DNA from: an uncultured bacterium
GTDB lineage: Bacteria; Krumholzibacteriota; Krumholzibacteriia; LZORAL124-64-63
Reading direction: 5' to 3'
NCBI GenBank assembly: GCA_963727525.1
Contig: CAVSGO010000005.1
Location: forward strand, 608,001 to 672,000
DNA: 64,000 bases
Every line of letters starts with the position of its first letter. Position 1 is the first letter of the stretch. The notes beneath the pieces were generated by a model. That model was given only the letters and a program-made list of their open reading frames with translations, searched no databases and was not told the origin of the DNA. Shown here one piece after another: positions 1 to 64,000 of this stretch. Both the position numbers and the translations under genes were made by a program.

Positions 1-240
1 TCCGTCGACGGTCTGGAGGCCGATGATCTCTTTGTCCTGGTAGCGGAAGCGTTGGGGGATGATGGCGACGGCGCCGACGAGCTGGCCCTTGTCCACCATC
101 TTGTAGATCAGGGCCTCTCCGACCGGGTTCTGGAAGAACTTCCAGTCGAAGTATTCGCGTTTGGTCAGGGCGAAATTGTATTTCGCGTAGAGGGAGACCA
201 GGTCGTCGTATTCGTCGGGGTGGGCTTTCAGGATCTCCAT
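1..240 (-). CDS. GNAT-family N-acetyltransferase-like protein (partial, runs off window edge; not in ORF track)
   Basis: Manual translation from ATG at 240: MEILKAHPDEYDDLVSLYAKYNFALTKREYFDWKFFQNPVGEALIYKMVDKGQLVGAVAIIPQRF...; the WKF..NP.G and LVG pattern resembles GNAT proteins of polysaccharide loci; starts 2 bp after the deacetylase stop. Confidence 0.6.
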   Translation of the reverse strand, partial: MEILKAHPDEYDDLVSLYAKYNFALTKREYFDWKFFQNPVGEALIYKMVDKGQLVGAVAIIPQRFRYQDKEIIGLQTVDG

Positions 241-242
241 CG

Positions 243-1247
243 TCAGCCTCGTGCGGGGGCCCGGCGGCGGGACAGGAGCATGCGGTTGATGCGGTAGCCG
301 AGGACCGCGGTGGTGTCGAAGCCGCCCACCAGGAGGCGGGGCAGGGCCATGGGATCGTCGTCGGGGGACACCGCAGCGGGTTTGACCGTGAAGGCGCGGG
401 TGTAGCCGCAGGTGCGGGCCATCTCGCGTTCGCGGGGGCCGTGCTCGCCGTTCGGGTAGGCGAGGTCATGGACGTCGGACTCGAGCAGTTCCGTGAGGAT
501 GCGGCGAGAGTCTTCCAGGCTGGCGCGCAGGGCGTTGTCGTCGAGTTGCACCAGGATGTCGTGCGGGTGGCCGTGCGAGGCGAAGTGGCAGAGGGGATCG
601 GCGGCCATGGCGAGCAGCTCGGCGCGGTTCAGGGGGCGGCAGCGGTCCTCCACCGTGGGCATGGCGAGGGGGGACAGTTCCTCGATGTCGGCGATCACGC
701 CGGCCACGCGGGGGTCGGTGGCGGGGCCGATCGACTTCAGCGCGGTCAGGAGGCCGTCGATGTCGTCCCAGCGCTCGTGGGGCGGGTAGGCGCGCAGGCC
801 CACCACCCCGAGGTCGCGGCGTCGCAGGTCGAGGCGGCGGGTGTCGCCGTAGAGCAGCGGGCCGGTGATGCGATCGAACCAGAAGACCTCGCCGCTCTCC
901 AGGTGGGCGGTCGAGACGAAGAACAGGGCCGGCGTGCCGTGGCGCTTCAGGATGGGCCAGGCGAGGTCGTGGTTGTTGCGGTAGCCGTCGTCGAAGGTGA
1001 TCAGGATACGCAGCTCGCCGCGGCGGGCGGGCGTGTCCAGCTCGTCGGGCGCGATGAAGCGGCCCACGCGGCCAAGCCAGCGGAGATGGCGGTCGAACTG
1101 GTCCGCGCTCGGGCGCATCCAGGACGGAGGATCGGCGGGGACGCGCAGATCGTGGTAGCAGAGCACGATCGTCGCGCCATCGAGCAACAGGAGCTGGCGC
1201 GTGAGCGCCCGCGCTCCGAATGCCGATTTGATCAGGCGTCGCACCAT
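243..1247 (-). CDS. Polysaccharide deacetylase (NodB/CE4 family)
   Basis: VLCYH, ITFDDGY, SHGHPH and LAYPNG motifs; start taken at MVRRLIK. Confidence 0.9.
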   Translation of the reverse strand: MVRRLIKSAFGARALTRQLLLLDGATIVLCYHDLRVPADPPSWMRPSADQFDRHLRWLGRVGRFIAPDELDTPARRGELRILITFDDGYRNNHDLAWPILKRHGTPALFFVSTAHLESGEVFWFDRITGPLLYGDTRRLDLRRRDLGVVGLRAYPPHERWDDIDGLLTALKSIGPATDPRVAGVIADIEELSPLAMPTVEDRCRPLNRAELLAMAADPLCHFASHGHPHDILVQLDDNALRASLEDSRRILTELLESDVHDLAYPNGEHGPREREMARTCGYTRAFTVKPAAVSPDDDPMALPRLLVGGFDTTAVLGYRINRMLLSRRRAPARG

Positions 1248-1263
1248 CGGGCTCCTGCTTCCG

Positions 1264-2377
1264 CTAGCTGGCCGCATCGTAGGCCTCGAGGTACCCCTCG
1301 CCCATGGCGTCCAGTGTATAGCGTGTCCTTTGCTCCTGGGCGGCGGCGGTGGACAGGCGCCGGCTCAGGTCGGGTTCGTCGGCCAGGCGGCGCAGGGCGT
1401 TGGCGAGGGAGGAGGCGTCGCCGACGGGGATGAGCAGGCCCGTCTCGCCGTTGCGCAGCACCTCCGCCAGGCCGCCCACGTCCGAGGCCACGGCCGGCAG
1501 ACCCAGGGACATCGCCTCGAGCAGGGTATAGGGTAAGCCTTCGTGAAGGGATGGCATCACCAGAGCGTCGGCGTGGGCCATGACGGCCTCGACATCGCGG
1601 CGGAAGCCGTGGAACGTCACGCGGTCGGCCACGCCGAGGGCGGCGGCGAGGGCCTGCAGGTCATCGCGCAGGCCGCCGTCGCCCACGAGATCGAGATGCC
1701 ACGGACGATGCGCCGCCGGCAGAAGGGTCAACGCCTCGATGGCCGTGGCCAGGCTCTTGACACGCGTGAGGCGGCCCACGGCGACGGCGTGACGGCGGTC
1801 GGGAACCAGGGGCGGGTCGGGCGCGGGCTGGGCGTCGCGGTCGAGGGAGGCGATGCCGTTGCGTACGGTGCGCAGAGTGAGGTTGCCGTAGCGATGGGCG
1901 TGGCGGCCACGCAGATCGGCAGTGACGAAGCAGATCGACCGCGCGGCGGCGGCGGCAGGCCCAGGCCTCGGCGGTGCGGTAGCTCCAGTCCTTGGCGAAG
2001 GCCTTCACCATGCGCCACGAGGGTTCGCCCTGACCATGCAGGGTGCACACCATGGGACGGCGCGTCGGCGTCAAGGCGGTGTTCACGGCGGCGCGGTAAC
2101 CGTGTACGTGAACGAGGCTGGCGCCGTGGGCGTGGAGCTCCTGGTCGAGCCTGCGCGGACCCGCCAGGTCCCAGCTACTGCGGGTGGCGATGACGGTGAC
2201 GGGCAGGTTCTCGGTGCGGCAATACCCGGCCAGCTCGCGGTCGTGAAACACGAACACGCGCGGCGAGAGGCCCCGGTCGCGCAGGAAGGCGCCCAGGCCC
2301 AGCACGTGGCGCTCGGCACCGCCAAATAGCTCGCCGGCCGCCACGATGGCCACCGGACCCGTCACACTCGCCAACAT
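1264..2377 (-). pseudogene. Glycosyltransferase family 4 (GT-B), frameshifted by one extra base near 1936-1960 (pseudogene or sequence error)
   Basis: N-half (GGAERHV, HVHGY, TLHG) is in one frame; C-half (ICFVT, TVRNGI, VGRL, EGLPYTLLEAM, ASDVGG) is in another; ATG at 2377 with GAGGAGG RBS; total 1114 nt = 3n+1. Confidence 0.85.
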
Positions 2378-2533
2378 CGCCTCCTCGATCACGAAGCCGC
2401 GCCAGCATAGCAGTACGCGTGCCAGGGAGCCAGCCTGCCGTGGCCCGTCGTTCTGGCCAATCCGCTCCTGGCAAAGACGGGAGCGAGCGGCTACGCTTCG
2501 CGCGACCAGCCTTCCCGACCCCAGGAGTCGACC

Positions 2534-4330
2534 GTGACGGCAGACGACGACAAGCAACGCCCCCGCTTCGGCATCAAGCGCCTGCGCCCCTATGTGTCCG
2601 TGCTGCGCGGGCATGAGGGGGAGCTGGCGTTGATGGTGGCGTTCATGCTCGTGTCCACGGCTGTGAGCCTGGCGATTCCGGTGTTTGCGGGGCGATTCGT
2701 CGATGCGCTCAAGGCGTCGGGCGGGGGGGTGCGGTCGCAGTTCATCGTCATTCTCGGGGTGCTGCTCGTCCTGCAGCTCATCGGCAGTTTCTGGTACCAG
2801 GTGGTGTCGAACCGGCTGAGTCTGCGCATCGTGGTGGGGCTGCGGCGGCGCGTATTTGCGCACCTGCTCGAGCTGCCGTGCCTGTATTTTACCAGCCACA
2901 AGCCGGGCGACCTGTCGAGCCGGGTGACGTCGGACGTGGGCAGCATCCAGTACCTGCTCACTGGCGGCATGATTGCGCTGATCCGGGCCATGGTCACGCT
3001 GGTGGGCGCGCTCATCCTCATGGTGAAGCTCAACGCGCGGCTCACCGGCGTGGTGGTGTTGCTGGTGCCGGCCACGATCATCCTCGTGCAGCTCTTCGGG
3101 CGGCGTCTGCATCGCCTGTCGCGGCGCATGTACGACGAGCTTGGGCAGCTCAGCGACCACGTGCAGGAGCTGGCCGGCGCCATCCGCGTGGTGAAGGTCT
3201 TCAATAGCCAGCCCAGCGAGCTGGCGCGTTTCGACGGCCTGCTCGGCCGTTTCCTCGATGCGGGCGTGAAGCGGGTGTGGCTCTCGGCAGCGCTGGAGTC
3301 GGGCGCGCAGATCCTGCTGTGGATCTGCATGATCACCGTGGTGGTGTACGGGTTCGCGCTGTCGGGGCAGGGCAAGACCACCTACGGCGAACTGGTGACG
3401 TTCCTGCTCCTGGCCTTCAGGGTGGCCTCGCCGCTCGGCTCCCTCACGAGCCTCTACGCCTCGGCCCAGGGCGCGGCGGCGGCGGCCGATCGCCTCGACG
3501 ATGTCTTCGACGTGGCGCCGGAGTCGGATCTCGGCGCCGGGATGCCGACGAGCGGCCCCACCCCCGACGCCTCCCAGCCTGGTGCCATCCGCGCCGAGGG
3601 GGTGAGCTTCGGCTACCGCGACGAGGCCGACGCCGCGCCTGTGGTGGCCGACCTCGACTTCACCATCGCCGCCGGCGAGAAGGTGGCCCTGGTGGGCCCG
3701 AGCGGTGCAGGGAAGACCACCGTGACGGGCCTGATCATGCGACTCTTCGATCCCCACGCGGGCCGCCTCTTTCTCGACGACCGGCCCTACGACACCATCC
3801 CCCTGCGCGCCCTGCGCGGGCGCATGGCCTACGTGGCCCAGGATCCGGTGCTCTACGATGCCAGTGTGGCCGACAACATCCGCTTCGGGCTGAGCGGCGC
3901 GAACGACGACGCCGTGCGCCAGGCGGCGCAGCGGGCCCAGGCCCTCGCCTTCATCAACGCCCTGCCTGAGGGGCTGGCCACGCGTGTGGGGCCGCACGGT
4001 GTGCGCCTCAGCGGCGGCGAGCGGCAGCGGCTGGCGCTCGCCCGGGCCTTCCTGCGGGATCCGGGGATCCTCATCCTCGACGAGCCCACCAGCGCCCTGG
4101 ATGCCGCCAGCGAGGAAGCCGTGCGCCTGGCGATGGCCGAGTTGATGGCCGGGCGGACAGTGATCGTGGTGGCCCACCGCCTGTCCCTGGTGCGGGATCT
4201 CGACCGTATCCTCGTGCTACGGGGCGGCCGCCTGGTGGAGGCCGGCAGCCACGCCGAACTCCTGGCGAATAAGGGTCTCTATGCCCTGTTATACGGATTT
4301 CAACAGGGCCAACCCGGTACGCCGCAATGA
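2534..4330 (+). CDS. ABC exporter, fused permease and ATPase (MsbA/peptide-exporter type)
   Basis: N-terminal TM helices; Walker A GPSGAGKT; LSGGERQR signature; LILDEPTSALD; AHRLS. Confidence 0.95.
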   Translation: MTADDDKQRPRFGIKRLRPYVSVLRGHEGELALMVAFMLVSTAVSLAIPVFAGRFVDALKASGGGVRSQFIVILGVLLVLQLIGSFWYQVVSNRLSLRIVVGLRRRVFAHLLELPCLYFTSHKPGDLSSRVTSDVGSIQYLLTGGMIALIRAMVTLVGALILMVKLNARLTGVVVLLVPATIILVQLFGRRLHRLSRRMYDELGQLSDHVQELAGAIRVVKVFNSQPSELARFDGLLGRFLDAGVKRVWLSAALESGAQILLWICMITVVVYGFALSGQGKTTYGELVTFLLLAFRVASPLGSLTSLYASAQGAAAAADRLDDVFDVAPESDLGAGMPTSGPTPDASQPGAIRAEGVSFGYRDEADAAPVVADLDFTIAAGEKVALVGPSGAGKTTVTGLIMRLFDPHAGRLFLDDRPYDTIPLRALRGRMAYVAQDPVLYDASVADNIRFGLSGANDDAVRQAAQRAQALAFINALPEGLATRVGPHGVRLSGGERQRLALARAFLRDPGILILDEPTSALDAASEEAVRLAMAELMAGRTVIVVAHRLSLVRDLDRILVLRGGRLVEAGSHAELLANKGLYALLYGFQQGQPGTPQ

Positions 4331-4346
4331 TTTTCGACGATCTTGG

Positions 4347-4375
4347 TTGACGTTTACAACAACACATGTTAAACT
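4347..4375 (+). promoter_or_regulatory. Sigma70-type promoter for the small peptide gene
   Basis: TTGACG (4347-4352), 17-nt spacer, TGn-TAAACT (4367-4375) in an AT-rich patch. Confidence 0.65.
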
Positions 4376-4426
4376 CTCGGAGCTGTGGATGAGCGAAGGC
4401 CATCCGAACGCAGAGGAGTACGAGCA

Positions 4427-4579
4427 ATGTCGAAGCTGAATTACACCAAGCCGCTCCTCAGGAGCCAGACGCTGCAGGTTGGCGTGTTTGGCGTCTATGG
4501 CGAGGGCGAAGGTGAAGGTGGCGGTGGCAGCCCGCATCCCGTGAAGATCATTGACCACTTCCATATGAGCATGGAGTAG
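4427..4579 (+). CDS. 50-aa peptide, candidate RiPP precursor (YxxPxL leader motif, Gly/Glu-rich core)
   Basis: MSKLNYTKPLLRSQTLQVGVFGVYGEGEGEGGGGSPHPVKIIDHFHMSME; GAGGAG RBS at 4413-4418; promoter upstream and terminator downstream. Confidence 0.7.
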   Translation: MSKLNYTKPLLRSQTLQVGVFGVYGEGEGEGGGGSPHPVKIIDHFHMSME

Positions 4580-4605
4580 TCAGCGTCACCGAAGCGGATA
4601 TGCAA

Positions 4606-4650
4606 GAGATAAAGCCGGCGAGCCTGGGGAGGCTGAGCCGGCTTTCTCTT
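4606..4650. terminator. Intrinsic terminator, probably bidirectional, between the peptide gene and hemL
   Basis: AAAGCCGGC...GCCGGCTTT stem followed by CTCTTT, between convergent genes. Confidence 0.75.
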
Positions 4651-4680
4651 TGCGGTCCGGTCATGCGCGGCGGAAACGAA

Positions 4681-5973
4681 TCAGGCGACGGTCTCTCGTA
4701 AGGCCCCCGCGAGCGCGTCGCCCAGACGCACCACATCGCTGCGGGTCATCACCGCGTTCAGGAATCCTACCTCCCAGCCCGACGGCGCCATGTACACGCC
4801 GGCGTCCAGGAGCTTGGCCTGCATGTCGGCGTAGCGCGCCATGCCGTCGGGCAGCACGTCCTCCACGCGGCGGGGCGACTCGGGCTGCATCGCCAGCCAG
4901 AAGATCGACCCCTCGCGCACGAATGCGGCGCCAGTGGCCTGAGCCACCGGCGCAACGACCTCCTCCAGGAGCTGGCCGTGCGCCTCGAGCTGGCGGTAGA
5001 CCTCGCCGTCGCCTAGCAATCCGAGCGCGGCGGCACCGGCGGCCATGGCCACCGGGTTGCCCGAAAGCGTGCCCGCCTGGTACACGGCACCCAGCGGTGC
5101 CAGCATCTGCATGATGTCGCGCCGGCCGCCGAATGCCCCGACGGGCATGCCTCCGCCGATGATCTTGCCGAAGGTAGCCAGGTCGGGCGTGATGCCGGTG
5201 GCGGCCGCGGCCCCGCCCAGACCCAGGCGGAAGCCGGAGATGACCTCGTCGAAGATGAGCAGGGCCCCGTGGTCGCGCGTGACGTCGCGCAGGCACTGCA
5301 GGAACGGCAACCGCTGCAGGAGCAGGCCCGAGTTGGCGGGCACGGGTTCGATGATGACCGCCGCAACCGTGTCGCCGTGCTCGGCGAAGAACTGGCGCAC
5401 GGCGGCCTCGTCGTCGAGGGAGAGCACGGCTGTGTCGGCCACCGCGTGCGCAGGCACGCCGGCCGACGACGTCTGCCCGAAGGTGACCAGGCCGCTCCCG
5501 CCAGCCACGAGCAGCGCGTCGCTGTGGCCGTGGTAGCAGCCGTTGAACTTGACGATGACGTCGCGTTTCGTGAAGCCGCGGGCCAGGCGCACCGCCGCCA
5601 TCACAGCCTCGGTGCCGCTACTGACGAATCGCACCTGTTCGCAGCCCGGATAACTCGCCGTGACCATCTCGGCGAGCGTGATCTCGGCCTCGCACGGCGC
5701 GCCGAAGGTGAGGCCACGGCGCGCGGCGCGGACAACGGCGTCCAGCACCACGGGATGCGCGTGGCCGAGGATGAGCGGGCCCCAGGAGCCGCAGCAGTCG
5801 AGGTAGCAGTTGCCATCGGCGTCCCACAGGTGGGCGCCTTCGCCGCGCGCGATGAACAGGGGCGTACCATGCACGGAACGGAACGCCCGCACCGGCGAGT
5901 TCACGCCGGCGGGGATCAACTCGCAGGCGCGTTCGTAGAGCGCGGTCGAGGCGGTGCGTTTCACGCTCGTCAT
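4681..5973 (-). CDS. hemL: Glutamate-1-semialdehyde 2,1-aminomutase
   Basis: PAGVNSPVRAF, SSGTEA, YHGHSD, FDEV, FGKIIGGGMP and YQAGTLSGNP motifs. Confidence 0.97.
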   Translation of the reverse strand: MTSVKRTASTALYERACELIPAGVNSPVRAFRSVHGTPLFIARGEGAHLWDADGNCYLDCCGSWGPLILGHAHPVVLDAVVRAARRGLTFGAPCEAEITLAEMVTASYPGCEQVRFVSSGTEAVMAAVRLARGFTKRDVIVKFNGCYHGHSDALLVAGGSGLVTFGQTSSAGVPAHAVADTAVLSLDDEAAVRQFFAEHGDTVAAVIIEPVPANSGLLLQRLPFLQCLRDVTRDHGALLIFDEVISGFRLGLGGAAAATGITPDLATFGKIIGGGMPVGAFGGRRDIMQMLAPLGAVYQAGTLSGNPVAMAAGAAALGLLGDGEVYRQLEAHGQLLEEVVAPVAQATGAAFVREGSIFWLAMQPESPRRVEDVLPDGMARYADMQAKLLDAGVYMAPSGWEVGFLNAVMTRSDVVRLGDALAGALRETVA

Positions 5974-6998
5974 CGGAGCCAGCCCTCTCGCAGTGCGTCA
6001 CGACCGTGGTAGGTGATCAGGATGTTCGCACCCGCGCGGGCCATGGCGTGCAGGTTCTCGCGCACCACGCGGGCCTCGTCGATCCAGCCGGCCTGGGCCG
6101 CGGCCTTCACCATGGAGAACTCGCCGCTCACGTTGTAGCAGGCCAGGGGCAACGTGGTGATCTCGCGTACGGCGCGGATCACGTCGAGGTACGCCAGGGC
6201 CGGCTTCACCATGACGATATCGGCGCCCTCGGCCTCGTCTAGGCGCACCTCGCGCAGAGCCTCGCGCACGTTGCGCGGATCCATCTGGTAGGAGCGGCGA
6301 TCGCCGAACGACGGCGCGCTGTCGGCGGCCTCGCGGAACGGGCCGTAATAACCCGACGCGTACTTGGCCGAGTAGGCCATGATCGCCACGTCGGTGAAGC
6401 CCTGCATGTCGAGGGCCACGCGGATGGCCTCCACGCGTCCGTCCATCATATCCGACGGCGCCACGATGTCGGCGCCCGCGGCGGCGCAGATGGCCGACAT
6501 GCTCGCGAGCTGGCCCAGGGTGCTGTCGTTGTCGACCACCTCGCCGTCGAGGATACCGCAGTGCCCGTGATCGGTGTAGGCACACAGGCAGACGTCGACG
6601 CCCACGAGCAGGTCATCGCCGAATGCCTTCTTCAAGGCCGTCACGGCGACGGGCACGGGGCCGTCGGGATCGAGCGCGCTGTCTCCCTCGGGCGACTTGT
6701 CGGCCGGCAGACCGAAGAGCAGCACCTGGCGCAGACCCAGCTCGAGGTCCTGCTCCACTGTCTTCAGCAGCATGTCCGGGCTCTCGCGGCGAATGCCGGG
6801 CATGGCGCCGATGTCCTCGCGCTTGCCGCTGCCGGGCAACACGAAGTGCGGCGTGCACAGCATGTCGGGGTACACGTGCGTCTCGGCGACGACCTCGCGC
6901 AGGACGTCGGTGCGGCGCAGACGGCGCGGGCGGACGAGCCCCGGCGCAGGGATCTCCATGATTTCGTCGTGATCGTGGTCGTGGTGCGAGTGAGTCAT
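5970..6998 (-). CDS. hemB: Porphobilinogen synthase (ALA dehydratase)
   Basis: RPRRLR, DVCLCAYTDHGHCG (Zn site), PSDMMDGRV, YGPFREAA, MVKPA, YNVSGE; start at MTHSHHDH is uncertain. Confidence 0.97.
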   Translation of the reverse strand: MTHSHHDHDHDEIMEIPAPGLVRPRRLRRTDVLREVVAETHVYPDMLCTPHFVLPGSGKREDIGAMPGIRRESPDMLLKTVEQDLELGLRQVLLFGLPADKSPEGDSALDPDGPVPVAVTALKKAFGDDLLVGVDVCLCAYTDHGHCGILDGEVVDNDSTLGQLASMSAICAAAGADIVAPSDMMDGRVEAIRVALDMQGFTDVAIMAYSAKYASGYYGPFREAADSAPSFGDRRSYQMDPRNVREALREVRLDEAEGADIVMVKPALAYLDVIRAVREITTLPLACYNVSGEFSMVKAAAQAGWIDEARVVRENLHAMARAGANILITYHGRDALREGWLR

Positions 6999-7053
6999 AC
7001 CGCTTGCCTCCGCAACTTTGGCTTCCAGGAACCTACTGCTTACGTGATGTCGA

Positions 7054-7986
7054 TCAGGCTCTGCCCAGGGCGGCAAGCGCCTGCTGGGCCGCGTCGTCGG
7101 GCGTGGATGCGCTCACGCTGACGCGGGCGATGGAACCGTCGGGCTGGCCGAGCACCGCCAGCAGCTCCACGCCGTCACCGGTGAGGCGCGCGTGGCACCC
7201 CAGGGGCAGGTTGCAGCCGCCGGCCAGACCAGCCAGCACGCCGCGCTCGGCCCGCACGCAGGTGGCGGTGGCATCGTCGTGCAGGGCGGCGAGCGCCTGT
7301 GTCACGTGCGCCGGGGCCGTCGTCGCGATCTGCAGCGCCAGCGCGCCCTGGGCCGGCGCCGGCACGAAGACCTCGGGGTCGAGCAGGCAGGTGCGCTGCG
7401 GCGCCGGATCGAGGCCAAGGCGCACGATACCGGCCTCGGCCAGAAGGATGGCGTCGTACGACCAGTCGCCCGGGTGCGTGCCCGCCAGCTTGGCCATCCG
7501 CGTGGGCACGTTGCCGCGCAGATCGACGATGACGAGGTCCGGCCGCAAGGCCCGCAGCTGCGCCACGCGGCGCGCGGAACCCGTGCCCACCCTCGCCCCC
7601 TCGCGCAGGGGGAATGCCGGGGCGTCGTCCTGCCAGGCCTCCGGCTTCACCACGAGGCACTCGCGGATGGGCCCGCGGGCGGGCACGGCCGCCACGGTGA
7701 GGCCCTCCGGCGACTCGGTGGGCAGATCCTTGTGAGAATGGACAGCAAGATCGACGCGCCCATCCAGGAGCGCGCTCTCGAGCTCCTTGGTGAACACGCC
7801 CTGGCTGCCCAGCGAATCGAGGCTACGGCTCTGGTCCTTGTCGCCGATAGTCTCGATGATGACGATATCCGTCGCGACACCGGCTCGCTGGTCGAGCAGG
7901 TCGCGGACGTGCCGGGCCTGCCACAACGCGAGGTCACTGCCGCGGGTACCCAGCCGGATCACGGGGGATGCGTCGTTCTTGTTCAT
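7054..7986 (-). CDS. hemC: Hydroxymethylbilane synthase (porphobilinogen deaminase)
   Basis: GTRGSDLALWQA, GVFTKELE, VHSHKDLP, LRGNVPTR, PAPAQGAL and GGCNLP motifs. Confidence 0.96.
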   Translation of the reverse strand: MNKNDASPVIRLGTRGSDLALWQARHVRDLLDQRAGVATDIVIIETIGDKDQSRSLDSLGSQGVFTKELESALLDGRVDLAVHSHKDLPTESPEGLTVAAVPARGPIRECLVVKPEAWQDDAPAFPLREGARVGTGSARRVAQLRALRPDLVIVDLRGNVPTRMAKLAGTHPGDWSYDAILLAEAGIVRLGLDPAPQRTCLLDPEVFVPAPAQGALALQIATTAPAHVTQALAALHDDATATCVRAERGVLAGLAGGCNLPLGCHARLTGDGVELLAVLGQPDGSIARVSVSASTPDDAAQQALAALGRA

Positions 7987-8149
7987 GCTCGGAAGATAAT
8001 CGCGGAGACACCGCGAGGAAACCCGGGATTAGGAGTCGGGGATCCCGCGCGCGGCAGCCTCCGGTTGCCAACGCCGCAGACCCCAGCTACGATCAGGTGT
8101 CGATGCCCGCTCGCGGGCTGAACGTTCGTGCAGGCAAAGGAGATGGCAC

Positions 8150-9709
8150 ATGCGCCGGATCTTGGGGATGAGCCGGATCTTGGGGATGATCAGCCTGGCG
8201 GCGGCTCTGGCCCTGGCCGTGCCGGCCACGGCGGGCCCTTCCGAGGGGCGCTGGAGCGCCGGCCTCGAGTACGGGCGCTGGAAGCTCGTGGAGGGCTACT
8301 GGGACCACTCCAACATGGACTCCTTCGCCGGTCTCTCGCTGCGGCGCGGCCTCTCGCCGACCTGGACCCTGAACGTGGGATTGCGTTTCGGCACGGTACG
8401 CCCGGGCGTGGCCGATCCCACCCAGGATGCGGGCTTCACGTCGAACAGCTTCTTCGGTCTGGCCACGCAGATCTACAACCCGACGATCGATCTGCAGTAC
8501 AGCTTCCAGCCGTACTCCCGGTTCAACCCGTATGTCGGTTTCGGCCTCGGCGTCACGAGCTGGCGCGTGATCAAGATATCGCAGGACGGCACCTTCTTCC
8601 CCTCCGGCGTGACGGTGCAGGGCTTCACGACCGGCGGCGACGAGTACCAGGAACTCGCCGCCAACAGCTTCACCTTCGCGACGGAGCTGGGCGCCGAGTA
8701 CTGGGCGTCCGACAAGGTGAGCCTACGGCTGGGTGTGCGGTACCACATCTTCGCGTCGAACGACCTCGACAACATCGGTCTCAGCAGCTGGGACGCCACG
8801 CGCAATTCCGGCTACGCCGATGCGAACAAGAGCCTGCTGCAGGGATTCTTCGGCATCAGCTACTGGTTCGGCAGCAGCGACACCGATCACGACGGCATCA
8901 AGAACGACAAGGACCTCTGCCCGCGCGACGCCGAGGACTTCGACGGCTTCCAGGACGATGACGGCTGCCCCGACAACGACAACGACGGCGACGGCATCCT
9001 CGATCTCAATGATGCCTGCCCGCTCGATCCCGAGGATTTCGACGGCTACCGCGACGGCGACGGTTGTCCGGATCCCGACAACGACAACGACGGCATCATC
9101 GACGCCAACGACGCCTGCCCCGACGAGGCGGAAGATATCGACGGCTTCCAGGATTCCGACGGTTGCCCCGATCTCGACAACGACGGCGATGGCGTGCCCG
9201 ACACGGTCGACAAGTGTCCCGACACCCCCGCGGGTGTGGCCGTGGACGAGGACGGCTGCCGCGAGGAGACGCCCGCGGCGCCGGCACCGCACACCCGCCC
9301 CGCGACGCCGCCGCAGCCCACGGGACCCGTGGCCCGGTCCGCGCCCGCCGGCGAGTTGCCCACCCGCGACCAGCCGCTCATCCTCACGGGCGTGACCTTC
9401 CGCACCGGCAGCGCCGAGTTGACGCCGGAGTCGATCACGTCGCTGGCCAAGGTGGCCAGCTCGCTCAAGAGCCACCCCGACATCTGGCTCGAGGTGCGCG
9501 GCTACACCGACTCCACCGGCTCCCCCGGCATCAACCGCGCGATCAGCCAGCAGCGCGCAACCGCCGTGCGCGACGTGCTGATCCAGATGGGCGTGCCGGC
9601 GCCGCGGATCACGGCCGTCGGCTACGGCTCCGACTACCCGATCGCCGACAACTCCACTCGCGACGGCCGGGCGCAGAACCGGCGCGTGGAGCTGCACCGG
9701 CTGAAGTAG
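8150..9709 (+). CDS. OmpA-family outer membrane protein with thrombospondin type-3 (Ca-binding) repeats
   Basis: Signal peptide; beta-barrel-like N-domain; repeated DxDxDG(I/V)xDxxDxCP units; Pro-rich linker; C-terminal GYTDSTG...NRRVE peptidoglycan-binding domain. Confidence 0.92.
   Translation: MRRILGMSRILGMISLAAALALAVPATAGPSEGRWSAGLEYGRWKLVEGYWDHSNMDSFAGLSLRRGLSPTWTLNVGLRFGTVRPGVADPTQDAGFTSNSFFGLATQIYNPTIDLQYSFQPYSRFNPYVGFGLGVTSWRVIKISQDGTFFPSGVTVQGFTTGGDEYQELAANSFTFATELGAEYWASDKVSLRLGVRYHIFASNDLDNIGLSSWDATRNSGYADANKSLLQGFFGISYWFGSSDTDHDGIKNDKDLCPRDAEDFDGFQDDDGCPDNDNDGDGILDLNDACPLDPEDFDGYRDGDGCPDPDNDNDGIIDANDACPDEAEDIDGFQDSDGCPDLDNDGDGVPDTVDKCPDTPAGVAVDEDGCREETPAAPAPHTRPATPPQPTGPVARSAPAGELPTRDQPLILTGVTFRTGSAELTPESITSLAKVASSLKSHPDIWLEVRGYTDSTGSPGINRAISQQRATAVRDVLIQMGVPAPRITAVGYGSDYPIADNSTRDGRAQNRRVELHRLK
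8154..8189 (+). repeat. Exact 18-bp tandem duplication at the ompA start
   Basis: GCCGGATCTTGGGGATGA x2 (8154-8171, 8172-8189), giving MRRILG-MSRILG-M. Confidence 0.9.
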
Positions 9710-9733
9710 CAGGCTCTTCCGGTCGCGTACGAG

Positions 9734-9772
9734 TCAGGCCCCGGGTTTCGCGCCCCGGGGCCTGATTCTTTC
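9734..9772. terminator. Intrinsic terminator between ompA and tyrS
   Basis: TCAGGCCCCGGG / CCCGGGGCCTGA 12-bp inverted repeat followed by TTCTTTT. Confidence 0.8.
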
Positions 9773-9794
9773 CGCAACCGTGGTGCCGGCGCTC

Positions 9795-11096
9795 TCACCC
9801 CACCAGCAAATGATGGTGCTTCTTCTTGCCGACCTGCAGGGCGATGCGCCCGTTGTCCACGTCGACCGCGGTGAGCGCGTGCAGCTCGCCCTCGATGACG
9901 ACGCCGTTCACCTTCACGCCCTTCTGCTGGATGAGCCGGCGCGCCTCGCCCTTGCTCTTCGCCAGGCCGCACTCGGCCAGGATCTCGATGACGGGCAGAC
10001 CATCGCCCTCGAGACGCGCGGCGTCGAGAGCGCTCGACGGCACGGAGGACTCGTCGCCGCCACCGCCAAAGAGGGCGCGCGCGGCGGTCTCGGCCTTCGC
10101 GGCCTCCTCCTCGCCATGCACGAGGGTGGTGACGGCGTGGGCGAGCGCGCGCTTGGCCTCGCGGATGTCGGCACCATCGAGCTTCTCGAGCGCCTCGATC
10201 TCGTCGCGCGGTAGCAACGTGTAGAGGCGCAGGAAGCGGGCGACGTCGCGATCGTCGACGTTGATCCAGTACTGGTAGAAGTCGTACGGACTGGTGCGCT
10301 CGGGCGAGAGCCACACCGCGCCGGCCGCGGTCTTGCCCATCTTCTCGCCGGTGGCGGTGGAGAGCAGCGGGAAGGTGAGGCCGTACACCTCCACCTGGTT
10401 GATGCGCCGGCACAGGTCCACGCCCGACACGATGTTTCCCCACTGGTCGCTGCCGCCCATCTGCAGGCGGCAGCCGTGGTCGCGGTTGAGCACATAGAAA
10501 TCGTAGGCCTGGAAGATCATGTAGTTGAACTCGAGGAACGACAGGCCCGTCTCCATGCGCAGCTTCACCGAGTCGCGCGTGAGCATCTGGTTCACGGAGA
10601 AGTGCCGGCCGACGTGGCGCAGGAACTCCACGTAGTTGAGGTCGCGCAGCCAGTCGGCATTGTTGACGAGCAGGCCGGTGTTGCCACGGGTGGCCTTGAT
10701 CACGGGGCCGTGCGGCAGGTCGCTCAGGGCGGGATCGCCGAAGTCGAGGAAACGCGCAAGCTGTCCCCGGATGCCCACCAGGTTCTCGCCGATGCGGTCC
10801 TCGGTGAGGAGCTGGCGCATCTCCGTCTTGCCGCTGGGATCACCCACCAGCGCGGTGCCGCCGCCGGCGATGGCGATGGGCCGGTGGCCGTGGCGCTGCA
10901 GGTGCACCAGGCCCATGATCGGCAACAGGCTGCCGGCGTGCAGGCTGTCGGCCGTGGGGTCGAAGCCGATGTAGCCGGTGACGGTGTCGCCCTCGAGCAG
11001 GGTGTCGAGGCCGGTCTCGTCGGTGCATTGCTGGTAGAAGCCTCGCCAGCGCATCTCCTGCAGGAAGGTCTCGTGAGGCGGCGTGTGGGTGGACAT
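9795..11096 (-). CDS. tyrS: Tyrosine--tRNA ligase
   Basis: YIGFDPTADSLHAG, GDPSGK, QMGGSDQWGNI, KMGKT and C-terminal S4 domain; start at MSTHTPP (the ORF-track extension overlaps the MATE gene). Confidence 0.97.
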   Translation of the reverse strand: MSTHTPPHETFLQEMRWRGFYQQCTDETGLDTLLEGDTVTGYIGFDPTADSLHAGSLLPIMGLVHLQRHGHRPIAIAGGGTALVGDPSGKTEMRQLLTEDRIGENLVGIRGQLARFLDFGDPALSDLPHGPVIKATRGNTGLLVNNADWLRDLNYVEFLRHVGRHFSVNQMLTRDSVKLRMETGLSFLEFNYMIFQAYDFYVLNRDHGCRLQMGGSDQWGNIVSGVDLCRRINQVEVYGLTFPLLSTATGEKMGKTAAGAVWLSPERTSPYDFYQYWINVDDRDVARFLRLYTLLPRDEIEALEKLDGADIREAKRALAHAVTTLVHGEEEAAKAETAARALFGGGGDESSVPSSALDAARLEGDGLPVIEILAECGLAKSKGEARRLIQQKGVKVNGVVIEGELHALTAVDVDNGRIALQVGKKKHHHLLVG

Positions 11097-11255
11097 GAGC
11101 ACTCCCGGGTGTGTTTCGCGGATTCCTCGCGCGTGCGCGTGCCCGGTAGGATAGGACCGCCGACGCCGCGGGTAAAGTCCCGGCCGGCGGTTTCGCTGGC
11201 GCGACATGGTGGTCGCCGCGATCTTGGGAGGCTTCACCCCACCGAGCGGACCGAC

Positions 11256-12716
11256 ATGACCACCGGCACCACCGAGCGACCGGCCGCCCTGCCCTACCCC
11301 CTGCTCGAGCCCACGCCGGGCGCGAGCCCGTTGACGCACCTGCAAGTGCGGCAGGGGCGGCAGGTGCTGCGTCTGGCCTGGCCCACGGTGCTGGCCATGA
11401 TCTCGCACACCCTGATGTGGACCGTGGACACCATCCTGCTCGGCCACGTGAGCACCGCGGCCCTGGGCGCGGCGGGTCTGGGCGGCATGATCACCTGGAC
11501 CGGCTACTCCCTGGTGAACAACCAGAGCCGCATCACGGGCACGTTCGTGTCGCAGGCCTTCGGGCGCGACGACCACGCGGCCATCGGCGACTACACCTGG
11601 CAGGGCCTGTACGTGGCGCTGGTGGGCGGCTTCCTGCTGCAGCTCGCGGGCTACTTCTCGTATCTCGCGCTGCCGCTCACGCACAATCCGCCCGAGGTGC
11701 TGGACCTCGCGTACGTGTACATCAAGTGGCGCAGCGCGAGTGCCGTGTTCACGCAGGTGAGCTTCTGCCTGTCGGGCTTCTTCCAGGGTCGCCAGCGGGT
11801 GATGACGCCGATGTGGTCGGGCCTCGCGGGCAACGTCGTCAACGTCGTTCTCGACGTTTGGCTCATCTTCGGGTGGCAGGGATTCGAGCTGGCGGGACGG
11901 CGCTGGCTCGCCGTGGCCCCCATGGGCATCGAGGGCGCGGCCATCGCCACGGCCATCGGCGTCCTCGTGTCCGCGCTCGTGCTGATCGTGGCCGCGGTGA
12001 CGCCGGCCGAGTATCGCCACCGCTATCACATCGCGCGGCCGCGCCGGCCCGACCTGTCGCGGATCGCGCGCATTCTACGCGTGGGCACGCCGGCGGCGGT
12101 GGAGAATTTCACAGACATGAGCGCCTTCATGATGTTCACGGTGATCGTGGGCACCACGGGCACCGTCGCCCTGGCCACCAATCAGATCTCCGTGCAGCTC
12201 CTGAGCTTCAGCTTCATGCCCGTGTGGGGCCTCACCATCGCGGGCTCGGTGGTCACCGGCAACTGGATCGGGGCCGACCGTCCCGACCAGGCCGCCGCCT
12301 ATGCGCGCCAGGTTTACAAGGTGGGCATCTACTACCTGCTGACCCTGGCCACACTCCTGGTCACACTCGGGCCCTTGCTCTTCCGCGTCTTCTCGGACGA
12401 CCCGCGCGTCGTCGCCTTCGGCGGTGTGATCGTTCCGATCCTCGCCGCCTTCCAGATCGGCGACGGCCTGCGCATGATCTCGATCGGGGTCCTCCAGGGC
12501 GCCGGCGACACCCGCTTCCCGATGCTGGCGAGCATGGTGGTGCTGTGGCTCGGCTTCGTGCCGCTGACGTGGTATACCGTGGCCCACCGCGGCGGCGACA
12601 TCACGGCCGCATGGACCATGGGCACCATGGTCTACGCGGTGCAGGCGCTGGTGATGTACAGCCGGTTCCGCTCGGGGGCGTGGCAGCGGGCGCGGATCTT
12701 CGGGCGCGCGGCGTGA
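11256..12716 (+). CDS. MATE family efflux transporter
   Basis: LAWP, VDT..LGH, MGIEGAAIAT and GAGDTRFP motifs; about 12 hydrophobic segments; GGAGG upstream. Confidence 0.92.
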   Translation: MTTGTTERPAALPYPLLEPTPGASPLTHLQVRQGRQVLRLAWPTVLAMISHTLMWTVDTILLGHVSTAALGAAGLGGMITWTGYSLVNNQSRITGTFVSQAFGRDDHAAIGDYTWQGLYVALVGGFLLQLAGYFSYLALPLTHNPPEVLDLAYVYIKWRSASAVFTQVSFCLSGFFQGRQRVMTPMWSGLAGNVVNVVLDVWLIFGWQGFELAGRRWLAVAPMGIEGAAIATAIGVLVSALVLIVAAVTPAEYRHRYHIARPRRPDLSRIARILRVGTPAAVENFTDMSAFMMFTVIVGTTGTVALATNQISVQLLSFSFMPVWGLTIAGSVVTGNWIGADRPDQAAAYARQVYKVGIYYLLTLATLLVTLGPLLFRVFSDDPRVVAFGGVIVPILAAFQIGDGLRMISIGVLQGAGDTRFPMLASMVVLWLGFVPLTWYTVAHRGGDITAAWTMGTMVYAVQALVMYSRFRSGAWQRARIFGRAA

Positions 12717-12820
12717 CGACGCCCCTGCTTCAACCGGACACATCGAACACCGCGAATCGCTCTGCCGCAGCTTGCCGGCGCCGCGCGAACGGAGCCTAGG
12801 AGCCGGGCGAGCGCCTTCGC

Positions 12821-14275
12821 TCAGTGCCCGCCCTTGCCATGCGGGATCGCGTTGCGGATCCGCAGCGCAAGAATCAACCCGACCACCGCCAGCGGCACCA
12901 TCGCCAGCGGCCATGGGCGCCAGTTCGCGGGATTCGTGGCGGGCCCGATGATGTGCCCTGCCTCGTCCAGCATCTCCTTGGGGAGGATGCCCGCATACGT
13001 GAACGACATCGCGGCGGTGCCGAGGTAGACGAAGCCGTCGATCAGGCCCACGGCGACGCCGGCGTTCTTGCTGCCGCCGAAATCCATGCTCGCCGTGCCC
13101 GAGAGCATGCCGTGCACGCCGATCACGGCCATCGACATGATGATGACCAGCCAGCCGACGAGGGGGGTCTGGTAGGCGAAGATCAGGATCACGGCGCCGG
13201 CGAGCATGACGCCGTACAGGAGCGCGGCCACCGGGCCGCGGCGGGACTGGAAGACATGGTCGCTGATCACTCCCGCGGTCAGGCCGCCGAGGATGCCGGC
13301 GCAGCACAGGAAGAGACCCCAGTGCTCGTAGACAGCGCTGCTCTTGAGGCCCAGCACGGCGTCGGTCTGCTTGGCGAAGGTCTTGAACCACTGCATGATG
13401 GCCTGGCGCAGGAAGCCGCTGCAGAACTCGATCACGGCGACCGTCATGATGATGGGGTTGCGCAGCATCTTGCCGAAGACCTGCACCGCGCCGAGCTGCG
13501 GGCCGGTGTCGCCGCTGGTGGCGTCGGCGGTGTCGAAGTCGGCGAGGCCGGCGAGGCTGGGCCTGTCGCGGACGATGAAGAGGTCGAGCAGCCAGAAGAT
13601 CCCCAGCAGCGCGGCGGGCACGAAGAAGACCCAGATCAGGCCGAAGTACTTCAGGATGGCGGCGCCCCAGTCGTAGGCGAAGTACACGCCGAGGGAGATC
13701 AGGATGCCGAAGATGGCGCCGAACACGCCGCGTTCGCGCACGTGGAACCAGGCCGAGTTCACCTTGACGATGGCCACGGCGCCGAAGCTCTGGAAATACA
13801 TGTTGAGGCCGTAGAGAATGGCGAAGATGGGCACGAAGTGCTTGAAGAACAGCGCGTGGCCAGGTCCCTGCACGAGCAGCGTCCAGGTGATCAGGCCCAT
13901 GGCGATGTTGGCGATGGCGGCGCCGCCGGCGCCCATGAGGATGGAAAAACGGCCGCCGAAGCGGTCGGTCAGTGGCCCGTTGATCACGAACGACACGCCG
14001 TAGATGATCGTGCCCACGCCGAAGATCACGCCGAAGGCCTCGTTGCCCATCATCGACCCGCCGCCACTGCCGGCGAGGTTCTCGAAGGCCGCTTTGCTCA
14101 CCGTCAGGTTGTAGCGGCCCATGTAGAGGAACGCGTAGGTCAGGCCCAGCGGGAGCCAGTTCATCACGCGGCGGCGCCGGAACGCGTCGCTGTGGCCAAG
14201 CTCGATCTTCGGCAGCCGCCACAGCACGAGGGCCACGACCCCGAGCAGGATCAGCAGGTAGAGCACGTTGGACAC
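12821..14275 (-). CDS. MFS transporter (GlpT/UhpC-like organophosphate family)
   Basis: YMGRYN, GPLTDRFGGR, WFHVRERG, ISDHVF..RR and GLIDGFVYLG motifs; GAGGAG RBS before GTG. Confidence 0.88.
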   Translation of the reverse strand: MSNVLYLLILLGVVALVLWRLPKIELGHSDAFRRRRVMNWLPLGLTYAFLYMGRYNLTVSKAAFENLAGSGGGSMMGNEAFGVIFGVGTIIYGVSFVINGPLTDRFGGRFSILMGAGGAAIANIAMGLITWTLLVQGPGHALFFKHFVPIFAILYGLNMYFQSFGAVAIVKVNSAWFHVRERGVFGAIFGILISLGVYFAYDWGAAILKYFGLIWVFFVPAALLGIFWLLDLFIVRDRPSLAGLADFDTADATSGDTGPQLGAVQVFGKMLRNPIIMTVAVIEFCSGFLRQAIMQWFKTFAKQTDAVLGLKSSAVYEHWGLFLCCAGILGGLTAGVISDHVFQSRRGPVAALLYGVMLAGAVILIFAYQTPLVGWLVIIMSMAVIGVHGMLSGTASMDFGGSKNAGVAVGLIDGFVYLGTAAMSFTYAGILPKEMLDEAGHIIGPATNPANWRPWPLAMVPLAVVGLILALRIRNAIPHGKGGH

Positions 14276-14289
14276 GGGTCGCTCCTCGG

Positions 14290-16650
14290 TCAGGGCGTGG
14301 GCGCGGCCGGCGCGGTTTCCGTCGCGTCGATCGCCACCTCGGTTCTCTTGATGACCACCAGCGTGATGTCGTCGCCGGCGGGGGCGCCGGCCAGGTGGTT
14401 CTGGACGGCGGTGAGGATGGCCTCACGGATGGTGAAGGCCGGCTGGGTGTGAACGGCCTGGACGATGGCGAGCAAGCCCTCCTCGCCGAACATCTCGCCG
14501 AATTCAGCGTCGTCGTCCCCCAGGGCCATGCCGGGACTGGGCGCCTCCGCCTCGGTGATGCCATCGGTGTACAGCACGAGCACATCGCCCGGCGCGAGGT
14601 CGATCGATACCTCCGGATAGTCGATATGCGGCATCATGCCCAGGAGCAGGCCGCCCTCCTCCAGCCACTGCGACGTGCCGTCGGCCCGCACCAGCAGGGC
14701 GGGATTGTGGCCCGCGTTCGCGCAGGTGAAATGGCCGCTCGCCGTATCGAGCACGCCGTAGAAGAAGCTGGCGAACATATGCGTGTCGGTGGACAGCACG
14801 AGCAGGTCGTTGATGCGCTCCACCACCTCGTCCACGCTGGCCGGATGGATGACCTGGCCCTGCAGACTCGCCTGCAGGTTGGCCATGAGCAGCGCTGCCG
14901 GCATGCCCTTGCCCGACACGTCGCCGATGGCCACGCCCAGACTGCCGTCGCCGCGGGCGAGGAAGTCGAAGTAGTCGCCGCCCACCTGGCGGCTGGGGAT
15001 GCTCTTGCCCGTGACCTCGAAGCCTGCCAGCAGCGGCTCCTGAGCGGGCAGCAGGCGCGTCTGGATCTCGCGCGCCGTCTCCATCTCCTGCTGCAGGCGC
15101 TGGCGCGCGAGGGCATGCTCGCGCCCCTCCTTCACGGCCTCCGTCATCTCGTTGAAGCTGTCGGCGAGGTCGCCCAGCTCGTCCTCGTTGGGCACCTCGA
15201 TCAGGGCGTCGAGATCGCCCGTCGCGAGGCGCCGCGTGCCACGGTGCAACTCGCGCACCGCGCCGAGGATTCCGCCGGTGATGCGCAGACCGAAGATGAG
15301 GGCAAAGACCTCGATCGCCAGCAGCAGGAAGGCGACGAAGCCGAGCCCGAACATGATGGCCTTGTTGAACTCGTTGCGGCCGCCCACGAACTCGTCCTTG
15401 AGATCCGCGAGGCTGGTCGACAGCGTCAGCAGCACGTTGTCGTCTCCCACGCGAGCGCCGTCGAACGTGAGTACGGTGAGGATGGACCCGCCGAAGTACA
15501 GCGGACGGTGCCAGAGGTCGGCTCCGGACGCGCGCGGGCGGTAGGTGCCGTGCAAGCCGGAGCCGAGGTCGACCGTGTTCTCCCCGGCAGCGACGGTGAT
15601 CCTGTTCTTCTTCGTCTTGTCCTGCTTGGTCTCGTCCTTCTTGGTCTCGTCGCGGTCGGCCGCCACGGGGCTGGAGTCGGTACCGTGCAAGGCGACATCG
15701 GCACGCAGGACGCGGGCCAGCTCATCGAGGGCCGGCTTACCGAGCCGCGCGCCGTCGAGTCGGGCGCCGCCGGGACCGGCGTCGTGCAATCGTACGAGCC
15801 AGATGGCGCCGTCCGCATCGAGGAGGCAGGTGGAGTCGGCGGTCGCGGCGCCGCCGGGTCGCAGGTGGCGCAGCCCGGTCACGAGGTCATGCGTCCACTG
15901 GGGAGCGTCAACGCCGCCGAGTTCCTCCTCCCACACGAAACGATCGGCGGTCGGCACGCTCGTCAGCTCGCCGCGCCGGGCGAATTCCTGCACCCAGGAC
16001 GCCACGATGTCGCCGCCACGATTGGCGCGACTCCCCCCGAGCGTTGCCCAGGCAGCCAGGAGGCCGAAGACGAGGAGGATCAGCAGGGGCACGATGCCGA
16101 TAAGCACGCCGGCGATCGCCAGCTTGGGCCGCAGGCGCAGGAAGTGCAGGCGCATGCGGATCATGAGGTGCAGCAGGCTCTGGATCCAGAAGGCGACGAG
16201 CATCCAGCGCACGGCCTGCGCGAACTGGTAGGTCCGCCCGTCTCCCGGGTGCGGGCTCAGCACGAGCAGCAGCAGAAGCACCACCCAGGCGAGGGCGAAG
16301 GCCAGCGCGCGGTGTCGGCTCGCGAGCCGGCGGTGCGCGCCCACGCCGCGCAAGAGAACGAGACCGGCGAGGATGGCGCCCGCGATGAGGCCGCCCCGGG
16401 CGAATGCCGTGGCGGCATACACCACCCCCGCGATGATGACCACCACCAGCGCCGCGCGGCGACGGTGCAGACCCAGCCATGCGTAACGCATCGACACCAG
16501 GAGCGCGGCGGCCCAGGGCACGACTGCGAGCTTCGCCAGCAGGGGCGTGCTGGCCCCGAGGCTGGCGGCCGTGGCGCCCACGGTGAGCGCCATGGCCACG
16601 AGCAGCGTGCGCCACGCCGCAGCCGAGGTGGGATCGGGCAGCGATTTCAA
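14290..16650 (-). CDS. Membrane HAMP-domain PP2C/SpoIIE (RsbU-like) phosphatase
   Basis: Multiple TM helices; HAMP DELGDLADSFNEM; VGGDYFD, GDVSGKG, NAGH, YTDGITEA and DDIT motifs; TTG start overlapping the upstream TGA is inferred. Confidence 0.9.
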   Translation of the reverse strand: MKSLPDPTSAAAWRTLLVAMALTVGATAASLGASTPLLAKLAVVPWAAALLVSMRYAWLGLHRRRAALVVVIIAGVVYAATAFARGGLIAGAILAGLVLLRGVGAHRRLASRHRALAFALAWVVLLLLLVLSPHPGDGRTYQFAQAVRWMLVAFWIQSLLHLMIRMRLHFLRLRPKLAIAGVLIGIVPLLILLVFGLLAAWATLGGSRANRGGDIVASWVQEFARRGELTSVPTADRFVWEEELGGVDAPQWTHDLVTGLRHLRPGGAATADSTCLLDADGAIWLVRLHDAGPGGARLDGARLGKPALDELARVLRADVALHGTDSSPVAADRDETKKDETKQDKTKKNRITVAAGENTVDLGSGLHGTYRPRASGADLWHRPLYFGGSILTVLTFDGARVGDDNVLLTLSTSLADLKDEFVGGRNEFNKAIMFGLGFVAFLLLAIEVFALIFGLRITGGILGAVRELHRGTRRLATGDLDALIEVPNEDELGDLADSFNEMTEAVKEGREHALARQRLQQEMETAREIQTRLLPAQEPLLAGFEVTGKSIPSRQVGGDYFDFLARGDGSLGVAIGDVSGKGMPAALLMANLQASLQGQVIHPASVDEVVERINDLLVLSTDTHMFASFFYGVLDTASGHFTCANAGHNPALLVRADGTSQWLEEGGLLLGMMPHIDYPEVSIDLAPGDVLVLYTDGITEAEAPSPGMALGDDDAEFGEMFGEEGLLAIVQAVHTQPAFTIREAILTAVQNHLAGAPAGDDITLVVIKRTEVAIDATETAPAAPTP

Positions 16651-17336
16651 CGGATACCGTGGTCCTTCTTGTACTCGGCCCAGTGGCTCTTCAGGTGAAC
16701 GAATGCCGCGAAATCGTCGCACAAGAGAAACGGATTGTGAAGCCGTTCGTGACCGATCGTCGATGTGGCCATGGCGCCTTCGCCGCCGTAATAGTCGTGG
16801 CCGGGGAATACCCGCACGTTGTCGGGCAGTGCGAGCAGGCGGTGGAGCGATTCCCACTCCTTCTCGGCCGACGACCCGGGGAAGTACGAGCCGGTGCCGC
16901 CGACCTTGCCGCAGAACAGCAGATCGCCAGTGACGAGGATGTCCTCGCAAAGGAAACAGAAGTGGTCGGCGGTGTGACCGGGCGTGCTCAGCGCCTCGAC
17001 CCGCAGGGCGCCAACGGCCAGCACGTCGCCGTCGACGAGGCTGAGCGCGCCGGACACGCGCTCGCCGGCACCGGCATGGACCCTGGCATCGGTGAAATCG
17101 ACCAGCCTCGCCACGCCGCCCACGTGATCGCCATGGCCATGGGTGAGCAGGATGCGGGTGACGTTGAGCCCGCGCTTGCCGCACACCCGCGCCAGGGTGT
17201 CGGGATCGTGGCCGGGGTCGAAGACCGCTGCCTCGTGGCTTGCCGGATCGGCGAGCACGTAGCAGAAGTTGCGGTCGCCACCGAGATGGAGCTGCAGGAA
17301 GGTGGCGGCGGCGGTCGAGTGATCGTGCAAGATCAT
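16647..17336 (-). CDS. MBL-fold metallo-hydrolase (glyoxalase II/ETHE1-like)
   Basis: THGHGDH, TPGHT, TGDLLF, PGHDY and STIGHE...NPF motifs. Confidence 0.92.
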   Translation of the reverse strand: MILHDHSTAAATFLQLHLGGDRNFCYVLADPASHEAAVFDPGHDPDTLARVCGKRGLNVTRILLTHGHGDHVGGVARLVDFTDARVHAGAGERVSGALSLVDGDVLAVGALRVEALSTPGHTADHFCFLCEDILVTGDLLFCGKVGGTGSYFPGSSAEKEWESLHRLLALPDNVRVFPGHDYYGGEGAMATSTIGHERLHNPFLLCDDFAAFVHLKSHWAEYKKDHGIR

Positions 17337-17356
17337 GCATCACCTCGCGATCGGGG

Positions 17357-18403
17357 TCACATGCCGTCCCAGAATCTTACGGAGAGGCTCACCCAGCTAT
17401 CATGGCCACTGGCGCGGAAAGGGTCGGGATCGCCGGGAAAATCCCAGGTGTCGGCGCGCGACGTCTGCCAGCTCACGCCGATGTCGAGGAATCGCGGGCG
17501 TTCACTGTGGCGGCGCTGCAGCAACAGCCCGGCGCGCAGAGCGTAGCCCCAGTCCTGTTGCTCGACCACGATGCCGTCGGTCACCTGGCCCGTGCGCGGA
17601 TCGACGAAGAGCCCGCCCCACACCAGCGACCGGATGTAATAGCCGCCGTCGACCTCGGCATAGAAGCTGGCGCGCTTGCTCACGCGCTGGCGTCCCAGCA
17701 TGCCCATGGCGAAGCTGAAGGTATTGCTGCGGCCGTCACCGTAGAGCGATTCGAAATCGCCATTGATGTTCCCGAAACCCGCCGTGAAGTTCAGCATGGC
17801 CGCCGCGTGCTCGAGGAACGGGTAGCCGAACCCCACGCCGATCATGCCCATGGGCGTGAAGAATTTGTCGAAATCGCTGGCGTTCTTGCGCACGCCGGCC
17901 TCGAGCAGGGCCATCCATCGCCCCCGCATTGCGGGGAACCCGGCCGGCACCTTCGGTGCCGGAGCCCGCAGCGCCAGCGTGGCGAGCGGCACCTCCGGCC
18001 AGGTGCGACCCTCCGGCGGTGGCGACGGGATGCCGGGGGCCGACGGCGGCGGCGTGCCGGCCAGGATGGCCGCGGCCCGCGCGCGCAGATCCTGCCACTG
18101 TGCCCACGAGAGGAAACGCTGGCGTTCGCGGCGCACGCCGTGCTCATCGAGCACGAGCTTCGCCATCACGCCGCCCCACCGGGCGTAGTGGAATGACGCC
18201 TGCAACACGGAGTCGGGTTCGTCAGGAAAAAGGCCCAGCCGCGTGATGGTGGCCGCGTCGAGCACCACCGGCAGCCCCGGGGCGAGCGTCACCGTCTGGG
18301 TGGCCGGCGGTGGTGGTGCAGCCGTCCCCGCACCCGGAGCGACCGCGAGGATGAACAGGCACCCTGCAAGGACGCCGGCACGGGCTGAGGGCGGGTTCTT
18401 CAT
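17357..18403 (-). CDS. Secreted hypothetical protein with probable C-terminal beta-barrel
   Basis: Signal-peptide-like N-terminus; Pro-rich linker; amphipathic beta strands ending VSLSVRFWDGM; start uncertain. Confidence 0.6.
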   Translation of the reverse strand: MKNPPSARAGVLAGCLFILAVAPGAGTAAPPPPATQTVTLAPGLPVVLDAATITRLGLFPDEPDSVLQASFHYARWGGVMAKLVLDEHGVRRERQRFLSWAQWQDLRARAAAILAGTPPPSAPGIPSPPPEGRTWPEVPLATLALRAPAPKVPAGFPAMRGRWMALLEAGVRKNASDFDKFFTPMGMIGVGFGYPFLEHAAAMLNFTAGFGNINGDFESLYGDGRSNTFSFAMGMLGRQRVSKRASFYAEVDGGYYIRSLVWGGLFVDPRTGQVTDGIVVEQQDWGYALRAGLLLQRRHSERPRFLDIGVSWQTSRADTWDFPGDPDPFRASGHDSWVSLSVRFWDGM

Positions 18404-18536
18404 GCCCGTCATGATAGAAGCGTCTCGCCCGGGTTTCCAGCCCTGGTCTCGCGCCCGCCGGTCTTGCCACCCGTCGACGCGGCGGTTACCCTGCGCGTGC
18501 ACACCGCCGACGCCCGAGGCCCGATCAGGAGTCGTC

Positions 18537-19169
18537 ATGAGCGAAGCGCTACCTCCCCTGCCGGCGAGTCATGAGCTCGTCGCCATCTTCGATCACGTGG
18601 TCGGTCGCTGGCACGACCGCGAGAGCGCCATCGACGACTGGTCCGGCGCGCAGCGCGAGTGTCCCGAGCCTGCCGGCGAGGCTGCGGCGCTGGTCCAACG
18701 GTTGATTCTCATCAACACCTTCCAGTGGCACGAGGAGGATCGCAGTCGCGATCTCGGGGCCGATGACCACGTGCTCGCCGCCGTGAAGCGCTCGATCGAC
18801 GCCTCGAACCGGCGGCGCGTGCAGACCATCGACGACCTCGACGCCTGGTACGTCGCCGCCCTGGGCGACCGACAGAGCGCCAACGCGCCGGTGCCGAGCG
18901 AGACGGTGGGCAGCATCGTCGACCGCCTGTCGATCCTCGCGCTCAAGCGCTACCACGTCCAGGAAGCCTGCGACGCCGCGGCCGCTGGCGACCGGAATGC
19001 CATGCGCACGCGCTTGACGGTGCTCGACGAGCAGTACGGCGACCTCGCCGCCTGCTACGACCGCATCCAGGCCGATGTCCTGGCCGGCCGCCTGCGCCTG
19101 AAGCGGTACCGCCAGGTGAAGGTGTATCGCGATGCCGCCACGGGGCACCTGCGCGCCGACATCTCCTGA
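18537..19169 (+). CDS. DUF4254-like protein
   Basis: QWHEED, IDASNRRR and SETVGSIVDRLSILALK.YH pattern; AGGAG RBS. Confidence 0.75.
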   Translation: MSEALPPLPASHELVAIFDHVVGRWHDRESAIDDWSGAQRECPEPAGEAAALVQRLILINTFQWHEEDRSRDLGADDHVLAAVKRSIDASNRRRVQTIDDLDAWYVAALGDRQSANAPVPSETVGSIVDRLSILALKRYHVQEACDAAAAGDRNAMRTRLTVLDEQYGDLAACYDRIQADVLAGRLRLKRYRQVKVYRDAATGHLRADIS

Positions 19170-19306
19170 TTCACGTCCGGTAACTGGCATTCCCGCCGGA
19201 TTGTCATAATCTAGAGTTAATTGGTGATTTTTTCGTGTCACGGCCCGGCCGCGGCGGCGTACTGCTGGTGTGTGACGACCAGGCACCATCCACGAGGAGT
19301 GATCCG

Positions 19307-20140
19307 ATGCCCCATACCCGCATGCTCACCGCGCTCGCGCTCGCCGCGATCCTCGCCGCCGGCGCCGGCCAGGCCCTCGCCCAGGCCCAGATCGGCGATC
19401 TCGCCCCCGATTTCACGCTCGCCGGCAACGATGGCAACAGCTACACGCTGAGCGACTACCGCCAGGACGGCAATCAGCAGGTGGTTCTCCTCTTCATGAT
19501 GGGCTACGCCTGAGGCGCCTGCATCCAGGACAGCCCCAGTTTGGAGGCTATCGTTCAGTCCTACGCCGGCCGGCCGTTGACGGCCTTCGCCTGCGACTTC
19601 TGGAACGGCAACGACCTGCAGTGCGACCTCTTCCAGCAGACCACGGGCATCTCGTTCCCCGTGCTGGAGATGGCGTCGCCCCTCGGCGCGCCGAACATGT
19701 ACAACTGCAGCTACCACTATTGCTTCGTCCTCGACGGCGACGGCGTGGTGCAGTACCGTGGCGCCGGCGTGAACATCCCCGCTCTGAGCCAGGTGATCGA
19801 AGAGGCCGTGAACCGACTCGAGGATCAGAACAACGTCGGGGTGAACGACACGCCGGCAGCCGGCGCCTCGCTGGCGCCCAACGTGCCGAATCCGTTCAAC
19901 CCGGCCACGCGCCTGCCCTTCACGGTGGATCGCGACGGCCTGAGCGTGACGATCGGCGTGTACGACATGCGGGGTCAGCTCGTGCGCACCCTTGCGACGG
20001 GCCCGCAACCGGCCGGCCGCCACGAGGTGACGTGGAACGGCCGCGACACGAACGGCCGCCTGATGCCCAGCGGCGCCTACGTCGCACGCCTGCGCGCCGG
20101 CGGCGCGGAGCAGGCCCGGGTCATGACGCTGGTCAAGTGA
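19307..20140 (+). CDS. Secreted selenoprotein: AhpC/TSA-redoxin (thioredoxin-fold) domain with UxxC motif plus C-terminal FlgD-Ig/T9SS-like domain (277 aa by TGA read-through)
   Basis: ORF-track pieces 19235-19513 and 19541-20140 share one frame and are separated only by TGA 19511-19513: ...[10 protein letters not shown]...[24 protein letters not shown]...; GAGGAG RBS; signal peptide; PNPFNP...[10 protein letters not shown]...WNGRD...SGAY tail. Confidence 0.88.
19514..19552 (+). promoter_or_regulatory. Candidate bacterial SECIS hairpin
   Basis: AGCC(19532-35)/GGCT(19546-49) and CCA(19536-38)/TGG(19542-44) stems; G-initiated apical loop about 25 nt after the UGA. Confidence 0.6.
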
Positions 20141-20165
20141 TACCGGCCCGCAGCGGGAGGTGGGC

Positions 20166-21086
20166 GTGGCTGACACGGCATACCTGATCGACGGCATGGC
20201 ATACGTCTTTCGCAGCTACTACGCCATGCGCCCGATGACGGCGCCCGACGGCACGCCCATCAATGCGGTGTTCGGCCTCGGCATGACGCTGCAAAAGTTC
20301 CTGCGCGACCACAAGCCCGTTCACCTGGCCTGCTGCCTCGACGCCGGCGCCCACACCTTCCGCAACGAGATGTACCCGCTGTACAAGGCCAACCGCGGCG
20401 CCGCCCCTGCGGACCTCGTACCGCAATTCGATCTCTGCCGCGCACTCGTGGCGGCCCTTGGCATCCCGGTGGCCATGTGCCCCGGCTACGAGGCCGACGA
20501 CATCATCGCCACCCTCACCGATCGTCTACGCGCCGAAAGCCTCGACGTGGTCATCGTGTCGGGCGACAAGGACCTCGCCCAGCTCGTGGGTCCCGGCGTG
20601 CGCATCTACAACCTGGCCCGCGACGAATGGTGGGACGAGACCAACGTCCACGAACGCCTCGGCGTCCCCGCCATCCAGGTGCGCGACCTGCTCGCCCTCA
20701 CCGGCGACACCTCGGACAACATCCCCGGCGTGCGCGGCATCGGCCCCAAGGCCGCCATCGCCCTGCTCGCCGGGTTCGGCGACCTGGCGGGGATCTACGC
20801 CGATCTGGACCGCGTGGAAACCCTGCCGCTGCGCGGCGCGAAGTCGCTGCGCCGCAAGCTCGAGGACGGACGCGAGGCGGCCTTCCTGAGCCGTCGCCTC
20901 GTCGACCTGCACCGCGAGGCACCATGCCCGTTCACGGGCGCGGACCTTCGCTGGCGTGGCGTCGACCCGACGGTGCTGGGCGCATTCGCACAGCAATGGG
21001 GACTGGGACGCGTGGCCACCACGCTCGCGGGCGGCAACCCCAGCGATCCACGAACCAGCAGCCAGCACGAATCTTCCGGGTCTTGA
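20166..21086 (+). CDS. Standalone 5'-3' exonuclease / flap endonuclease (PolA N-domain/Xni-like)
   Basis: LIDG, YKANR, YEADD, SGDKDL and GDTSDNIPGVRGIGPK (H3TH) motifs; no polymerase domain. Confidence 0.92.
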   Translation: MADTAYLIDGMAYVFRSYYAMRPMTAPDGTPINAVFGLGMTLQKFLRDHKPVHLACCLDAGAHTFRNEMYPLYKANRGAAPADLVPQFDLCRALVAALGIPVAMCPGYEADDIIATLTDRLRAESLDVVIVSGDKDLAQLVGPGVRIYNLARDEWWDETNVHERLGVPAIQVRDLLALTGDTSDNIPGVRGIGPKAAIALLAGFGDLAGIYADLDRVETLPLRGAKSLRRKLEDGREAAFLSRRLVDLHREAPCPFTGADLRWRGVDPTVLGAFAQQWGLGRVATTLAGGNPSDPRTSSQHESSGS

Positions 21087-21171
21087 CGCCCGCTACCTGA
21101 GAACCGTGGCCACCATGCTTCACCAGTTAGTCCCGCATTGCACGGAGATGCCGGTCGGACTGAATACGGAA

Positions 21172-21201
21172 GGACCCCGCCACGTCGCAGCAGCGGGGTC
21201 C
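21172..21201. terminator. Hairpin between convergent exonuclease and RRM genes
   Basis: GGACCCCGC / GCGGGGTCC inverted repeat. Confidence 0.6.
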
Positions 21202-21228
21202 CAATCATCAACCCGAGGGCTGACTAAC

Positions 21229-21534
21229 CTACCAACGGTCGCCGCCACCACGGCCACCGCCGTAGCCGCCGCCACCGCCGCCGCCGCCACGAGGCTTGTC
21301 CTGAGCCTCGTTCACCTTCAGCGCGCGACCGCCCATCTCCTTGCCGTCCAGAGCCTGCTGGGCAGCCGTCGCCGCAGCATCGTCCATCTCGATGAAGCCG
21401 AAGCCCCGGGGACGGCCGGTCTCGCGGTCCATGATCAGCGCGACCGAGTGAACGGTGCCGTGGGTACCGAACAGCTCCCTGATCTCATCTTCGGTGGCAG
21501 TGAAGGGTAGGTTGCCAATGTAGAGCTTTTTCAA
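21229..21534 (-). CDS. RRM-domain RNA-binding protein with Gly-rich tail
   Basis: RNP2 LYIGNL; RNP1 RGFGFIEM; GRALKVNEA; TTG start after GGAGAG. Confidence 0.95.
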   Translation of the reverse strand: MKKLYIGNLPFTATEDEIRELFGTHGTVHSVALIMDRETGRPRGFGFIEMDDAAATAAQQALDGKEMGGRALKVNEAQDKPRGGGGGGGGYGGGRGGGDRW

Positions 21535-22050
21535 GGTCTTCTCTCCAGATGCCGGCGTTCCGGCTTAACCGAGCGATCAGAATCACCAGCTTCTTCCGGT
21601 GCATCCCGCGCGCTACAGAGTTGGCCCGGCAGTCACATTGACGGCCGAACCTCATCCCCCGATGGTCGAGGGAATCTCACGGCCCCCAGGTTCCCAAGGT
21701 GCGGGAGCCGGCGGCCTATTGCTGAAATGTATCCTATAACTGTCTCCGAGTCCTGCTTTATCTGCACGCCCTGACGTCGCACTGAAAATGGCGGTCGAAA
21801 AGTGTGGCAGGCAGCCCCGAGTTGTTTGATGTTTCATCTTGTTATTGAGAGCGCCTATCACCTGACTGCGAACGAAGCCTCTTCGCGGTACCTCCGCTTC
21901 TTGCCGTTCAGCAACCGGACTTCGACGGGGCTCGTGTCAATGTTCGCCCTAATTCCCCAGCTTGGACTCGAATTCCGCGGTTGTATGGTTCACAGCCGAG
22001 CCTATGTCTACCGACGTCTCGTGGGGCGCGATGACCAGCTGGGCTGGCCG

Positions 22051-24603
22051 CTAGCGGACGAGGGTTACGGATGTTGTGCGGATGCCGCTGGCGCACTCGA
22101 GGCGGCAGAGGTACGTGCCTGACTCGACTGGTCGACCTGTGGCGTCGCGGCCGTTCCAGGTGGCTTGGCCCTCGCCGGCGGAGATGTCGGCTGATAGCAG
22201 GGTCACGATGTGGTGGCCGCGCAGGTCGTAGAGGGCGAGTTGCGCGAAGCCGGGACGGTCGGCCTGGTAGCGCAGGGTTGTTGTCGGGTTGAACGGGTTG
22301 GGGCGAGCCGTGACGGTGACGCTTGTCACGACAGGTACGTCGACCGCGAGCTCCTCGACCGTGACGTCGTCCAGGGCGAGCGCGTAGGACATCGTCGCGC
22401 CGGCGACGAGGTGGGCGTCGAGGTCGGTTGCGGCGAAGCCGTTGTCGCTCGCGGTGACTGCGACCGGCCAGGTCAGGGCGCCGAGGTGGGCCGTGAGTCG
22501 GAAATCCGAGGCTTCGCGCGCCGGGGCGCGCCAGCTCAGTGTCACGCAGCCGGGCACGGCGTGCGCCGCGAAATCGGCAACCTCCACGCCCACTGGACCA
22601 CCGCATTCGCAGGCGTCGCAACCTGATGGGAGTGCGCCGATGAGCAGGTCGTTGTGGAGAGGATTGTGCGGCGGCAGACACCACGAATCGGCGCAGAGCG
22701 ACAGGACGCCCGTTTCAAGATCGCAGAAGCAGGGGGGTGCCAGGAAATTGTCGCGCAGATCGAGCTGGTCGGCGATGGGAGCGGTCCAGTCGCCCCCCTC
22801 GTTACCGAACATATCGCAGGCTCGAAAGTAGGCGTCGCCGTCCTGGAGCAGCAGGATTGCCGGGCCGCTATCGCTCGTGAACGCCACGATGGACTGTTCC
22901 ATGCGCAGGTAACCCGACTGGCTGAAGAGCGCGGCCCCCGACGAGTGGTTCCCCGCCACCGTGCACGAGAAAGCATCCACGTGCGCATCTTGCGCGGAGA
23001 TCGCGGCGCCGAACACGCCCGCGTTGTCGTGGAACACGCAGCTCCGCAAGACCGGCCACGCGCCGTCCGTTGTCGCCAGGCCCGCACCCCAGACGGCCCA
23101 GTTGCCCTCGAAACGGCAGTCCTCGAATACCGGCGATCCGCTCTCCACGAGCGCGCCGCCGCCGGCGCCGTTGCTCGAGCCACCGCGCACCGTGAGGCCC
23201 ACGACGCGGGAATCCACACCCTCGACACCGTGGAAATGGAATCCGCGACCTTCTCCCTCGGCGTCGATGATGCATGCCTGGGGATCGCCCGACGCCGAGC
23301 GGAGCGTGAGCGCCTTGCCATGGAAGTCCAGATCGCGATTGCCCGGCCCGCTGAAGGTGCCGTCGGCAAGCAGCACCTCGCCACCGGCCGGCACGATGTC
23401 GATCGCGCTCTGGACCGTGGACAGCGCGCCGTGGCCGTCGGGATAGACGACGTAGCCGTCGCTCACGCAACCCTCGCCATAGAGACCGATCTGCTCGCCG
23501 CAGGCATTGTTGGCCGCCAGACAGGGCGAGATGTCCGCGAGCCCCAGGTCGCCGCCGGCGAGGTCGCAGACCAGGGGATTGGCGTCGATGTTGCCGTCGA
23601 CCCGGAGCTGATCGGCGATCGTATAGTGCCACGTGCCACCGTTGGTGAAGATGTCACAGCAGTGGAACGTCGGTGGTGACTGCGGATCGCCGATGATCGC
23701 ATAGGTGCCCTCGCTGAAGGCGAAGAGGCAATGCTCGAAGGTCGGGGTCAGCCACTCGTCGTTGGCCTGGCACATGACGTCCCCCACGAGGTCGCCGCCA
23801 TTGGCGAGGAACGTGCAGCCGGAGACGGTTCCGCCAGCGTCGAAGAAATAGATGCCTCCGCCGTATTCGCCGTGGTTGCGAGTGAAGAGGCAATCAGTCA
23901 CATCGGTGTTCGTGACGGAGAGGGCGACGGGATTGAACGAGCAAATATTGTCGCGGAACACGCAATGTTCGAAATGCCCCGATGCGCTATCCTTGTGCAC
24001 GATGGTGCCGGCGCCGATGACGTGGTCGTGAAATTCGCAGCGCCGGAGCGTCAGACCGTTGCCGTTGGCCCATATGGCAGCACCGGTCGCGCAGATGTTG
24101 CCGGCAAACTCGCTATCCTCGATGAGGTCCGTGAAGTCGGACCACAGATTGCGGATCCGGATCGCTCCTCCACCTTCCGACGCCCGGTTGTTCAGGAAGC
24201 GGCAGTGCCGCGCCGTCAGACCACCGCCCTCGATCGATACCGCGCCACCGCCGGCGGGACGATTCCCGTTCGTGATGGTCAGGCCGACCAGGGTCAGGCG
24301 AAACTCGGCGGTCTGATCGAATCCACCGGACTGCTCCAGGTCGACGACGCACGCGGTCGCGTCACCGGATAGCGACTGGAAATAATAGTCGTGTGGACCG
24401 AGCACGAGATCGCGATTCCCGGGGCCCGTGAAGACGCCGTCGGCCAGCACGATCGTATCGCCGGCCGCAGCCGCCGCGATGGCCGTCTGGAGGTCGGGGA
24501 CATCGCCCGCACCGTCGGGGGCGACGTGGATCTGCGCCGCGGTGGCAGTGAGACCTGCGAGGACGATGGCGAGCGGGAGCATCCGCAAAGCTGGTCGGAA
24601 CAC
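22051..24603 (-). CDS. Secreted protein with two tandem right-handed beta-helix (pectin-lyase-like) modules and C-terminal FlgD-Ig domain
   Basis: Signal peptide; duplicated PDG.G....Q.AI...LADG.F.GPGNRDL modules; repeated CxFxxN and GG(G/A)I motifs; PNPFNP tail; AAGGAGG RBS. Confidence 0.85.
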   Translation of the reverse strand: MFRPALRMLPLAIVLAGLTATAAQIHVAPDGAGDVPDLQTAIAAAAAGDTIVLADGVFTGPGNRDLVLGPHDYYFQSLSGDATACVVDLEQSGGFDQTAEFRLTLVGLTITNGNRPAGGGAVSIEGGGLTARHCRFLNNRASEGGGAIRIRNLWSDFTDLIEDSEFAGNICATGAAIWANGNGLTLRRCEFHDHVIGAGTIVHKDSASGHFEHCVFRDNICSFNPVALSVTNTDVTDCLFTRNHGEYGGGIYFFDAGGTVSGCTFLANGGDLVGDVMCQANDEWLTPTFEHCLFAFSEGTYAIIGDPQSPPTFHCCDIFTNGGTWHYTIADQLRVDGNIDANPLVCDLAGGDLGLADISPCLAANNACGEQIGLYGEGCVSDGYVVYPDGHGALSTVQSAIDIVPAGGEVLLADGTFSGPGNRDLDFHGKALTLRSASGDPQACIIDAEGEGRGFHFHGVEGVDSRVVGLTVRGGSSNGAGGGALVESGSPVFEDCRFEGNWAVWGAGLATTDGAWPVLRSCVFHDNAGVFGAAISAQDAHVDAFSCTVAGNHSSGAALFSQSGYLRMEQSIVAFTSDSGPAILLLQDGDAYFRACDMFGNEGGDWTAPIADQLDLRDNFLAPPCFCDLETGVLSLCADSWCLPPHNPLHNDLLIGALPSGCDACECGGPVGVEVADFAAHAVPGCVTLSWRAPAREASDFRLTAHLGALTWPVAVTASDNGFAATDLDAHLVAGATMSYALALDDVTVEELAVDVPVVTSVTVTARPNPFNPTTTLRYQADRPGFAQLALYDLRGHHIVTLLSADISAGEGQATWNGRDATGRPVESGTYLCRLECASGIRTTSVTLVR

Positions 24604-24704
24604 GACGTCACCCTCCTTGACGATCTGTGTGCTACGACTCTATCACATGGCGCTGCCGTGGGCAAAGAAGTTCAGATGGCTCGCATTCAGATCGCTCGCG
24701 CGGC

Positions 24705-25286
24705 CTAATCCTCGAACAGCGCCTTCACGCTGCCCCACGAGGTGGGCGCGACCGGCGTGCTCCCGCCGGCGTAGTGGACTTCCACCGTCATGTCGGTGAA
24801 CACGACGTTCTGGCCCTCGCAGTCCTGAGCGTAGTTGAGGGGGCCGGCGATCAGGTAGTAGAGGCCGGTCTGGTCGGTGAGGAAGCGGAAGGTGAGGGTG
24901 GCCAGGTGCAGGTAGTCGCCGCCGAGGCAGGTGTCGCTGGTGGAGTCGACGCCGCCGAGGGCGGAGCCGGTGTGGTGGCAGATCGCGTCGTACTGCTCGT
25001 CGACGATCTCCACGGCTCCGTCGCAGCAGGCCTGCAGCACGGCCCACGAGAAGCGGGTGTAGCTGGCCGGCAGGAGGGTGGCATCCTCGGGCGGGAGCAC
25101 GAGGACGTAGAGCTGGAACTCCTCGTCGCCGCTGACATCGATGCTGTTGACGAGGTGATCGGATGCGGCCGACAGGCCGATCCGGGGAAACGTGATGGCG
25201 CGGGCGGTGGTCGACGCCAGGAGCGCGGTGAACAGGACGGCGACGGTGGCGAGCAGGAATCGGTGGCGCTGGAGTCCCTGGTTCAT
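24705..25286 (-). CDS. Secreted hypothetical protein with C-terminal SWGxxK motif
   Basis: Signal peptide ending TARA; C-terminus PVAPTSWGSVKALFED; GGGAGG RBS. Confidence 0.75.
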   Translation of the reverse strand: MNQGLQRHRFLLATVAVLFTALLASTTARAITFPRIGLSAASDHLVNSIDVSGDEEFQLYVLVLPPEDATLLPASYTRFSWAVLQACCDGAVEIVDEQYDAICHHTGSALGGVDSTSDTCLGGDYLHLATLTFRFLTDQTGLYYLIAGPLNYAQDCEGQNVVFTDMTVEVHYAGGSTPVAPTSWGSVKALFED

Positions 25287-25447
25287 GGCACCCTCCCGGG
25301 TCGATACATGAGATTTATCATCGTCATTTTAGCGGAATCGTCGTCCGGGAGCAAGAACCGTTGGCATAGCGTGGCGCGACCGGACGATTTCCGATACAAT
25401 CCAGGTTCGATTCCCGAGTGGTCCCCGTGACAAGGAATCTGGAGTTC

Positions 25448-27745
25448 ATGCCATTTTTTCACGAGTTGCGCCAGCGGCGGGTCCCCCAGTACGTCTCGGC
25501 CTACATCGTGGCCTCGTGGGGATTGATCCAGTTCATCCAGTTCCTCGAGGGACGTGTCGCCCTGTCGCCGCACGTGACGAACCTGGTGGCGCTGGCTCTC
25601 GCCCTGCTGCTGCCGGGCGTGGCGCTGCTGGCATGGTCCCAGGGACGACCCGGGCCAGACCAGCTCGGACGCGTGTCGCGCGTGGGATTGCCGCTCAACC
25701 TGGTCGTGGCGGCGGCGGTGCTCTTCGTGGTGTTCCACGACAAGGAACTCGGCGCGGTGACCACGAATATCTCGGTCACCGACGAGCAGGGCCAGGTGCA
25801 GCGACGCCAGGTACCGCGCGCAGCGTTCCGCAAGCAGCTCCTGATCTACGACCTGGCTGCCCCCGCCGATACGGCCCAGACCTGGCTCGGGCGCGGGCTC
25901 GGCACGCTCGTGGCCCTCGACCTCACGCAGGATCCCTTCCTCACGGTGCGGCGTCCAGAGCACGTGATGGGCTCGCTCATCGCGTCGGACTTCAAGGCGG
26001 GCGAAGACGTGCCCGCGCCCGTGATGCGTCGCATCGCGCGCGATCGCCACTTCCCGTACTACGTCACCGGGCGCGTGGCCGCCGCGGCCGGTGGCGTGCG
26101 CGTGACGACCGAACTGCAGGAGAGCGAGACGGGCCGTATGGTGGCGAGCCACGATATCACGGCCAGCGACCTCTTCGCGGCCTGCGACCAGATCTCGGCG
26201 CAGCTCAAGCGCGACCTCGAGATCCCCGAGAACCAGCTCGCCAGCCGCGAAGACCTGCCGGTCGCCGAGATCACCACGACCAACCGCGACGCCTTGCGTG
26301 CGTTCATCGAGGGTTCCTACGCGGCGATCTACGAGAACGACTGGGAGGCGTCCGTGGCAAAGCTGCAGCGTGCCGTGGTGCTGGATCCCACGTTCGCCCT
26401 CGCGCAGTATTCGCTCTCGGGCGCATTGTCGGTGACGGGCCATGGCGACAAGGCCACCGCCGCTGCGGATGCTGCGATGGCGCATCTCTACCGTCTTCCG
26501 GAACGCTCGCAGTTCCAGATCAAGTCGCTCTACTACCTCAACTTCAAGCAAGACCCCGACCGCACCCTCGCCGTGGTCGACATGTGGACGCAGCTCTACC
26601 CGCAGGACACCGACGCGTGGCGGCAGAAGGCGATGTTCCAGCGCGTGCGCGACGATCGCGCCGGAGCGATCGCGTCGTACGAGAAGGCGCTGGCGATCGA
26701 TCCCCAGCTCCACGACCTGCTGCTGACGATCGGCGACCTCTACCAGGACACCGGCGACTACGCGCGAGCCGAGAGCTCGTATCAGAAGTACTGCGACCGG
26801 TTTCCCACCAACACCAAGGCCTGGACGGCGCTAGCTACCCTGTACGAGACCGCGGGCAACCTCGACAAGGCGCGCAGCACCGACGAACACATCCTCATCC
26901 TCGATCCCGTCGACACGAAGGCGCAGCTCGCACTGGCGCGTCTGGCGATGCGGCGTGGCGACTTCGCCCGGTCGCGCGAGATCTTCGAGGAGTTCCTGGC
27001 GCACCACGACAAGGACATCGATCTCATGCGCGCCCACGACGGCCTGCGCAACCTGTGCAGCGCGGAAGGTCGCCTGCAGAACGCGATCGCGAATCTCGAG
27101 GCGTGGCACGTCGCGGCGTCGCACCTCTATAACCCGATCGAGCTGACGATGCGCTACGTCATGCATCTCGACCTCTATACCGAGGCCGGCCGGCCCGAGG
27201 ATGCAATCCGTATCGTGAATGAGCTTCGCGGGTCGGTGACGCCGCCCATCGACAAGCTCGTGGACTACGGACAGCTCGAGGCCCAGGTCGCCCTTGGCAA
27301 CCTCGACGGAGCCCGTGCCATCATCGACGGGATCGAGACCACCGTGGAGGCCCTCGATCTCGAGGTCTGGCGTCCCCATATCGATCGGGGTCGCGCCCTC
27401 GTGGCTGACGCCGAAGGCGACCTTGCCGACGCCGTGGCCTGCCGCCGCCGCGTGGCCGGCCGGATCACCGACAACTTGCAGGTGCTGCTGGAGCTCGCGA
27501 CCGCTCTGCGCAAGGCCGGTCAGCCCGACGAGGCGCTCGCGGTGCTCGATCACCTGACCAGGCTGGCCCCCGCGCTGCCGCCGATGCATCTGGAGTACGG
27601 CCGCATCCTCGCCGCACGCGGCGATGCCGAGCCCGCGCGCGAACACCTGCAGAAGGCGCTCGCTGCGTGGCAACAGGCCGACGACGGGTTCGCTCCTCGG
27701 GCCGAGGCGCGCCAGCTCCTCGCATCGCTCGGCACGGGAAGCTGA
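25448..27745 (+). CDS. Membrane-anchored TPR protein with TolB-N/CsgG-like domain
   Basis: FFHELRQRRV N-terminus plus 3 TM helices; many TPR units (LDPTFALA, YEKALAIDP); GGAG RBS. Confidence 0.85.
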   Translation: MPFFHELRQRRVPQYVSAYIVASWGLIQFIQFLEGRVALSPHVTNLVALALALLLPGVALLAWSQGRPGPDQLGRVSRVGLPLNLVVAAAVLFVVFHDKELGAVTTNISVTDEQGQVQRRQVPRAAFRKQLLIYDLAAPADTAQTWLGRGLGTLVALDLTQDPFLTVRRPEHVMGSLIASDFKAGEDVPAPVMRRIARDRHFPYYVTGRVAAAAGGVRVTTELQESETGRMVASHDITASDLFAACDQISAQLKRDLEIPENQLASREDLPVAEITTTNRDALRAFIEGSYAAIYENDWEASVAKLQRAVVLDPTFALAQYSLSGALSVTGHGDKATAAADAAMAHLYRLPERSQFQIKSLYYLNFKQDPDRTLAVVDMWTQLYPQDTDAWRQKAMFQRVRDDRAGAIASYEKALAIDPQLHDLLLTIGDLYQDTGDYARAESSYQKYCDRFPTNTKAWTALATLYETAGNLDKARSTDEHILILDPVDTKAQLALARLAMRRGDFARSREIFEEFLAHHDKDIDLMRAHDGLRNLCSAEGRLQNAIANLEAWHVAASHLYNPIELTMRYVMHLDLYTEAGRPEDAIRIVNELRGSVTPPIDKLVDYGQLEAQVALGNLDGARAIIDGIETTVEALDLEVWRPHIDRGRALVADAEGDLADAVACRRRVAGRITDNLQVLLELATALRKAGQPDEALAVLDHLTRLAPALPPMHLEYGRILAARGDAEPAREHLQKALAAWQQADDGFAPRAEARQLLASLGTGS

Positions 27746-27757
27746 GTCGGGCGCACG

Positions 27758-28162
27758 CTACCGCACCTCGCCCCAGTGCTCCCAGATCCGCAGGTCGTGG
27801 GTGAAGGTCTCGCCGAGCCAGCGCTCGGTGCGCGAGCGGTAGACCACGCGTGCCCGGATCCGCCGCGATTCGCGCTTGCGTGCGAAGAGGGCCGGCCGCG
27901 TGTCGAGGAAGACGCGCACCTCCTTGCCGGAGCGCAGCAACGGCAGATGCTTGAAGAGCGCCAGCTCCGACACCACCACCTCGCCCCCCACGCCGCGCAC
28001 GGGCCGCACGAACTCCACATGCACGTCGAAAGCCGTGGCCGGCCCGACGTTGGCGAGCACGAGGGTGAGGCGCTCGTCGGCGAACTCGACGTCGAGCAGC
28101 ACCTCGGGTTCGCCGGCGCGCGGCGGGCGCACGGTCACGCGTGGTTTCGTCTTGGTGGCCAT
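27758..28162 (-). CDS. Hypothetical protein co-transcribed with the tail-tube gene
   Basis: 134-aa beta-rich ORF (LANVGPATAFDV) starting 3 bp after the tube gene stop. Confidence 0.65.
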   Translation of the reverse strand: MATKTKPRVTVRPPRAGEPEVLLDVEFADERLTLVLANVGPATAFDVHVEFVRPVRGVGGEVVVSELALFKHLPLLRSGKEVRVFLDTRPALFARKRESRRIRARVVYRSRTERWLGETFTHDLRIWEHWGEVR

Positions 28163-28165
28163 GAC

Positions 28166-28609
28166 CTACTCCAGATCGAGACCCTCGTGGCAGATCTCCA
28201 GCGACTCCATCGCCACGTCGCTGGTGCCGGCGCGCAGGCTCGGCCCGGTGTACTTGCTGGGCCAGGCGCGCCGCAGGCGCCACTGCAGCACCGTCTCGCG
28301 CGCCTCGTTGAGCAGGTTGATCGTGACGTTGCGCCGCTGCACCTGACCGTTCATGGCCGTGCGGATCCAGTCCCACAACGCAAGGTCGCCCGTCACGCCA
28401 CGCTTGAGTGTGACGTCGGTGAACTTCTTCAGGCCCGGGATCTTGCGGACGGTGATGTCCTCGTTGCCGTTGCGGTACTCGATCACCTCGACGCTCACGC
28501 CCAGACCGCTGACCTCGGCGAAGCCGGCGCGCGCACCGTCGTCGCCGATGCCCTCCACCGTGACGAGGAAGTTGAACTCGGGATACGGATCATCGCGGTA
28601 CGTGGCCAT
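28166..28609 (-). CDS. Contractile tail tube protein (T4 gp19 / eCIS Afp1-like)
   Basis: DPY..FNF.V, F.EVSGL, IEYRNG, RKIPGLKKF.DVTLKRG, L.RAWPSKYTGP.L.A...VA.E.LEI.HEG; GGAGGT RBS. Confidence 0.92.
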   Translation of the reverse strand: MATYRDDPYPEFNFLVTVEGIGDDGARAGFAEVSGLGVSVEVIEYRNGNEDITVRKIPGLKKFTDVTLKRGVTGDLALWDWIRTAMNGQVQRRNVTINLLNEARETVLQWRLRRAWPSKYTGPSLRAGTSDVAMESLEICHEGLDLE

Positions 28610-28738
28610 GGTGACCTCCCGAACAGATGGAATCGATATTGCTGGTCGTCTCCACACGCTACCGGCACAGCCTCCCGCAGGCAATGGTCCTCTACGAGCG
28701 GCCGTATCCGACAAGGTGCGCCACGGGTTCCGACCAGC

Positions 28739-29485
28739 CTACCGCCCGAACCGCGCTTCCACGCGGGTCCAGTCATCCTCGGTGGTCACCTTCCAGTTCT
28801 GAGCCTCGCCCATCACCACGACCGGACGCAGACCGCGCGCGGCGAGCAGGCCGCCGTCATCGGTGAAGACCTCGTTCTGCTCCGCGCACCAGGCGTGAGC
28901 GGCGTGCAGGTCGGCGAAACGGAAGACCTGCGGCGTCTGCACGGCCACGAGCGACGCGCGCTCGAGGTACTCGGCCACCGCCTGCTCGGTGCGACGGACC
29001 TCGACGTTTCGACTTTCGGCGAGTTGCACCACGGTGTCGGTGACCGCCACGCCCGGGATCGCCGCCCCGCGGAGCGCGGCGGCCACGGCCACGCGGGTGA
29101 GCAGGTGATGTGAGGCGAACGGACGGGCGGCATCGTGGATGGCCACGAGGTCGTCGGCGCGCGGCGCGAGTTCGCCTTCCAGTGCGGCGATGGCCTGCAA
29201 CGCATGCCACGCCGACTGCGTACGCTGCGCCCCCGCCGGGGCGAGGGCGATGGGCACGGCGAGCGAAAGCTCGTCAAGCGCCTGGGTCACGACGGCTCGC
29301 CAGGCGTCGGGCACCACCACGGTGGCGTGCACCACGCCGGGCGCGCGCAGCAGTTCGCGCAGGCTGTGGAGTAGCAGCATGGTGCCGCCGGCCCGGCGGA
29401 ACTGCTTGGGCGGCGTGGAATCGCCGGCGCGGGCGCGGGTGGACTGGCCGCCGGCGAGCACGGCGAGGTAGAGACGCGGGGTCAT
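28739..29485 (-). CDS. ispD: 2-C-methyl-D-erythritol 4-phosphate cytidylyltransferase
   Basis: LAGG.S.R...KQF, IHDAARPF, QTPQVF, TDD and NWKVTT.DD motifs; follows radA. Confidence 0.88.
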   Translation of the reverse strand: MTPRLYLAVLAGGQSTRARAGDSTPPKQFRRAGGTMLLLHSLRELLRAPGVVHATVVVPDAWRAVVTQALDELSLAVPIALAPAGAQRTQSAWHALQAIAALEGELAPRADDLVAIHDAARPFASHHLLTRVAVAAALRGAAIPGVAVTDTVVQLAESRNVEVRRTEQAVAEYLERASLVAVQTPQVFRFADLHAAHAWCAEQNEVFTDDGGLLAARGLRPVVVMGEAQNWKVTTEDDWTRVEARFGR

Positions 29486-30942
29486 GCCTGACTCCTGGCG
29501 CGCACGTTGTCACCGGGCGCGAGGGCGAAGGCCACGGCCTCCTCCACGGTGGTGACGAGGGCGAGATCGAAGGTACGGGTGGTTTTCTTCTTCTTTTCCG
29601 CGCGAGGCCCCGTGGGCGCGGCACAGACGGCGCGCGTGAAGCCGTGGCGGAAGGCCTCGCGCAGGCGGTCGGTCTGTGCGCTCACGGCGCGCACCTCGCC
29701 CGTGAGGCCCACCTCGCCCAGCACGAGCGTACCGGCGGCCACGGGGCGTTCGCGTAGCGAGCTGGCCAGGGCCACCTGGATGGCGAGGTCGGCCGCGGGA
29801 TCGTCGAGTCGCCCGCCGCCGGCCACCTTGACGAAGATGTCGCAGCCGGCGAGGTCGAGTCCGCCGCGCTTCTCGAGAATGGCCGCGAGCAGGGCCACGC
29901 GCTTGCCGTCCACGCCCTGCACCACGCGCTGCGGCGTGCCGTACGACGACGGCGCCACCAGCGCTTGCACCTCCACCAGGAAGATGCGCGAGCCGTTCAG
30001 CACGGCGCACACCGCGGCGCCGGGCGCCTCGCGGCCGTGGCCGGTGAGGAAAAGCGCGTTGACGTCGTCCACCGGCACCAGGCCCTCGCGGCGCATCTCC
30101 AGCACTGCCACTTCGCCCGTGGTGCCGAAGCGGTTCTTCACCGCGCGCACCAGCCGCACCGGCCCGCCGCCGCTGCCCTCGAAGTAGAGCACGGTGTCGA
30201 CCATGTGCTCGAGAAGCTTGGGACCTGCGAGGTCCCCGCTCTTGGTCACGTGCCCCACCAGGAACACGGGGCATCCGTGGCGGCGCGCCAGGTCGGCCAG
30301 CACGCCGCCGCAGGCCCGGATCTGCGTGGGCGAACCGGGGAACGCGTCGATGTGCTCACTGTGCAGCGTCTGCACCGAGTCGGCGATGACGACGGCCGGC
30401 CCGGCGCGCTCGGTGAGCGCCCGTGTCAGCGTGTCCACCAGCGCCTCGAGCTGTACCTCCTGCAGGATCTCGAAGCCCTCCTCCTTGTCGGGCTGGAAAC
30501 CGAGCCGTTCGGCCCGCAGGCGAATCTGCGCCGGCGACTCCTCGCCGGCGACGTAGAGCACGCGCACGCCTCGGCGCGCCCAGTCGAGCGCCAGGCCGGT
30601 GAGCAGCGTCGATTTGCCCACACCCGGTTCGCCGCCCAGCAGCACCACCGAGCCCTCCACGAGCCCGCCGCCGAGCACGCGCGCCACCTCTGGCGGATGC
30701 ACAGGCAAGCGCCGGGCCTTTGTCGCGTCGATCTCACGCAGGGGCACGAGCCGCGCCGTCTCGCCCCGGGCCGTAGCGCCGGACTGGAATCCCCGCGCCC
30801 CCTTGCCCGCCTTCGCCGGATCGGGCGCCGTGCGGAACTCGCGCATCGTGTTGAAGGTCCCGCAGGCCGGACACCGCCCCAGCCAGCGGACCTCGCTATG
30901 GCCACATTCGGTGCACACGTAGTTCGAGGTCGCCTTGGCCAT
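29482..30942 (-). CDS. radA: DNA repair protein RadA/Sms
   Basis: CxxC..CxxC Zn finger; GEPGVGKSTLL; GPKLLEHMVD; KNRFG; Lon-like C-domain. Confidence 0.97.
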   Translation of the reverse strand: MAKATSNYVCTECGHSEVRWLGRCPACGTFNTMREFRTAPDPAKAGKGARGFQSGATARGETARLVPLREIDATKARRLPVHPPEVARVLGGGLVEGSVVLLGGEPGVGKSTLLTGLALDWARRGVRVLYVAGEESPAQIRLRAERLGFQPDKEEGFEILQEVQLEALVDTLTRALTERAGPAVVIADSVQTLHSEHIDAFPGSPTQIRACGGVLADLARRHGCPVFLVGHVTKSGDLAGPKLLEHMVDTVLYFEGSGGGPVRLVRAVKNRFGTTGEVAVLEMRREGLVPVDDVNALFLTGHGREAPGAAVCAVLNGSRIFLVEVQALVAPSSYGTPQRVVQGVDGKRVALLAAILEKRGGLDLAGCDIFVKVAGGGRLDDPAADLAIQVALASSLRERPVAAGTLVLGEVGLTGEVRAVSAQTDRLREAFRHGFTRAVCAAPTGPRAEKKKKTTRTFDLALVTTVEEAVAFALAPGDNVRARSQA

Positions 30943-31073
30943 GCGCATCACCGTTTTCAGGAGGAGCGTCAACGCCGGGCGACACCATCGGTATCGGTGC
31001 CAACCACGGGTACCGAGGGAAGGTAGCACAGAACAGACGTGAATTCATCAGCAGGAGGCCGACCGGGACAGGC

Positions 31074-31117
31074 GTCAGCGCACGACTGTGTCAGCGCACG
31101 ACTGTGTCAGCGCACGA
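31074..31117. repeat. 16-bp tandem repeat (2.75 copies) overlapping the S8 peptidase stop codon
   Basis: GTCAGCGCACGACTGT at 31074 and 31090, partial copy at 31106. Confidence 0.9.
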
Positions 31118-34100
31118 GGGTCATCTTTTGCTGCGTGACGGTGTCTTCCGCCTCGAGCCGGCACACGTACGTGCCGCTGGCCATGGCCCGGCCGCTGGCA
31201 TCGCGTCCGTCCCAGGGGGCCGTGTGGCGGCCTGCAGGCAGGGACGCGTCGACGAGCGTGCGCACGTGGCGACCGCGTACGTCGTAAACGGACAGCTGGG
31301 CATGGCCGGCGCGCGCGAGGTCGTATGTCACCACCGTCTGCGGATTGAATGGGTTGGGCGCCACGGCCACCACGTGGGTGGCGGCGGGTACCCCGCCGGC
31401 GATGTCCGCGACGGGCACCTGCAAGTTCAGGCCCCAGCTATGCAGGGTGCCCACGTTACCTCCGGCGTTGTCGGTGACGAAGAGCAGCCAGTTGCCCTGG
31501 ATCTCTTCATCCAGGGCATCGTCGAGGCTGCCGGGGCCGTCCACGGAAAGCGTCGTGGGCCATGTGCCCACGAGGTTGTCGGCGTCGCCGCCGGTGTTGT
31601 CGTGCAGCACCACCGATGTGCCCACCGGACTGAAGAGCACCACGCGAAGGTCTCCAATGGCGGGATGCGTGATATCTACGTCTACAGTCAGTCCGGTGCA
31701 GATGCCGGAATCGGTCACGGTGATCGCGCTGACGATGCCGGGCTGGCCGTCGGGGATCGGTCGCTCCGGCTGGACCGCGGCGTGCACGACGGTGACCGGC
31801 ACCAGGGAGAGATCGACGCCGGTGACCTGCTCGGCGACTGCCACGGCGACGTCTCGGTGCTCATCGCGATAACCGTACTTGCGAGCCGTCACGGTGTAGG
31901 TGCCGGCATCGAAGGGGCCGAGGGTGAAGGCACCGTCGGCGACGGTGATCACCGACTGGCCAGCGCACGACACGGTGACGCCGACGGGCGGCGCTCCGTC
32001 GGCGAGCGCCACGTGACCGCTGATGGTGGCCGTGGCCGGTACCTGGACGGCGAGCAGGAAGGCGAGGGCATTCTCCACCAGGTCGCGTCCTGCCTGCGGA
32101 TCGAGCGCCCCCGCGTTGCAGGCGAGGAAGACGGTCTGCGCCGACTGCGGGGCGGCGTCATCGTCGTGGATGAGCAAGCCGGCCGACGACGGGAAGCCGC
32201 TCGGCACCAGGATCAGCTCGGCGTCGGCGGCGGGGTTGGCCGTATCCTGATCGTAGGTGTCCTGGTAGTCGAGGGCCAGGGGCAGCGGGATCACGTGCGG
32301 ATAGTTGAGAAGGCGGTGCTCGCTCGCACCGGCGGCCGCCACCAGGGCGCCGCCGAAGTCGCTGTGCGAGCCGGTGGTATGCAGCACCTCCTGCGCGAAG
32401 GTCGGAAAGCCCGACGAACCGTGGGCCAGGCGGGCCACCTCGCCGCCCTCGACGAGGAGCTTGCCGCCATCCTCGGCCCGCGCGATCAAGGACGCGCGCA
32501 GGCCCGGGAGCGCCTCCAGAGACGTGGCCGTGCCGCCGGCGGTGTAGACCACGACCTGATACGGCGTGAGCGCCTCGGCGGTGACGTCGGCCGGCGCGAG
32601 GGTGGTCACCTGGTAGCCGGCGTCGGCGAGCCACGTCGCGATAGGGCCACCGGCGTCGTCGATCACGCCCACTACGCCCGGCGCGTCGACCACGGTGAAG
32701 GCATGAGGGCCGCTCACCGTGCTGTTGGGGACCAGTGCGACATCGTAGGCCGTGAGCGTGTAGGTCACGGCAGCGCCGGCGTGCAGATCGGCGACGGCGA
32801 CCGGAAACTCGAGGGTGTAGGCGCCGCCGCTCTGGACCGCGAGGGTGTCCGGCCCCTGCGTGGCACCGCCGTCGATGGTCCAGGTGAGTTCCACGCGGTC
32901 GATGCCGAGGTTGTCGTCGGCCAGCGCCACCACCTGCGGCGGCCAGGTGGTGAGGGGCTGATCGCCAAGGGGCTGATGCAGGAGCGTGGGCGGTACCGTG
33001 TCCACGTCCACGACGAAGGTGTGCAGGTGGCCGGGCGCGTCGGCGGGTGCGCGCATGGTGAGACCGCTGGCGTCGGTGACCTCGAGATAGTAGTCGACCG
33101 TCGTGCCGGCGGTCTGCCCCGGGATGAGGCCCGACCACGTGTCGCCGCCCTGCGCGGCGAACGCCGCGGTCTGCCAGGCGCCGCCGTTGCCGCGCCAGTG
33201 CAACGCCGCCTGCGCCGGCGCAAGAGGGAGCCGGTCGGTGACCGTGGCGACCACCGCATAGGGCCCGATGGTGTCTTCCGTGTCGATGAGCGGCTCGTGC
33301 GCGATATTCGGTCCCCAGTAGGTGACGGCGGCATAGGCATCGAGAATGCCCCAGCCGGTGTCGTTGTCGGGCGTGGTGGGGTGGCTCGATGTCTCGCGCA
33401 ACGCGTCGCGCACCTGGATCGGTGTGAGGAAGGGTGCGCGCGCGAGCACGAGCGCGGTCACGCCGGCGGCGAGCGGGCAGCTCAGACTGGTGCCGCTGGC
33501 CGAGGTGTAAGTGGAGTCGTTGGTGGAGGCCGCGCAGGGCACGCTCAGGCCGAGGGCAGCCACATCGGGCTTGATGCGTCCGTCGTACGTGGGCCCCGGC
33601 GACGAGAAACCCGCCACGTTGCCGTTGAGATCCACCGCGCCCACGGTCACCACGCTGTCGCCGTCGGCAGGCGCGATGATGTGGCCGAAGTGGCCGCCGC
33701 CGCGCTCGTTGCCGGCGGAGTTCACCACGCATACGCCCAGGCTCACCGCAATGTCAGCCGCTATGGTGGTGACGGCCGTGTTGCCATCCAGGTCCGCGAA
33801 GGTGTACCAGTCGGAGTAGCCCAGGCTGCTGGACACGACATCGGCACCGAGCGACTCGAGCCACTCCAGGCCAGCCACCCAGTAGTCTTCCTCGATCGGC
33901 ACCTCCTGGCTGGTGTCCTCGGTCTTGGCGAGGATCACCGAGGCGCCGTACGCGGGGCCCACCACGTGGCCCGGCGCGAAGCCCATGAGCGTGGAGCACG
34001 TCTTGGTGCCGTGGTCGAACTGGCCGTTGGGATCGCCTGGCTCGTCGTTCACGTCGTCGTCGCCATTGATGAAGTCGTGGGTGGCGATGATGGGCAAGTG

Positions 34101-34793
34101 GGCGAGCGCGTCATGGGTGGTGCGGAAGCCGGTGTCGAGCATGCCGACAACGACGCCGCTGCCGTCGAACCCCAGCTCGTGCACGAAGGGCACGTCGATC
34201 TGCATGAGGCCGGCCAGGCTCGAGCCGTAGTCGAGCGTCCACTCCGTCGCGCTCTTCGCACGCAGGCGCGCGTTGGCCTCGCGCAGGGCCGCGAGGTCGG
34301 CCGGCGTGACGGGCGGCGGCGCCGGTCGCCGCGTGCGGGCCACGAGATCGATTCGCGTCACGCACGCGAGGTTGGCGATGCGGGCGATCTGGGCCGGCGA
34401 GGCGTCCACGCTCAGCGCGTCGAGCCAGCGGCTGCGCTGGCGCTCGCGCGCACCGGTGGCCAGCACCTGCGCCACGTAGGTCGCCGAAAGAGGCAGGTCG
34501 GTCGCGGTGACGAGAGCAGCGCCGCTGCGTGCCATCTTCTCCCGACGTTGCCGGGCGCGGGGCGAGAGAGCGACCTCGGCAACGGCCAGGGCGCGCGGCA
34601 TGGCGCCCGAGGCCACACCCTTGTCGGCAAACGTCACCCACAAGGCGTAGCTGCCATCGGCGCTGCGCCAGGGGTTGGTCGGCGTGGCGAGCGCCTGTTC
34701 CAGGCGCGGCGCGATGACGGGCGCCGGGTGGGCAGCGGCCGACCCGGTCAGGATCCCGGCGAGGATGGCGATGCGGTAAATCCATCTGGCCAT
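31107..34793 (-). CDS. Secreted S8 (subtilisin-like) serine peptidase with Ig-like, P-domain and FlgD-Ig C-terminal domains
   Basis: Signal peptide; catalytic LDTG, HGT and SGTSLS; SAGNE; IKPDV; proprotein-convertase P domain (DITH...DL...L.SP.GT); PNPFNP tail. Confidence 0.93.
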   Translation of the reverse strand: MARWIYRIAILAGILTGSAAAHPAPVIAPRLEQALATPTNPWRSADGSYALWVTFADKGVASGAMPRALAVAEVALSPRARQRREKMARSGAALVTATDLPLSATYVAQVLATGARERQRSRWLDALSVDASPAQIARIANLACVTRIDLVARTRRPAPPPVTPADLAALREANARLRAKSATEWTLDYGSSLAGLMQIDVPFVHELGFDGSGVVVGMLDTGFRTTHDALAHLPIIATHDFINGDDDVNDEPGDPNGQFDHGTKTCSTLMGFAPGHVVGPAYGASVILAKTEDTSQEVPIEEDYWVAGLEWLESLGADVVSSSLGYSDWYTFADLDGNTAVTTIAADIAVSLGVCVVNSAGNERGGGHFGHIIAPADGDSVVTVGAVDLNGNVAGFSSPGPTYDGRIKPDVAALGLSVPCAASTNDSTYTSASGTSLSCPLAAGVTALVLARAPFLTPIQVRDALRETSSHPTTPDNDTGWGILDAYAAVTYWGPNIAHEPLIDTEDTIGPYAVVATVTDRLPLAPAQAALHWRGNGGAWQTAAFAAQGGDTWSGLIPGQTAGTTVDYYLEVTDASGLTMRAPADAPGHLHTFVVDVDTVPPTLLHQPLGDQPLTTWPPQVVALADDNLGIDRVELTWTIDGGATQGPDTLAVQSGGAYTLEFPVAVADLHAGAAVTYTLTAYDVALVPNSTVSGPHAFTVVDAPGVVGVIDDAGGPIATWLADAGYQVTTLAPADVTAEALTPYQVVVYTAGGTATSLEALPGLRASLIARAEDGGKLLVEGGEVARLAHGSSGFPTFAQEVLHTTGSHSDFGGALVAAAGASEHRLLNYPHVIPLPLALDYQDTYDQDTANPAADAELILVPSGFPSSAGLLIHDDDAAPQSAQTVFLACNAGALDPQAGRDLVENALAFLLAVQVPATATISGHVALADGAPPVGVTVSCAGQSVITVADGAFTLGPFDAGTYTVTARKYGYRDEHRDVAVAVAEQVTGVDLSLVPVTVVHAAVQPERPIPDGQPGIVSAITVTDSGICTGLTVDVDITHPAIGDLRVVLFSPVGTSVVLHDNTGGDADNLVGTWPTTLSVDGPGSLDDALDEEIQGNWLLFVTDNAGGNVGTLHSWGLNLQVPVADIAGGVPAATHVVAVAPNPFNPQTVVTYDLARAGHAQLSVYDVRGRHVRTLVDASLPAGRHTAPWDGRDASGRAMASGTYVCRLEAEDTVTQQKMTLVR

Positions 34794-35012
34794 AAGACAT
34801 GCGTCCGGTTCAGAGCCCTGCCGTCCCGGTCGGGATGACCGGGCGACTGTCTCAATATGCGGAATCGTCCTCGATCATACCACAGCGGGTCTCTGCGAAT
34901 CAGGGAACCCCGAGCCCGGGCCCGGAATATACGCGCGGAGTCATGAATCCCGACCGCGGCGCCCACAGGCCGCGGAACCATCATCGCGAGGTTTGCCATG
35001 CATTCCCAAGCC

Positions 35013-35498
35013 ATGGACCCCACCGAGATCGAATCCCTACTGGCCGCCCTCGACAACAAGGATGGCCTCAGGCGCCAGGAGGCGCGCGCGGCGTTGCTCG
35101 CGATAGGACGCAGCGTGACGCCGCACCTGCTCCCCCTCCTCACCCACCGACACACCCATGTGCGCTGGGAAGCCGCGAAGACCCTCGCCACGCTGGCCGA
35201 TCCGGCCGCCGTGCCTGGTCTGATCCAGTGCCTCGTCGACGAGGATCCCGACGTGCGCTGGCTCGCGGCCGAGGGCCTCGCCGCGATCGGGCGCCCGGCG
35301 CTGGCGCCTCTCCTGGAGACCCTGATCATCAAGGGCGACCATCCCGACGTGCGCGATGGCGTACACCATGTACTGCACGACCTCGAAGACCCGGAACTTC
35401 GCCGGCTCGTGGCGCCGGTCTACGACGAACTCTCGGGTATCGAGGCGTCGGTCGACTCGATCGTGGCCGCCGAGCATGTCCTCAAGTTATTGGCCTAG
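35013..35498 (+). CDS. HEAT/PBS-lyase repeat protein
   Basis: Repeated VRWxAAxxL units. Confidence 0.85.
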   Translation: MDPTEIESLLAALDNKDGLRRQEARAALLAIGRSVTPHLLPLLTHRHTHVRWEAAKTLATLADPAAVPGLIQCLVDEDPDVRWLAAEGLAAIGRPALAPLLETLIIKGDHPDVRDGVHHVLHDLEDPELRRLVAPVYDELSGIEASVDSIVAAEHVLKLLA

Positions 35499-35588
35499 CC
35501 ACTGAAAGAAGGCTATCATGGAAACGCCGCGGCCCGCACCGGGACTTCGCGGCGTCCGCTCGCGAATCCTTCCAGGAGATCATCCGGC

Positions 35589-36524
35589 ATGCCCCAGCCC
35601 CGCATCGGTCTGGCACTCGGTAGCGGTGGAGCACGTGGACTCGCGCACTGCGGCGTGCTGCGCGCGTTCGAGGAGGCCGGCATCCGGCCCAACGTCGTGG
35701 CCGGCACGAGCATGGGCGCCATCGTCGGTGCGCTCTATGCCCAGGAGCCCAATGCCGCGAGCGTGTGGCGCAAGCTGCAGACGTACGTCGAAGACGAGCG
35801 CTTCGCCTCCTACTGGGCCGCCTTTGGACCGCGTCACGACGGCGACGACGAGGAGCCGCACTGGTCGTGGGGCACGCTCTTCGACTACATGCAGCGCGGC
35901 CGCGCGGCGGTACGCGCCCTGTCGACGATCTCGGCGGAGCGGCGCGAGAGGCTATGGGATCCCCTGGCCAAGCTCTTCCGTGACACGCCGCGCTTCGACC
36001 AGCTCGCGCTGCCGTTCGCGGCCGTCGGACTCGACCTCGTGGCTGGTGAGAATGTCACCTTCACACGTGGCTCCGTCGTGGAGGCGCTCTACGCGAGCTG
36101 CGCCATCCCCGGGGTCTTTCCGCCCATCGAACGCGACGGGCAGGTCCTCGTGGACGGGGGCGGGCCATATCGCGTGCCGGTGGAGGCGTGCCGCAGCCTG
36201 GGCGCCGAGTTCGTGGTGGCGGTCGACATCCCGGCCTATCACGACTCGAAGCTGAACAACGGGCTCGACCTCACCATCCGGAGCAACGCCATCGCGCTGG
36301 ATCGCCTCAACGAGTTCGTCTGCGCCACGGCGGACACCGTGGTGCGTCCCGAGGTGGCAAGCATCCACTGGGCCGACTTCCGCTCGGGTACCAGGTGTCG
36401 CGACCTGGGATACGCTGCGGCCATGGCCAGCATCCCCGACATGCACAGCGAGCTGGCAATGCGGTCGAGCCTGACCGGCGGTTTCCAGCGCCTCCTCGAC
36501 CGGCTTCCGCGCCTCCTCGTCTGA
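35589..36524 (+). CDS. Patatin-like phospholipase
   Basis: GSGGARG, GTSMG and DGG motifs. Confidence 0.93.
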   Translation: MPQPRIGLALGSGGARGLAHCGVLRAFEEAGIRPNVVAGTSMGAIVGALYAQEPNAASVWRKLQTYVEDERFASYWAAFGPRHDGDDEEPHWSWGTLFDYMQRGRAAVRALSTISAERRERLWDPLAKLFRDTPRFDQLALPFAAVGLDLVAGENVTFTRGSVVEALYASCAIPGVFPPIERDGQVLVDGGGPYRVPVEACRSLGAEFVVAVDIPAYHDSKLNNGLDLTIRSNAIALDRLNEFVCATADTVVRPEVASIHWADFRSGTRCRDLGYAAAMASIPDMHSELAMRSSLTGGFQRLLDRLPRLLV

Positions 36525-36695
36525 GCCGAACATCGCGCCAAACTCACCGCTTCAGGTCCTATCGAGACGTACCGAAATCGCCCTTGCGCGCAGGACGTTC
36601 GCACATATTATATGCCGGCTCCAGCGGAGCCATGGTCGGGGGCGAGCCAGCCGGACGATGCCCCACCTTTCGAGCGGTGAACCAGGAGGTTCCCC

Positions 36696-37079
36696 ATGCA
36701 GAAGCTAAACCTCGAGCACTTCCGCGAGATCCTTCTCGTCGAGAAGATGCGTTTGCTCAAGAGCGTCAAGCGTGGCGTCAAGGCGATCGCGCACGACGAT
36801 AACGAGTCCGAGTCGACCAGCGGACGCGCCCACAGCAACCACCTCGCCGACCAGGGCAGTGACGAGGCCGAATACGAGACGCAACTCCTGCTGTCGGCGA
36901 GCCAGGCCCAGTATCTGCGCGAGATCGAGGCCGCGCTCGAGCGTATCGAGGACGGCACGTACGGGATCTGCGAGATGACCGGCAACCCGATCAACGCCGA
37001 TCGGCTCGAGGCCATGCCCACGGCACGGCTCTGCATCGAGGCTCAGGAAGAAGAAGAGCGGCGCGCGTACGGCACCTAG
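36696..37079 (+). CDS. DksA/TraR family transcription factor (2-Cys variant)
   Basis: Coiled coil; ALERIEDGTYGICEMTG.PI...RLEAMP.ARLCIEAQ; GGAGG RBS. Confidence 0.92.
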   Translation: MQKLNLEHFREILLVEKMRLLKSVKRGVKAIAHDDNESESTSGRAHSNHLADQGSDEAEYETQLLLSASQAQYLREIEAALERIEDGTYGICEMTGNPINADRLEAMPTARLCIEAQEEEERRAYGT

Positions 37080-37104
37080 CCGGCGCGACATCGTTGATAC
37101 ACGC

Positions 37105-37137
37105 GACACGGCCGCCGGGTATCCCGGCGGCCGTGTC
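37105..37137. terminator. Strong hairpin between convergent dksA-like and cytochrome genes
   Basis: Perfect 15-bp inverted repeat GACACGGCCGCCGGG-TAT-CCCGGCGGCCGTGTC. Confidence 0.75.
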
Positions 37138-37164
37138 CATCTTCGGCAAGCGTGGTCGAGAAAC

Positions 37165-38685
37165 TCAGCGGCGCAGGAACTGGGCGATGGGGATGCCGCC
37201 CACCCCCGACCAGCTGGGCTCACGCCAGGCCAGCACATCGTGGCACTTGTCGCAGTCCTGACCGATCGTCTGCCCGTCGCTACTCGTGTGCTCCTCGTCG
37301 TGACAGCGGAAACAGCCACCCGTGCCCAGCTCGCCGTCATCCGTGAAGTGCGACAGATTGCTGCGGTAGGTGCCCCAGGTGATCTTCATGTTCGGCCAGA
37401 CGTTCTCGTCGATGAGCGCGGCCAGTTCCCGCGCGGTGGCCGGCAACTCCTTCTCGAGGGCCGCGACGTCTTCAGGATGGTCGGTCTGGTAGATGCTGCG
37501 CAGCTTGTCGGAGACGAGCTGGGCCGTTTGCCCCTCCACCGGCTCCACCTCGCGTAGCACGACCTCGCCTTCCTTGCGCAGCCAGCGCAGCGTCGTGTCG
37601 AGACGCCCCGTGGCGAACGCGATGTCGAGCGCACGCGCCGGCAGATCGTAGATGTGGGTGGGGCGGTTGTGGCAGTCGAGGCAATCCATCACGCGCCATG
37701 TGCCCTGGGTGGAGTCGGGATCGGCGCCTTCCTTGAGATACCGGATCTCGCCCTCGGGCGTGGTCTGCACCACCTCCGCGATGTCATGCCGCTCATTGTC
37801 CGTGTACCGATACCGCACCTGGTTCTGCGGCGCCACGTGCCAGTGAATACCGCGCGCCGTATTCAGCTTGCCCGGCGCCTCGGGACCGCCGATGTGCACG
37901 ACGAGGGCCGTCACCGTCTCGGTGTTGTTCTCATCCGACTCGTAGTGCTTGCGTGTGACGAGCTGCGAGCCGTGGAACTGCTGCGGCGCGTGGCAGACCT
38001 CGCACGTCTCACGCGCGGGACGCAGGTTTTCCACCGGCGTGGGGATGGGCGTGTCGTACGTGTGCGTGAGCACGGCGTACACCTGGCGCAGCCCCGACAG
38101 CTTCGACCGCACGAACCACGAGGCTCCCGGTCCGATGTGGCACGACACGCAGTGCACGTTCGAGTGCGGCGACCGCGCGTGGGCCGACGCCTCCGGTGCC
38201 ATCACCTTGTGGCACACGACGGAACAGAACTGGTTCGAGTCGGTGAAATTGTAGGCCTCGTAGCTGAACAGCCCCAGTCCGAACATCACGGCGATCGACA
38301 CGATGCCCACGACCACGGCGCGGCGGGCCAGGGTGGCGCCACCGATCTCCACCGCGTGCACGTGCTTGTCGCCACGCGCGATACGCCGGCGTCGCAAGAA
38401 GTTGCCCAGCAGCACCAGCCCCAGGCCTGCGAGCAGCAGGGCGGGCAGCAGCATGAAGGCGACGAGGTCCACGTAGGGATTCGACTCGCGACCGAGCAGG
38501 ACGTTGAAAACGAAGAGGACGAACATCGCGGCCATCAGCATGACGATGGTAATCATCACCATGCTGCCGACGGCGCTGATCCAGTTGCTCCAGAACAGAG
38601 GCAGCTTGCCCGTGAACCAACGCTGCAGGCGCCGTCCTCCCGAACCGCCGTCGCTCCGCGTGCCGCCATCCCGTGTCTTGGCCAT
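37165..38685 (-). CDS. Membrane-anchored multiheme cytochrome c (NapC/NirT-like N-domain)
   Basis: 3 TM helices; CSVVCH, CVSCH, CEVCH, CLDCH, CFRCH and CDKCH; start at MAKTRD after GGAGG. Confidence 0.92.
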   Translation of the reverse strand: MAKTRDGGTRSDGGSGGRRLQRWFTGKLPLFWSNWISAVGSMVMITIVMLMAAMFVLFVFNVLLGRESNPYVDLVAFMLLPALLLAGLGLVLLGNFLRRRRIARGDKHVHAVEIGGATLARRAVVVGIVSIAVMFGLGLFSYEAYNFTDSNQFCSVVCHKVMAPEASAHARSPHSNVHCVSCHIGPGASWFVRSKLSGLRQVYAVLTHTYDTPIPTPVENLRPARETCEVCHAPQQFHGSQLVTRKHYESDENNTETVTALVVHIGGPEAPGKLNTARGIHWHVAPQNQVRYRYTDNERHDIAEVVQTTPEGEIRYLKEGADPDSTQGTWRVMDCLDCHNRPTHIYDLPARALDIAFATGRLDTTLRWLRKEGEVVLREVEPVEGQTAQLVSDKLRSIYQTDHPEDVAALEKELPATARELAALIDENVWPNMKITWGTYRSNLSHFTDDGELGTGGCFRCHDEEHTSSDGQTIGQDCDKCHDVLAWREPSWSGVGGIPIAQFLRR

Positions 38686-38837
38686 CTCTTCCTCCCACGT
38701 CCCACATGTCCTGGCGATCTGAAGGGAAGCTAACCAACGAAGCGAACCGATCAAAGGAGAATCCCGGGGCCGCTTGCCGCAGCCCGTCGACGATGCTATC
38801 TGGTGAGGACCGTTCCCGTCAAACCCGGAGGCAGATC

Positions 38838-39266
38838 ATGATCGTCAGGATCACCGGCGTCACCACCGCCAAGACCACCACTCGTCTCGTCCACGAAGAT
38901 TCCGGCTCGGTTCTCCAGACCATGGCCCCGCGGGACAACGGCGGCGAGGGTCGGCTCTTCTCGCCCACCGATCTCTGCGCCGCGTCCCTGGGCTCCTGCG
39001 GCACGACGATCATGCACATGTTCGCCCACAACACGGGCATCGGGGTTACCGGCATCGCGTTCACCGTGGACAAGGAGATGTCCGCGAATCCCCGGCGGAT
39101 CGGCCGTTTGCGGGTGCGCTACGAGATCGCCACGGATTGCAGCGAGGGCGACTTCCGCAAGATCGTCGCCGCCGGCAAGGGATGCCCGATCCGGCGTTCC
39201 CTGCACCCCGACGTGGTGCTCGAGGAAGAATACGTGCGCGTCGCGCCCGGTACAGCGGGCGATTGA
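38838..39266 (+). CDS. OsmC family protein
   Basis: DNGG.G..FSPTDL.AASLGSC...CPI.RSL; GGAGG RBS. Confidence 0.9.
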   Translation: MIVRITGVTTAKTTTRLVHEDSGSVLQTMAPRDNGGEGRLFSPTDLCAASLGSCGTTIMHMFAHNTGIGVTGIAFTVDKEMSANPRRIGRLRVRYEIATDCSEGDFRKIVAAGKGCPIRRSLHPDVVLEEEYVRVAPGTAGD

Positions 39267-39304
39267 TCCGGGCGGCGGGCGCGCGGCGCGACTATCGTGA
39301 GCAC

Positions 39305-40576
39305 ATGCGGCGGTTTTCAGGCATCGTCGTGATGATCCTCGTCACCGCGCTCGCAGGCGGCTGCGGCGACGAGCATTCCCCGACGACGCCGCACGTCGGT
39401 ACCCCGACCATCGAGATCACGGTGCGCGATCGCGACACGGAGGCCACGGTAGCCGGCGTGAAGATCGTGCTCTTCGATGACGCCCAGCACGTCGTCGGCG
39501 GGCCGTCCGTGAGCGACACGACGGGCCGCTGCCGGTTCGCGTGGTCCGACCCCTCGGCGAGCATGCGGGTGCTGGCGCTTCCGGGCGACAGCCTGCGCGT
39601 CATCGCGGTTCCCGCGCCTTTCACGCCGGATGCCGCACACAACACAGCGACCATCACCGTGGCCCCCCTGGGCCAGCCGGCCGGCCTGCCGCGCATCACC
39701 GGCCACATCGTCGACGCCGATACGGGCGAGCCGCTCGCCGCCGCCTTCGTGAGCCTCTCACCGTTCCTGTCGGGCTTCCTGGGCTGGGCCGACGCCACCG
39801 ACGACGTGACGCTCGACGACGGGGTCTTTGCGGTGAGCGATATCCCGTTCGCGATCGATCCGGTCTCCGGCAACATCGACCAGCTCATCCCCCTGGTCAT
39901 CACGCATGACGGCTACGAGCCGCGCCTCTGGAGCCACCACCCGCGCCCCGGCGACCTGAACGTGGACATCCGCGATGTCGTGATCGCACTCTCGCCCGCC
40001 CCATCCGGTACGGGGCGCCTCATCGGGCGCGTGCTCTCGGGCACGCAACCGGTGCCGGATCTCCTCGTCGGGCTGGGCGGTCTGGGCGACGGTGATCTGG
40101 CCGCGAAGGCTGCCGGCTGGCCGGGACACGTGACCCGCACCGACCAGGAGGGCGCGTTCGCGTTCGCCGAGCTGCCGCCGGGGCGCTACGTGGTGCAGCC
40201 GGCCTTCACGGTGGGCGACGGCTGGGCTTTCCCCACGCAGCCGGGCAACGTGCCGCACGCCGTGGCGGACAGCATCGTCGTGGATGCCGGCGATCTCCAG
40301 GTGGTGCCCACGATCACGGCGATTGCGCCGGCCGACACGACCATTGCTGCCGCCGATCTCGTCTTTCGCTGGAGCCTGCCCGGGGACGTGGCGGTGGACA
40401 CCTTCGCCATCTACCTCGACGGTCAGCGCCTCGCCAGGACGGCGGCGACGCGCTACGCGCCACCCCGCGGCGACATCGCGACGGGGTGGCACGCATGGTA
40501 TGTCCACGGTCTGAGTGCGCAGAACGAATTGCTCGCGAGTCAGGAGAATGCCTCGTGGTTCGCGATCGCGCCGTGA
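39305..40576 (+). CDS. Lipoprotein with carboxypeptidase-regulatory-like (prealbumin-fold) domains
   Basis: Lipobox LAGG-C; ITG.IVDADTGEPL; TD.EGAF.F.ELPPGRY. Confidence 0.75.
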   Translation: MRRFSGIVVMILVTALAGGCGDEHSPTTPHVGTPTIEITVRDRDTEATVAGVKIVLFDDAQHVVGGPSVSDTTGRCRFAWSDPSASMRVLALPGDSLRVIAVPAPFTPDAAHNTATITVAPLGQPAGLPRITGHIVDADTGEPLAAAFVSLSPFLSGFLGWADATDDVTLDDGVFAVSDIPFAIDPVSGNIDQLIPLVITHDGYEPRLWSHHPRPGDLNVDIRDVVIALSPAPSGTGRLIGRVLSGTQPVPDLLVGLGGLGDGDLAAKAAGWPGHVTRTDQEGAFAFAELPPGRYVVQPAFTVGDGWAFPTQPGNVPHAVADSIVVDAGDLQVVPTITAIAPADTTIAAADLVFRWSLPGDVAVDTFAIYLDGQRLARTAATRYAPPRGDIATGWHAWYVHGLSAQNELLASQENASWFAIAP

Positions 40577-40586
40577 GCCGGCGCCT

Positions 40587-41255
40587 CTACTTCCCGCCGT
40601 CCCGGTGGTTGCCGAGCATCGACTTGCTATCAGGCTGCGGTTGCTTCGGTGGGGAACCCATGGGATTGCTGGTCGGCATGTCCCCCATGCCGTGCATCGG
40701 CACCATTGCCGTGTAGGTGACGTCGGCCTTCTCGCCCGGCACGTGGCTGAGGGCCACCTCGGCGCGCATGCCGCCGGTCGCATCGGACATGTTCATCGCA
40801 CCGAACATGGCGTCCTGGGGCATCAACTTCATGCCGCCACACTGGGCGCAGGTGCCCGGTTCGAACTGGGTGGCATCGGGATGCATCGGGCAGAAATAGG
40901 CGGTGGGTTCGCCTTGCACCGCATCCTTGGGCTCGAGAGCGGCCTTGCGGACCGTGCCGTCGGCGAAACGCACGGTCACGGAGCCGGCAGCCTTGTCGAG
41001 GCGCATCGGCGCACCGTTGGCCGCGTAGGCGTAGACGCAGACGCCATCCGGGGTGGCCACCGTCTCGAACGAGCGGTCGCCCACCGTCATCATCGCGCCC
41101 CCGTGCCAGGCTTTGGCTTTGCCGGACATCGCGTCATGCTGGTGCATGGTGTCGTTCTTCATCTGTCCCATGTCGGTCTGGGCCGCGGCGGTCAGTCCCC
41201 AGGTGGCGGTCGCGAGCGCGAACGCCAGCATGAGGAGCTTGCTGTATTTCGTCAT
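40587..41255 (-). CDS. Secreted Met/His-rich heavy-metal-binding domain protein
   Basis: Signal peptide; YFCPMHP...PGTCAQCGGMKL motif. Confidence 0.82.
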   Translation of the reverse strand: MTKYSKLLMLAFALATATWGLTAAAQTDMGQMKNDTMHQHDAMSGKAKAWHGGAMMTVGDRSFETVATPDGVCVYAYAANGAPMRLDKAAGSVTVRFADGTVRKAALEPKDAVQGEPTAYFCPMHPDATQFEPGTCAQCGGMKLMPQDAMFGAMNMSDATGGMRAEVALSHVPGEKADVTYTAMVPMHGMGDMPTSNPMGSPPKQPQPDSKSMLGNHRDGGK

Positions 41256-41617
41256 GATCATCCTCTCTTCCTGTCGATCGGCCATCTCTTCCACAATCTC
41301 GCGGCGCGGCGCGCCACTGTCACCTGCGGTCGCCGGTTCTTCGCGTGGATGAAAGGAGACCGGGCCGGTGGAGTTCCCGCGCGAGGGCCAGCCAGCGGTC
41401 GCACCCTGGTCATTCGCCGCGGCAGCCTGCATCCCAAGATGCGTAGCGCCAACCTGTTCCGTGACAGGCGACCCCAGGATTGCCACCCCCATTGAATTGA
41501 ACTTCGGTCATATATTATAGTCGTTCGCGACATGCTCACCGAGTACCGCAGCCCCGCGGCTCGCGTGTCGACGCGCGGTGGCGCACCACCGTGTCCGCTT
41601 CATTCAGGGAGTAGGAA

Positions 41618-42307
41618 ATGAACAAATTTGCTCATGGGATGATGTTCGTCGGACTTTGCAGCCTCACGGCACTGGCCAGCGCCAGCGACCAGCCGCTGCG
41701 CATCAGCCAGGTCTACGGCGCCGGCGGCAACAGTGGCGCGATCTACAACCAGGACTACATCGAGCTGTTCAACATGTCGGGCGACGACGTGGACATCAGC
41801 GGCTGGTCACTCCAGTACGGCTCGGCGTCGGGCGACAACGCGACGGGATTCGGCACCTGCTCCAATTGCACGGTCGTGTTGCCGGAGGGGTCCATCGTGG
41901 CATCCTGCGGCTACTTCCTCGTCGGCATGGCGACAGGTACGAACGGCAGCGCCCTGCCGACCCTCGACGCGAGCGGCGCCATGAACATGAGCGGGTCGAG
42001 CGGCAAGGTCGCCCTGCTCAGCACCGACCTGGCCGCCGGCGCTTGCCCGCCCGGAAGCCCGGACCTGGTGGATCTCGTGGGATACGGCAGCGCAAACTGT
42101 TTCGAGAACGCGCCGGCGCCGGGCCTGAGCGCATCCACGGCGGCGTTCCGGGGGACCGGAGGCGTCGCGGACACCGACGACAACGCCGCCGATTTCGCAA
42201 TCGACGTTCCCGCACCGCGTAACAGCGCCACCGAGACCAATCCGAGCTGTGTCACGGTATCGGCGCAGCCCGCGACCTGGGGTACGCTGAAGGCGATGTA
42301 TCGTTGA
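41618..42307 (+). CDS. Secreted lamin-tail-domain protein with C-terminal TWGxxK motif
   Basis: ISQVYGAGGNSGA.Y..DYIELFN...VDISGWSLQY; DLVGYG; DTDDNAADF; ends VSAQPATWGTLKAMYR. Confidence 0.88.
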   Translation: MNKFAHGMMFVGLCSLTALASASDQPLRISQVYGAGGNSGAIYNQDYIELFNMSGDDVDISGWSLQYGSASGDNATGFGTCSNCTVVLPEGSIVASCGYFLVGMATGTNGSALPTLDASGAMNMSGSSGKVALLSTDLAAGACPPGSPDLVDLVGYGSANCFENAPAPGLSASTAAFRGTGGVADTDDNAADFAIDVPAPRNSATETNPSCVTVSAQPATWGTLKAMYR

Positions 42308-42322
42308 ACGCGGTCCCGATTC

Positions 42323-42356
42323 CACGAGGCCCCGCCGGCGACGACGGGGCCTCGTG
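42323..42356. terminator. Hairpin between convergent lamin-tail gene and leuS
   Basis: CACGAGGCCCCG / CGGGGCCTCGTG inverted repeat. Confidence 0.7.
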
Positions 42357-42382
42357 TTCGTGTCGGGTTGCGCAGCCGCGTC

Positions 42383-44800
<2,418 letters not shown>

Positions 44801-44891
44801 GGCGTCCTCGTCCTTGGGCTCGGTTTCTGCGAGGGGTGCAGGTAGGGGGGAATAATAAGGTCTGGTCTGGAAAAGACAATGGCCGTGCGGG

Positions 44892-45998
44892 CTAGAAGGC
44901 CTCGCCGAAGTTGACGTAGAAGCCCGCGTCGCCGCGTCCGAACCCGAAGTCGAAGCGCAGGTTGGAACGGTCCGCCTCGCCTCCCACGCGCACGCGCAGG
45001 CCGAAACCGGCCGCCGGCCGCACCTCGCGCAGACGCAGCGCGTCCCAGCCATCGCCCACTTCCGCGGCCCCCGCGAAGACGACGGCGCCGAGGCGCCCCC
45101 GCAGCACGGTGCGTAGCTCCGCCTGGACGAGGGCCACGTGGGTGGTGAGGTAGCGGGTCTCGTAGTAGCCGCGCAGGCCGATGCGCTGGAGCTGATAGAA
45201 GGGCGCCGTGCCCGCCCCGAGAACCGAGACGAGCACCTGGCAGGCCACCACCCGCGTACCGCCGAGCGAGAGGAAGCGTCGCAGATCGAGGGTGGTGCGG
45301 GTGTAGGCGAAGTCGCTGCCCAGCCCCGGAGCATAGCGTGAGACGCCGAGTTGGTGCAGCCAGCCGCGGGTGGGATAGAAGAGGGCATCGCGGGTGTCGT
45401 AGGTGAGCACGGCGCCCACGCCCACCAGCGTCCCCCCATCCGCACCGGTGACGGCGCCGCTGCGCAGGAACGAGCTTTCCCCCGTGCCGGTGATGCGCAC
45501 ATGCTCCCACTCCAGGCGCGCCCCCAGGTACAGGCCGCGCGCGAGTGCGCGGCTCACGGTGACGTCCGCGCGCGGGTAGTGCGGCGTGAGGGTCTCCTCG
45601 TCGGCCTCGCGCGTATCGTCGCCGAGCCCGTAGAACCTGGTCGGGAACTTCAGGTACCCGACCATGCCGGCAGCATGCCAGGTGTCGTCATGCCACCAGA
45701 CGTCGCCGGCGATGAGGGCCATGAGCTGGTCGGCGGTGGTGACGATGATCGTGGGATTGAAGGTGCTGGGTCGGCGCGCGGGGTCGTCCGAGAGACGCAG
45801 GTAGAACCCGGTGGAGGCTCCGAAGGCCAGCTCCGTCTCCGGCGAATAGGCGAGCACCGGCAACACGTAGAGCAGGCCGCTGCGAGGCGGCGGCGAGCCT
45901 GGCTCCCCGCCGACCAGGGAATCGACGTCCGCGACCTGGGCGAAAGCGGGAGGCGCGAGCAACCCGAGAACGACGAGATGCAAGACGCGAACGCGCAT
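44892..45998 (-). CDS. BamA/TamA (Omp85) family outer membrane barrel protein
   Basis: Signal peptide; YDTRD...PTRG; LRGY; terminal FYVNFGEAF. Confidence 0.85.
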
Positions 45999-46068
45999 AA
46001 GCCCATCCCGGTGTCGTGCGTATCAGCGGCGACGCGCCGCGGCTGCTGCCATCACGGCCTGCAGGCCA

Positions 46069-46959
46069 TCAGAACACGCTCACCTTGAAGAATGCCTTGG
46101 GATTGCGGCGCATCTGGTCGAGCAGGCGATCGAGCGACTGCAGCGTGGAGTCGGCCTGGTCATACAGGGCTTCGTCGGTGAGCAGACGCCCCGCCGAACC
46201 CTCGCCCGCCTCCAGGCGCTTCAGGATGGTGGAGCTGGTGCGCGAGAGCGTGACCAGCTCGGCCATCGCCGAATCGAGATGGGCCGTCGCCTGGCGCGTG
46301 GACACGAGGGTGCTGTCGAGCTTGCCATCGCCCAAGGCCAGGGAGAGCGACTCCGTCAGGTCCACGACGTTTCCCAGCGCGTCGCGTAGCCGGGAGCGAT
46401 TCTCCTTCACCATGCCCTCGACCTCGAGCAGCGTCCGCTGGGCCGTGGCCAGCGTGCCCACGAGGTCACCCTCGGTGCGGAGCTGGCCGATGAAACCGCG
46501 CACCTCCTCCGACAACGACGTCATCTCGTCGAGGGCCTTGTTCACCTTGTCGCCCAGCGCCACGATCGACGCGGCGTTGCGCCCCTGGAATTCGTGACCC
46601 GGAGCCACCGGCGTCCCCGTGCCGGGATCGATCTCCACGACGATCTCACCCACGATGCCCTTCTGCACGAGTGTGACGCTCGCGTCGTCGTGCAGCGCGA
46701 TCCAGCTGTCGAGATCGAAGTGCACCCGCACCTTCTGCGGCATGAAGTCGAAGGCCGTCACCGTACCCGAGCGGATGCCGCGCACCTGGACGCGGTCGCC
46801 CACCTTCAGGCCCTCGACAGCAGTGAAGTCGGCCGTGAACTCGTGCGTACCGCCCTTCAGGTGCATGTTCTTGAAGAACATGAGGCCACCGATCAGGATG
46901 AGCATCGCGACGGTCACCGTGATGCCGACCTGGATCTCTCGCCTTCGCATCTGATCCAT
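46069..46959 (-). CDS. mlaD: MCE/MlaD family protein
   Basis: N-terminal TM helix; GLKVGDRV.VRGI..G.V MCE motif; helical C-region. Confidence 0.88.
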   Translation of the reverse strand: MDQMRRREIQVGITVTVAMLILIGGLMFFKNMHLKGGTHEFTADFTAVEGLKVGDRVQVRGIRSGTVTAFDFMPQKVRVHFDLDSWIALHDDASVTLVQKGIVGEIVVEIDPGTGTPVAPGHEFQGRNAASIVALGDKVNKALDEMTSLSEEVRGFIGQLRTEGDLVGTLATAQRTLLEVEGMVKENRSRLRDALGNVVDLTESLSLALGDGKLDSTLVSTRQATAHLDSAMAELVTLSRTSSTILKRLEAGEGSAGRLLTDEALYDQADSTLQSLDRLLDQMRRNPKAFFKVSVF

Positions 46960-46969
46960 GCGTGACTCC

Positions 46970-47776
46970 TCAGAAGACGCCCAGGGGGCCCTCGGCCCGC
47001 CCTTCGATGAACTGACGGACGGCAGCGTGGTCGGTGTGCTTCACCTCGTCCACGGTGCCGACATATTCGATCTTACCAGCATTGAGCATGGCCATGCGAT
47101 CGGCCACCTTGTATGCACTCTGCATATCGTGCGTCACCACGATCGACGTGACGGAAAGCTCTTGCTGCAGTTTGAGGATCAGGTCGTTGATCGCGTCGCC
47201 CGTGATGGGGTCGAGCCCGGTCGTGGGCTCGTCGTAGAGCATGTACTGCGGCTGCATCGCGATCGCGCGCGCCAGTCCGGCGCGTTTCTTCATGCCGCCC
47301 GACAGCGAGCTGGGCAGCTTGTCCTCGGTACCCTCCAGACCCACCATCTCGAGGCACTCGCAGGCGCGCGCGCGGATGCGGTCGCGGTCCCAGTCGGTGT
47401 GTTCCTTGAGGATGAGGCCGACGTTCTCACAGATGGTCATCGAGTCGAAGAGTGCCGCGCCCTGGAAGAGCATGCCGAAGCGCTTGCGCAGGTCCATCAG
47501 CGACGCGCGGTCGAGCGTGGTAATCTCCACGCCCTCCACCCACACGGATCCCGTATCCGGTTCCAGTAGCCGCACGATGTGCTTCAGGAGCACCGACTTG
47601 CCCTCGCCGCTGCGGCCGATCACCACCATGGTCTCGCCACGGCGGATGGTGAGATCACAGTGTTCGAGCACCTGCTTGGCCCCGAAGTGCTTGCTCAGGC
47701 CCTGTACGGCGATGCCGTCGAAGGAGCCCGGATCGGCGAGCTTGAGGTCGGGAGGCGGCGGAACGGCGGTGCTCAT
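46970..47776 (-). CDS. mlaF: MlaF-type ABC ATP-binding protein
   Basis: GRSGEGKS; FQGAALFDS; LSGGMKKR; YDEPTTGLDP; start MSTAV overlaps the mlaE stop. Confidence 0.92.
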   Translation of the reverse strand: MSTAVPPPPDLKLADPGSFDGIAVQGLSKHFGAKQVLEHCDLTIRRGETMVVIGRSGEGKSVLLKHIVRLLEPDTGSVWVEGVEITTLDRASLMDLRKRFGMLFQGAALFDSMTICENVGLILKEHTDWDRDRIRARACECLEMVGLEGTEDKLPSSLSGGMKKRAGLARAIAMQPQYMLYDEPTTGLDPITGDAINDLILKLQQELSVTSIVVTHDMQSAYKVADRMAMLNAGKIEYVGTVDEVKHTDHAAVRQFIEGRAEGPLGVF

Positions 47777-48567
47777 TGGGAGCCTCCGAAGATGATCTGC
47801 AGGAAGATCGTACCCAGGACGTAGTCCGCCACGAGCACGCCGAGGCAGGTGGCGACCACGGCCTGCATGGTCGACTTGCCGACACCCTCGGCGCCGCCCT
47901 GCGTGTTGAACCCGTAATAGATCCCACTCATGGCGATGACGCCGCCGAAGAAAAACGTCTTCGCCAGACCGCTGATCACGTCGCCGATGTCGAAGAAGTA
48001 GCGCGAGCCCTCCGCGAATGTCTGCGGGGTCACCTGCAGGGTGATCATCGCCACGACCATGCCACCGAAGATGGCGATGAAGTCGGCGATCGCGGTGACG
48101 ACGGGCATCATCAGCACCGCCGCCACGAAGCGTGGCAGGCCGAGATACTCGATGGGCTCGATGGCCATGATCTCCATGGCGTCGAGCTGTTCCGTCACCT
48201 TCATCGTCCCCAGTTCCGCGGCATAGCTGGCGGCCAGGCGGCTGCCCACGACCAGCGCCGCGAGCACCGGCCCCATCTCCAGGATCACGCTCTTGGTGAT
48301 CACCGTGCCCAGAAACACGAGGGGCACGAAGCCCTCCATCTGGTAGCCGGTCTGCACCGCCGTGATGCCACCCGTGAACACGGCCGTCGTGATCACGAGC
48401 GGCAACGAGCCCACGGCGACGATGTGCATCTGCTCGTAGATCTCGTGGCGCAGCTTCCAGGCCTTGTTCAGATGGCAGACGATGCCGCACAGCATGAGGT
48501 AGCCGTGCCCGATGCTCGCGAGCCCCTCCATGACCATGTGGCCGATGAGCTGAAACAACCTCGTCAT
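47773..48567 (-). CDS. mlaE: MlaE family ABC permease
   Basis: EMGPVL...AAELGTMKVTEQLDA; GGAEGVGKST. Confidence 0.93.
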   Translation of the reverse strand: MTRLFQLIGHMVMEGLASIGHGYLMLCGIVCHLNKAWKLRHEIYEQMHIVAVGSLPLVITTAVFTGGITAVQTGYQMEGFVPLVFLGTVITKSVILEMGPVLAALVVGSRLAASYAAELGTMKVTEQLDAMEIMAIEPIEYLGLPRFVAAVLMMPVVTAIADFIAIFGGMVVAMITLQVTPQTFAEGSRYFFDIGDVISGLAKTFFFGGVIAMSGIYYGFNTQGGAEGVGKSTMQAVVATCLGVLVADYVLGTIFLQIIFGGSQ

Positions 48568-48603
48568 GCCGGCTAGCCTATCCTGTCCATCTCGGTTCGT
48601 CCA

Positions 48604-49566
48604 TCAGCCAACCGACGCATCCACGGCCTGAAAGATGCCGCGCAGCGTTTGCCGTGAGAACTGGTCCTCCCGGACCTGGATGTCGGCCGGCAGATCGCGC
48701 CGCAAGGCATAGTGCGGGTCGCCGGCCGCGAGCCGGCCGAGGCAGGCGTCGGCGAGAGCCTGGAACCCGGCGCCCGGCTGGTTGCGGGACACGGTGCGCG
48801 CCGCCGCCAGCCACTGGCAGAGCTGCTCGCGCGCGAAGCGCAGCAATTCCACCACGTGCCCCTCGTGCAGCCCATGGTGGGCGAACGCAATGCGGCGCGG
48901 CACCGGCGTCAGCGCCAGCAGGCGATCCAGCGAGGCGAGCGCGATCTCGGGCACGAAACGCGGTGGCGTGGCGGGGCGCAGATACCAATGGCCCCCCGGC
49001 ATCGCGATGTACGTACCCGCCGCCTCGCCCGCGAAGAGGGTCTCTTCGTGGACGAAGCTCAGATGATGGGGCGCGTGACCGGGCGTATCCACGGTGACGA
49101 TGCCCCGGTCCGCGATCTCGTCGAAGGTGGCCAGGCTCGAGGCCATCACGGGTGCGGGCTCGCCGTAGGCCTCGGCCGTGGCGCCGAGCACCTTCCGCGA
49201 CCCCTCCCACAGCCGGGTCGGCTCCACGATGTGCCGGCGCCCCTTCTCGTGGCACACGACACGGGCTTGCGGATGGGCCGCGAGCACCGCCGCGGTGGCT
49301 CCTGCGTGGTCGAGATGAACATGCGTGAGCAGGATAATGTCGAGTCGGTCCACGCCCAGTTCCCGCAGGCGCGCCAGCAGCACGTCCGCCGTCGACCGCG
49401 GTCCGGGATCGACGAGAAACGTTAGCTCCGGCGACCGCCAGACCCAGCAGCTGATGAACTGGCGCTGGCCCTCGAGGGCGGGCTGGTCGAGATCCACGAG
49501 GTCGAGCACGGCCCGGGCGACTCCTGTTTTCGAGGATCGGACGGCGACGCGAGCGTTGGATAACAT
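48604..49566 (-). CDS. MBL-fold metallo-hydrolase
   Basis: VDPGP, THVHLDHAG and TPGHAPHH motifs. Confidence 0.9.
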   Translation of the reverse strand: MLSNARVAVRSSKTGVARAVLDLVDLDQPALEGQRQFISCWVWRSPELTFLVDPGPRSTADVLLARLRELGVDRLDIILLTHVHLDHAGATAAVLAAHPQARVVCHEKGRRHIVEPTRLWEGSRKVLGATAEAYGEPAPVMASSLATFDEIADRGIVTVDTPGHAPHHLSFVHEETLFAGEAAGTYIAMPGGHWYLRPATPPRFVPEIALASLDRLLALTPVPRRIAFAHHGLHEGHVVELLRFAREQLCQWLAAARTVSRNQPGAGFQALADACLGRLAAGDPHYALRRDLPADIQVREDQFSRQTLRGIFQAVDASVG

Positions 49567-49605
49567 AAGTTATTTTTCACAGGAGCCAAGGGATTTGCGC
49601 TCATG

Positions 49606-50982
49606 CTAGCGCGCCAGGTCGCTGAACCGCGTGTACTCCTTGTGGAAGTGCAGATCGAACTGGCCGATCGGACCGTTGCGCTGCTTGCCGACGATGACGG
49701 TGGCCAGGTTGTGCAACGACTCGTCGTCGGCGCTGTAGACCTCTTCGCGAAAGATGAAGAGCACCACATCGGCGTCCTGCTCGATCGAGCCCGATTCGCG
49801 CAGGTCGCTGAGCATGGGCCGGTGATCGCTGCGCGACTCGACGGCGCGCGAGAGCTGGCTCAACGCAAGGACCGGCACGTCGAGATCCTTCGCCATGCCC
49901 TTGAGGCCGCGGCTGATCTGCGAGATCTCCTGCTGCCGGTTCTCGATGCGCGCGTTGATCGACATGAGCTGCAGGTAGTCGATGATCACCAGACCCAGGC
50001 CGTGCTGCTGCTGCAGGCGCCGCGCTTTCGACTTCATCTCGAGGACGGTGAGACCGCTCGAGTCGTCGATGAAGATGGGCGCACGGGAGAGCTGGTCGCA
50101 AGCGCGCGTGAGGCGGGGCCAGTCCTCGGCGCGCAGCTTGCCGCGGCGGACGTTGTGCAGGTTGAAGCCGGTGGCGGAGCACAATATGCGCATGACGAGC
50201 TGCTCCTTCGCCATCTCCAGCGAGAAGACGGCAACAGGTTTGCCCTCCTTGGTCGCCACATTGTAGGCGAGGTTCAGGGCGAGGCTCGTCTTGCCCATCG
50301 ATGGACGCGCGGCGAGGATGACCAGGTCGCTGCGCTGCAATCCGCTCGTGTACTGGTCCATCTGGGTGAACCCGGTGCGCAGGCCGGTGACGTCGCTCTT
50401 GCTCTGGAAGGCCTCCTCGATCGACTTGAACGTGCCGGGCAGGACCTCGTCGAGCCCCACGAACTCGGCCTTGCGGCTCTCCTCGCCGATCGCGTACACG
50501 CGGTTCTGGGCCCTGTCGAGGATATCCGCAACGTCGCCGGTACCCTCGAAGGCCTCGTTCGCCGACACGTTTGAGGCGTGGATCAACTCGCGCAGCACGG
50601 ACTTCTCGCGCACGATCTGCGCGTGGTACGTCACGTTGGCCGCGGTGGCCACCATGGACTGCAGATCGACCAGGTAGTCGATACCGCCGGCGTCCTTCAG
50701 TCGGCCATCCTTTTCCAGTTCGCCGCCCACGGTGATCGGATCGATGGCCTGGTCGGCGTCATAGAGCCGGCACATGGCGGCGAAGATGAGGCGGTGCTCC
50801 AGGCGATAGAACTCGGTGCCCTGGAGGACCTCGCCGGCCAGCCCCACGGACTCGCGATCGAGCATCGCGGCGCCGAGGATGGCGCGCTCGGCGTCCTCGT
50901 TGCAGGGCGGTTGACGGTCGCCAGCCAGCGGGCCCGGCTGTCGGCGTTCGCTCGGCGATTGAAACTGGCTGCGTGCTTCCAC
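49606..50982 (-). CDS. dnaB: Replicative DNA helicase
   Basis: AARPSMGKT, FSLEM, IDYLQL, LSQLSR, SDLRESGSIEQDAD and KQRNGP; no intein; GTG start at 50982 with GGAGG RBS. Confidence 0.98.
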   Translation of the reverse strand: MEARSQFQSPSERRQPGPLAGDRQPPCNEDAERAILGAAMLDRESVGLAGEVLQGTEFYRLEHRLIFAAMCRLYDADQAIDPITVGGELEKDGRLKDAGGIDYLVDLQSMVATAANVTYHAQIVREKSVLRELIHASNVSANEAFEGTGDVADILDRAQNRVYAIGEESRKAEFVGLDEVLPGTFKSIEEAFQSKSDVTGLRTGFTQMDQYTSGLQRSDLVILAARPSMGKTSLALNLAYNVATKEGKPVAVFSLEMAKEQLVMRILCSATGFNLHNVRRGKLRAEDWPRLTRACDQLSRAPIFIDDSSGLTVLEMKSKARRLQQQHGLGLVIIDYLQLMSINARIENRQQEISQISRGLKGMAKDLDVPVLALSQLSRAVESRSDHRPMLSDLRESGSIEQDADVVLFIFREEVYSADDESLHNLATVIVGKQRNGPIGQFDLHFHKEYTRFSDLAR

Positions 50983-51082
50983 GTGGTCGGCCTCCGTGCT
51001 GGTGCGAGATCGGGATGACCCGTGACGATAACACAACGCTCATGGGCGCGCCCGGCGGACTTCCCGCTGCCACCAGATTGGC

Positions 51083-51277
51083 AGGGGACGACCGGTGGAT
51101 GACAGAGGGATAGCCTGCGTACAACCTCCGCGAACTGGCGGACAAACCTGTGGACAACGTGGGGATGACGGTGGAAAACTCGCGCCCGACCGGCCGACGG
51201 CCGCGGCTGCGCGCGGGCAAGGCATTCTGCCGGTTGCCGTTGCCGGGGCGGCCAGACGGGGCCCGGCAGGGGATAAC
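51083..51277. promoter_or_regulatory. Array of degenerate DnaA-box-like 9-mers upstream of dnaB
   Basis: Same-strand TGTGGATAA-like 9-mers at 51083, 51094, 51105, 51116, 51137, 51149 (TGTGGACAA), 51160, 51170 and 51268. Confidence 0.65.
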
Positions 51278-51299
51278 TCCGTCCCAAAGCGAGGCTGCC

Positions 51300-52193
51300 G
51301 TGAATCCCGGATCCTGGCTCGCCGCACTGGCTGCGATCGCCAAGGCCCCCCACCCCCCGCGGCCCTGGCGCGACGGCACCCAGTTGCCGTGGCACGAGCC
51401 GGAGTTCAGCGCGCGAGTGCTTCCCATCCATCTGGATCCCGAGACTCACATGGCCAGCCGGAGCGCAGACGTGGTGTCGCAGCACGTCGCCTGGTTGCGT
51501 CGCGTCGCCACCGACCGCCTGCCCGGCACTCCTGCGCCCCATGTCGTCGACCTCGGCTGCGGCCCCGGCCTCTACTGCCATGCTCTCGCCCGTGCCGGCT
51601 GGCCAACCACCGGCCTCGACTTCTCGCCGGCCGCCCTCGCCCACGCGCGCGCCGTGGCGGACGCCGAGCACCTGAGCTGCGCGTTCCGCCACGCCGATCT
51701 CACAACGTTTCGGCAGGACGATCTCGCCGATCGGCCGGCGGCGGACATCGTCACCTTCTGGTTCGGCGAGTTCCACAGCTTCCGGCCGGCGATCGCGCAG
51801 CGGTTGCTGGACACCGTCGCCGCGATGCTGCGGCCCGGCGGGCTCTTCGTGCTCGAATACCAGCCCTACGGCCTTTTCGAACAGGAGGACGCGCAGGAGT
51901 GGGATGCCCTCGCGAGTTCGGTCTTCTGCGACCGCCCCCACCTCTGGCTCCAGGAACACGCCTGGGACGCCGACGACCAGGCGGAGATCACCGTACACTG
52001 GATCATCGAGGCCGAGACCGGCCGCCTGCAGCGATACGCCCAGTGCCACCAGGCCTACGCCGACGGCATCCTCGAGGACATGCTCGCTGCGGCCGGTCTG
52101 CACGAGGATAGCCGGTACGGCCCCATCACGGGTGTCGATCCGGGTTTCGAGTTTCCGATGCTGATCACGCGACGCGAGGGTGGAGCCGTCTAG
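51300..52193 (+). CDS. Class I SAM-dependent methyltransferase
   Basis: VDLGCGPGLY, GLDFS and LRPGG motifs; GTG start inferred. Confidence 0.9.
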   Translation: MNPGSWLAALAAIAKAPHPPRPWRDGTQLPWHEPEFSARVLPIHLDPETHMASRSADVVSQHVAWLRRVATDRLPGTPAPHVVDLGCGPGLYCHALARAGWPTTGLDFSPAALAHARAVADAEHLSCAFRHADLTTFRQDDLADRPAADIVTFWFGEFHSFRPAIAQRLLDTVAAMLRPGGLFVLEYQPYGLFEQEDAQEWDALASSVFCDRPHLWLQEHAWDADDQAEITVHWIIEAETGRLQRYAQCHQAYADGILEDMLAAAGLHEDSRYGPITGVDPGFEFPMLITRREGGAV

Positions 52194-52645
52194 CTGGGGG
52201 GCGGAACGGTTTGTCTCCACCCATCGCGTCGGTCGACCGAGAAGCTCCGCGGCGGCGGCACCGCGCGAGGAGATCCTGGATACCCTCGCCCTGGTATTCG
52301 CAATGCCGCCGCCGCGCCCGCCTGCTACACGCGGAGCTACGGCAAAAGGCGTACCAACGTGCGCGACGTTCATGAATCACTCAAGTGACACCATGACAAC
52401 ATGATGCAGGAACCGTCGACAGGGCCCGACCCCAGGACCGTCAACTCCAGGTGACGGCCCCGCGCGACGGATGCGTCAACCGCCTGGGGCACGGGAAGTT
52501 GACGGCGTCGCCTGCGGATGACGGCGGTGGTTGGTCCCACCGCTCTGAGTCCGTAACGTCAACCGGGGACGTCAGCATGTCCCCCGGGATCCTGCCGCGG
52601 ACCCGGATGCGGTCCGCCTCGGTTTTTCGCCAATGGGGGTCGACC

Positions 52646-55600
52646 ATGTCACGCATACGGGCCATACCGGCGCGGTTCGCCGTATGTCTGTTCGCGATCG
52701 CCGCGAGCGCAGCCGCCGTCGGCGCCAGCTCGTCACCACTGTCCACGAGCGTCGTCGCGGCGCTTGCCGACGCCGACCGCGACGTCTGGCGCACCGACGG
52801 GCGCCTCACGATCTGGGTCTTCTTCGACGGCAAGGATCTCGCGGGCGCCGCACTGTCGCGGGCGCTGGCCGGCGCGGAGTCGGCCCTCACCGACCGCACT
52901 GCACGTCGGCGCGCCAAGATGGTACCGAAGGGCGCCTCGCTCGTGGACTGGAGCGATCTGCCCGTGTCGCCCGTACGCGTCGCCGCGGTGGCGGCGACCG
53001 GCGCGGAACTGCGGGTCCGCAGCCGCTGGCTCGATGCGGTCAGCTGCCTGGCGACAGCCACCCAGGTCCGCGCGATCGCCGCGCTGCCCGGCGTGCGCCG
53101 GGTGAGCCTCGTGGGACGGAGCACCACGTTGCGCGCGGACGCAACGCGGTCCCTCGACATCGAGGCCCTGCCGACGAGCGACGCCTGGTCACTGGACTAC
53201 GGCGCCAGCCTCGCCACGCTGGAGCAGATCAACGTGCCGCTCGTGCACGAGCGGGGCTACACGGGACACGGAGTACTGATCGGCATGCTCGACACCGGCT
53301 TCGACGTCACCCACGTCGCCTTCTCGCATCTCACCGTGGTCGCCGCACACGACTTCGTGAACGACGACGACATCGTGGCCGACGAGCCCGGCGACCCCAT
53401 CGAGCAGGACTCGCACGGCACCAAGGTCCTCTCGGCGATCGCGGGTTTCGCGCCCGGCCATCTCGTAGGACCGGCATATCGGGCTTCGTACGTCCTCGCC
53501 AAGGCCGAACAAAGCGGCGTGGAGGAACCTTTCGAGGAAGACTGGTGGGTCGCCGGCATCGAATGGGCGGAGACCCAGGGCGTCGATGTCGTCTCGAGCA
53601 GCCTAGGCTACTGGCAGTTTCACCAGTTCGAAGAACTCGACGGTGACACCGCACCGTCGACGATCGCGGGCGATCGCGCGGCCGCCCATGGCATCGTCGT
53701 CTGCAATGCGTGCGGCAATTTCCGCAACACCGAATATCAGCACATCTGCGCCCCCGCCGACGGCGACAGCGTGATCGCCGTGGGTGCCGTGGACTCCGTG
53801 GGACTCTGCGCGGACTTCTCGTCGCCAGGCCCCAGCTACGACGGTCGCATCAAGCCAGACGTCACGGCCCGGGGAGTTCGCGTACCCGTCGTGAACCCGC
53901 AGGACGACGTCTCCTACGACGCGACCGGTGGTACCTCCCTCAGCGGCCCGCTCGTGGCCGGGGTCGCCGCCCTCCTGCTCGAGCGGCTGCCCGGCCTCAC
54001 GCCCATGCAAGTGCGCGACGCGCTGCGCGAGACCGCGAACCATGCCGGGAATCCCGACAACGACTACGGCTGGGGAATCGTCGACGCCGACGCCGCTCTC
54101 CGCTACTGGGGCCCCGACATCGCCCACACGCCCCTGGGCATCACCGACGACACCGTCGGCCCCTACACCATCGTCAGCGCCATCACCGATCGGTTCGACG
54201 TCGATCCATCCCAGGCCTTCCTGCACTACCGCATCAACGGCGGTACCTGGCAGACGTTGGCCCTGACGCACGTCAGCGGCACGCGCTTCGATGGGTCCAT
54301 TCCGGGTCAACCCTACGTCAGTCTCGTGGAATATTACCTCGAGGCCGGCGACAACCAGGGCTGGGTGACGACGCTGCCCGGGCGTGGCCCCGACGCGCCA
54401 TACGCCTTCGAGGTGAGTCCCGACACCACGCCGCCCATGCTCACGCATGCGCCGCTCGCAGACATGTACATCGGCCTGTGGCCACCCCTGGTCACGGCCA
54501 CGGCCACGGACGACCGTGGCGTCGATCGCGTCGAGCTACGCTTCCACATCAACGACGGCGACGAGCAAGGGCCATTCTCGCTGCCCGAGGGAGCGGACAG
54601 CACGTATACGCTCGCGTTTCCGCTGGCGACCGGCGCACTCCAGGAGGACGACCGGATCACCTACACCCTCACCGCCGTCGACATCTCCTTGAACGGGAAC
54701 GCGACGAGCACCGATCCCGTCGCGTTCACGGTGTTCGGGGCCGGCGACGGACTGGTGCTGCTCATCGACGATGCTCCGGACGGCAGCGCCTCGCTCATCG
54801 CCGATCGGCTCGCCGGCCTCGGCTATCACCTCACCTGGCGCGGCCCATCCGAGGTGACGGCCTCGGATCTGGGATACCAGGCGCTCGCGATCCTCGCCAG
54901 CGGTATCAACCTGACACCGGCGAGCGATCCCGCCCTGCGGGCCTTGCTGGCAGGCTGGATGGCGGATGGCGGGCGCCTCCTGGTCGAGGGCGGAGAGATC
55001 GGCTACCGCGCCACCCACATGGGAAGCTTCGGCACCTTTGCGGCCGACGTGCTGCACTGCAGCGGCTGGGCCGGCGACTGTGGCGGCGCGCTGACCGTGC
55101 CCGCCGGGCAAGATCCGCATCCGCTGCTACAGACGCCCCATGCCATCTCGCTGCCGCTCGCGATCGATTGCGTCGACTACGATGCGCAGGACTGCGTCAC
55201 GCCGGCCGGCGACGCCGTGGGCGCGCTGGTGCCGGCGAATTTCCCTGCGGCGGCCGGACTCGTGGTGTACGACGACAATCCGAAACCCGAGGCGGTACAG
55301 CTGGTCTATCTACCCTTCGCGCTGGGCTCCCTGGCCGACCCGGACCAGGCCGGCGACCTGATCGAGAACGCGGTCGTCCTTCTCCTTGCCGAGGAACTCC
55401 CGGCCACCGCGACGATCGCCGGCACGGCACGCATGTCCAGCGAGAGCGACAACGCGGGCATCACCGTGATGGCCGGCTCCCTCACGACGACGACGACGAC
55501 CGACGGCAGCTACCTGCTCGGACCGCTCTTCGCGGGCACGTACGTCGTCACGGCCTCCCATGAAGGCTACACGACGCTGCAGACCGAGGTGACGCTCACG

Positions 55601-56362
55601 AGCGGCCAGCAACTCGCCGGCATCGATTTCCTCCTGCCGCGAACGTTCACCGAGCAGTACCGCGCGCAGCCGATCGCGCCCATTCCCGATGGCGATCCCG
55701 AAGGGCTCACGAGCATCATCTCCGTGCCCCCCGGTGGCCAGCACGGCTTCGACAGCCCCATTCTCGACGTGTCCATCGACATCGATCTCGGGCACCCGTC
55801 GATCAGCCAGCTCGCAGTCACGCTCACGAGCCCCGCCGGCACGCAGGTGACGCTCCACGATCACTCCGGCGGCGAGACGCACAACCTGCACGGCAACTGG
55901 CCCCACACGTTGACGGTGGATGGCCCGGGTAGCCTCGACGACGTCCAGGGCGAGAGCATCGCCGGCGACTGGGTGCTGCACGTGGTGGACACGATCCCGA
56001 CCGGGGCGGGCACGCTCTACTCCTGGTACCTGAATTGTCTGATGCAGCTGCCGCCGGTGGGCGTGGTAGCCAGCGCCCTTCCTGCCGCGACATGCCTGGC
56101 CGGCAACGCGCCGAATCCGTTCAATCCGCGCACGACGTTGCGCCTGGAACTGGCCAGGCCCGGCCCAGTGGAGCTGGCGATCTTCGACCTGCGAGGCCGC
56201 CTTCTGCGCCATCTCGTGGACGGCGCGCTGCCGGCGGGATACCACGACGTGGTGTGGCAGGGCGACGATGACGCTGGCCGCGCCCTGAGCAGCGGCGTGT
56301 ACCTCGCGCGTCTGCGTGCCGACGGCGCGGTGCAGAGTCGCAAGATGCTGCTTGTGCGATGA
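52646..56362 (+). CDS. Secreted S8 serine peptidase with Ig-like, P-domain and FlgD-Ig domains (paralog of 31107-34793)
   Basis: Signal peptide at MSRIRA; LDTG, HGT and GGTSLS triad; IKPDV; PNPFNP tail. Confidence 0.93.
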   Translation: MSRIRAIPARFAVCLFAIAASAAAVGASSSPLSTSVVAALADADRDVWRTDGRLTIWVFFDGKDLAGAALSRALAGAESALTDRTARRRAKMVPKGASLVDWSDLPVSPVRVAAVAATGAELRVRSRWLDAVSCLATATQVRAIAALPGVRRVSLVGRSTTLRADATRSLDIEALPTSDAWSLDYGASLATLEQINVPLVHERGYTGHGVLIGMLDTGFDVTHVAFSHLTVVAAHDFVNDDDIVADEPGDPIEQDSHGTKVLSAIAGFAPGHLVGPAYRASYVLAKAEQSGVEEPFEEDWWVAGIEWAETQGVDVVSSSLGYWQFHQFEELDGDTAPSTIAGDRAAAHGIVVCNACGNFRNTEYQHICAPADGDSVIAVGAVDSVGLCADFSSPGPSYDGRIKPDVTARGVRVPVVNPQDDVSYDATGGTSLSGPLVAGVAALLLERLPGLTPMQVRDALRETANHAGNPDNDYGWGIVDADAALRYWGPDIAHTPLGITDDTVGPYTIVSAITDRFDVDPSQAFLHYRINGGTWQTLALTHVSGTRFDGSIPGQPYVSLVEYYLEAGDNQGWVTTLPGRGPDAPYAFEVSPDTTPPMLTHAPLADMYIGLWPPLVTATATDDRGVDRVELRFHINDGDEQGPFSLPEGADSTYTLAFPLATGALQEDDRITYTLTAVDISLNGNATSTDPVAFTVFGAGDGLVLLIDDAPDGSASLIADRLAGLGYHLTWRGPSEVTASDLGYQALAILASGINLTPASDPALRALLAGWMADGGRLLVEGGEIGYRATHMGSFGTFAADVLHCSGWAGDCGGALTVPAGQDPHPLLQTPHAISLPLAIDCVDYDAQDCVTPAGDAVGALVPANFPAAAGLVVYDDNPKPEAVQLVYLPFALGSLADPDQAGDLIENAVVLLLAEELPATATIAGTARMSSESDNAGITVMAGSLTTTTTTDGSYLLGPLFAGTYVVTASHEGYTTLQTEVTLTSGQQLAGIDFLLPRTFTEQYRAQPIAPIPDGDPEGLTSIISVPPGGQHGFDSPILDVSIDIDLGHPSISQLAVTLTSPAGTQVTLHDHSGGETHNLHGNWPHTLTVDGPGSLDDVQGESIAGDWVLHVVDTIPTGAGTLYSWYLNCLMQLPPVGVVASALPAATCLAGNAPNPFNPRTTLRLELARPGPVELAIFDLRGRLLRHLVDGALPAGYHDVVWQGDDDAGRALSSGVYLARLRADGAVQSRKMLLVR

Positions 56363-56384
56363 ACGTGCGTGGACCGCGCCGACC

Positions 56385-57302
56385 TCAGGAACGCGCCCGC
56401 AGCGCGTCGTGGAGGGCGCGCACCTTGCGCACGTCGTCCCACGTGTCGCGCTTGTGGTGCTCGTTGCGCAGGAGCGCGGCGGGATGGTAGGTGGCCATGA
56501 CCGGGATGCCGCCGTAGAAGTGCACGGCGCGGCGCAACGCCCCGAGCGAGGCGCTCGTGCCGAGCAGGGTCTGGGTCGCGATGCGGCCCAGGCAAAGAAT
56601 GAGCCGTGGTTCGAGGATGGCGAGCTGACGCTTCAGGTACGGCTCGCAGCTGGCAACCTCCTCGGCTTCGGGGTCGCGGTTGTTCGGCGGCCGGCACTTG
56701 AGGATGTTGCAGATGTAGACGTCGTCGCGCGCGAAGTCGACGGCGGCGAGGATCTTCGTCAGGAGCTGACCGCTACGGCCCACGAACGGCAATCCCTGCA
56801 GGTCCTCGTCGCGACCCGGCGCCTCTCCGATGAGCACGAGGTCGGCCTCGGGATTGCCGGCCCCGAACACCGTCTGCGTGCGGTCGGTATGCAGCTTGCA
56901 GCGCGTGCACGGCGACACCTCGCGCGCCAGCGCGGCGAGGGCCGCGACCTTCTCCTCGCGGGTACGCGGTGCAGGCGGCGGCTGCGGGCCGGGCTCGGCA
57001 TCGGCCGGCGACGACGCGAAGATGTCGGATTGCGCCAGCGTCGGCGCCGGGGCCTCGCGCGTGACGTCGATGGCCGCGAGACTCTCGCTCACGAAGCGTT
57101 CGCACTCGCGCTGGAATGCCTCGTCGCGGGCGGGTTTCGGAGCGTCGGCCGTTGCGGCCGGGGCCGGGGCCTCCGCGATCGCCGGCTCCCTGGTCGGCGC
57201 CACGCCGGCCTCCAGCAACATCCAGTCGGGTCCGCGACCGGAGAGCTGTCCGAGGTAGCGCACGAGATCGTCGCGCAGGCTGTCGAGGGAATCGCCCGTC
57301 AC
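56385..57302 (-). CDS. Uracil-DNA glycosylase family 4 (Fe-S) with N-terminal extension
   Basis: CTRC, GEAPG, PFVGRSG, NILKCRPP and TYHPAALLR; GTG start overlapping the coaBC stop. Confidence 0.93.
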   Translation of the reverse strand: MTGDSLDSLRDDLVRYLGQLSGRGPDWMLLEAGVAPTREPAIAEAPAPAATADAPKPARDEAFQRECERFVSESLAAIDVTREAPAPTLAQSDIFASSPADAEPGPQPPPAPRTREEKVAALAALAREVSPCTRCKLHTDRTQTVFGAGNPEADLVLIGEAPGRDEDLQGLPFVGRSGQLLTKILAAVDFARDDVYICNILKCRPPNNRDPEAEEVASCEPYLKRQLAILEPRLILCLGRIATQTLLGTSASLGALRRAVHFYGGIPVMATYHPAALLRNEHHKRDTWDDVRKVRALHDALRARS

Positions 57303-58543
57303 GCGCGCGCCTTTCCGGTCGACTCGGCCGCGGCCACGCGCGCGAGGATCTCGCCGGCGAGCACGTCCTTGGGCATGGGCTCGGCGTTGCTCCACACCTC
57401 GCCCTGCGGCCCGAGCAGCACCACCTGGTGCGGCGCGTCGCCGAAACCGGCCCCATTGCCCACGACATAGTCGAGCCGCTTGGCGCGGCGCTTCGCCTCG
57501 GCGCGGGCGCGCAGGTCGTCGGTCTCCAGGGCGAAACCCACCACGCGGCAGCCAGCCGGCCGATGCGCGGCGACCACGTCGCCCAGCACGTCGGGCGTGC
57601 GCACCAGCTCGAGCGTCCACACGTCGCCGACCGTGTCCTTCTTGATCTTGGCGTCCTGCGGTTCACGCGGGGTGAAATCGGCGACTGCCGCGGCCATGAC
57701 GAGCCAGTCGCAACCGGCGTCGAGGGCCGCGCCCACGGCGGTCGCCATCTCGGCAGCCGCGGTCACCCGGCTCACGCGCGCCAGACCGGCGGGCACCTCG
57801 AGGCTTGTGGGGCCCGTGATCAGCGTGACCTCGGCGCCGAGTTGCACGGCGCGCCGCGCCAGCGCGTAACCGAACACGCCGGTCGAGCGATTGCCGAGGA
57901 AGCGAACCGGATCGACGGCTTCGTGAGTCGGCCCGGCGGTGACGACCACGCGGCGTCCGCTCCAGAATCCGTCGGCGAGGGTGGCCGCCCCGGCCAGCAC
58001 CTCGTGCACGCGCGTCGCGATGAGCGGCGGCTCGGCCATGCGCCCCACGCTCACCGTACCGCAAGCCAGGAAGCCGCTGTCCGGCTCCACCACGTGCACA
58101 CCGCGGCCACGCAGCGTGGCGAGGTTGGCCTGAGTGGCGGCGTGGCGCCACATGTTGTCGTTCATCGCGGGGGCCGCCACCACGGGCCCGGGGTGGGCCA
58201 GCAGCAGCGTGGAGACGATGTCGTCGGCGATGCCGTGGGCGAGCTTGGCCAGGATGTTGGCCGTGGCCGGCGCGACCACCGCCACGTCGGCCCAGCGCGC
58301 ATACTCGATGTGATCGAGGGCCTGGCTCTGCCCCTCGCCCCAGAGATCGGTGGCCACGGGGTTTTCCGAGAGCACCTGGAAGGTCATCGGCGTGACGAAA
58401 CGCTGTGCGGCCTCCGTCATGGCCACCTTGACGGAAAGACCCGCCTGTTTCAGCAGGCGGGTCAAGACACAGGCCTTGTAAGCGGCGATACCACCGGACA
58501 CCAGGAGTAGGACGTTGCCGAGCGGCACGTCGCCTTGCGCCAT
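57299..58543 (-). CDS. coaBC: Phosphopantothenoylcysteine decarboxylase/ligase
   Basis: GGIAAYK, APATAN, APAMN, LACG, TAGPT.E..DPVRF..NRSTG, AAVADF and VGFALET. Confidence 0.97.
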   Translation of the reverse strand: MAQGDVPLGNVLLLVSGGIAAYKACVLTRLLKQAGLSVKVAMTEAAQRFVTPMTFQVLSENPVATDLWGEGQSQALDHIEYARWADVAVVAPATANILAKLAHGIADDIVSTLLLAHPGPVVAAPAMNDNMWRHAATQANLATLRGRGVHVVEPDSGFLACGTVSVGRMAEPPLIATRVHEVLAGAATLADGFWSGRRVVVTAGPTHEAVDPVRFLGNRSTGVFGYALARRAVQLGAEVTLITGPTSLEVPAGLARVSRVTAAAEMATAVGAALDAGCDWLVMAAAVADFTPREPQDAKIKKDTVGDVWTLELVRTPDVLGDVVAAHRPAGCRVVGFALETDDLRARAEAKRRAKRLDYVVGNGAGFGDAPHQVVLLGPQGEVWSNAEPMPKDVLAGEILARVAAAESTGKARA

Positions 58544-58549
58544 GGTCCG

Positions 58550-58798
58550 TTACTCCTTGCCCTGCTGCTCCTGCAGGCGTTCGGCCTTCACCTGCTGCTC
58601 CCGCTCGCGCTTGTCGAAGTAGCTCACCTGACCATCGAGCAGGCGGCTCACGGCCAGACTCGTGATCTTGCCCGGCAGATTGACCGACAGGGTGCGCGCC
58701 CGGGCATTCAGCCGGCGCGCCTCCAGTGACGCTACCCGAATCGCCTCGAACTTGTTGGGAATGAGATCCAGCACCGGCTGACGGGGAATGTAGGTCAT
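58550..58798 (-). CDS. rpoZ: RNA polymerase omega subunit
   Basis: PNKFE...VAS.EARRLN; conserved gmk-rpoZ-coaBC synteny. Confidence 0.85.
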   Translation of the reverse strand: MTYIPRQPVLDLIPNKFEAIRVASLEARRLNARARTLSVNLPGKITSLAVSRLLDGQVSYFDKREREQQVKAERLQEQQGKE

Positions 58799-58892
58799 GA
58801 AACATGCACCTCGTGGAACAACGACGCAAAAACGCGGGGCGACTCGCCCCGGCCAACAGAGCCGATCCAATTTACGGCTTTTTTGCGGAATA

Positions 58893-59531
58893 TCAAGAGC
58901 CGTCCGGGTTTCGGGAGTCGTCGCGCACCAGGTGCGACTCAGCGTGCCCCGACACCGGAGGCCCCGGCAACCGATCCTGCCGGCACCGTTCTGCCGCGAG
59001 GATCGCCCGCAATCGCGCCACGCAGGCGTCTACCTCGTCGTTCACCACCCAGTAAGTGTAGCGGGAGGCGAAGCCCACCTCCCAGCGGGCGTTCTTCAGG
59101 CGAGTGGCGATGACGTCGTCCTGGTCGGTGCCGCGGCCGCGCAGGCGGCGCTCCAGTTCGTCCCACGACGGCGGGTACAGGAAGACCGAGACCACGTCGG
59201 CGCCAAAGCGTTCCAGCACCTGCACGCCGCCCTGCACGTCGATGTCCAGCAATGGGATCTGCCCCGCGGCCTCCATCGCGCGCACGTGTTCCCAGCGCGT
59301 GCCGTAGCGGCGGCCGTGGACGGTAGCCCACTCCACGAACGCGTCGGCGGCCACGAGGCGATCGAAGGTGGCGTCGTCGACGAAGTGGTAGTCGCGTCCC
59401 TCCGCCTCGCCGTCGCGCCTGGGCCGCGTGGTGGTGGACACGGAGAACGCGAGCGCGGGTTCGGCGGCGAGCAGCCGCTGCAACACGGTGCTCTTGCCTG
59501 CGCCCGATGGGCCGGAGATTAGCAGCAGCAT
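58893..59531 (-). CDS. gmk: Guanylate kinase
   Basis: SGPSGAGKST, SVS.TTR.RR.GE..G.DYHF, YGT and DIDVQG. Confidence 0.96.
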   Translation of the reverse strand: MLLLISGPSGAGKSTVLQRLLAAEPALAFSVSTTTRPRRDGEAEGRDYHFVDDATFDRLVAADAFVEWATVHGRRYGTRWEHVRAMEAAGQIPLLDIDVQGGVQVLERFGADVVSVFLYPPSWDELERRLRGRGTDQDDVIATRLKNARWEVGFASRYTYWVVNDEVDACVARLRAILAAERCRQDRLPGPPVSGHAESHLVRDDSRNPDGS

Positions 59532-59532
59532 C

Positions 59533-60414
59533 TCACTCCAGGTTCTGCACTTGTTCCTTGAGCGACTCGACCTCGTCCTTCATCGCGATGACGAGCTGGG
59601 TGATCTCCATGAGGTTGGTCTTGGAACCCATGGTGTTCACCTCGCGATGCATCTCCTGGAGCAGGAAGTTGAGCTGCTTGGCCACCTGCCCCCCCCGGCG
59701 CAAGGCTTCGTCGAAATGCTGCAGGTGGATGCCGAGGCGCTCGCACTCCTCGTTGATGCTCGCCCGATCGGCGATGATCGCCGCCTCCTGAGCCAGGCGC
59801 TGCGGTTCGATTTGCTCCTGGAGCAGAGCCGCAAGTCTCGCCTGGAGCCGCCCATGAGCCTCGGTGGCCGCGCGCGGCAGCAGCAACTGGACGCTGGCCA
59901 GGTGCTCCCGCAACCGCACGACGCGCTGGGCCATCTCCTGCACCAGCTTCTCACCCTCCTGCTGCTTCATCGACTGCAACCCGCCGATCGCCTGGTCGAG
60001 GGCCGTCAGCATCGCCGAGCGCAGGTCGTCCTGCGTGATCGCCTCCGCCGTGGAGGCAAAGAGGTCGGGCACCTGCAACAGGTCGCCCAGACTCACGGCC
60101 TGAGGCGTGCCGGTGAGTGCCGCAAGGCGTGCGGCGAGCCCCTGGAGCTGGCGGATGGCGCCGTCCACGCGTGTAGTGTCGAGGGTGGGCGTGGCCGCGT
60201 CCGGCGCGGTGATGGCCGTGGCGGCCACCGTCACCCGGCCGCGCGCGATGGCGTCCTTCAGGCGTGCACGGATATCGATCTCCAGGAACGCGAGGCTGCT
60301 CGGCAGCTTCAGCGCCACGTCCAGGAATCGGTGGTTGACCGAGCGCAATTCGACGGTGACGGTGATCGGTCCCGCCACGGCCTCGCCGCCGCCGAAACCT
60401 GTCATGCTGAGCAT
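59533..60414 (-). CDS. YicC/YloC family endoribonuclease
   Basis: SMTGFG, ELRSVNHRFLD, FLLQEMHREVNT.GSK and EQVQNLE. Confidence 0.95.
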   Translation of the reverse strand: MLSMTGFGGGEAVAGPITVTVELRSVNHRFLDVALKLPSSLAFLEIDIRARLKDAIARGRVTVAATAITAPDAATPTLDTTRVDGAIRQLQGLAARLAALTGTPQAVSLGDLLQVPDLFASTAEAITQDDLRSAMLTALDQAIGGLQSMKQQEGEKLVQEMAQRVVRLREHLASVQLLLPRAATEAHGRLQARLAALLQEQIEPQRLAQEAAIIADRASINEECERLGIHLQHFDEALRRGGQVAKQLNFLLQEMHREVNTMGSKTNLMEITQLVIAMKDEVESLKEQVQNLE

Positions 60415-60599
60415 CGTCTCACTTCCTCTCTGACCACGGACGAACCCGCCACCGCCCCTCCGGGCGAAGGCTGTTCGCAGTGTAAGCGCCGCCGGCAGGC
60501 GCGGCAAGAACCACGTCGGCATCTGTCGAGTCGCCGGTTGTCGGTGCCCCGGAATGGGTGTAAGTATCGAGCCAGGCCACCCCGCCACGTCGAGGAGAA

Positions 60600-61067
60600 A
60601 TGATGAAGACATCCCTGACACTCACCATCCTGCTGCTGGTCGCCGACACCGCCGCGGCGGCTGGCGTCGGCTACGGACCGCGTCTCGGCTACACGCACGA
60701 CTCGGGACTCGATCAGGCTCATGTCGGCGGGCAGGCCGTGATCGGCGACTTCGGCATGAACGTCGTGGTCATCCCCTCCGTGGAAGTGGGATTCGGCAGC
60801 GAATCCACGCTGCTCGCCATCAACGGCGACGTGGTCTACGATTTCACCGAATTCGCCACCAATCGCTGGGGGTTCTACGCCGGCCTCGGCCTGGCCTTCA
60901 ACCGCTGGGACCTGCCCCACGCCACGAGCACCGACATCGGCATGAATGCCGTGATCGGCACCACGTGGACTCTGCCTAACCTGCGCAACGAATTCTTCGG
61001 CGAGCTACGACTGGGCCTGGAAGACAGTCCCGATTTCAAGCTGACTGTCGGTGTCAACGTCTTCTGA
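60600..61067 (+). CDS. Small outer-membrane beta-barrel protein
   Basis: Signal peptide; about 8 amphipathic strands; terminal Phe; GAGGAG RBS. Confidence 0.75.
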   Translation: MMKTSLTLTILLLVADTAAAAGVGYGPRLGYTHDSGLDQAHVGGQAVIGDFGMNVVVIPSVEVGFGSESTLLAINGDVVYDFTEFATNRWGFYAGLGLAFNRWDLPHATSTDIGMNAVIGTTWTLPNLRNEFFGELRLGLEDSPDFKLTVGVNVF

Positions 61068-62499
61068 TCGCGCCGACCTGCGGCCGTGGCGGGATCGGCA
61101 CCTGCTGGCGGCCCTCGTCGCGGCGTGGTGCGCGCGGTGGGGCGGCCGGCCCGTGCACCATCTTGCCACGGGCCAGGGCTGGGCGACCCTGCACCTCATG
61201 GGTGACGACCGGCCCGTGCTCGTGTTCACCGCCCTGCCGGGTGCCTCCCTGGTCTTCGACCAGGCCGGTCCCCTGCCGCGGGTCCTCGCACGCGCCCTCG
61301 AACGCGGCGGTCCCACGCCGCCGGCCCTCGGTCCCGAACACATGTTCCTGGGCGCGGATCTCTTGCCAAACGATCTGGTGCTCGCGGTGCGTCTACGCGG
61401 CCCCGCGGGCGAGCGCGTGCTCCTGCACCAGCTCTTTGGCAGCCCGGGGAATACCGCCGTGGTCGAGCGCTCGGGCCGCGTATTGTGGGCCCATCGCCAG
61501 CCGTTGCACCCGTGTCTGCTCGAACCGCTGCCGGCACCCCCGCCGGAGATCCCGGAAGCGCCCGATCCGTCGGAGCGATTCCGGGACACCGGCCTGCCGA
61601 GGCTGCTGCGCCAGCGCGAGACAGCGCTCGCCGACCGCGTGCGCCGCAGCCTGCAGCGCCGCCACGCGGCCGCCCGCCGGCTGGCCGCCAACCTCGCCGC
61701 CGACCTGGGTGGCGCCGAGCGCGGCGGGGACCACCGGCGCGACGCCGAGACCCTCGCGGCCCACCTGCACACGCTCACCTCGGGCGCCGACACGGTCGTC
61801 CTGGAGGATCCCCGCGACGGCACGGCACGCACGATCGCGCTGGACCCCGCCCTCCCACCCGCGGCGAATCTCGAGCGTCTGTTCAAGCTGGCGCGCAAGG
61901 CCGACCGTGGCCGCCACGTCATCGCCGAACGGCTGGGCACGGCCACAGACGATGCCGCCGCCACCGAGGCCGCGCTGGAGCGCCTCGACGCATGCCTCGC
62001 CGCTGCCGATCCGCCGGATCCCCTCGCGCGCCTGGAGAACCTGCTCGCCTTCGCCGCGGAGACGGCCACGCTCCCCGGCGATTCCGAGTCCGCGAGTCGC
62101 CGCGCCCCCGACGAGCCCACGCGTCCGTTCCGGCGCTACCGACTGGCCGGGCACTGGGATGTGTGGATCGGCCGCAGCCGCGAAGAGAACGACGAACTCA
62201 CGCTCCATGCGAGCCATCCCCGCGACCTCTGGCTCCACGCACAGGGCGTGACGGGCAGCCACGTGATCATCCGCACCGGCGGCAAGCCCGAGCAGGTGCC
62301 CCGCGCGATCATCGAACAAGCCGCCCAGCTCGCGGCATTGCACAGCCGCGCTCGCCACAGCACCCTCGTGCCCGTGAACTGGACGCAGCGCCGCCACGTG
62401 CGCAAGCCCCGCAAGGCCGCGCCGGGCGCGGTGGTATGTCAGCAGGAGAAGACGGTGTTCGTGGCGCCCGGCATCCCGACGGGGGCGGAGCCGATCTAG
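61051..62499 (+). CDS. NFACT family protein (RqcH/FbpA-like, NFACT-R domain)
   Basis: I.LDP......N....FK..RK; IGRS..ENDELT; WLHAQGVTGSHVII; VRKPRKAAPGAV; start uncertain. Confidence 0.87.
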   Translation: MSTSSDRADLRPWRDRHLLAALVAAWCARWGGRPVHHLATGQGWATLHLMGDDRPVLVFTALPGASLVFDQAGPLPRVLARALERGGPTPPALGPEHMFLGADLLPNDLVLAVRLRGPAGERVLLHQLFGSPGNTAVVERSGRVLWAHRQPLHPCLLEPLPAPPPEIPEAPDPSERFRDTGLPRLLRQRETALADRVRRSLQRRHAAARRLAANLAADLGGAERGGDHRRDAETLAAHLHTLTSGADTVVLEDPRDGTARTIALDPALPPAANLERLFKLARKADRGRHVIAERLGTATDDAAATEAALERLDACLAAADPPDPLARLENLLAFAAETATLPGDSESASRRAPDEPTRPFRRYRLAGHWDVWIGRSREENDELTLHASHPRDLWLHAQGVTGSHVIIRTGGKPEQVPRAIIEQAAQLAALHSRARHSTLVPVNWTQRRHVRKPRKAAPGAVVCQQEKTVFVAPGIPTGAEPI

Positions 62500-62543
62500 T
62501 CCAAGACGCCCCGCTGACCCGAGCGTTTCGGGCCGTACGGAAA

Positions 62544-62567
62544 CCCCGCCACCTTTCGGCGGCGGGG
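62544..62567. terminator. Hairpin between convergent genes
   Basis: CCCCGCC-ACC-TTTC-GGC-GGCGGGG; T-run on the minus strand. Confidence 0.6.
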
Positions 62568-62622
62568 CAGCCTTATCGGACATCACTGCCGCGACGGCAG
62601 CGAAATTTTCATTTGATTCCGC

Positions 62623-63669
62623 TCAGCGGTAGATGGTCTTGATCGCCCCCCAGCTCGTCTTCTCCGTCGGCACCGAGGGGTTGATCGTGATCATGATCGA
62701 ATCGTCATCCGTACGCGCCTCGGCGTCGTGAACCAGTACCGTCACATTCACGGGGCCCACGGGAAGATCGCTGGCCTGGACCTGGATGGACGGACCATTG
62801 CCCAGCGGCGTCCCTCCGTTGTAGGTCCACTCGTAGGTGAAAGGCCCGGTGCCCCCCGTGACCTCGGCCATGAAGTCGATCACCTGGTCGTCTTCGAAGA
62901 CGGTGCCGTCCACCGGCGACGTGATCGTCACATGCATGCCGATCTCACCCTCGATCGTGCTCGAGATGCCCGGCGTATCGGGATTGTTGGAGTGCCACGC
63001 GACGGTGTAGAGGATCTGCCCGTTGGGCTGAAGTCCGTAAGGCGTCTGGCCGGGCGTGGAATCGTCGTAGAGCTCGGAACCCAGGTCGTTGGGCGTATTC
63101 ATCAGCGGATTGGCCGTATCGACCGGGATGGTGGTCAGGCTGAAGGTTCCCTGGAACGAGTCTAGACCGATCTGAGCATTGATCTCGTTGATGCCCCCCT
63201 GATAAGGCTGGTGATCCGTGCCCAGCAGAATCCCGCCACCGCGGACGTCGAGGTTGGTGTAGTAATTCTCGGTGAGATTCTGGCCCTCGCCCGTCCAGCG
63301 GCCGGACCAGTAGGACGAGATCATCCGGGCGTCGCAGATGATTTCATTCGAGGGCCGACCATTGAACCAGTTGGCGATGGCGGCAAAGTCCGTCGGGTAG
63401 TTGTCGGCGCCGGTCGAAAGGTCGAACACCCAGATCTGATCGAACGAGCCCGTCGCCAGAGCGGCCGCCGCCTGCCCGTCGGCCGACACGTTCACGTACG
63501 TTGCCGTGGCCCCTGCATTGATGAGAGTGGTGTAGATATTGGCGGCGTCCGAGTTGTATCCCCCACTGATGTTCACCATCAGCACATTGCTTGCGTGAAC
63601 CGCGTTAGCCGCGAATAGCACCGCAGAGAGAGTGATGAATATTGTTGCAATAGCTGATTTCGCGCGCAT
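62623..63669 (-). CDS. Secreted protein with PKD/Ig-like domain and C-terminal SWGxxK motif
   Basis: Signal peptide; V.ITSP.DG...GGTGPFTYEW PKD-like domain; ends VPTEKTSWGAIKTIYR; AAGGAG RBS. Confidence 0.8.
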   Translation of the reverse strand: MRAKSAIATIFITLSAVLFAANAVHASNVLMVNISGGYNSDAANIYTTLINAGATATYVNVSADGQAAAALATGSFDQIWVFDLSTGADNYPTDFAAIANWFNGRPSNEIICDARMISSYWSGRWTGEGQNLTENYYTNLDVRGGGILLGTDHQPYQGGINEINAQIGLDSFQGTFSLTTIPVDTANPLMNTPNDLGSELYDDSTPGQTPYGLQPNGQILYTVAWHSNNPDTPGISSTIEGEIGMHVTITSPVDGTVFEDDQVIDFMAEVTGGTGPFTYEWTYNGGTPLGNGPSIQVQASDLPVGPVNVTVLVHDAEARTDDDSIMITINPSVPTEKTSWGAIKTIYR

Positions 63670-63958
63670 TCGGAATCTCCTTCGTTGTCACAGACAGACT
63701 TTGTGAATTTCCAGGCGATGTGAGATTGCCAGCCAATGTTCGAACCACGGGACACTGCTTCCAAGGTGACCGTCGCCCGTCCGGTCTCCTTTTGCTCCTT
63801 CAAAAGCCAACAAAGGGGTAGGACGACGTTGAGATCCGGGGGAACGAGGCTCCCGTGGCTGCCTACTGTTCCTCGAGAACCCACCGACATGGCCAAGTGC
63901 CCTCAAGACCTCAGGGCCGGGGAATCCTCGACCAGATCTTGAGCTTGCGATGTCTCGG

Positions 63959-63988
63959 AGTTTAAAACAAGGGTGGATTGGTTGTCAA
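63959..63988 (-). promoter_or_regulatory. Sigma70-type promoter
   Basis: Minus strand TTGACA (63988-63983), 18-nt spacer, TAAACT (63964-63959). Confidence 0.6.
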
Positions 63989-64000
63989 TACGTGCGGCAT

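Follow-up and report, generated by a model that had tools for sequence, protein, structure and literature searches.

Within the window (the whole 64,000-nucleotide stretch of DNA analysed here, from an uncultured member of the Krumholzibacteriota), positions 19307–20140 of the + strand are predicted to encode an exported selenoprotein: a selenocysteine (Sec)-containing enzyme of the TlpA/ResA type that ends in a sorting tail resembling those of the type IX secretion system (T9SS). To this reading as a whole a probability of about 0.85 is given, with Sec decoding, fold and active-site motif documented computationally. As envisaged here, SelB and Sec-tRNA(Sec) would read the UGA at 19511 as selenocysteine, guided by a hairpin about 20 nt downstream, and the pre-protein would pass the inner membrane by means of its Sec-type signal peptide. 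The mature protein would fold as a TlpA/ResA-type thioredoxin domain with the active site U69-G-A-C72, whose selenolate might attack substrate disulfides or related sulfur and selenium species and be resolved as a Se–S bond with Cys72. Finally, the C-terminal Ig-like domain would serve as a T9SS-type sorting signal, most likely for outer-membrane passage through SprA, and PorU would then release the enzyme or anchor it at the surface.

Gene structure and annotation

The gene begins with an ATG at 19307, 7 nt downstream of a Shine–Dalgarno-like GAGGAG (19294–19299, + strand) read directly from the sequence, and continues in a single frame to a TGA stop at 20138–20140. It specifies 277 residues with U at position 69, and its sole internal stop, when it is translated with TGA as U, is the TGA at 19511–19513. 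The codons GGC GCC TGC follow directly 3' of this TGA and give U-G-A-C within the motif GYA-U-GA-C, in which U69 would be the nucleophilic first position of a UxxC motif and Cys72 (TGC 19520–19522) its partner at the resolving position. Residues 1–26 (19307–19384) have, as judged by eye, the makings of a Sec-type signal peptide, namely a basic n-region, a hydrophobic core and an AxA site (...ALA/QAQ), and an equivalent N-terminus is present in all 32 of the aligned full-length orthologs that share the same layout. The TlpA/ResA-like thioredoxin-fold (redoxin) domain takes up residues 27–175 (19385–19831), as delimited by Pfam, PDB profiles, AlphaFold2 and Foldseek, and the FlgD-Ig/T9SS-type sorting domain (PNPFNP...SGxY...TLVK) residues 185–277 (19859–20137), on the basis of Pfam, profiles and AlphaFold2. 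A scan of 19100–20300 for sigma-70 promoters and terminators found none.

Translation table 11 makes two ORFs of the gene, one of 92 aa that stops at 19513 and one of 199 aa that starts with TTG at 19541 and ends at 20140. An earlier note on this DNA had proposed that the two are one frame broken only by the TGA at 19511–19513, that the downstream piece has no obvious ribosome-binding site and that standard annotation would break the gene in two, and all of this holds. The translation is interrupted by that TGA alone; nothing comparable to GAGGAG precedes the TTG, for which neither the start nor a ribosome-binding site is conserved; and the protein database entry for the gene consists of the 199-aa fragment only. 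Relatives, too, appear in protein databases as pieces of 107–208 aa that start just past the Sec position. The locus is, to judge by its sequence, one predicted selenoprotein gene, which standard gene callers misannotate wherever it is present.

Selenocysteine decoding

The same TGA is widely shared within the phylum. A search of all 208 Krumholzibacteriota genomes with the redoxin domain gave 83 strong matches (E≤1e-14) in 69 genomes; 80 of these contain an in-frame TGA (one of them two), two have Cys, reading GYACSPC and GYACAPC at the Sec column (G043 and G041), and one begins right past that column, at a contig end. Because 80 of the 83 strong matches share an in-frame TGA, the internal TGA is not a product of chance. 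All 42 distinct Sec loci that were fetched place U in one alignment column, within the motif G-[YFHW]-x-U-x-x-C, and this column is conserved across them at 35–60% protein identity. Furthermore, exactly one TGA occurs in each of the 19 matches listed for 41 related genomes (the source genome, G000, included) that reach the redoxin half of the protein. A variant with two TGA codons, GFG-U-WR-U, occurs at one locus (L094, G166:C164), where it would give a UxxU motif with a possible diselenide and where the sorting tail is present. Tandem duplicates of the Sec-redoxin gene were seen at G123:C204, G136:C12, G137:C3, G146:C78, G039:C27 and G040:C230.

The source genome, which is 96.7% complete, contains selD, selA, selB and a tRNA-Sec, all above their cut-offs. 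The selD gene (365 bits; G000:C8:225636-226547) itself has one in-frame TGA; selA scores 462 bits; selB (302 bits) lies about 4.6 kb past the end of the window; and the tRNA-Sec (70 bits) is called SeC, anticodon tca, by ARAGORN. Of the 208 genomes of the phylum, 200 have selA, among them all 125 of the high-quality ones and 67 of the 68 that carry the TGA form (the exception, G170, being 83% complete), and Sec use looks universal in Krumholzibacteriota. In addition, three studies have each contributed a public salt-marsh metagenome run with contigs that cover parts of the window; their 151-nt pieces over 19511–19513 differ in zero letters, and one of the runs may be the source sample. The earlier note had named the homolog alignment, the Sec machinery and the reads at 19511 as checks on its proposal, and the outcome of each speaks for it.

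Directly downstream of the TGA, the transcript can form a bacterial SECIS (bSECIS)-like upper stem-loop at 19532–19549 (+ strand), in which the arms AGCCCCA and UGG(A)GGCU enclose a GUU loop whose G, at 19539, stands 25 nt after the UGA. The minimum-free-energy (MFE) fold adds a lower stem that pairs 19527–19531 with 19558–19562. Loop position and G-U content fit the bacterial SECIS consensus. RNAalifold, run on the first 15 sequences, returned a weak 5-pair consensus (-0.65 kcal/mol) because the stem occurs in two registers, and explicit structures were tested for that reason. The 7-pair stem with a bulged A was scored over 42 Sec sequences (294 cells), with the 3' arm slid by 1–3 columns as a control; it is paired in 84.4% of the cells versus 32–56% in the slid controls, and changes on both sides of a pair affect five of the seven pairs (16 cells), a count reached in none of 500 shuffles. 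Some sequences (e.g. GCCACC...GGUGGC) fit a second, unbulged register, the bulged-A register being the better of the two (84% vs 68% of cells paired). The MFE apical loop falls at columns 27–32, with a G at column 29, in 35 of the 42 Sec sequences; in another three, a GUC loop lies a few bases further upstream. The two Cys forms do not fold this hairpin but retain the encoded Glu. Nucleotide conservation in the hairpin is partly due to the encoded PGxE residues, the SECIS region taken as a single sequence is no more stable than its shuffles (z -0.35), and an Rfam search of the whole window at gathering thresholds gave no match.

Taken on these sequence comparisons, UGA 19511 is almost certainly decoded as selenocysteine. 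The ordinary reading of a TGA, as a true stop that would leave a pseudogene, two genes or an assembly error, accounts for the two ORFs obtained with table 11 and agrees with the 199-aa product that gene callers annotate. Such a stop is extremely improbable, since the TGA column is conserved at 42 distinct loci and is occupied by Cys in some orthologs, a thioredoxin fold modelled with high confidence spans the codon, the TGA recurs in the contigs of three runs, and the TTG offers no conserved start or ribosome-binding site. Scarcely better are the prospects of decoding as Trp, Gly or Cys, whether through a reassigned code or through near-cognate read-through. It is true that the sequence alone cannot tell which residue is inserted; however, the gene itself and three orthologs terminate on TGA, the genome holds the full Sec machinery, Sec alternates with Cys at a redox-active position, and the SECIS-like hairpin is restricted to the TGA forms.

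Catalytic domain, putative sorting tail and probable cellular location

Pfam places AhpC-TSA (E 5e-10) and Redoxin (E 3e-9) over residues 29–158, a span that includes the TGA. In a 43-sequence alignment of the domain, G40, U/C43, C46, W73, G75 and P92 (domain numbering) are invariant, and the position of P92 suggests that it is the cis-Pro. When the domain profile was compared with the PDB, it matched 3kcm, a Geobacter thioredoxin-family protein, with an E-value of 2e-20 and ResA with values of about 1e-13 to 1e-15; U is aligned with the first Cys of WCxxC in 3kcm and 4nmu, just where the earlier note had placed it in a CxxC of the thioredoxin fold. The AlphaFold2 model of the domain has a pLDDT of 96.5, and Foldseek superposes it on 2ls5, 4nmu, ResA and 3kcm with TMq 0.79–0.83 and on the peroxiredoxins AhpE and BCP with TMq 0.74–0.80. 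The peroxidatic motif PxxxT/SxxC is missing, L62 and an invariant G66 standing seven and three residues ahead of U69. A strict peroxiredoxin is thereby excluded, and the match to PF00578 stems from the shared fold. As modelled, the catalytic domain is thus best assigned to the TlpA/ResA-type thiol-disulfide oxidoreductases, with a putative selenolate as nucleophile, and chemistry of the disulfide-reductase type is probable.

The likeness to TlpA, ResA and CcmG encompasses the fold (TMq about 0.8), an active site at the start of helix 1, a cis-Pro-type P92 and a putative export signal. In contrast to these proteins, the present one has Sec for the nucleophilic Cys, GY(G/A)UxxC instead of WCxxC, no membrane anchor and an extra sorting domain, and its gene stands in a neighbourhood without cytochrome c maturation genes. 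With the peroxiredoxins (AhpC/TSA, BCP and AhpE) it shares the thioredoxin-fold superfamily and the Pfam AhpC-TSA match, but it has a CxxC-type dithiol/selenolthiol motif where they have PxxxT/SxxC.

In T9SS substrates, C-terminal tails of this kind route the protein from the periplasm through SprA, and PorU cuts them off. In the present protein, Pfam FlgD_ig matches residues 205–263 above its cut-off (E 3e-14), and the tail matches the C-terminal region of the PorU model with an E-value of 6e-10; against the dedicated sorting models it scores 20.2 bits for TIGR04183 (cut-off 23) and 13.3 bits for PF18962, Por_Secre_tail (cut-off 27). A profile of the 32 orthologous tails finds FlgD (2e-8), the C-terminus of PorU 6za2 (2.7e-4) and the CTD of PorZ 5m11 (0.019), and the AlphaFold2 model of the tail is a seven-strand sandwich (pLDDT 93) whose highest TMq, 0.74, is to PorU. 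The FlgD/T9SS-type domain announced in the earlier note is thus matched by FlgD_ig and resembles the CTDs of PorU and PorZ, its scores against the Por_Secre_tail models being below their cut-offs. The tail also matches at least 150 C-termini in the source genome (of 244 candidates); the beta-helix protein encoded at 22051–24603 of the window (- strand) is among the proteins ending in such a FlgD-Ig/T9SS-type tail.

As for the secretion apparatus, the source genome has SprA (480 bits, summed over neighbouring segments), PorU (436 bits, cut-off 420) and, immediately after PorU, a PorV-like gene (91 bits, cut-off 250). GldK gave sub-cut-off matches only and GldM gave no match in the source genome, the search control for GldM itself being silent in every genome; with these two models a motor of the PorK/L/M/N type was not established. 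The 44 homologs examined comprise 32 complete proteins with the tail, two more with the tail at a contig edge, two cut by contig ends and eight (six Sec, two Cys) short forms that end in WGx(I/V)KxL(Y/F)R, so that the tail, lacking in eight of 44, is not obligatory for the family. Short tail-less forms are found at L043/L059, L047, L057, L064, L067, L081 and L082, and their ending may itself be a C-terminal signal of a different kind; a short form stands in tandem with a tailed one in both G136 and G137. To judge from its putative signal peptide and its tail, and from the T9SS genes of the genome, T9SS-mediated export is the probable fate of the protein.

Two other accounts accept the selenoprotein and differ as to where it acts or what it does. 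On one of them, it is a periplasmic reductant of the TlpA/ResA type, fed by CcdA/DsbD, and the Ig-like domain is a structural or binding module. The nearest solved relatives (ResA, CcmG and TlpA-like proteins) do act in the periplasm or at the outer face of the cytoplasmic membrane, a DsbD_TM/CcdA gene is present in the genome, tail-less Sec forms exist, the models used picked up no component of the PorK/L/M/N type, and the tail clears the FlgD_ig cut-off while falling short of the Por_Secre_tail ones. Yet the occurrence of the domain at the extreme C-terminus of so many proteins of this genome is the pattern of a sorting signal, the tail resembles the CTDs of PorU and PorZ, SprA and PorU score above their cut-offs, and Cys orthologs elsewhere have a bona fide Por_Secre_tail at the same position; a purely periplasmic role is accordingly judged unlikely. 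The other account, that of a selenium-dependent peroxidase (Prx/GPx-like) which detoxifies extracellular peroxides and is no disulfide reductase or isomerase, is somewhat more doubtful still. Sec is a typical feature of peroxidases and is not easily over-oxidized irreversibly, which would be an advantage to an enzyme lacking a dedicated reductant, and the best Pfam catalytic match is indeed AhpC-TSA, with AhpE and BCP aligning well in structure. Against it stand the missing PxxxT/SxxC, a UxxC motif like that of thioredoxin-type enzymes, and top matches in both sequence and fold that are ResA/TlpA-like. The exported TlpA/ResA-type selenoenzyme thus remains the preferred reading.

Relatives, significance and genomic context

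A profile search of 1.84 billion protein representatives gave 44,835 matches at E≤0.001, of which 48 reach E≤1e-30, and many of the best 150 of the 44,835 combine GYxCxxC with a sorting tail in a length of about 260 aa. Ten of these Cys homologs, from other phyla, were examined with Pfam; all ten have AhpC-TSA/Redoxin and nine have Por_Secre_tail, above the cut-off in seven. They go by names such as 'T9SS C-terminal target domain-containing protein' (Calditrichota) or 'redoxin domain-containing protein' (Marinimicrobia). Uncharacterized proteins such as RMH60242.1 and RMG67222.1 (Calditrichota) and TFB12331.1 (Marinimicrobia) have the architecture of the present protein (signal peptide, redoxin domain and C-terminal sorting domain) and a matching length, about 260 aa, and differ from it in having Cys, within GYxCxxC, where it has Sec. 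When 41 Sec and 16 Cys rows are placed in a maximum-likelihood tree, one branch parts the two states (support 84/78); the tree is unrooted and gives no direction of Sec/Cys change, and its outgroups were bound to be Cys forms, since Sec forms are cut short in protein databases. The present Sec form makes up its own clade in Krumholzibacteriota, and no NCBIfam model matches it at cut-off.

That UxxC proteins of the AhpC/TSA type are a known class of bacterial selenoproteins, as the earlier note had it, accords with the entries of two catalogues (PMC13188914, PMC9312934), in which 'Prx-like thiol:disulfide oxidoreductase, PF00578, UxxC/UxxU' is a predicted selenoprotein family of high confidence. 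The present protein belongs there by its PF00578/redoxin domain and by Sec at the first position of UxxC, and a UxxU variant occurs in both, so that its proposed membership of the class stands; as an enzyme it is nonetheless TlpA/ResA-like, without the PxxxT/S of a peroxiredoxin. Compared with the class by description only, it differs in its putative signal peptide and its T9SS-type domain of about 95 residues. Extracytoplasmic selenoproteins among the catalogue entries include DsbA-like proteins, a TonB-dependent receptor type and a selenobacteriocin (PMC13188914, PMC9312934). The gene is a Sec variant of the T9SS-tailed, TlpA-like redoxin family, within the catalogued UxxC PF00578 class. The architecture had been put forward as one without a characterized example; since Cys proteins of other phyla often combine a redoxin domain with a T9SS tail, it is the Sec form alone that is new. 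In the full-text literature searched, which did not take in subscription journals or supplements, no paper connects T9SS with selenoproteins or selenocysteine with Krumholzibacteriota.

The bacterial selenoproteins catalogued so far are mostly cytoplasmic or periplasmic redox enzymes. If the present reading is true, a Sec enzyme routed to the surface by T9SS would extend selenium biochemistry into the extracellular space, and its Cys counterparts would provide a natural Sec/Cys pair for asking why Sec is favoured at the cell surface. There is perhaps an even chance of a wider picture, in which Krumholzibacteriota routinely export this enzyme and larger multidomain relatives by means of a T9SS-type tail and conduct selenium-based thiol/disulfide or sulfur chemistry at the surface or in sediment, the protein being the first selenoprotein among T9SS cargo and Sec having been chosen for want of a dedicated extracellular reductant. 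Both the family and the selenoproteome of Krumholzibacteriota are invisible to protein-level surveys because databases hold only fragments of about 200 aa.

Around the gene, a search for redox partners among neighbouring genes found none, and no electron donor was identified for a surface-located enzyme. A Cys-type redoxin paralog elsewhere in the genome (G000:C7:1193490-1195244) adjoins the DsbD_TM/CcdA gene (176 bits); the two resemble a conventional periplasmic reduction system, through which the selenoprotein could be reduced in transit. Larger paralogs of about 550–1000 aa, among them L044 (G003:C348), G024:C105 and G017:C179, have one in-frame TGA, located within an NW-U-PV-C redoxin domain. 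This redoxin domain comes after LVIVD repeats and a DUF1573/HYDIN-type Ig domain and ahead of the same sorting tail, and on sequence these paralogs look like multidomain exported selenoproteins.

The neighbours themselves are a DUF4254 gene, a 5'-3' exonuclease and an RRM protein, with a HAMP-SpoIIE phosphatase further upstream (14290–17343, - strand). The DUF4254 gene (18243–19169, + strand; Pfam E 6e-36) lies directly upstream of the selenoprotein gene and on the same strand. A DUF4254 homolog is likewise placed and oriented in seven other genomes from several genera (G123, G125, G022, G131, G137, G136 and G135), the pairing having been judged where flanks were long enough; DUF4254 and the Sec-redoxin are a conserved gene pair.

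Follow-up and report, generated by a model that had tools for sequence, protein, structure and literature searches.

A portable C-terminal tail on unrelated exported proteins, probably a cell-envelope address label, in bacteria with type IX secretion

Introduction

The C-terminal signals of the LPXTG/sortase, PEP-CTERM/exosortase, GlyGly-CTERM/rhombosortase, MYXO-CTERM and IPTL-CTERM groups are tripartite: behind a signature motif come a hydrophobic transmembrane helix and then a basic tail. The gene of the cognate sortase, exosortase or rhombosortase is often adjacent. The type-A C-terminal domain (CTD; TIGR04183/PF18962, with the FlgD_ig-like PF13860) of type IX secretion system (T9SS) cargo is a folded beta-sandwich of 7 strands, or of >=3 strands and >=40 aa in the shortest forms known, and bears the motifs B, D (GxY) and E (K/R). 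Excerpts of PMC10994853 describe an almost invariant, functionally important lysine close to the CTD's C-terminal end and solved translocon complexes in which the folded CTD buries ~1,850 Å2 in SprA plus PorV. T9SS signals as short as 43-55 aa, with three strands, the 'short CTDs' of Prevotella intermedia, are dealt with in excerpts of PMC11969387.

Here we describe a much shorter tail on three exported proteins encoded in the window, the whole stretch of 64,000 nucleotides of an uncultured bacterium that was analysed. The tail is a real, portable and strictly C-terminal tag, absent from the curated libraries checked and apparently undescribed. Very probably it serves some form of sorting or retention, and it is probably an undescribed address label of the cell envelope.

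Tagged genes in the window

24705..25286, minus strand: gene of P0003, a 193-aa exported protein of unknown family, ending in the tag PVAPTSWGSVKALFED
24705..24761, minus strand: tail of P0003 plus stop, STPVAPTSWGSVKALFED, a variant with two residues after the aromatic
41618..42307, plus strand: gene of P0002, a 229-aa exported lamin-tail-domain (LTD) protein, ending in the tag VSAQPATWGTLKAMYR
42254..42307, plus strand: tail of P0002 plus stop, TVSAQPATWGTLKAMYR
62623..63669, minus strand: gene of P0004, a 348-aa exported protein, ending in the tag VPTEKTSWGAIKTIYR
62623..62676, minus strand: tail of P0004 plus stop, SVPTEKTSWGAIKTIYR

The common tail had been noticed in a sequence-only reading of the window, and the three ends were found exactly as written there; their translations share ...[ST]-W-G-x-[VIL]-K-x-[LMI]-[FY]-x-stop. 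By a crude rule all three proteins start with a basic n-region and then a hydrophobic h-region, in agreement with the signal peptides proposed for them. The bodies, too, are unrelated as had been claimed, the three proteins trimmed of their tails giving no match to other tagged proteins at E<1e-5. The lamin-tail assignment of P0002 is upheld by a Pfam match to LTD of 43.1 bits, and 333 homologues were found, while the PKD assignment of P0004 is not, a Pfam search returning no family at E<=0.01. P0003 has in Pfam only a sub-threshold match to DUF6970, together with one sequence homologue, its nearest Atlas clusters being hypothetical proteins of Krumholzibacteriota. A CTD family was found in none of the three by Pfam or NCBIfam, and NCBIfam gave no family for any of them at E<=1.

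Census of the tail in the genome

The census covered 40,231 six-frame stop-to-stop ORFs of >=60 aa from the whole 4.66 Mb genome, which is 97%-complete. The expression WG.[VLIM]K..[FYW] matched 57 times, and 54 of the 57 matches lie <=5 residues from the stop, with 2.1 expected under uniform placement; exactly one residue follows the aromatic in 43 of the 54. The same expression matched neither the reversed ORF sequences of this genome nor the ORFs after twenty shuffles of their last 30 residues. A tail profile detected 78-81 tagged ORFs in the genome, with 78 among the 3488 gene calls, i.e. ~2% of genes, and these have a cargo-like repertoire of mostly small (median 228 aa), surface-type proteins.

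The consensus, V-x-[VT]-E-x-x-[ST]-W-[GS]-x-[VIL]-K-[SA]-L-[FY]-R-stop, extends over ~17-20 residues, with a conserved block of ~17. Among 77 tails the tryptophan is present in 71, followed by Gly in 56 or Ser in 21, and the lysine, fifth residue from the end, in 76, the single exception having Arg. Of the 54 terminal tails 32 end in Arg, the aromatic being penultimate or earlier, and 2-5 residues follow the aromatic in 11 of the 54. Enrichment at the C-termini of signal-peptide proteins had been set beforehand as a test, and it proved to be massive; a signal-peptide-like start was detected by a lenient rule in 73/78 tagged proteins, as compared to 200/228 T9SS-CTD proteins and 1341/3179 others.

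Passengers and modularity

No tagged paralogue was found for 47 of the 78 tagged proteins, and 20 of the 78 have a CTD-bearing homologue within the same genome. Among the 120 homologues of P0002 listed, 54 match the tail expression and ~14 more have, by eye, the variants WGxAK or WGxTK; more distant homologues carry a T9SS CTD in 7 cases (precomputed Pfam) and, in 1 case, a MYXO-CTERM (by source name). Judged from homology, the tail is modular and swaps with the T9SS CTD or MYXO-CTERM on homologous passengers. The passengers above the NCBIfam cut-off are choice-of-anchor E, X and V domains, and the others include LTD, CHRD, beta-helix, CBM20/X25, DUF11 and GEVED.

The tail resembles the tripartite signals in being short, modular and strictly C-terminal, and in being borne by many unrelated exported passengers, including 'choice-of-anchor' domains; the MYXO-CTERM of the one LTD homologue stands at the very place of the P0002 tail. 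It differs from them in having neither a hydrophobic membrane-spanning segment nor a basic cluster after the motif, the proteins stopping 1-5 residues past the aromatic in 54/54 terminal matches. Furthermore, no Pfam or NCBIfam model covered the tail in any of 71 proteins tested, with a limit of E<=1 for the 3 proteins of the window and of E<=0.01 for 68 tagged ones of other genomes. It had been stated that the tail is not LPxTG, PEP-CTERM or GlyGly-CTERM; it does not have their build, and these libraries hold no sorting-family model for it.

Association with type IX secretion

The tag is confined to bacteria possessing a T9SS. SprA exceeded the cut-off in the window's genome, where the bits along one 2280-aa frame add up to 480, and in all of the 27 tag-bearing genomes tested (5/5 and 22/22), as against 0/14 control genomes. 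Since all tag-bearing genomes belong to related (FCB-type) lineages, this co-occurrence is confounded by descent. PorU of the window's genome scored 436 bits against a cut-off of 420, and a PorV-family gene lies beside it. The genome contains 228 type-A CTDs, and the following T9SS cargo genes are found in the window.

19541..20140, plus strand: small FlgD_ig-type T9SS CTD protein, 199 aa
22051..24582, minus strand: beta-helix protein with a type-A CTD (...TSVTLVR-stop), 843 aa, neighbouring T9SS cargo
31107..34793, minus strand: S8 subtilase with P-domain and T9SS CTD, 1228 aa, ordinary T9SS cargo
52646..56362, plus strand: S8 subtilase with P-domain and T9SS CTD, 1238 aa, paralogous to 31107..34793

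Genome-wide there are 28 adjacencies of tag and CTD genes, as compared to 10.2+-3.1 in 2000 label shuffles (maximum 22), and tag genes often adjoin those of large CTD proteins. The tagged genes had been described as unlinked, which does not quite hold at the scale of the genome, where they cluster with T9SS-cargo genes. An example of such clustering in the window is the beta-helix CTD gene at 22051..24582, the P0003 gene lying 122 nt upstream of it on the same strand.

The DNA pattern of the tail was present in 194/201 genomes of the phylum, labelled Krumholzibacteriota in the records, and a reversed control pattern gave 2 matches in all in the same survey. At least 133 stretches with the tail were found in other MAGs; the labels of MAGs that carry it include Eisenbacteria, Latescibacterota, Zixibacteria, Gemmatimonadota and Fibrobacteraceae. 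The pattern had no match in 7 of the 201 phylum genomes, five of which are >=94% complete. As these five still carry 81-147 CTDs each, T9SS does not bring the tag along.

Proposed explanation

The most likely reading, which we put forward tentatively and at somewhat less than an even chance, is that of a compact surface-sorting tag which would be recognised in trans alongside T9SS; that the tag works through the T9SS pathway is in itself plausible to the same tentative degree. After Sec export the tail would be exposed on a flexible linker and would be bound by an envelope factor that acts in trans within the T9SS pathway, e.g. an outer-membrane carrier, which may bring the passenger to the cell surface or retain it there. 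The tail would then fill the role of the 70-90-residue T9SS C-terminal domain of the sister proteins, without homology to it. Against a route through T9SS speak the lack of any sequence relation to the CTD, the tag-free genomes that retain CTDs, the outcome of the search for a reader described below and a structural argument, namely that a 17-residue peptide cannot reproduce the ~1,850 Å2 contact of the folded CTD with SprA and PorV. The near-invariant Trp, Gly/Ser and Lys may be contact residues, the lysine alternatively a reactive residue. The likeness to the type-A CTD lies in the extreme C-terminal position on Sec-exported surface-type proteins, in the occurrence in the same genomes with tag and CTD genes intermixed, in the interchangeability of the two on homologous passengers and in the conserved lysine a few residues before a basic C-terminus.

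Search for a reader of the tag

None of the T9SS-related candidate readers separates tag-free from tag-rich genomes. A PorU paralogue and a PorV2-like protein are each present in 30/30 genomes, PorV-family copies number 5-11 in tag-free and tag-rich genomes alike, and secretins were found in 27/27 genomes tested, tag-free relatives having them too. Among the neighbours of the 78 tag genes of the window's genome, and likewise in 70 foreign loci and 20 loci of low-count genomes, there was neither a conserved non-CTD gene nor a sortase-like one. A co-occurring machinery had been proposed as a check: SprA accompanies the tag in 27/27 genomes, and no PorU, PorV or secretin candidate tells the tag-free relatives apart. 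From the modularity of the tag a dedicated export or anchoring system had been deduced; the modularity stands, with 47/78 proteins lacking a tagged paralogue, whereas the dedicated machinery is something that we infer, because none was found.

The same data bear on a possible, though doubtful, alternative, that of a docking or retention tag independent of T9SS and held non-covalently, or covalently via the invariant lysine, to an abundant envelope component, which might be an outer-membrane protein, LPS or another glycan, peptidoglycan or surface-attached T9SS cargo. This would be a tether of the dockerin or Lpp type, with any crossing of the outer membrane by another route or piggy-back on the partner. 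The tail as modelled, short and exposed at the end of a flexible linker, would suit such a role, as would passengers that are small binding-type modules, the large CTD-protein genes adjoining tag genes, the full T9SS kept in tag-free relatives and the secretins as a possible other route. Lys stands in 76/77 tails and Arg in just one, which points to a specific contact or chemistry and not to charge alone. However, no candidate for a receptor or an enzyme varies together with the tag or adjoins its genes, and an outer-membrane route would still be needed for passengers of extracellular type. The C-terminal ...YRK of Braun lipoprotein Lpp is linked to peptidoglycan by L,D-transpeptidases, and the tail shares with this envelope protein a conserved aromatic-basic C-terminus with a lysine that is essential in Lpp. 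The tail lysine is fifth from the end and not terminal, the passengers are diverse, and for the tail such a linkage is an analogy only.

Structure and physical character of the tail

AlphaFold2 predicted for P0002 a body with pLDDT >90, a coil at 197-217 and a helix at 218-228 of 11 residues, spanning P-A-T-W-G-T-L-K-A-M-Y; the tail has a pLDDT of ~60 and is not packed against the body. The helical hydrophobic moment is 0.40 versus 0.31+-0.15 for shuffles and the strand moment 0.38 versus 0.31+-0.17. The short amphipathic helix seen in the tail by the sequence-only reading is not established.

It is also unlikely that the tail is a self-sufficient membrane-targeting amphipathic helix of the MinD, FtsA or PBP5 type, lying on a membrane leaflet with no dedicated reader. 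The helix drawn by AlphaFold2 and the lack of any machinery found would fit this explanation, and interfacial helices typically are composed, as is the tail, of Trp, aliphatics, Lys and a terminal Arg; the C-terminal helices of MinD, FtsA and PBP5/6 are likewise short, helix-prone peptides with Trp, aliphatics and Lys/Arg. Yet neither moment stands out from the shuffles, the helix is predicted at a pLDDT of only ~60, and nine to ten residues are short for such a helix. Lipid-binding helices tolerate K/R and aromatic swaps, and a near-invariant W, G/S and K with an upstream V-x-V-E in several phyla would be unusual for them. The tail furthermore differs from the MinD, FtsA and PBP5/6 helices in lying on the outer side of the inner membrane.

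The beta-signal of outer-membrane proteins has an aromatic last residue and alternating hydrophobics and belongs to beta-barrel proteins. This candidate was rejected, the aromatic of the tail not being the last residue, the strand moment lying within the shuffles and the passengers being soluble LTD, CHRD and CBM20 and not beta-barrels.

Comparison of the tail with the type IX CTD

The tail differs from the CTD in length (17-20 residues versus 40-100), in not being a beta-sandwich in the AlphaFold2 model, in lacking any profile similarity, in never occurring with a CTD on one protein and in being absent from some T9SS-bearing relatives. With a CTD profile rebuilt from the TIGR04183 hits of the same genome, 0/78 tagged proteins matched. 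Comparison by hhalign of the 40-aa tail with the 95-aa CTD gave a probability of 0.1%, and that of the last 22 residues of the tail with the last 24 of the CTD 0.3%, while right-justified profile scores had z<=1.0 at every offset.

The tail might still be a very short, diverged type-A CTD, amounting to its last two strands and read directly by SprA and PorV, but this we regard as highly unlikely. Both ends have Lys, hydrophobics and a terminal basic residue (K-[SA]-L-[FY]-R-stop versus K-M-x-L-V-[KR]-stop), both occur in the same genomes, and there are precedents in excerpts of PMC11969387 for the shortening of CTDs and for Hbp35, whose last 22 residues are reported as absolutely required. The profile comparisons are nevertheless at chance level, the tail has neither motif B nor the GxY of motif D and no forms of intermediate length were seen.

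The least likely explanation, and a very improbable one, is that the tail has no sorting role. It would then be a pro-peptide, or a site at which a periplasmic protease or PDZ protein binds for processing or turnover. PDZ proteins classically bind C-terminal peptides, and the strict C-terminal position and the aromatic plus basic residue at the end would fit. But the 2-5 extra residues in 11/54 tails indicate that there is no need for a free carboxylate in fixed register. Moreover, on choice-of-anchor passengers the tail stands where known anchors otherwise do, it swaps with CTD and MYXO-CTERM, and it is carried by ~2% of genes with a cargo-like repertoire.

The C-terminal tail in the window and its genome

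Three genes of the window encode proteins that end in the tail:

24705-25286, minus strand, orphan protein
41618-42307, plus strand, lamin-tail (LTD) protein of 229 aa
62623-63669, minus strand, protein without Pfam family

Translation of these intervals gave the three C-termini exactly as the sequence-only reading had reported them. The lamin-tail domain it assigned to 41618-42307 was confirmed by a Pfam match; the PKD domain named for 62623-63669 is not confirmed, as no Pfam family was matched. The orphan has a single sequence homologue, and its nearest Atlas clusters are hypothetical proteins of Krumholzibacteriota.

The genome of the window (G000; 4,664,706 bases in 8 contigs, roughly 67% G+C, 96.7% complete) was translated in six frames from stop to stop, yielding 40,231 ORFs of at least 60 aa with 6.9 million residues. 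The motif WG.[VLIM]K..[FYW] occurs 57 times in this set, and 54 of these matches lie at most five residues before the stop, exactly one residue being left in 43, where uniform placement would give 2.1 terminal matches. No match was found in the reversed ORF sequences or in 20 shuffles of the last 30 residues. The aligned block of the 54 terminal matches is about 17 residues long. Position -7 is V in 39 of them, -4 is E in 36 and -1 is T or S in 40, and there follows the core W-G-x-[VIL]-K-[SAT]-[LMI]-[FYW]-R. With a profile of this block, run genome-wide as the sequence-only reading had proposed, terminal matches at E<=0.2 were obtained in 81 ORFs, W-S and F-G variants among them. At the key positions (n=77) are found W in 71, F in 5 and L in 1, then G in 56 and S in 21, and K in 76 and R in 1. 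A conserved cysteine upstream of the tail is not general, since Cys is present within 22 residues in 34 of 76 tails vs 38% of background windows; local peaks are seen at -10 and -16 in these 76 tails.

To address the shape of the tail, the LTD protein was modelled with AlphaFold2 from 66 sequences (mean pLDDT 86.9). Confidence is high for the body, residues 197-217 are coil, and residues 218-228 form a helix with pLDDT around 60 which is not packed against the body. The short amphipathic helix suggested by the sequence-only reading is not established, the modelled helix being of low confidence; hydrophobic-moment analysis favoured neither helix nor strand over shuffles.

Tagged proteins and their homologues

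A census was made on our own, crude gene calls for G000, which cover 88% of the DNA, with the tagged genes set beside those encoding a type-A C-terminal domain (CTD) of type IX secretion (T9SS).

Gene classes in genome G000 (class, number of genes, median protein length)
Tagged genes, 78, 228 aa
T9SS type-A CTD genes, 228, 724 aa
All genes, 3488, 326 aa

Tail and CTD occur together in none of the 3488 calls. Signal-peptide-like starts, called by a lenient rule which over-calls, are present in 73 of 78 tagged, 200 of 228 CTD and 1341 of 3179 other proteins; within the limits of that rule, signal-peptide frequency in the tagged proteins resembles that of established Sec-dependent T9SS cargo, and the expected co-occurrence of tail and signal peptide is upheld. 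After trimming of the tails, 47 of the 78 tagged proteins have no tagged paralogue within the genome, in agreement with the claim of a modular tag on unrelated passengers, and 20 have a CTD-bearing homologue there. The tail is a real, modular and strictly terminal tag on exported proteins.

The passengers are equally diverse elsewhere. Of 68 tagged proteins from other genomes, 52 match no Pfam family at E<=0.001, and the families matched in the remaining 16 are LTD, CHRD, right-handed beta-helix/PMP repeats, CBM20 with X25, DUF11 and GEVED; an additional match, to ThuA, is below cut-off. The NCBIfam choice-of-anchor families E, X and V are above cut-off in three of the 68, and C and F, below cut-off, in two more. 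The suggested check for an existing NCBIfam or TIGRFAM model of the tail was carried out on these 68 proteins and the three of the window, and in none of the 71 is the tail covered by a Pfam or NCBIfam match.

For the LTD protein of the window, 333 homologues were found at E<=1e-5. Of the 120 that were listed, 54 match the tail expression and about 14 more show, by eye, WGxAK or WGxTK variants; more distant ones end in a T9SS CTD in seven cases (precomputed Pfam) and in MYXO-CTERM in one (source name).

Distribution of the tail

A pattern of 30 bases encoding W-G-x-[VIL]-K-x-[LMIV]-[FY]-x-stop has 41 matches in G000 and none when read backwards. It is present in 194 of 201 sampled genomes of the phylum, including 120 of the 125 that are at least 90% complete, with up to 68 matches per genome and 2 in total for the reversed control. 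Five of the seven genomes with zero matches are at least 94% complete (G005, G034, G007, G099 and G169). Genomes with and without matches occur within one genus: in g31, G007 has 0 and G003, G148 and G171 have 4-6, and in g33, G169 has 0, in contrast to G006 and G051. When five tag-free genomes were searched with a tail profile no tail was found in G005, G034 and G169, a weak check given a model of 229 positions with the whole LTD protein as its first row.

A stricter pattern, searched in one genome per GTDB species, matched at least 133 stretches, and all matches listed are in MAGs. Their submitters label them Eisenbacteria, Krumholzibacteriia, Latescibacterota, Zixibacteria, Gemmatimonadota, Fibrobacteraceae/Fibrobacter sp., UBP1 or simply 'bacterium'. 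A chromosome labelled 'Candidatus Latescibacteria' (G202, locus L037) gave the same matches as G019 in the phylum sample and is the same genome, so that submitter labels and GTDB grouping disagree for some tag-bearing MAGs. The phyla concerned are poorly known and common in soils and sediments. The tail occurs widely among uncultured phyla with T9SS, and the copies of Pfam and NCBIfam that were searched lack it. The literature searches found no description of it; the motif gave one unrelated match and work on tail-bearing phyla with type IX secretion or C-terminal signals gave nothing about the tail.

Relation to type IX secretion

G000 encodes SprA, PorU with an adjoining PorV-family gene, and a PorZ-like/PorQ-like cluster, with at least nine PorV-family matches and 228 CTD proteins. 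Tagged and CTD genes are adjacent 28 times, where 2000 label shuffles gave 10.2+-3.1 and never more than 22, a clustering similar to that of CTD genes with each other (33 vs 14.8 expected). One such pair within the window is the tagged gene 24705-25286 and, 122 nt downstream of it, a beta-helix CTD gene. SprA scores above its cut-off in 5 of 5 and in 22 of 22 further tag-bearing genomes and in none of the 14 controls. In each of the 24 phylum genomes examined, among them the seven that had no match to the pattern, there are from 48 to at least 150 CTDs. All tag-bearing genomes tested have SprA, but the reverse does not hold, and genomes rich in T9SS cargo may be tag-free. As to the co-occurring protease or translocon proposed earlier, SprA is present in 27 of 27 tag-bearing genomes, and matches to a second PorU-family C25 protein are found in 30 of 30 genomes, tag-free ones included.

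The tail may be a surface-sorting tag, recognised in trans, that would operate in the T9SS pathway, and this we tentatively take to be its most economical reading. Should the tail feed T9SS, this would show that the system can accept a much smaller signal than the folded CTD that is currently considered necessary. By sequence the tail is not a diverged CTD, with hhalign probabilities of 0.1% and 0.3% and right-justified tail scores against the CTD profile at chance (z<=1.0). A link to T9SS is conceivable because three-strand CTDs of 43-55 residues are in use in Prevotella intermedia and the last 22 residues of Hbp35 are reported as the absolutely required part (PMC11969387), and because among the residues of type-A CTDs that contact the translocon only one is conserved, a Lys near the C-terminus (PMC10994853). 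The folded CTD buries about 1,850 A2 in the translocon according to PMC10994853, and this speaks against recognition of a 17-residue peptide in the same manner. The main rival to the T9SS-pathway reading, a T9SS-independent docking or a tether linked through the Lys, is somewhat less likely.

Other T9SS-related genes were recorded. Paralogues of about 1230 aa, each with an S8 subtilase, CarboxypepD_reg, a P-domain and a T9SS CTD, are encoded in the window, and a PorV/PorQ-family gene directly follows a CTD-protein gene at four places on two contigs (C7 and C3):

31107-34793, minus strand, subtilase paralogue
52646-56362, plus strand, subtilase paralogue
G000:C7:793515-794519, C7:673084-674016, C7:509189-510121 and C3:388650-389511, PorV/PorQ-family genes
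G000:C7:800902-804306 (L160:14903-18307), 1134-aa protein, no Pfam family

Three of the four preceding CTD proteins are large (949-1373 aa), and the pairs recall the type-B CTD/PorP-like carrier pairs of Bacteroidota. The 1134-aa protein matches only positions 603-653 of the SprA model and sits in the PorU-PorV cluster beside an NHL-repeat protein; an equivalent second weak SprA match, in a frame of 1032-1442 aa, occurs in all five distant tag-bearing genomes. NCBIfam release 20 contains NF052324 'putative type IX secretion system sortase PorU2' and NF052325 'putative type IX sorting system protein PorV2', matched in G000 below threshold only (C7:790005-792422 and C7:967258-968259); a literature search on PorU2/PorV2 gave nothing relevant.

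Search for a reader of the tail

In 70 de-duplicated loci of foreign MAGs and 20 loci of low-count genomes, CTD proteins were the only recurrent neighbour family of tags. Around the 78 tag genes of G000 an IS-like gene and a loose Ser/Thr-kinase/TPR cluster recur as well, and both are judged incidental. A candidate reader lies beside tags:

G000:C7:1681884-1686260 (L169:9884-14260), minus strand, second PorU-family C25 protein (Peptidase_C25 157 bits; PorU model 158 bits, below cut-off)

It has its own T9SS CTD, with two tag genes directly upstream of it and SpoIID/LytB and GH3 genes downstream, and its matches are full-length in family f1. It does not discriminate, being matched in 30 of 30 genomes and scoring 435 bits in tag-free G099, above the 294 bits in tag-rich G012. 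The same applies to the PorV2-like protein C7:967255-968271 (full-length matches in 30 of 30 genomes, tag-free included), to the copy number of the PorV/PorQ family (5-11 in 29 of 29 genomes, tag-free and tag-rich) and to secretins (1-3 copies in 27 of 27, both groups). PorP/SprF (PF11751) has no match in G000, which says little as there is none in the control genomes either. Complex prediction for one pair, PorV (26-row alignment) with the C-terminal 44 residues of the LTD protein (66 rows), scored 0.00 and gave no verdict. For the candidates tried, these tests speak only against a dedicated reader that was lost together with the tags, because a multi-purpose T9SS part would be kept by tag-free genomes after loss of the substrates.

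New envelope machineries have repeatedly been reached through C-terminal sorting signals, as with sortase, exosortase, rhombosortase and T9SS. It is doubtful that the tail is the substrate signal of an undescribed sorting system with its own reader, which would be either a receptor or else an enzyme that acts on the invariant Lys. The proteins fastened or exported by such a system would make up about 2% of the proteome of Krumholzibacteriota, Eisenbacteria, Latescibacterota and allied uncultured phyla, and the system would be mechanistically distinct from the T9SS CTD and the sortase, exosortase and rhombosortase routes. There are about 80 tagged proteins in this genome, up to 68 strict pattern matches in relatives, and several phyla involved; no curated library names the tail, and its bearers are therefore annotated as unrelated hypotheticals. 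A model of the tail would at a stroke delimit much of these bacteria's surface proteome and improve localisation prediction, and the 17-residue peptide with three near-invariant residues is a handle for isolating the reader.

Other loci

Outside the window, a 116-aa frame at G000:C5:444548-444898 (minus strand) contains a perfect tail (...TTWGAVKSLFRDEG...) followed by 42 more residues, and may be a tagged gene which has lost its stop or is decaying. Within the window, 44892-45998 (minus strand) encodes a small Omp85-superfamily barrel of 368 aa, and just upstream of it lie genes of MlaD, ABC-ATPase and MlaE type (46069-48558, minus strand). The IS-like gene found near tags is also located 85 bases past the window end (G000:C5:672085-673194), encoding a 369-aa protein with a Cys-rich stretch at the N-terminus. 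Of its 30 copies in G000, 23 are near-identical (98-100%) and 7 are more distant, and 10 of the 30 lie within three genes of a tag gene.
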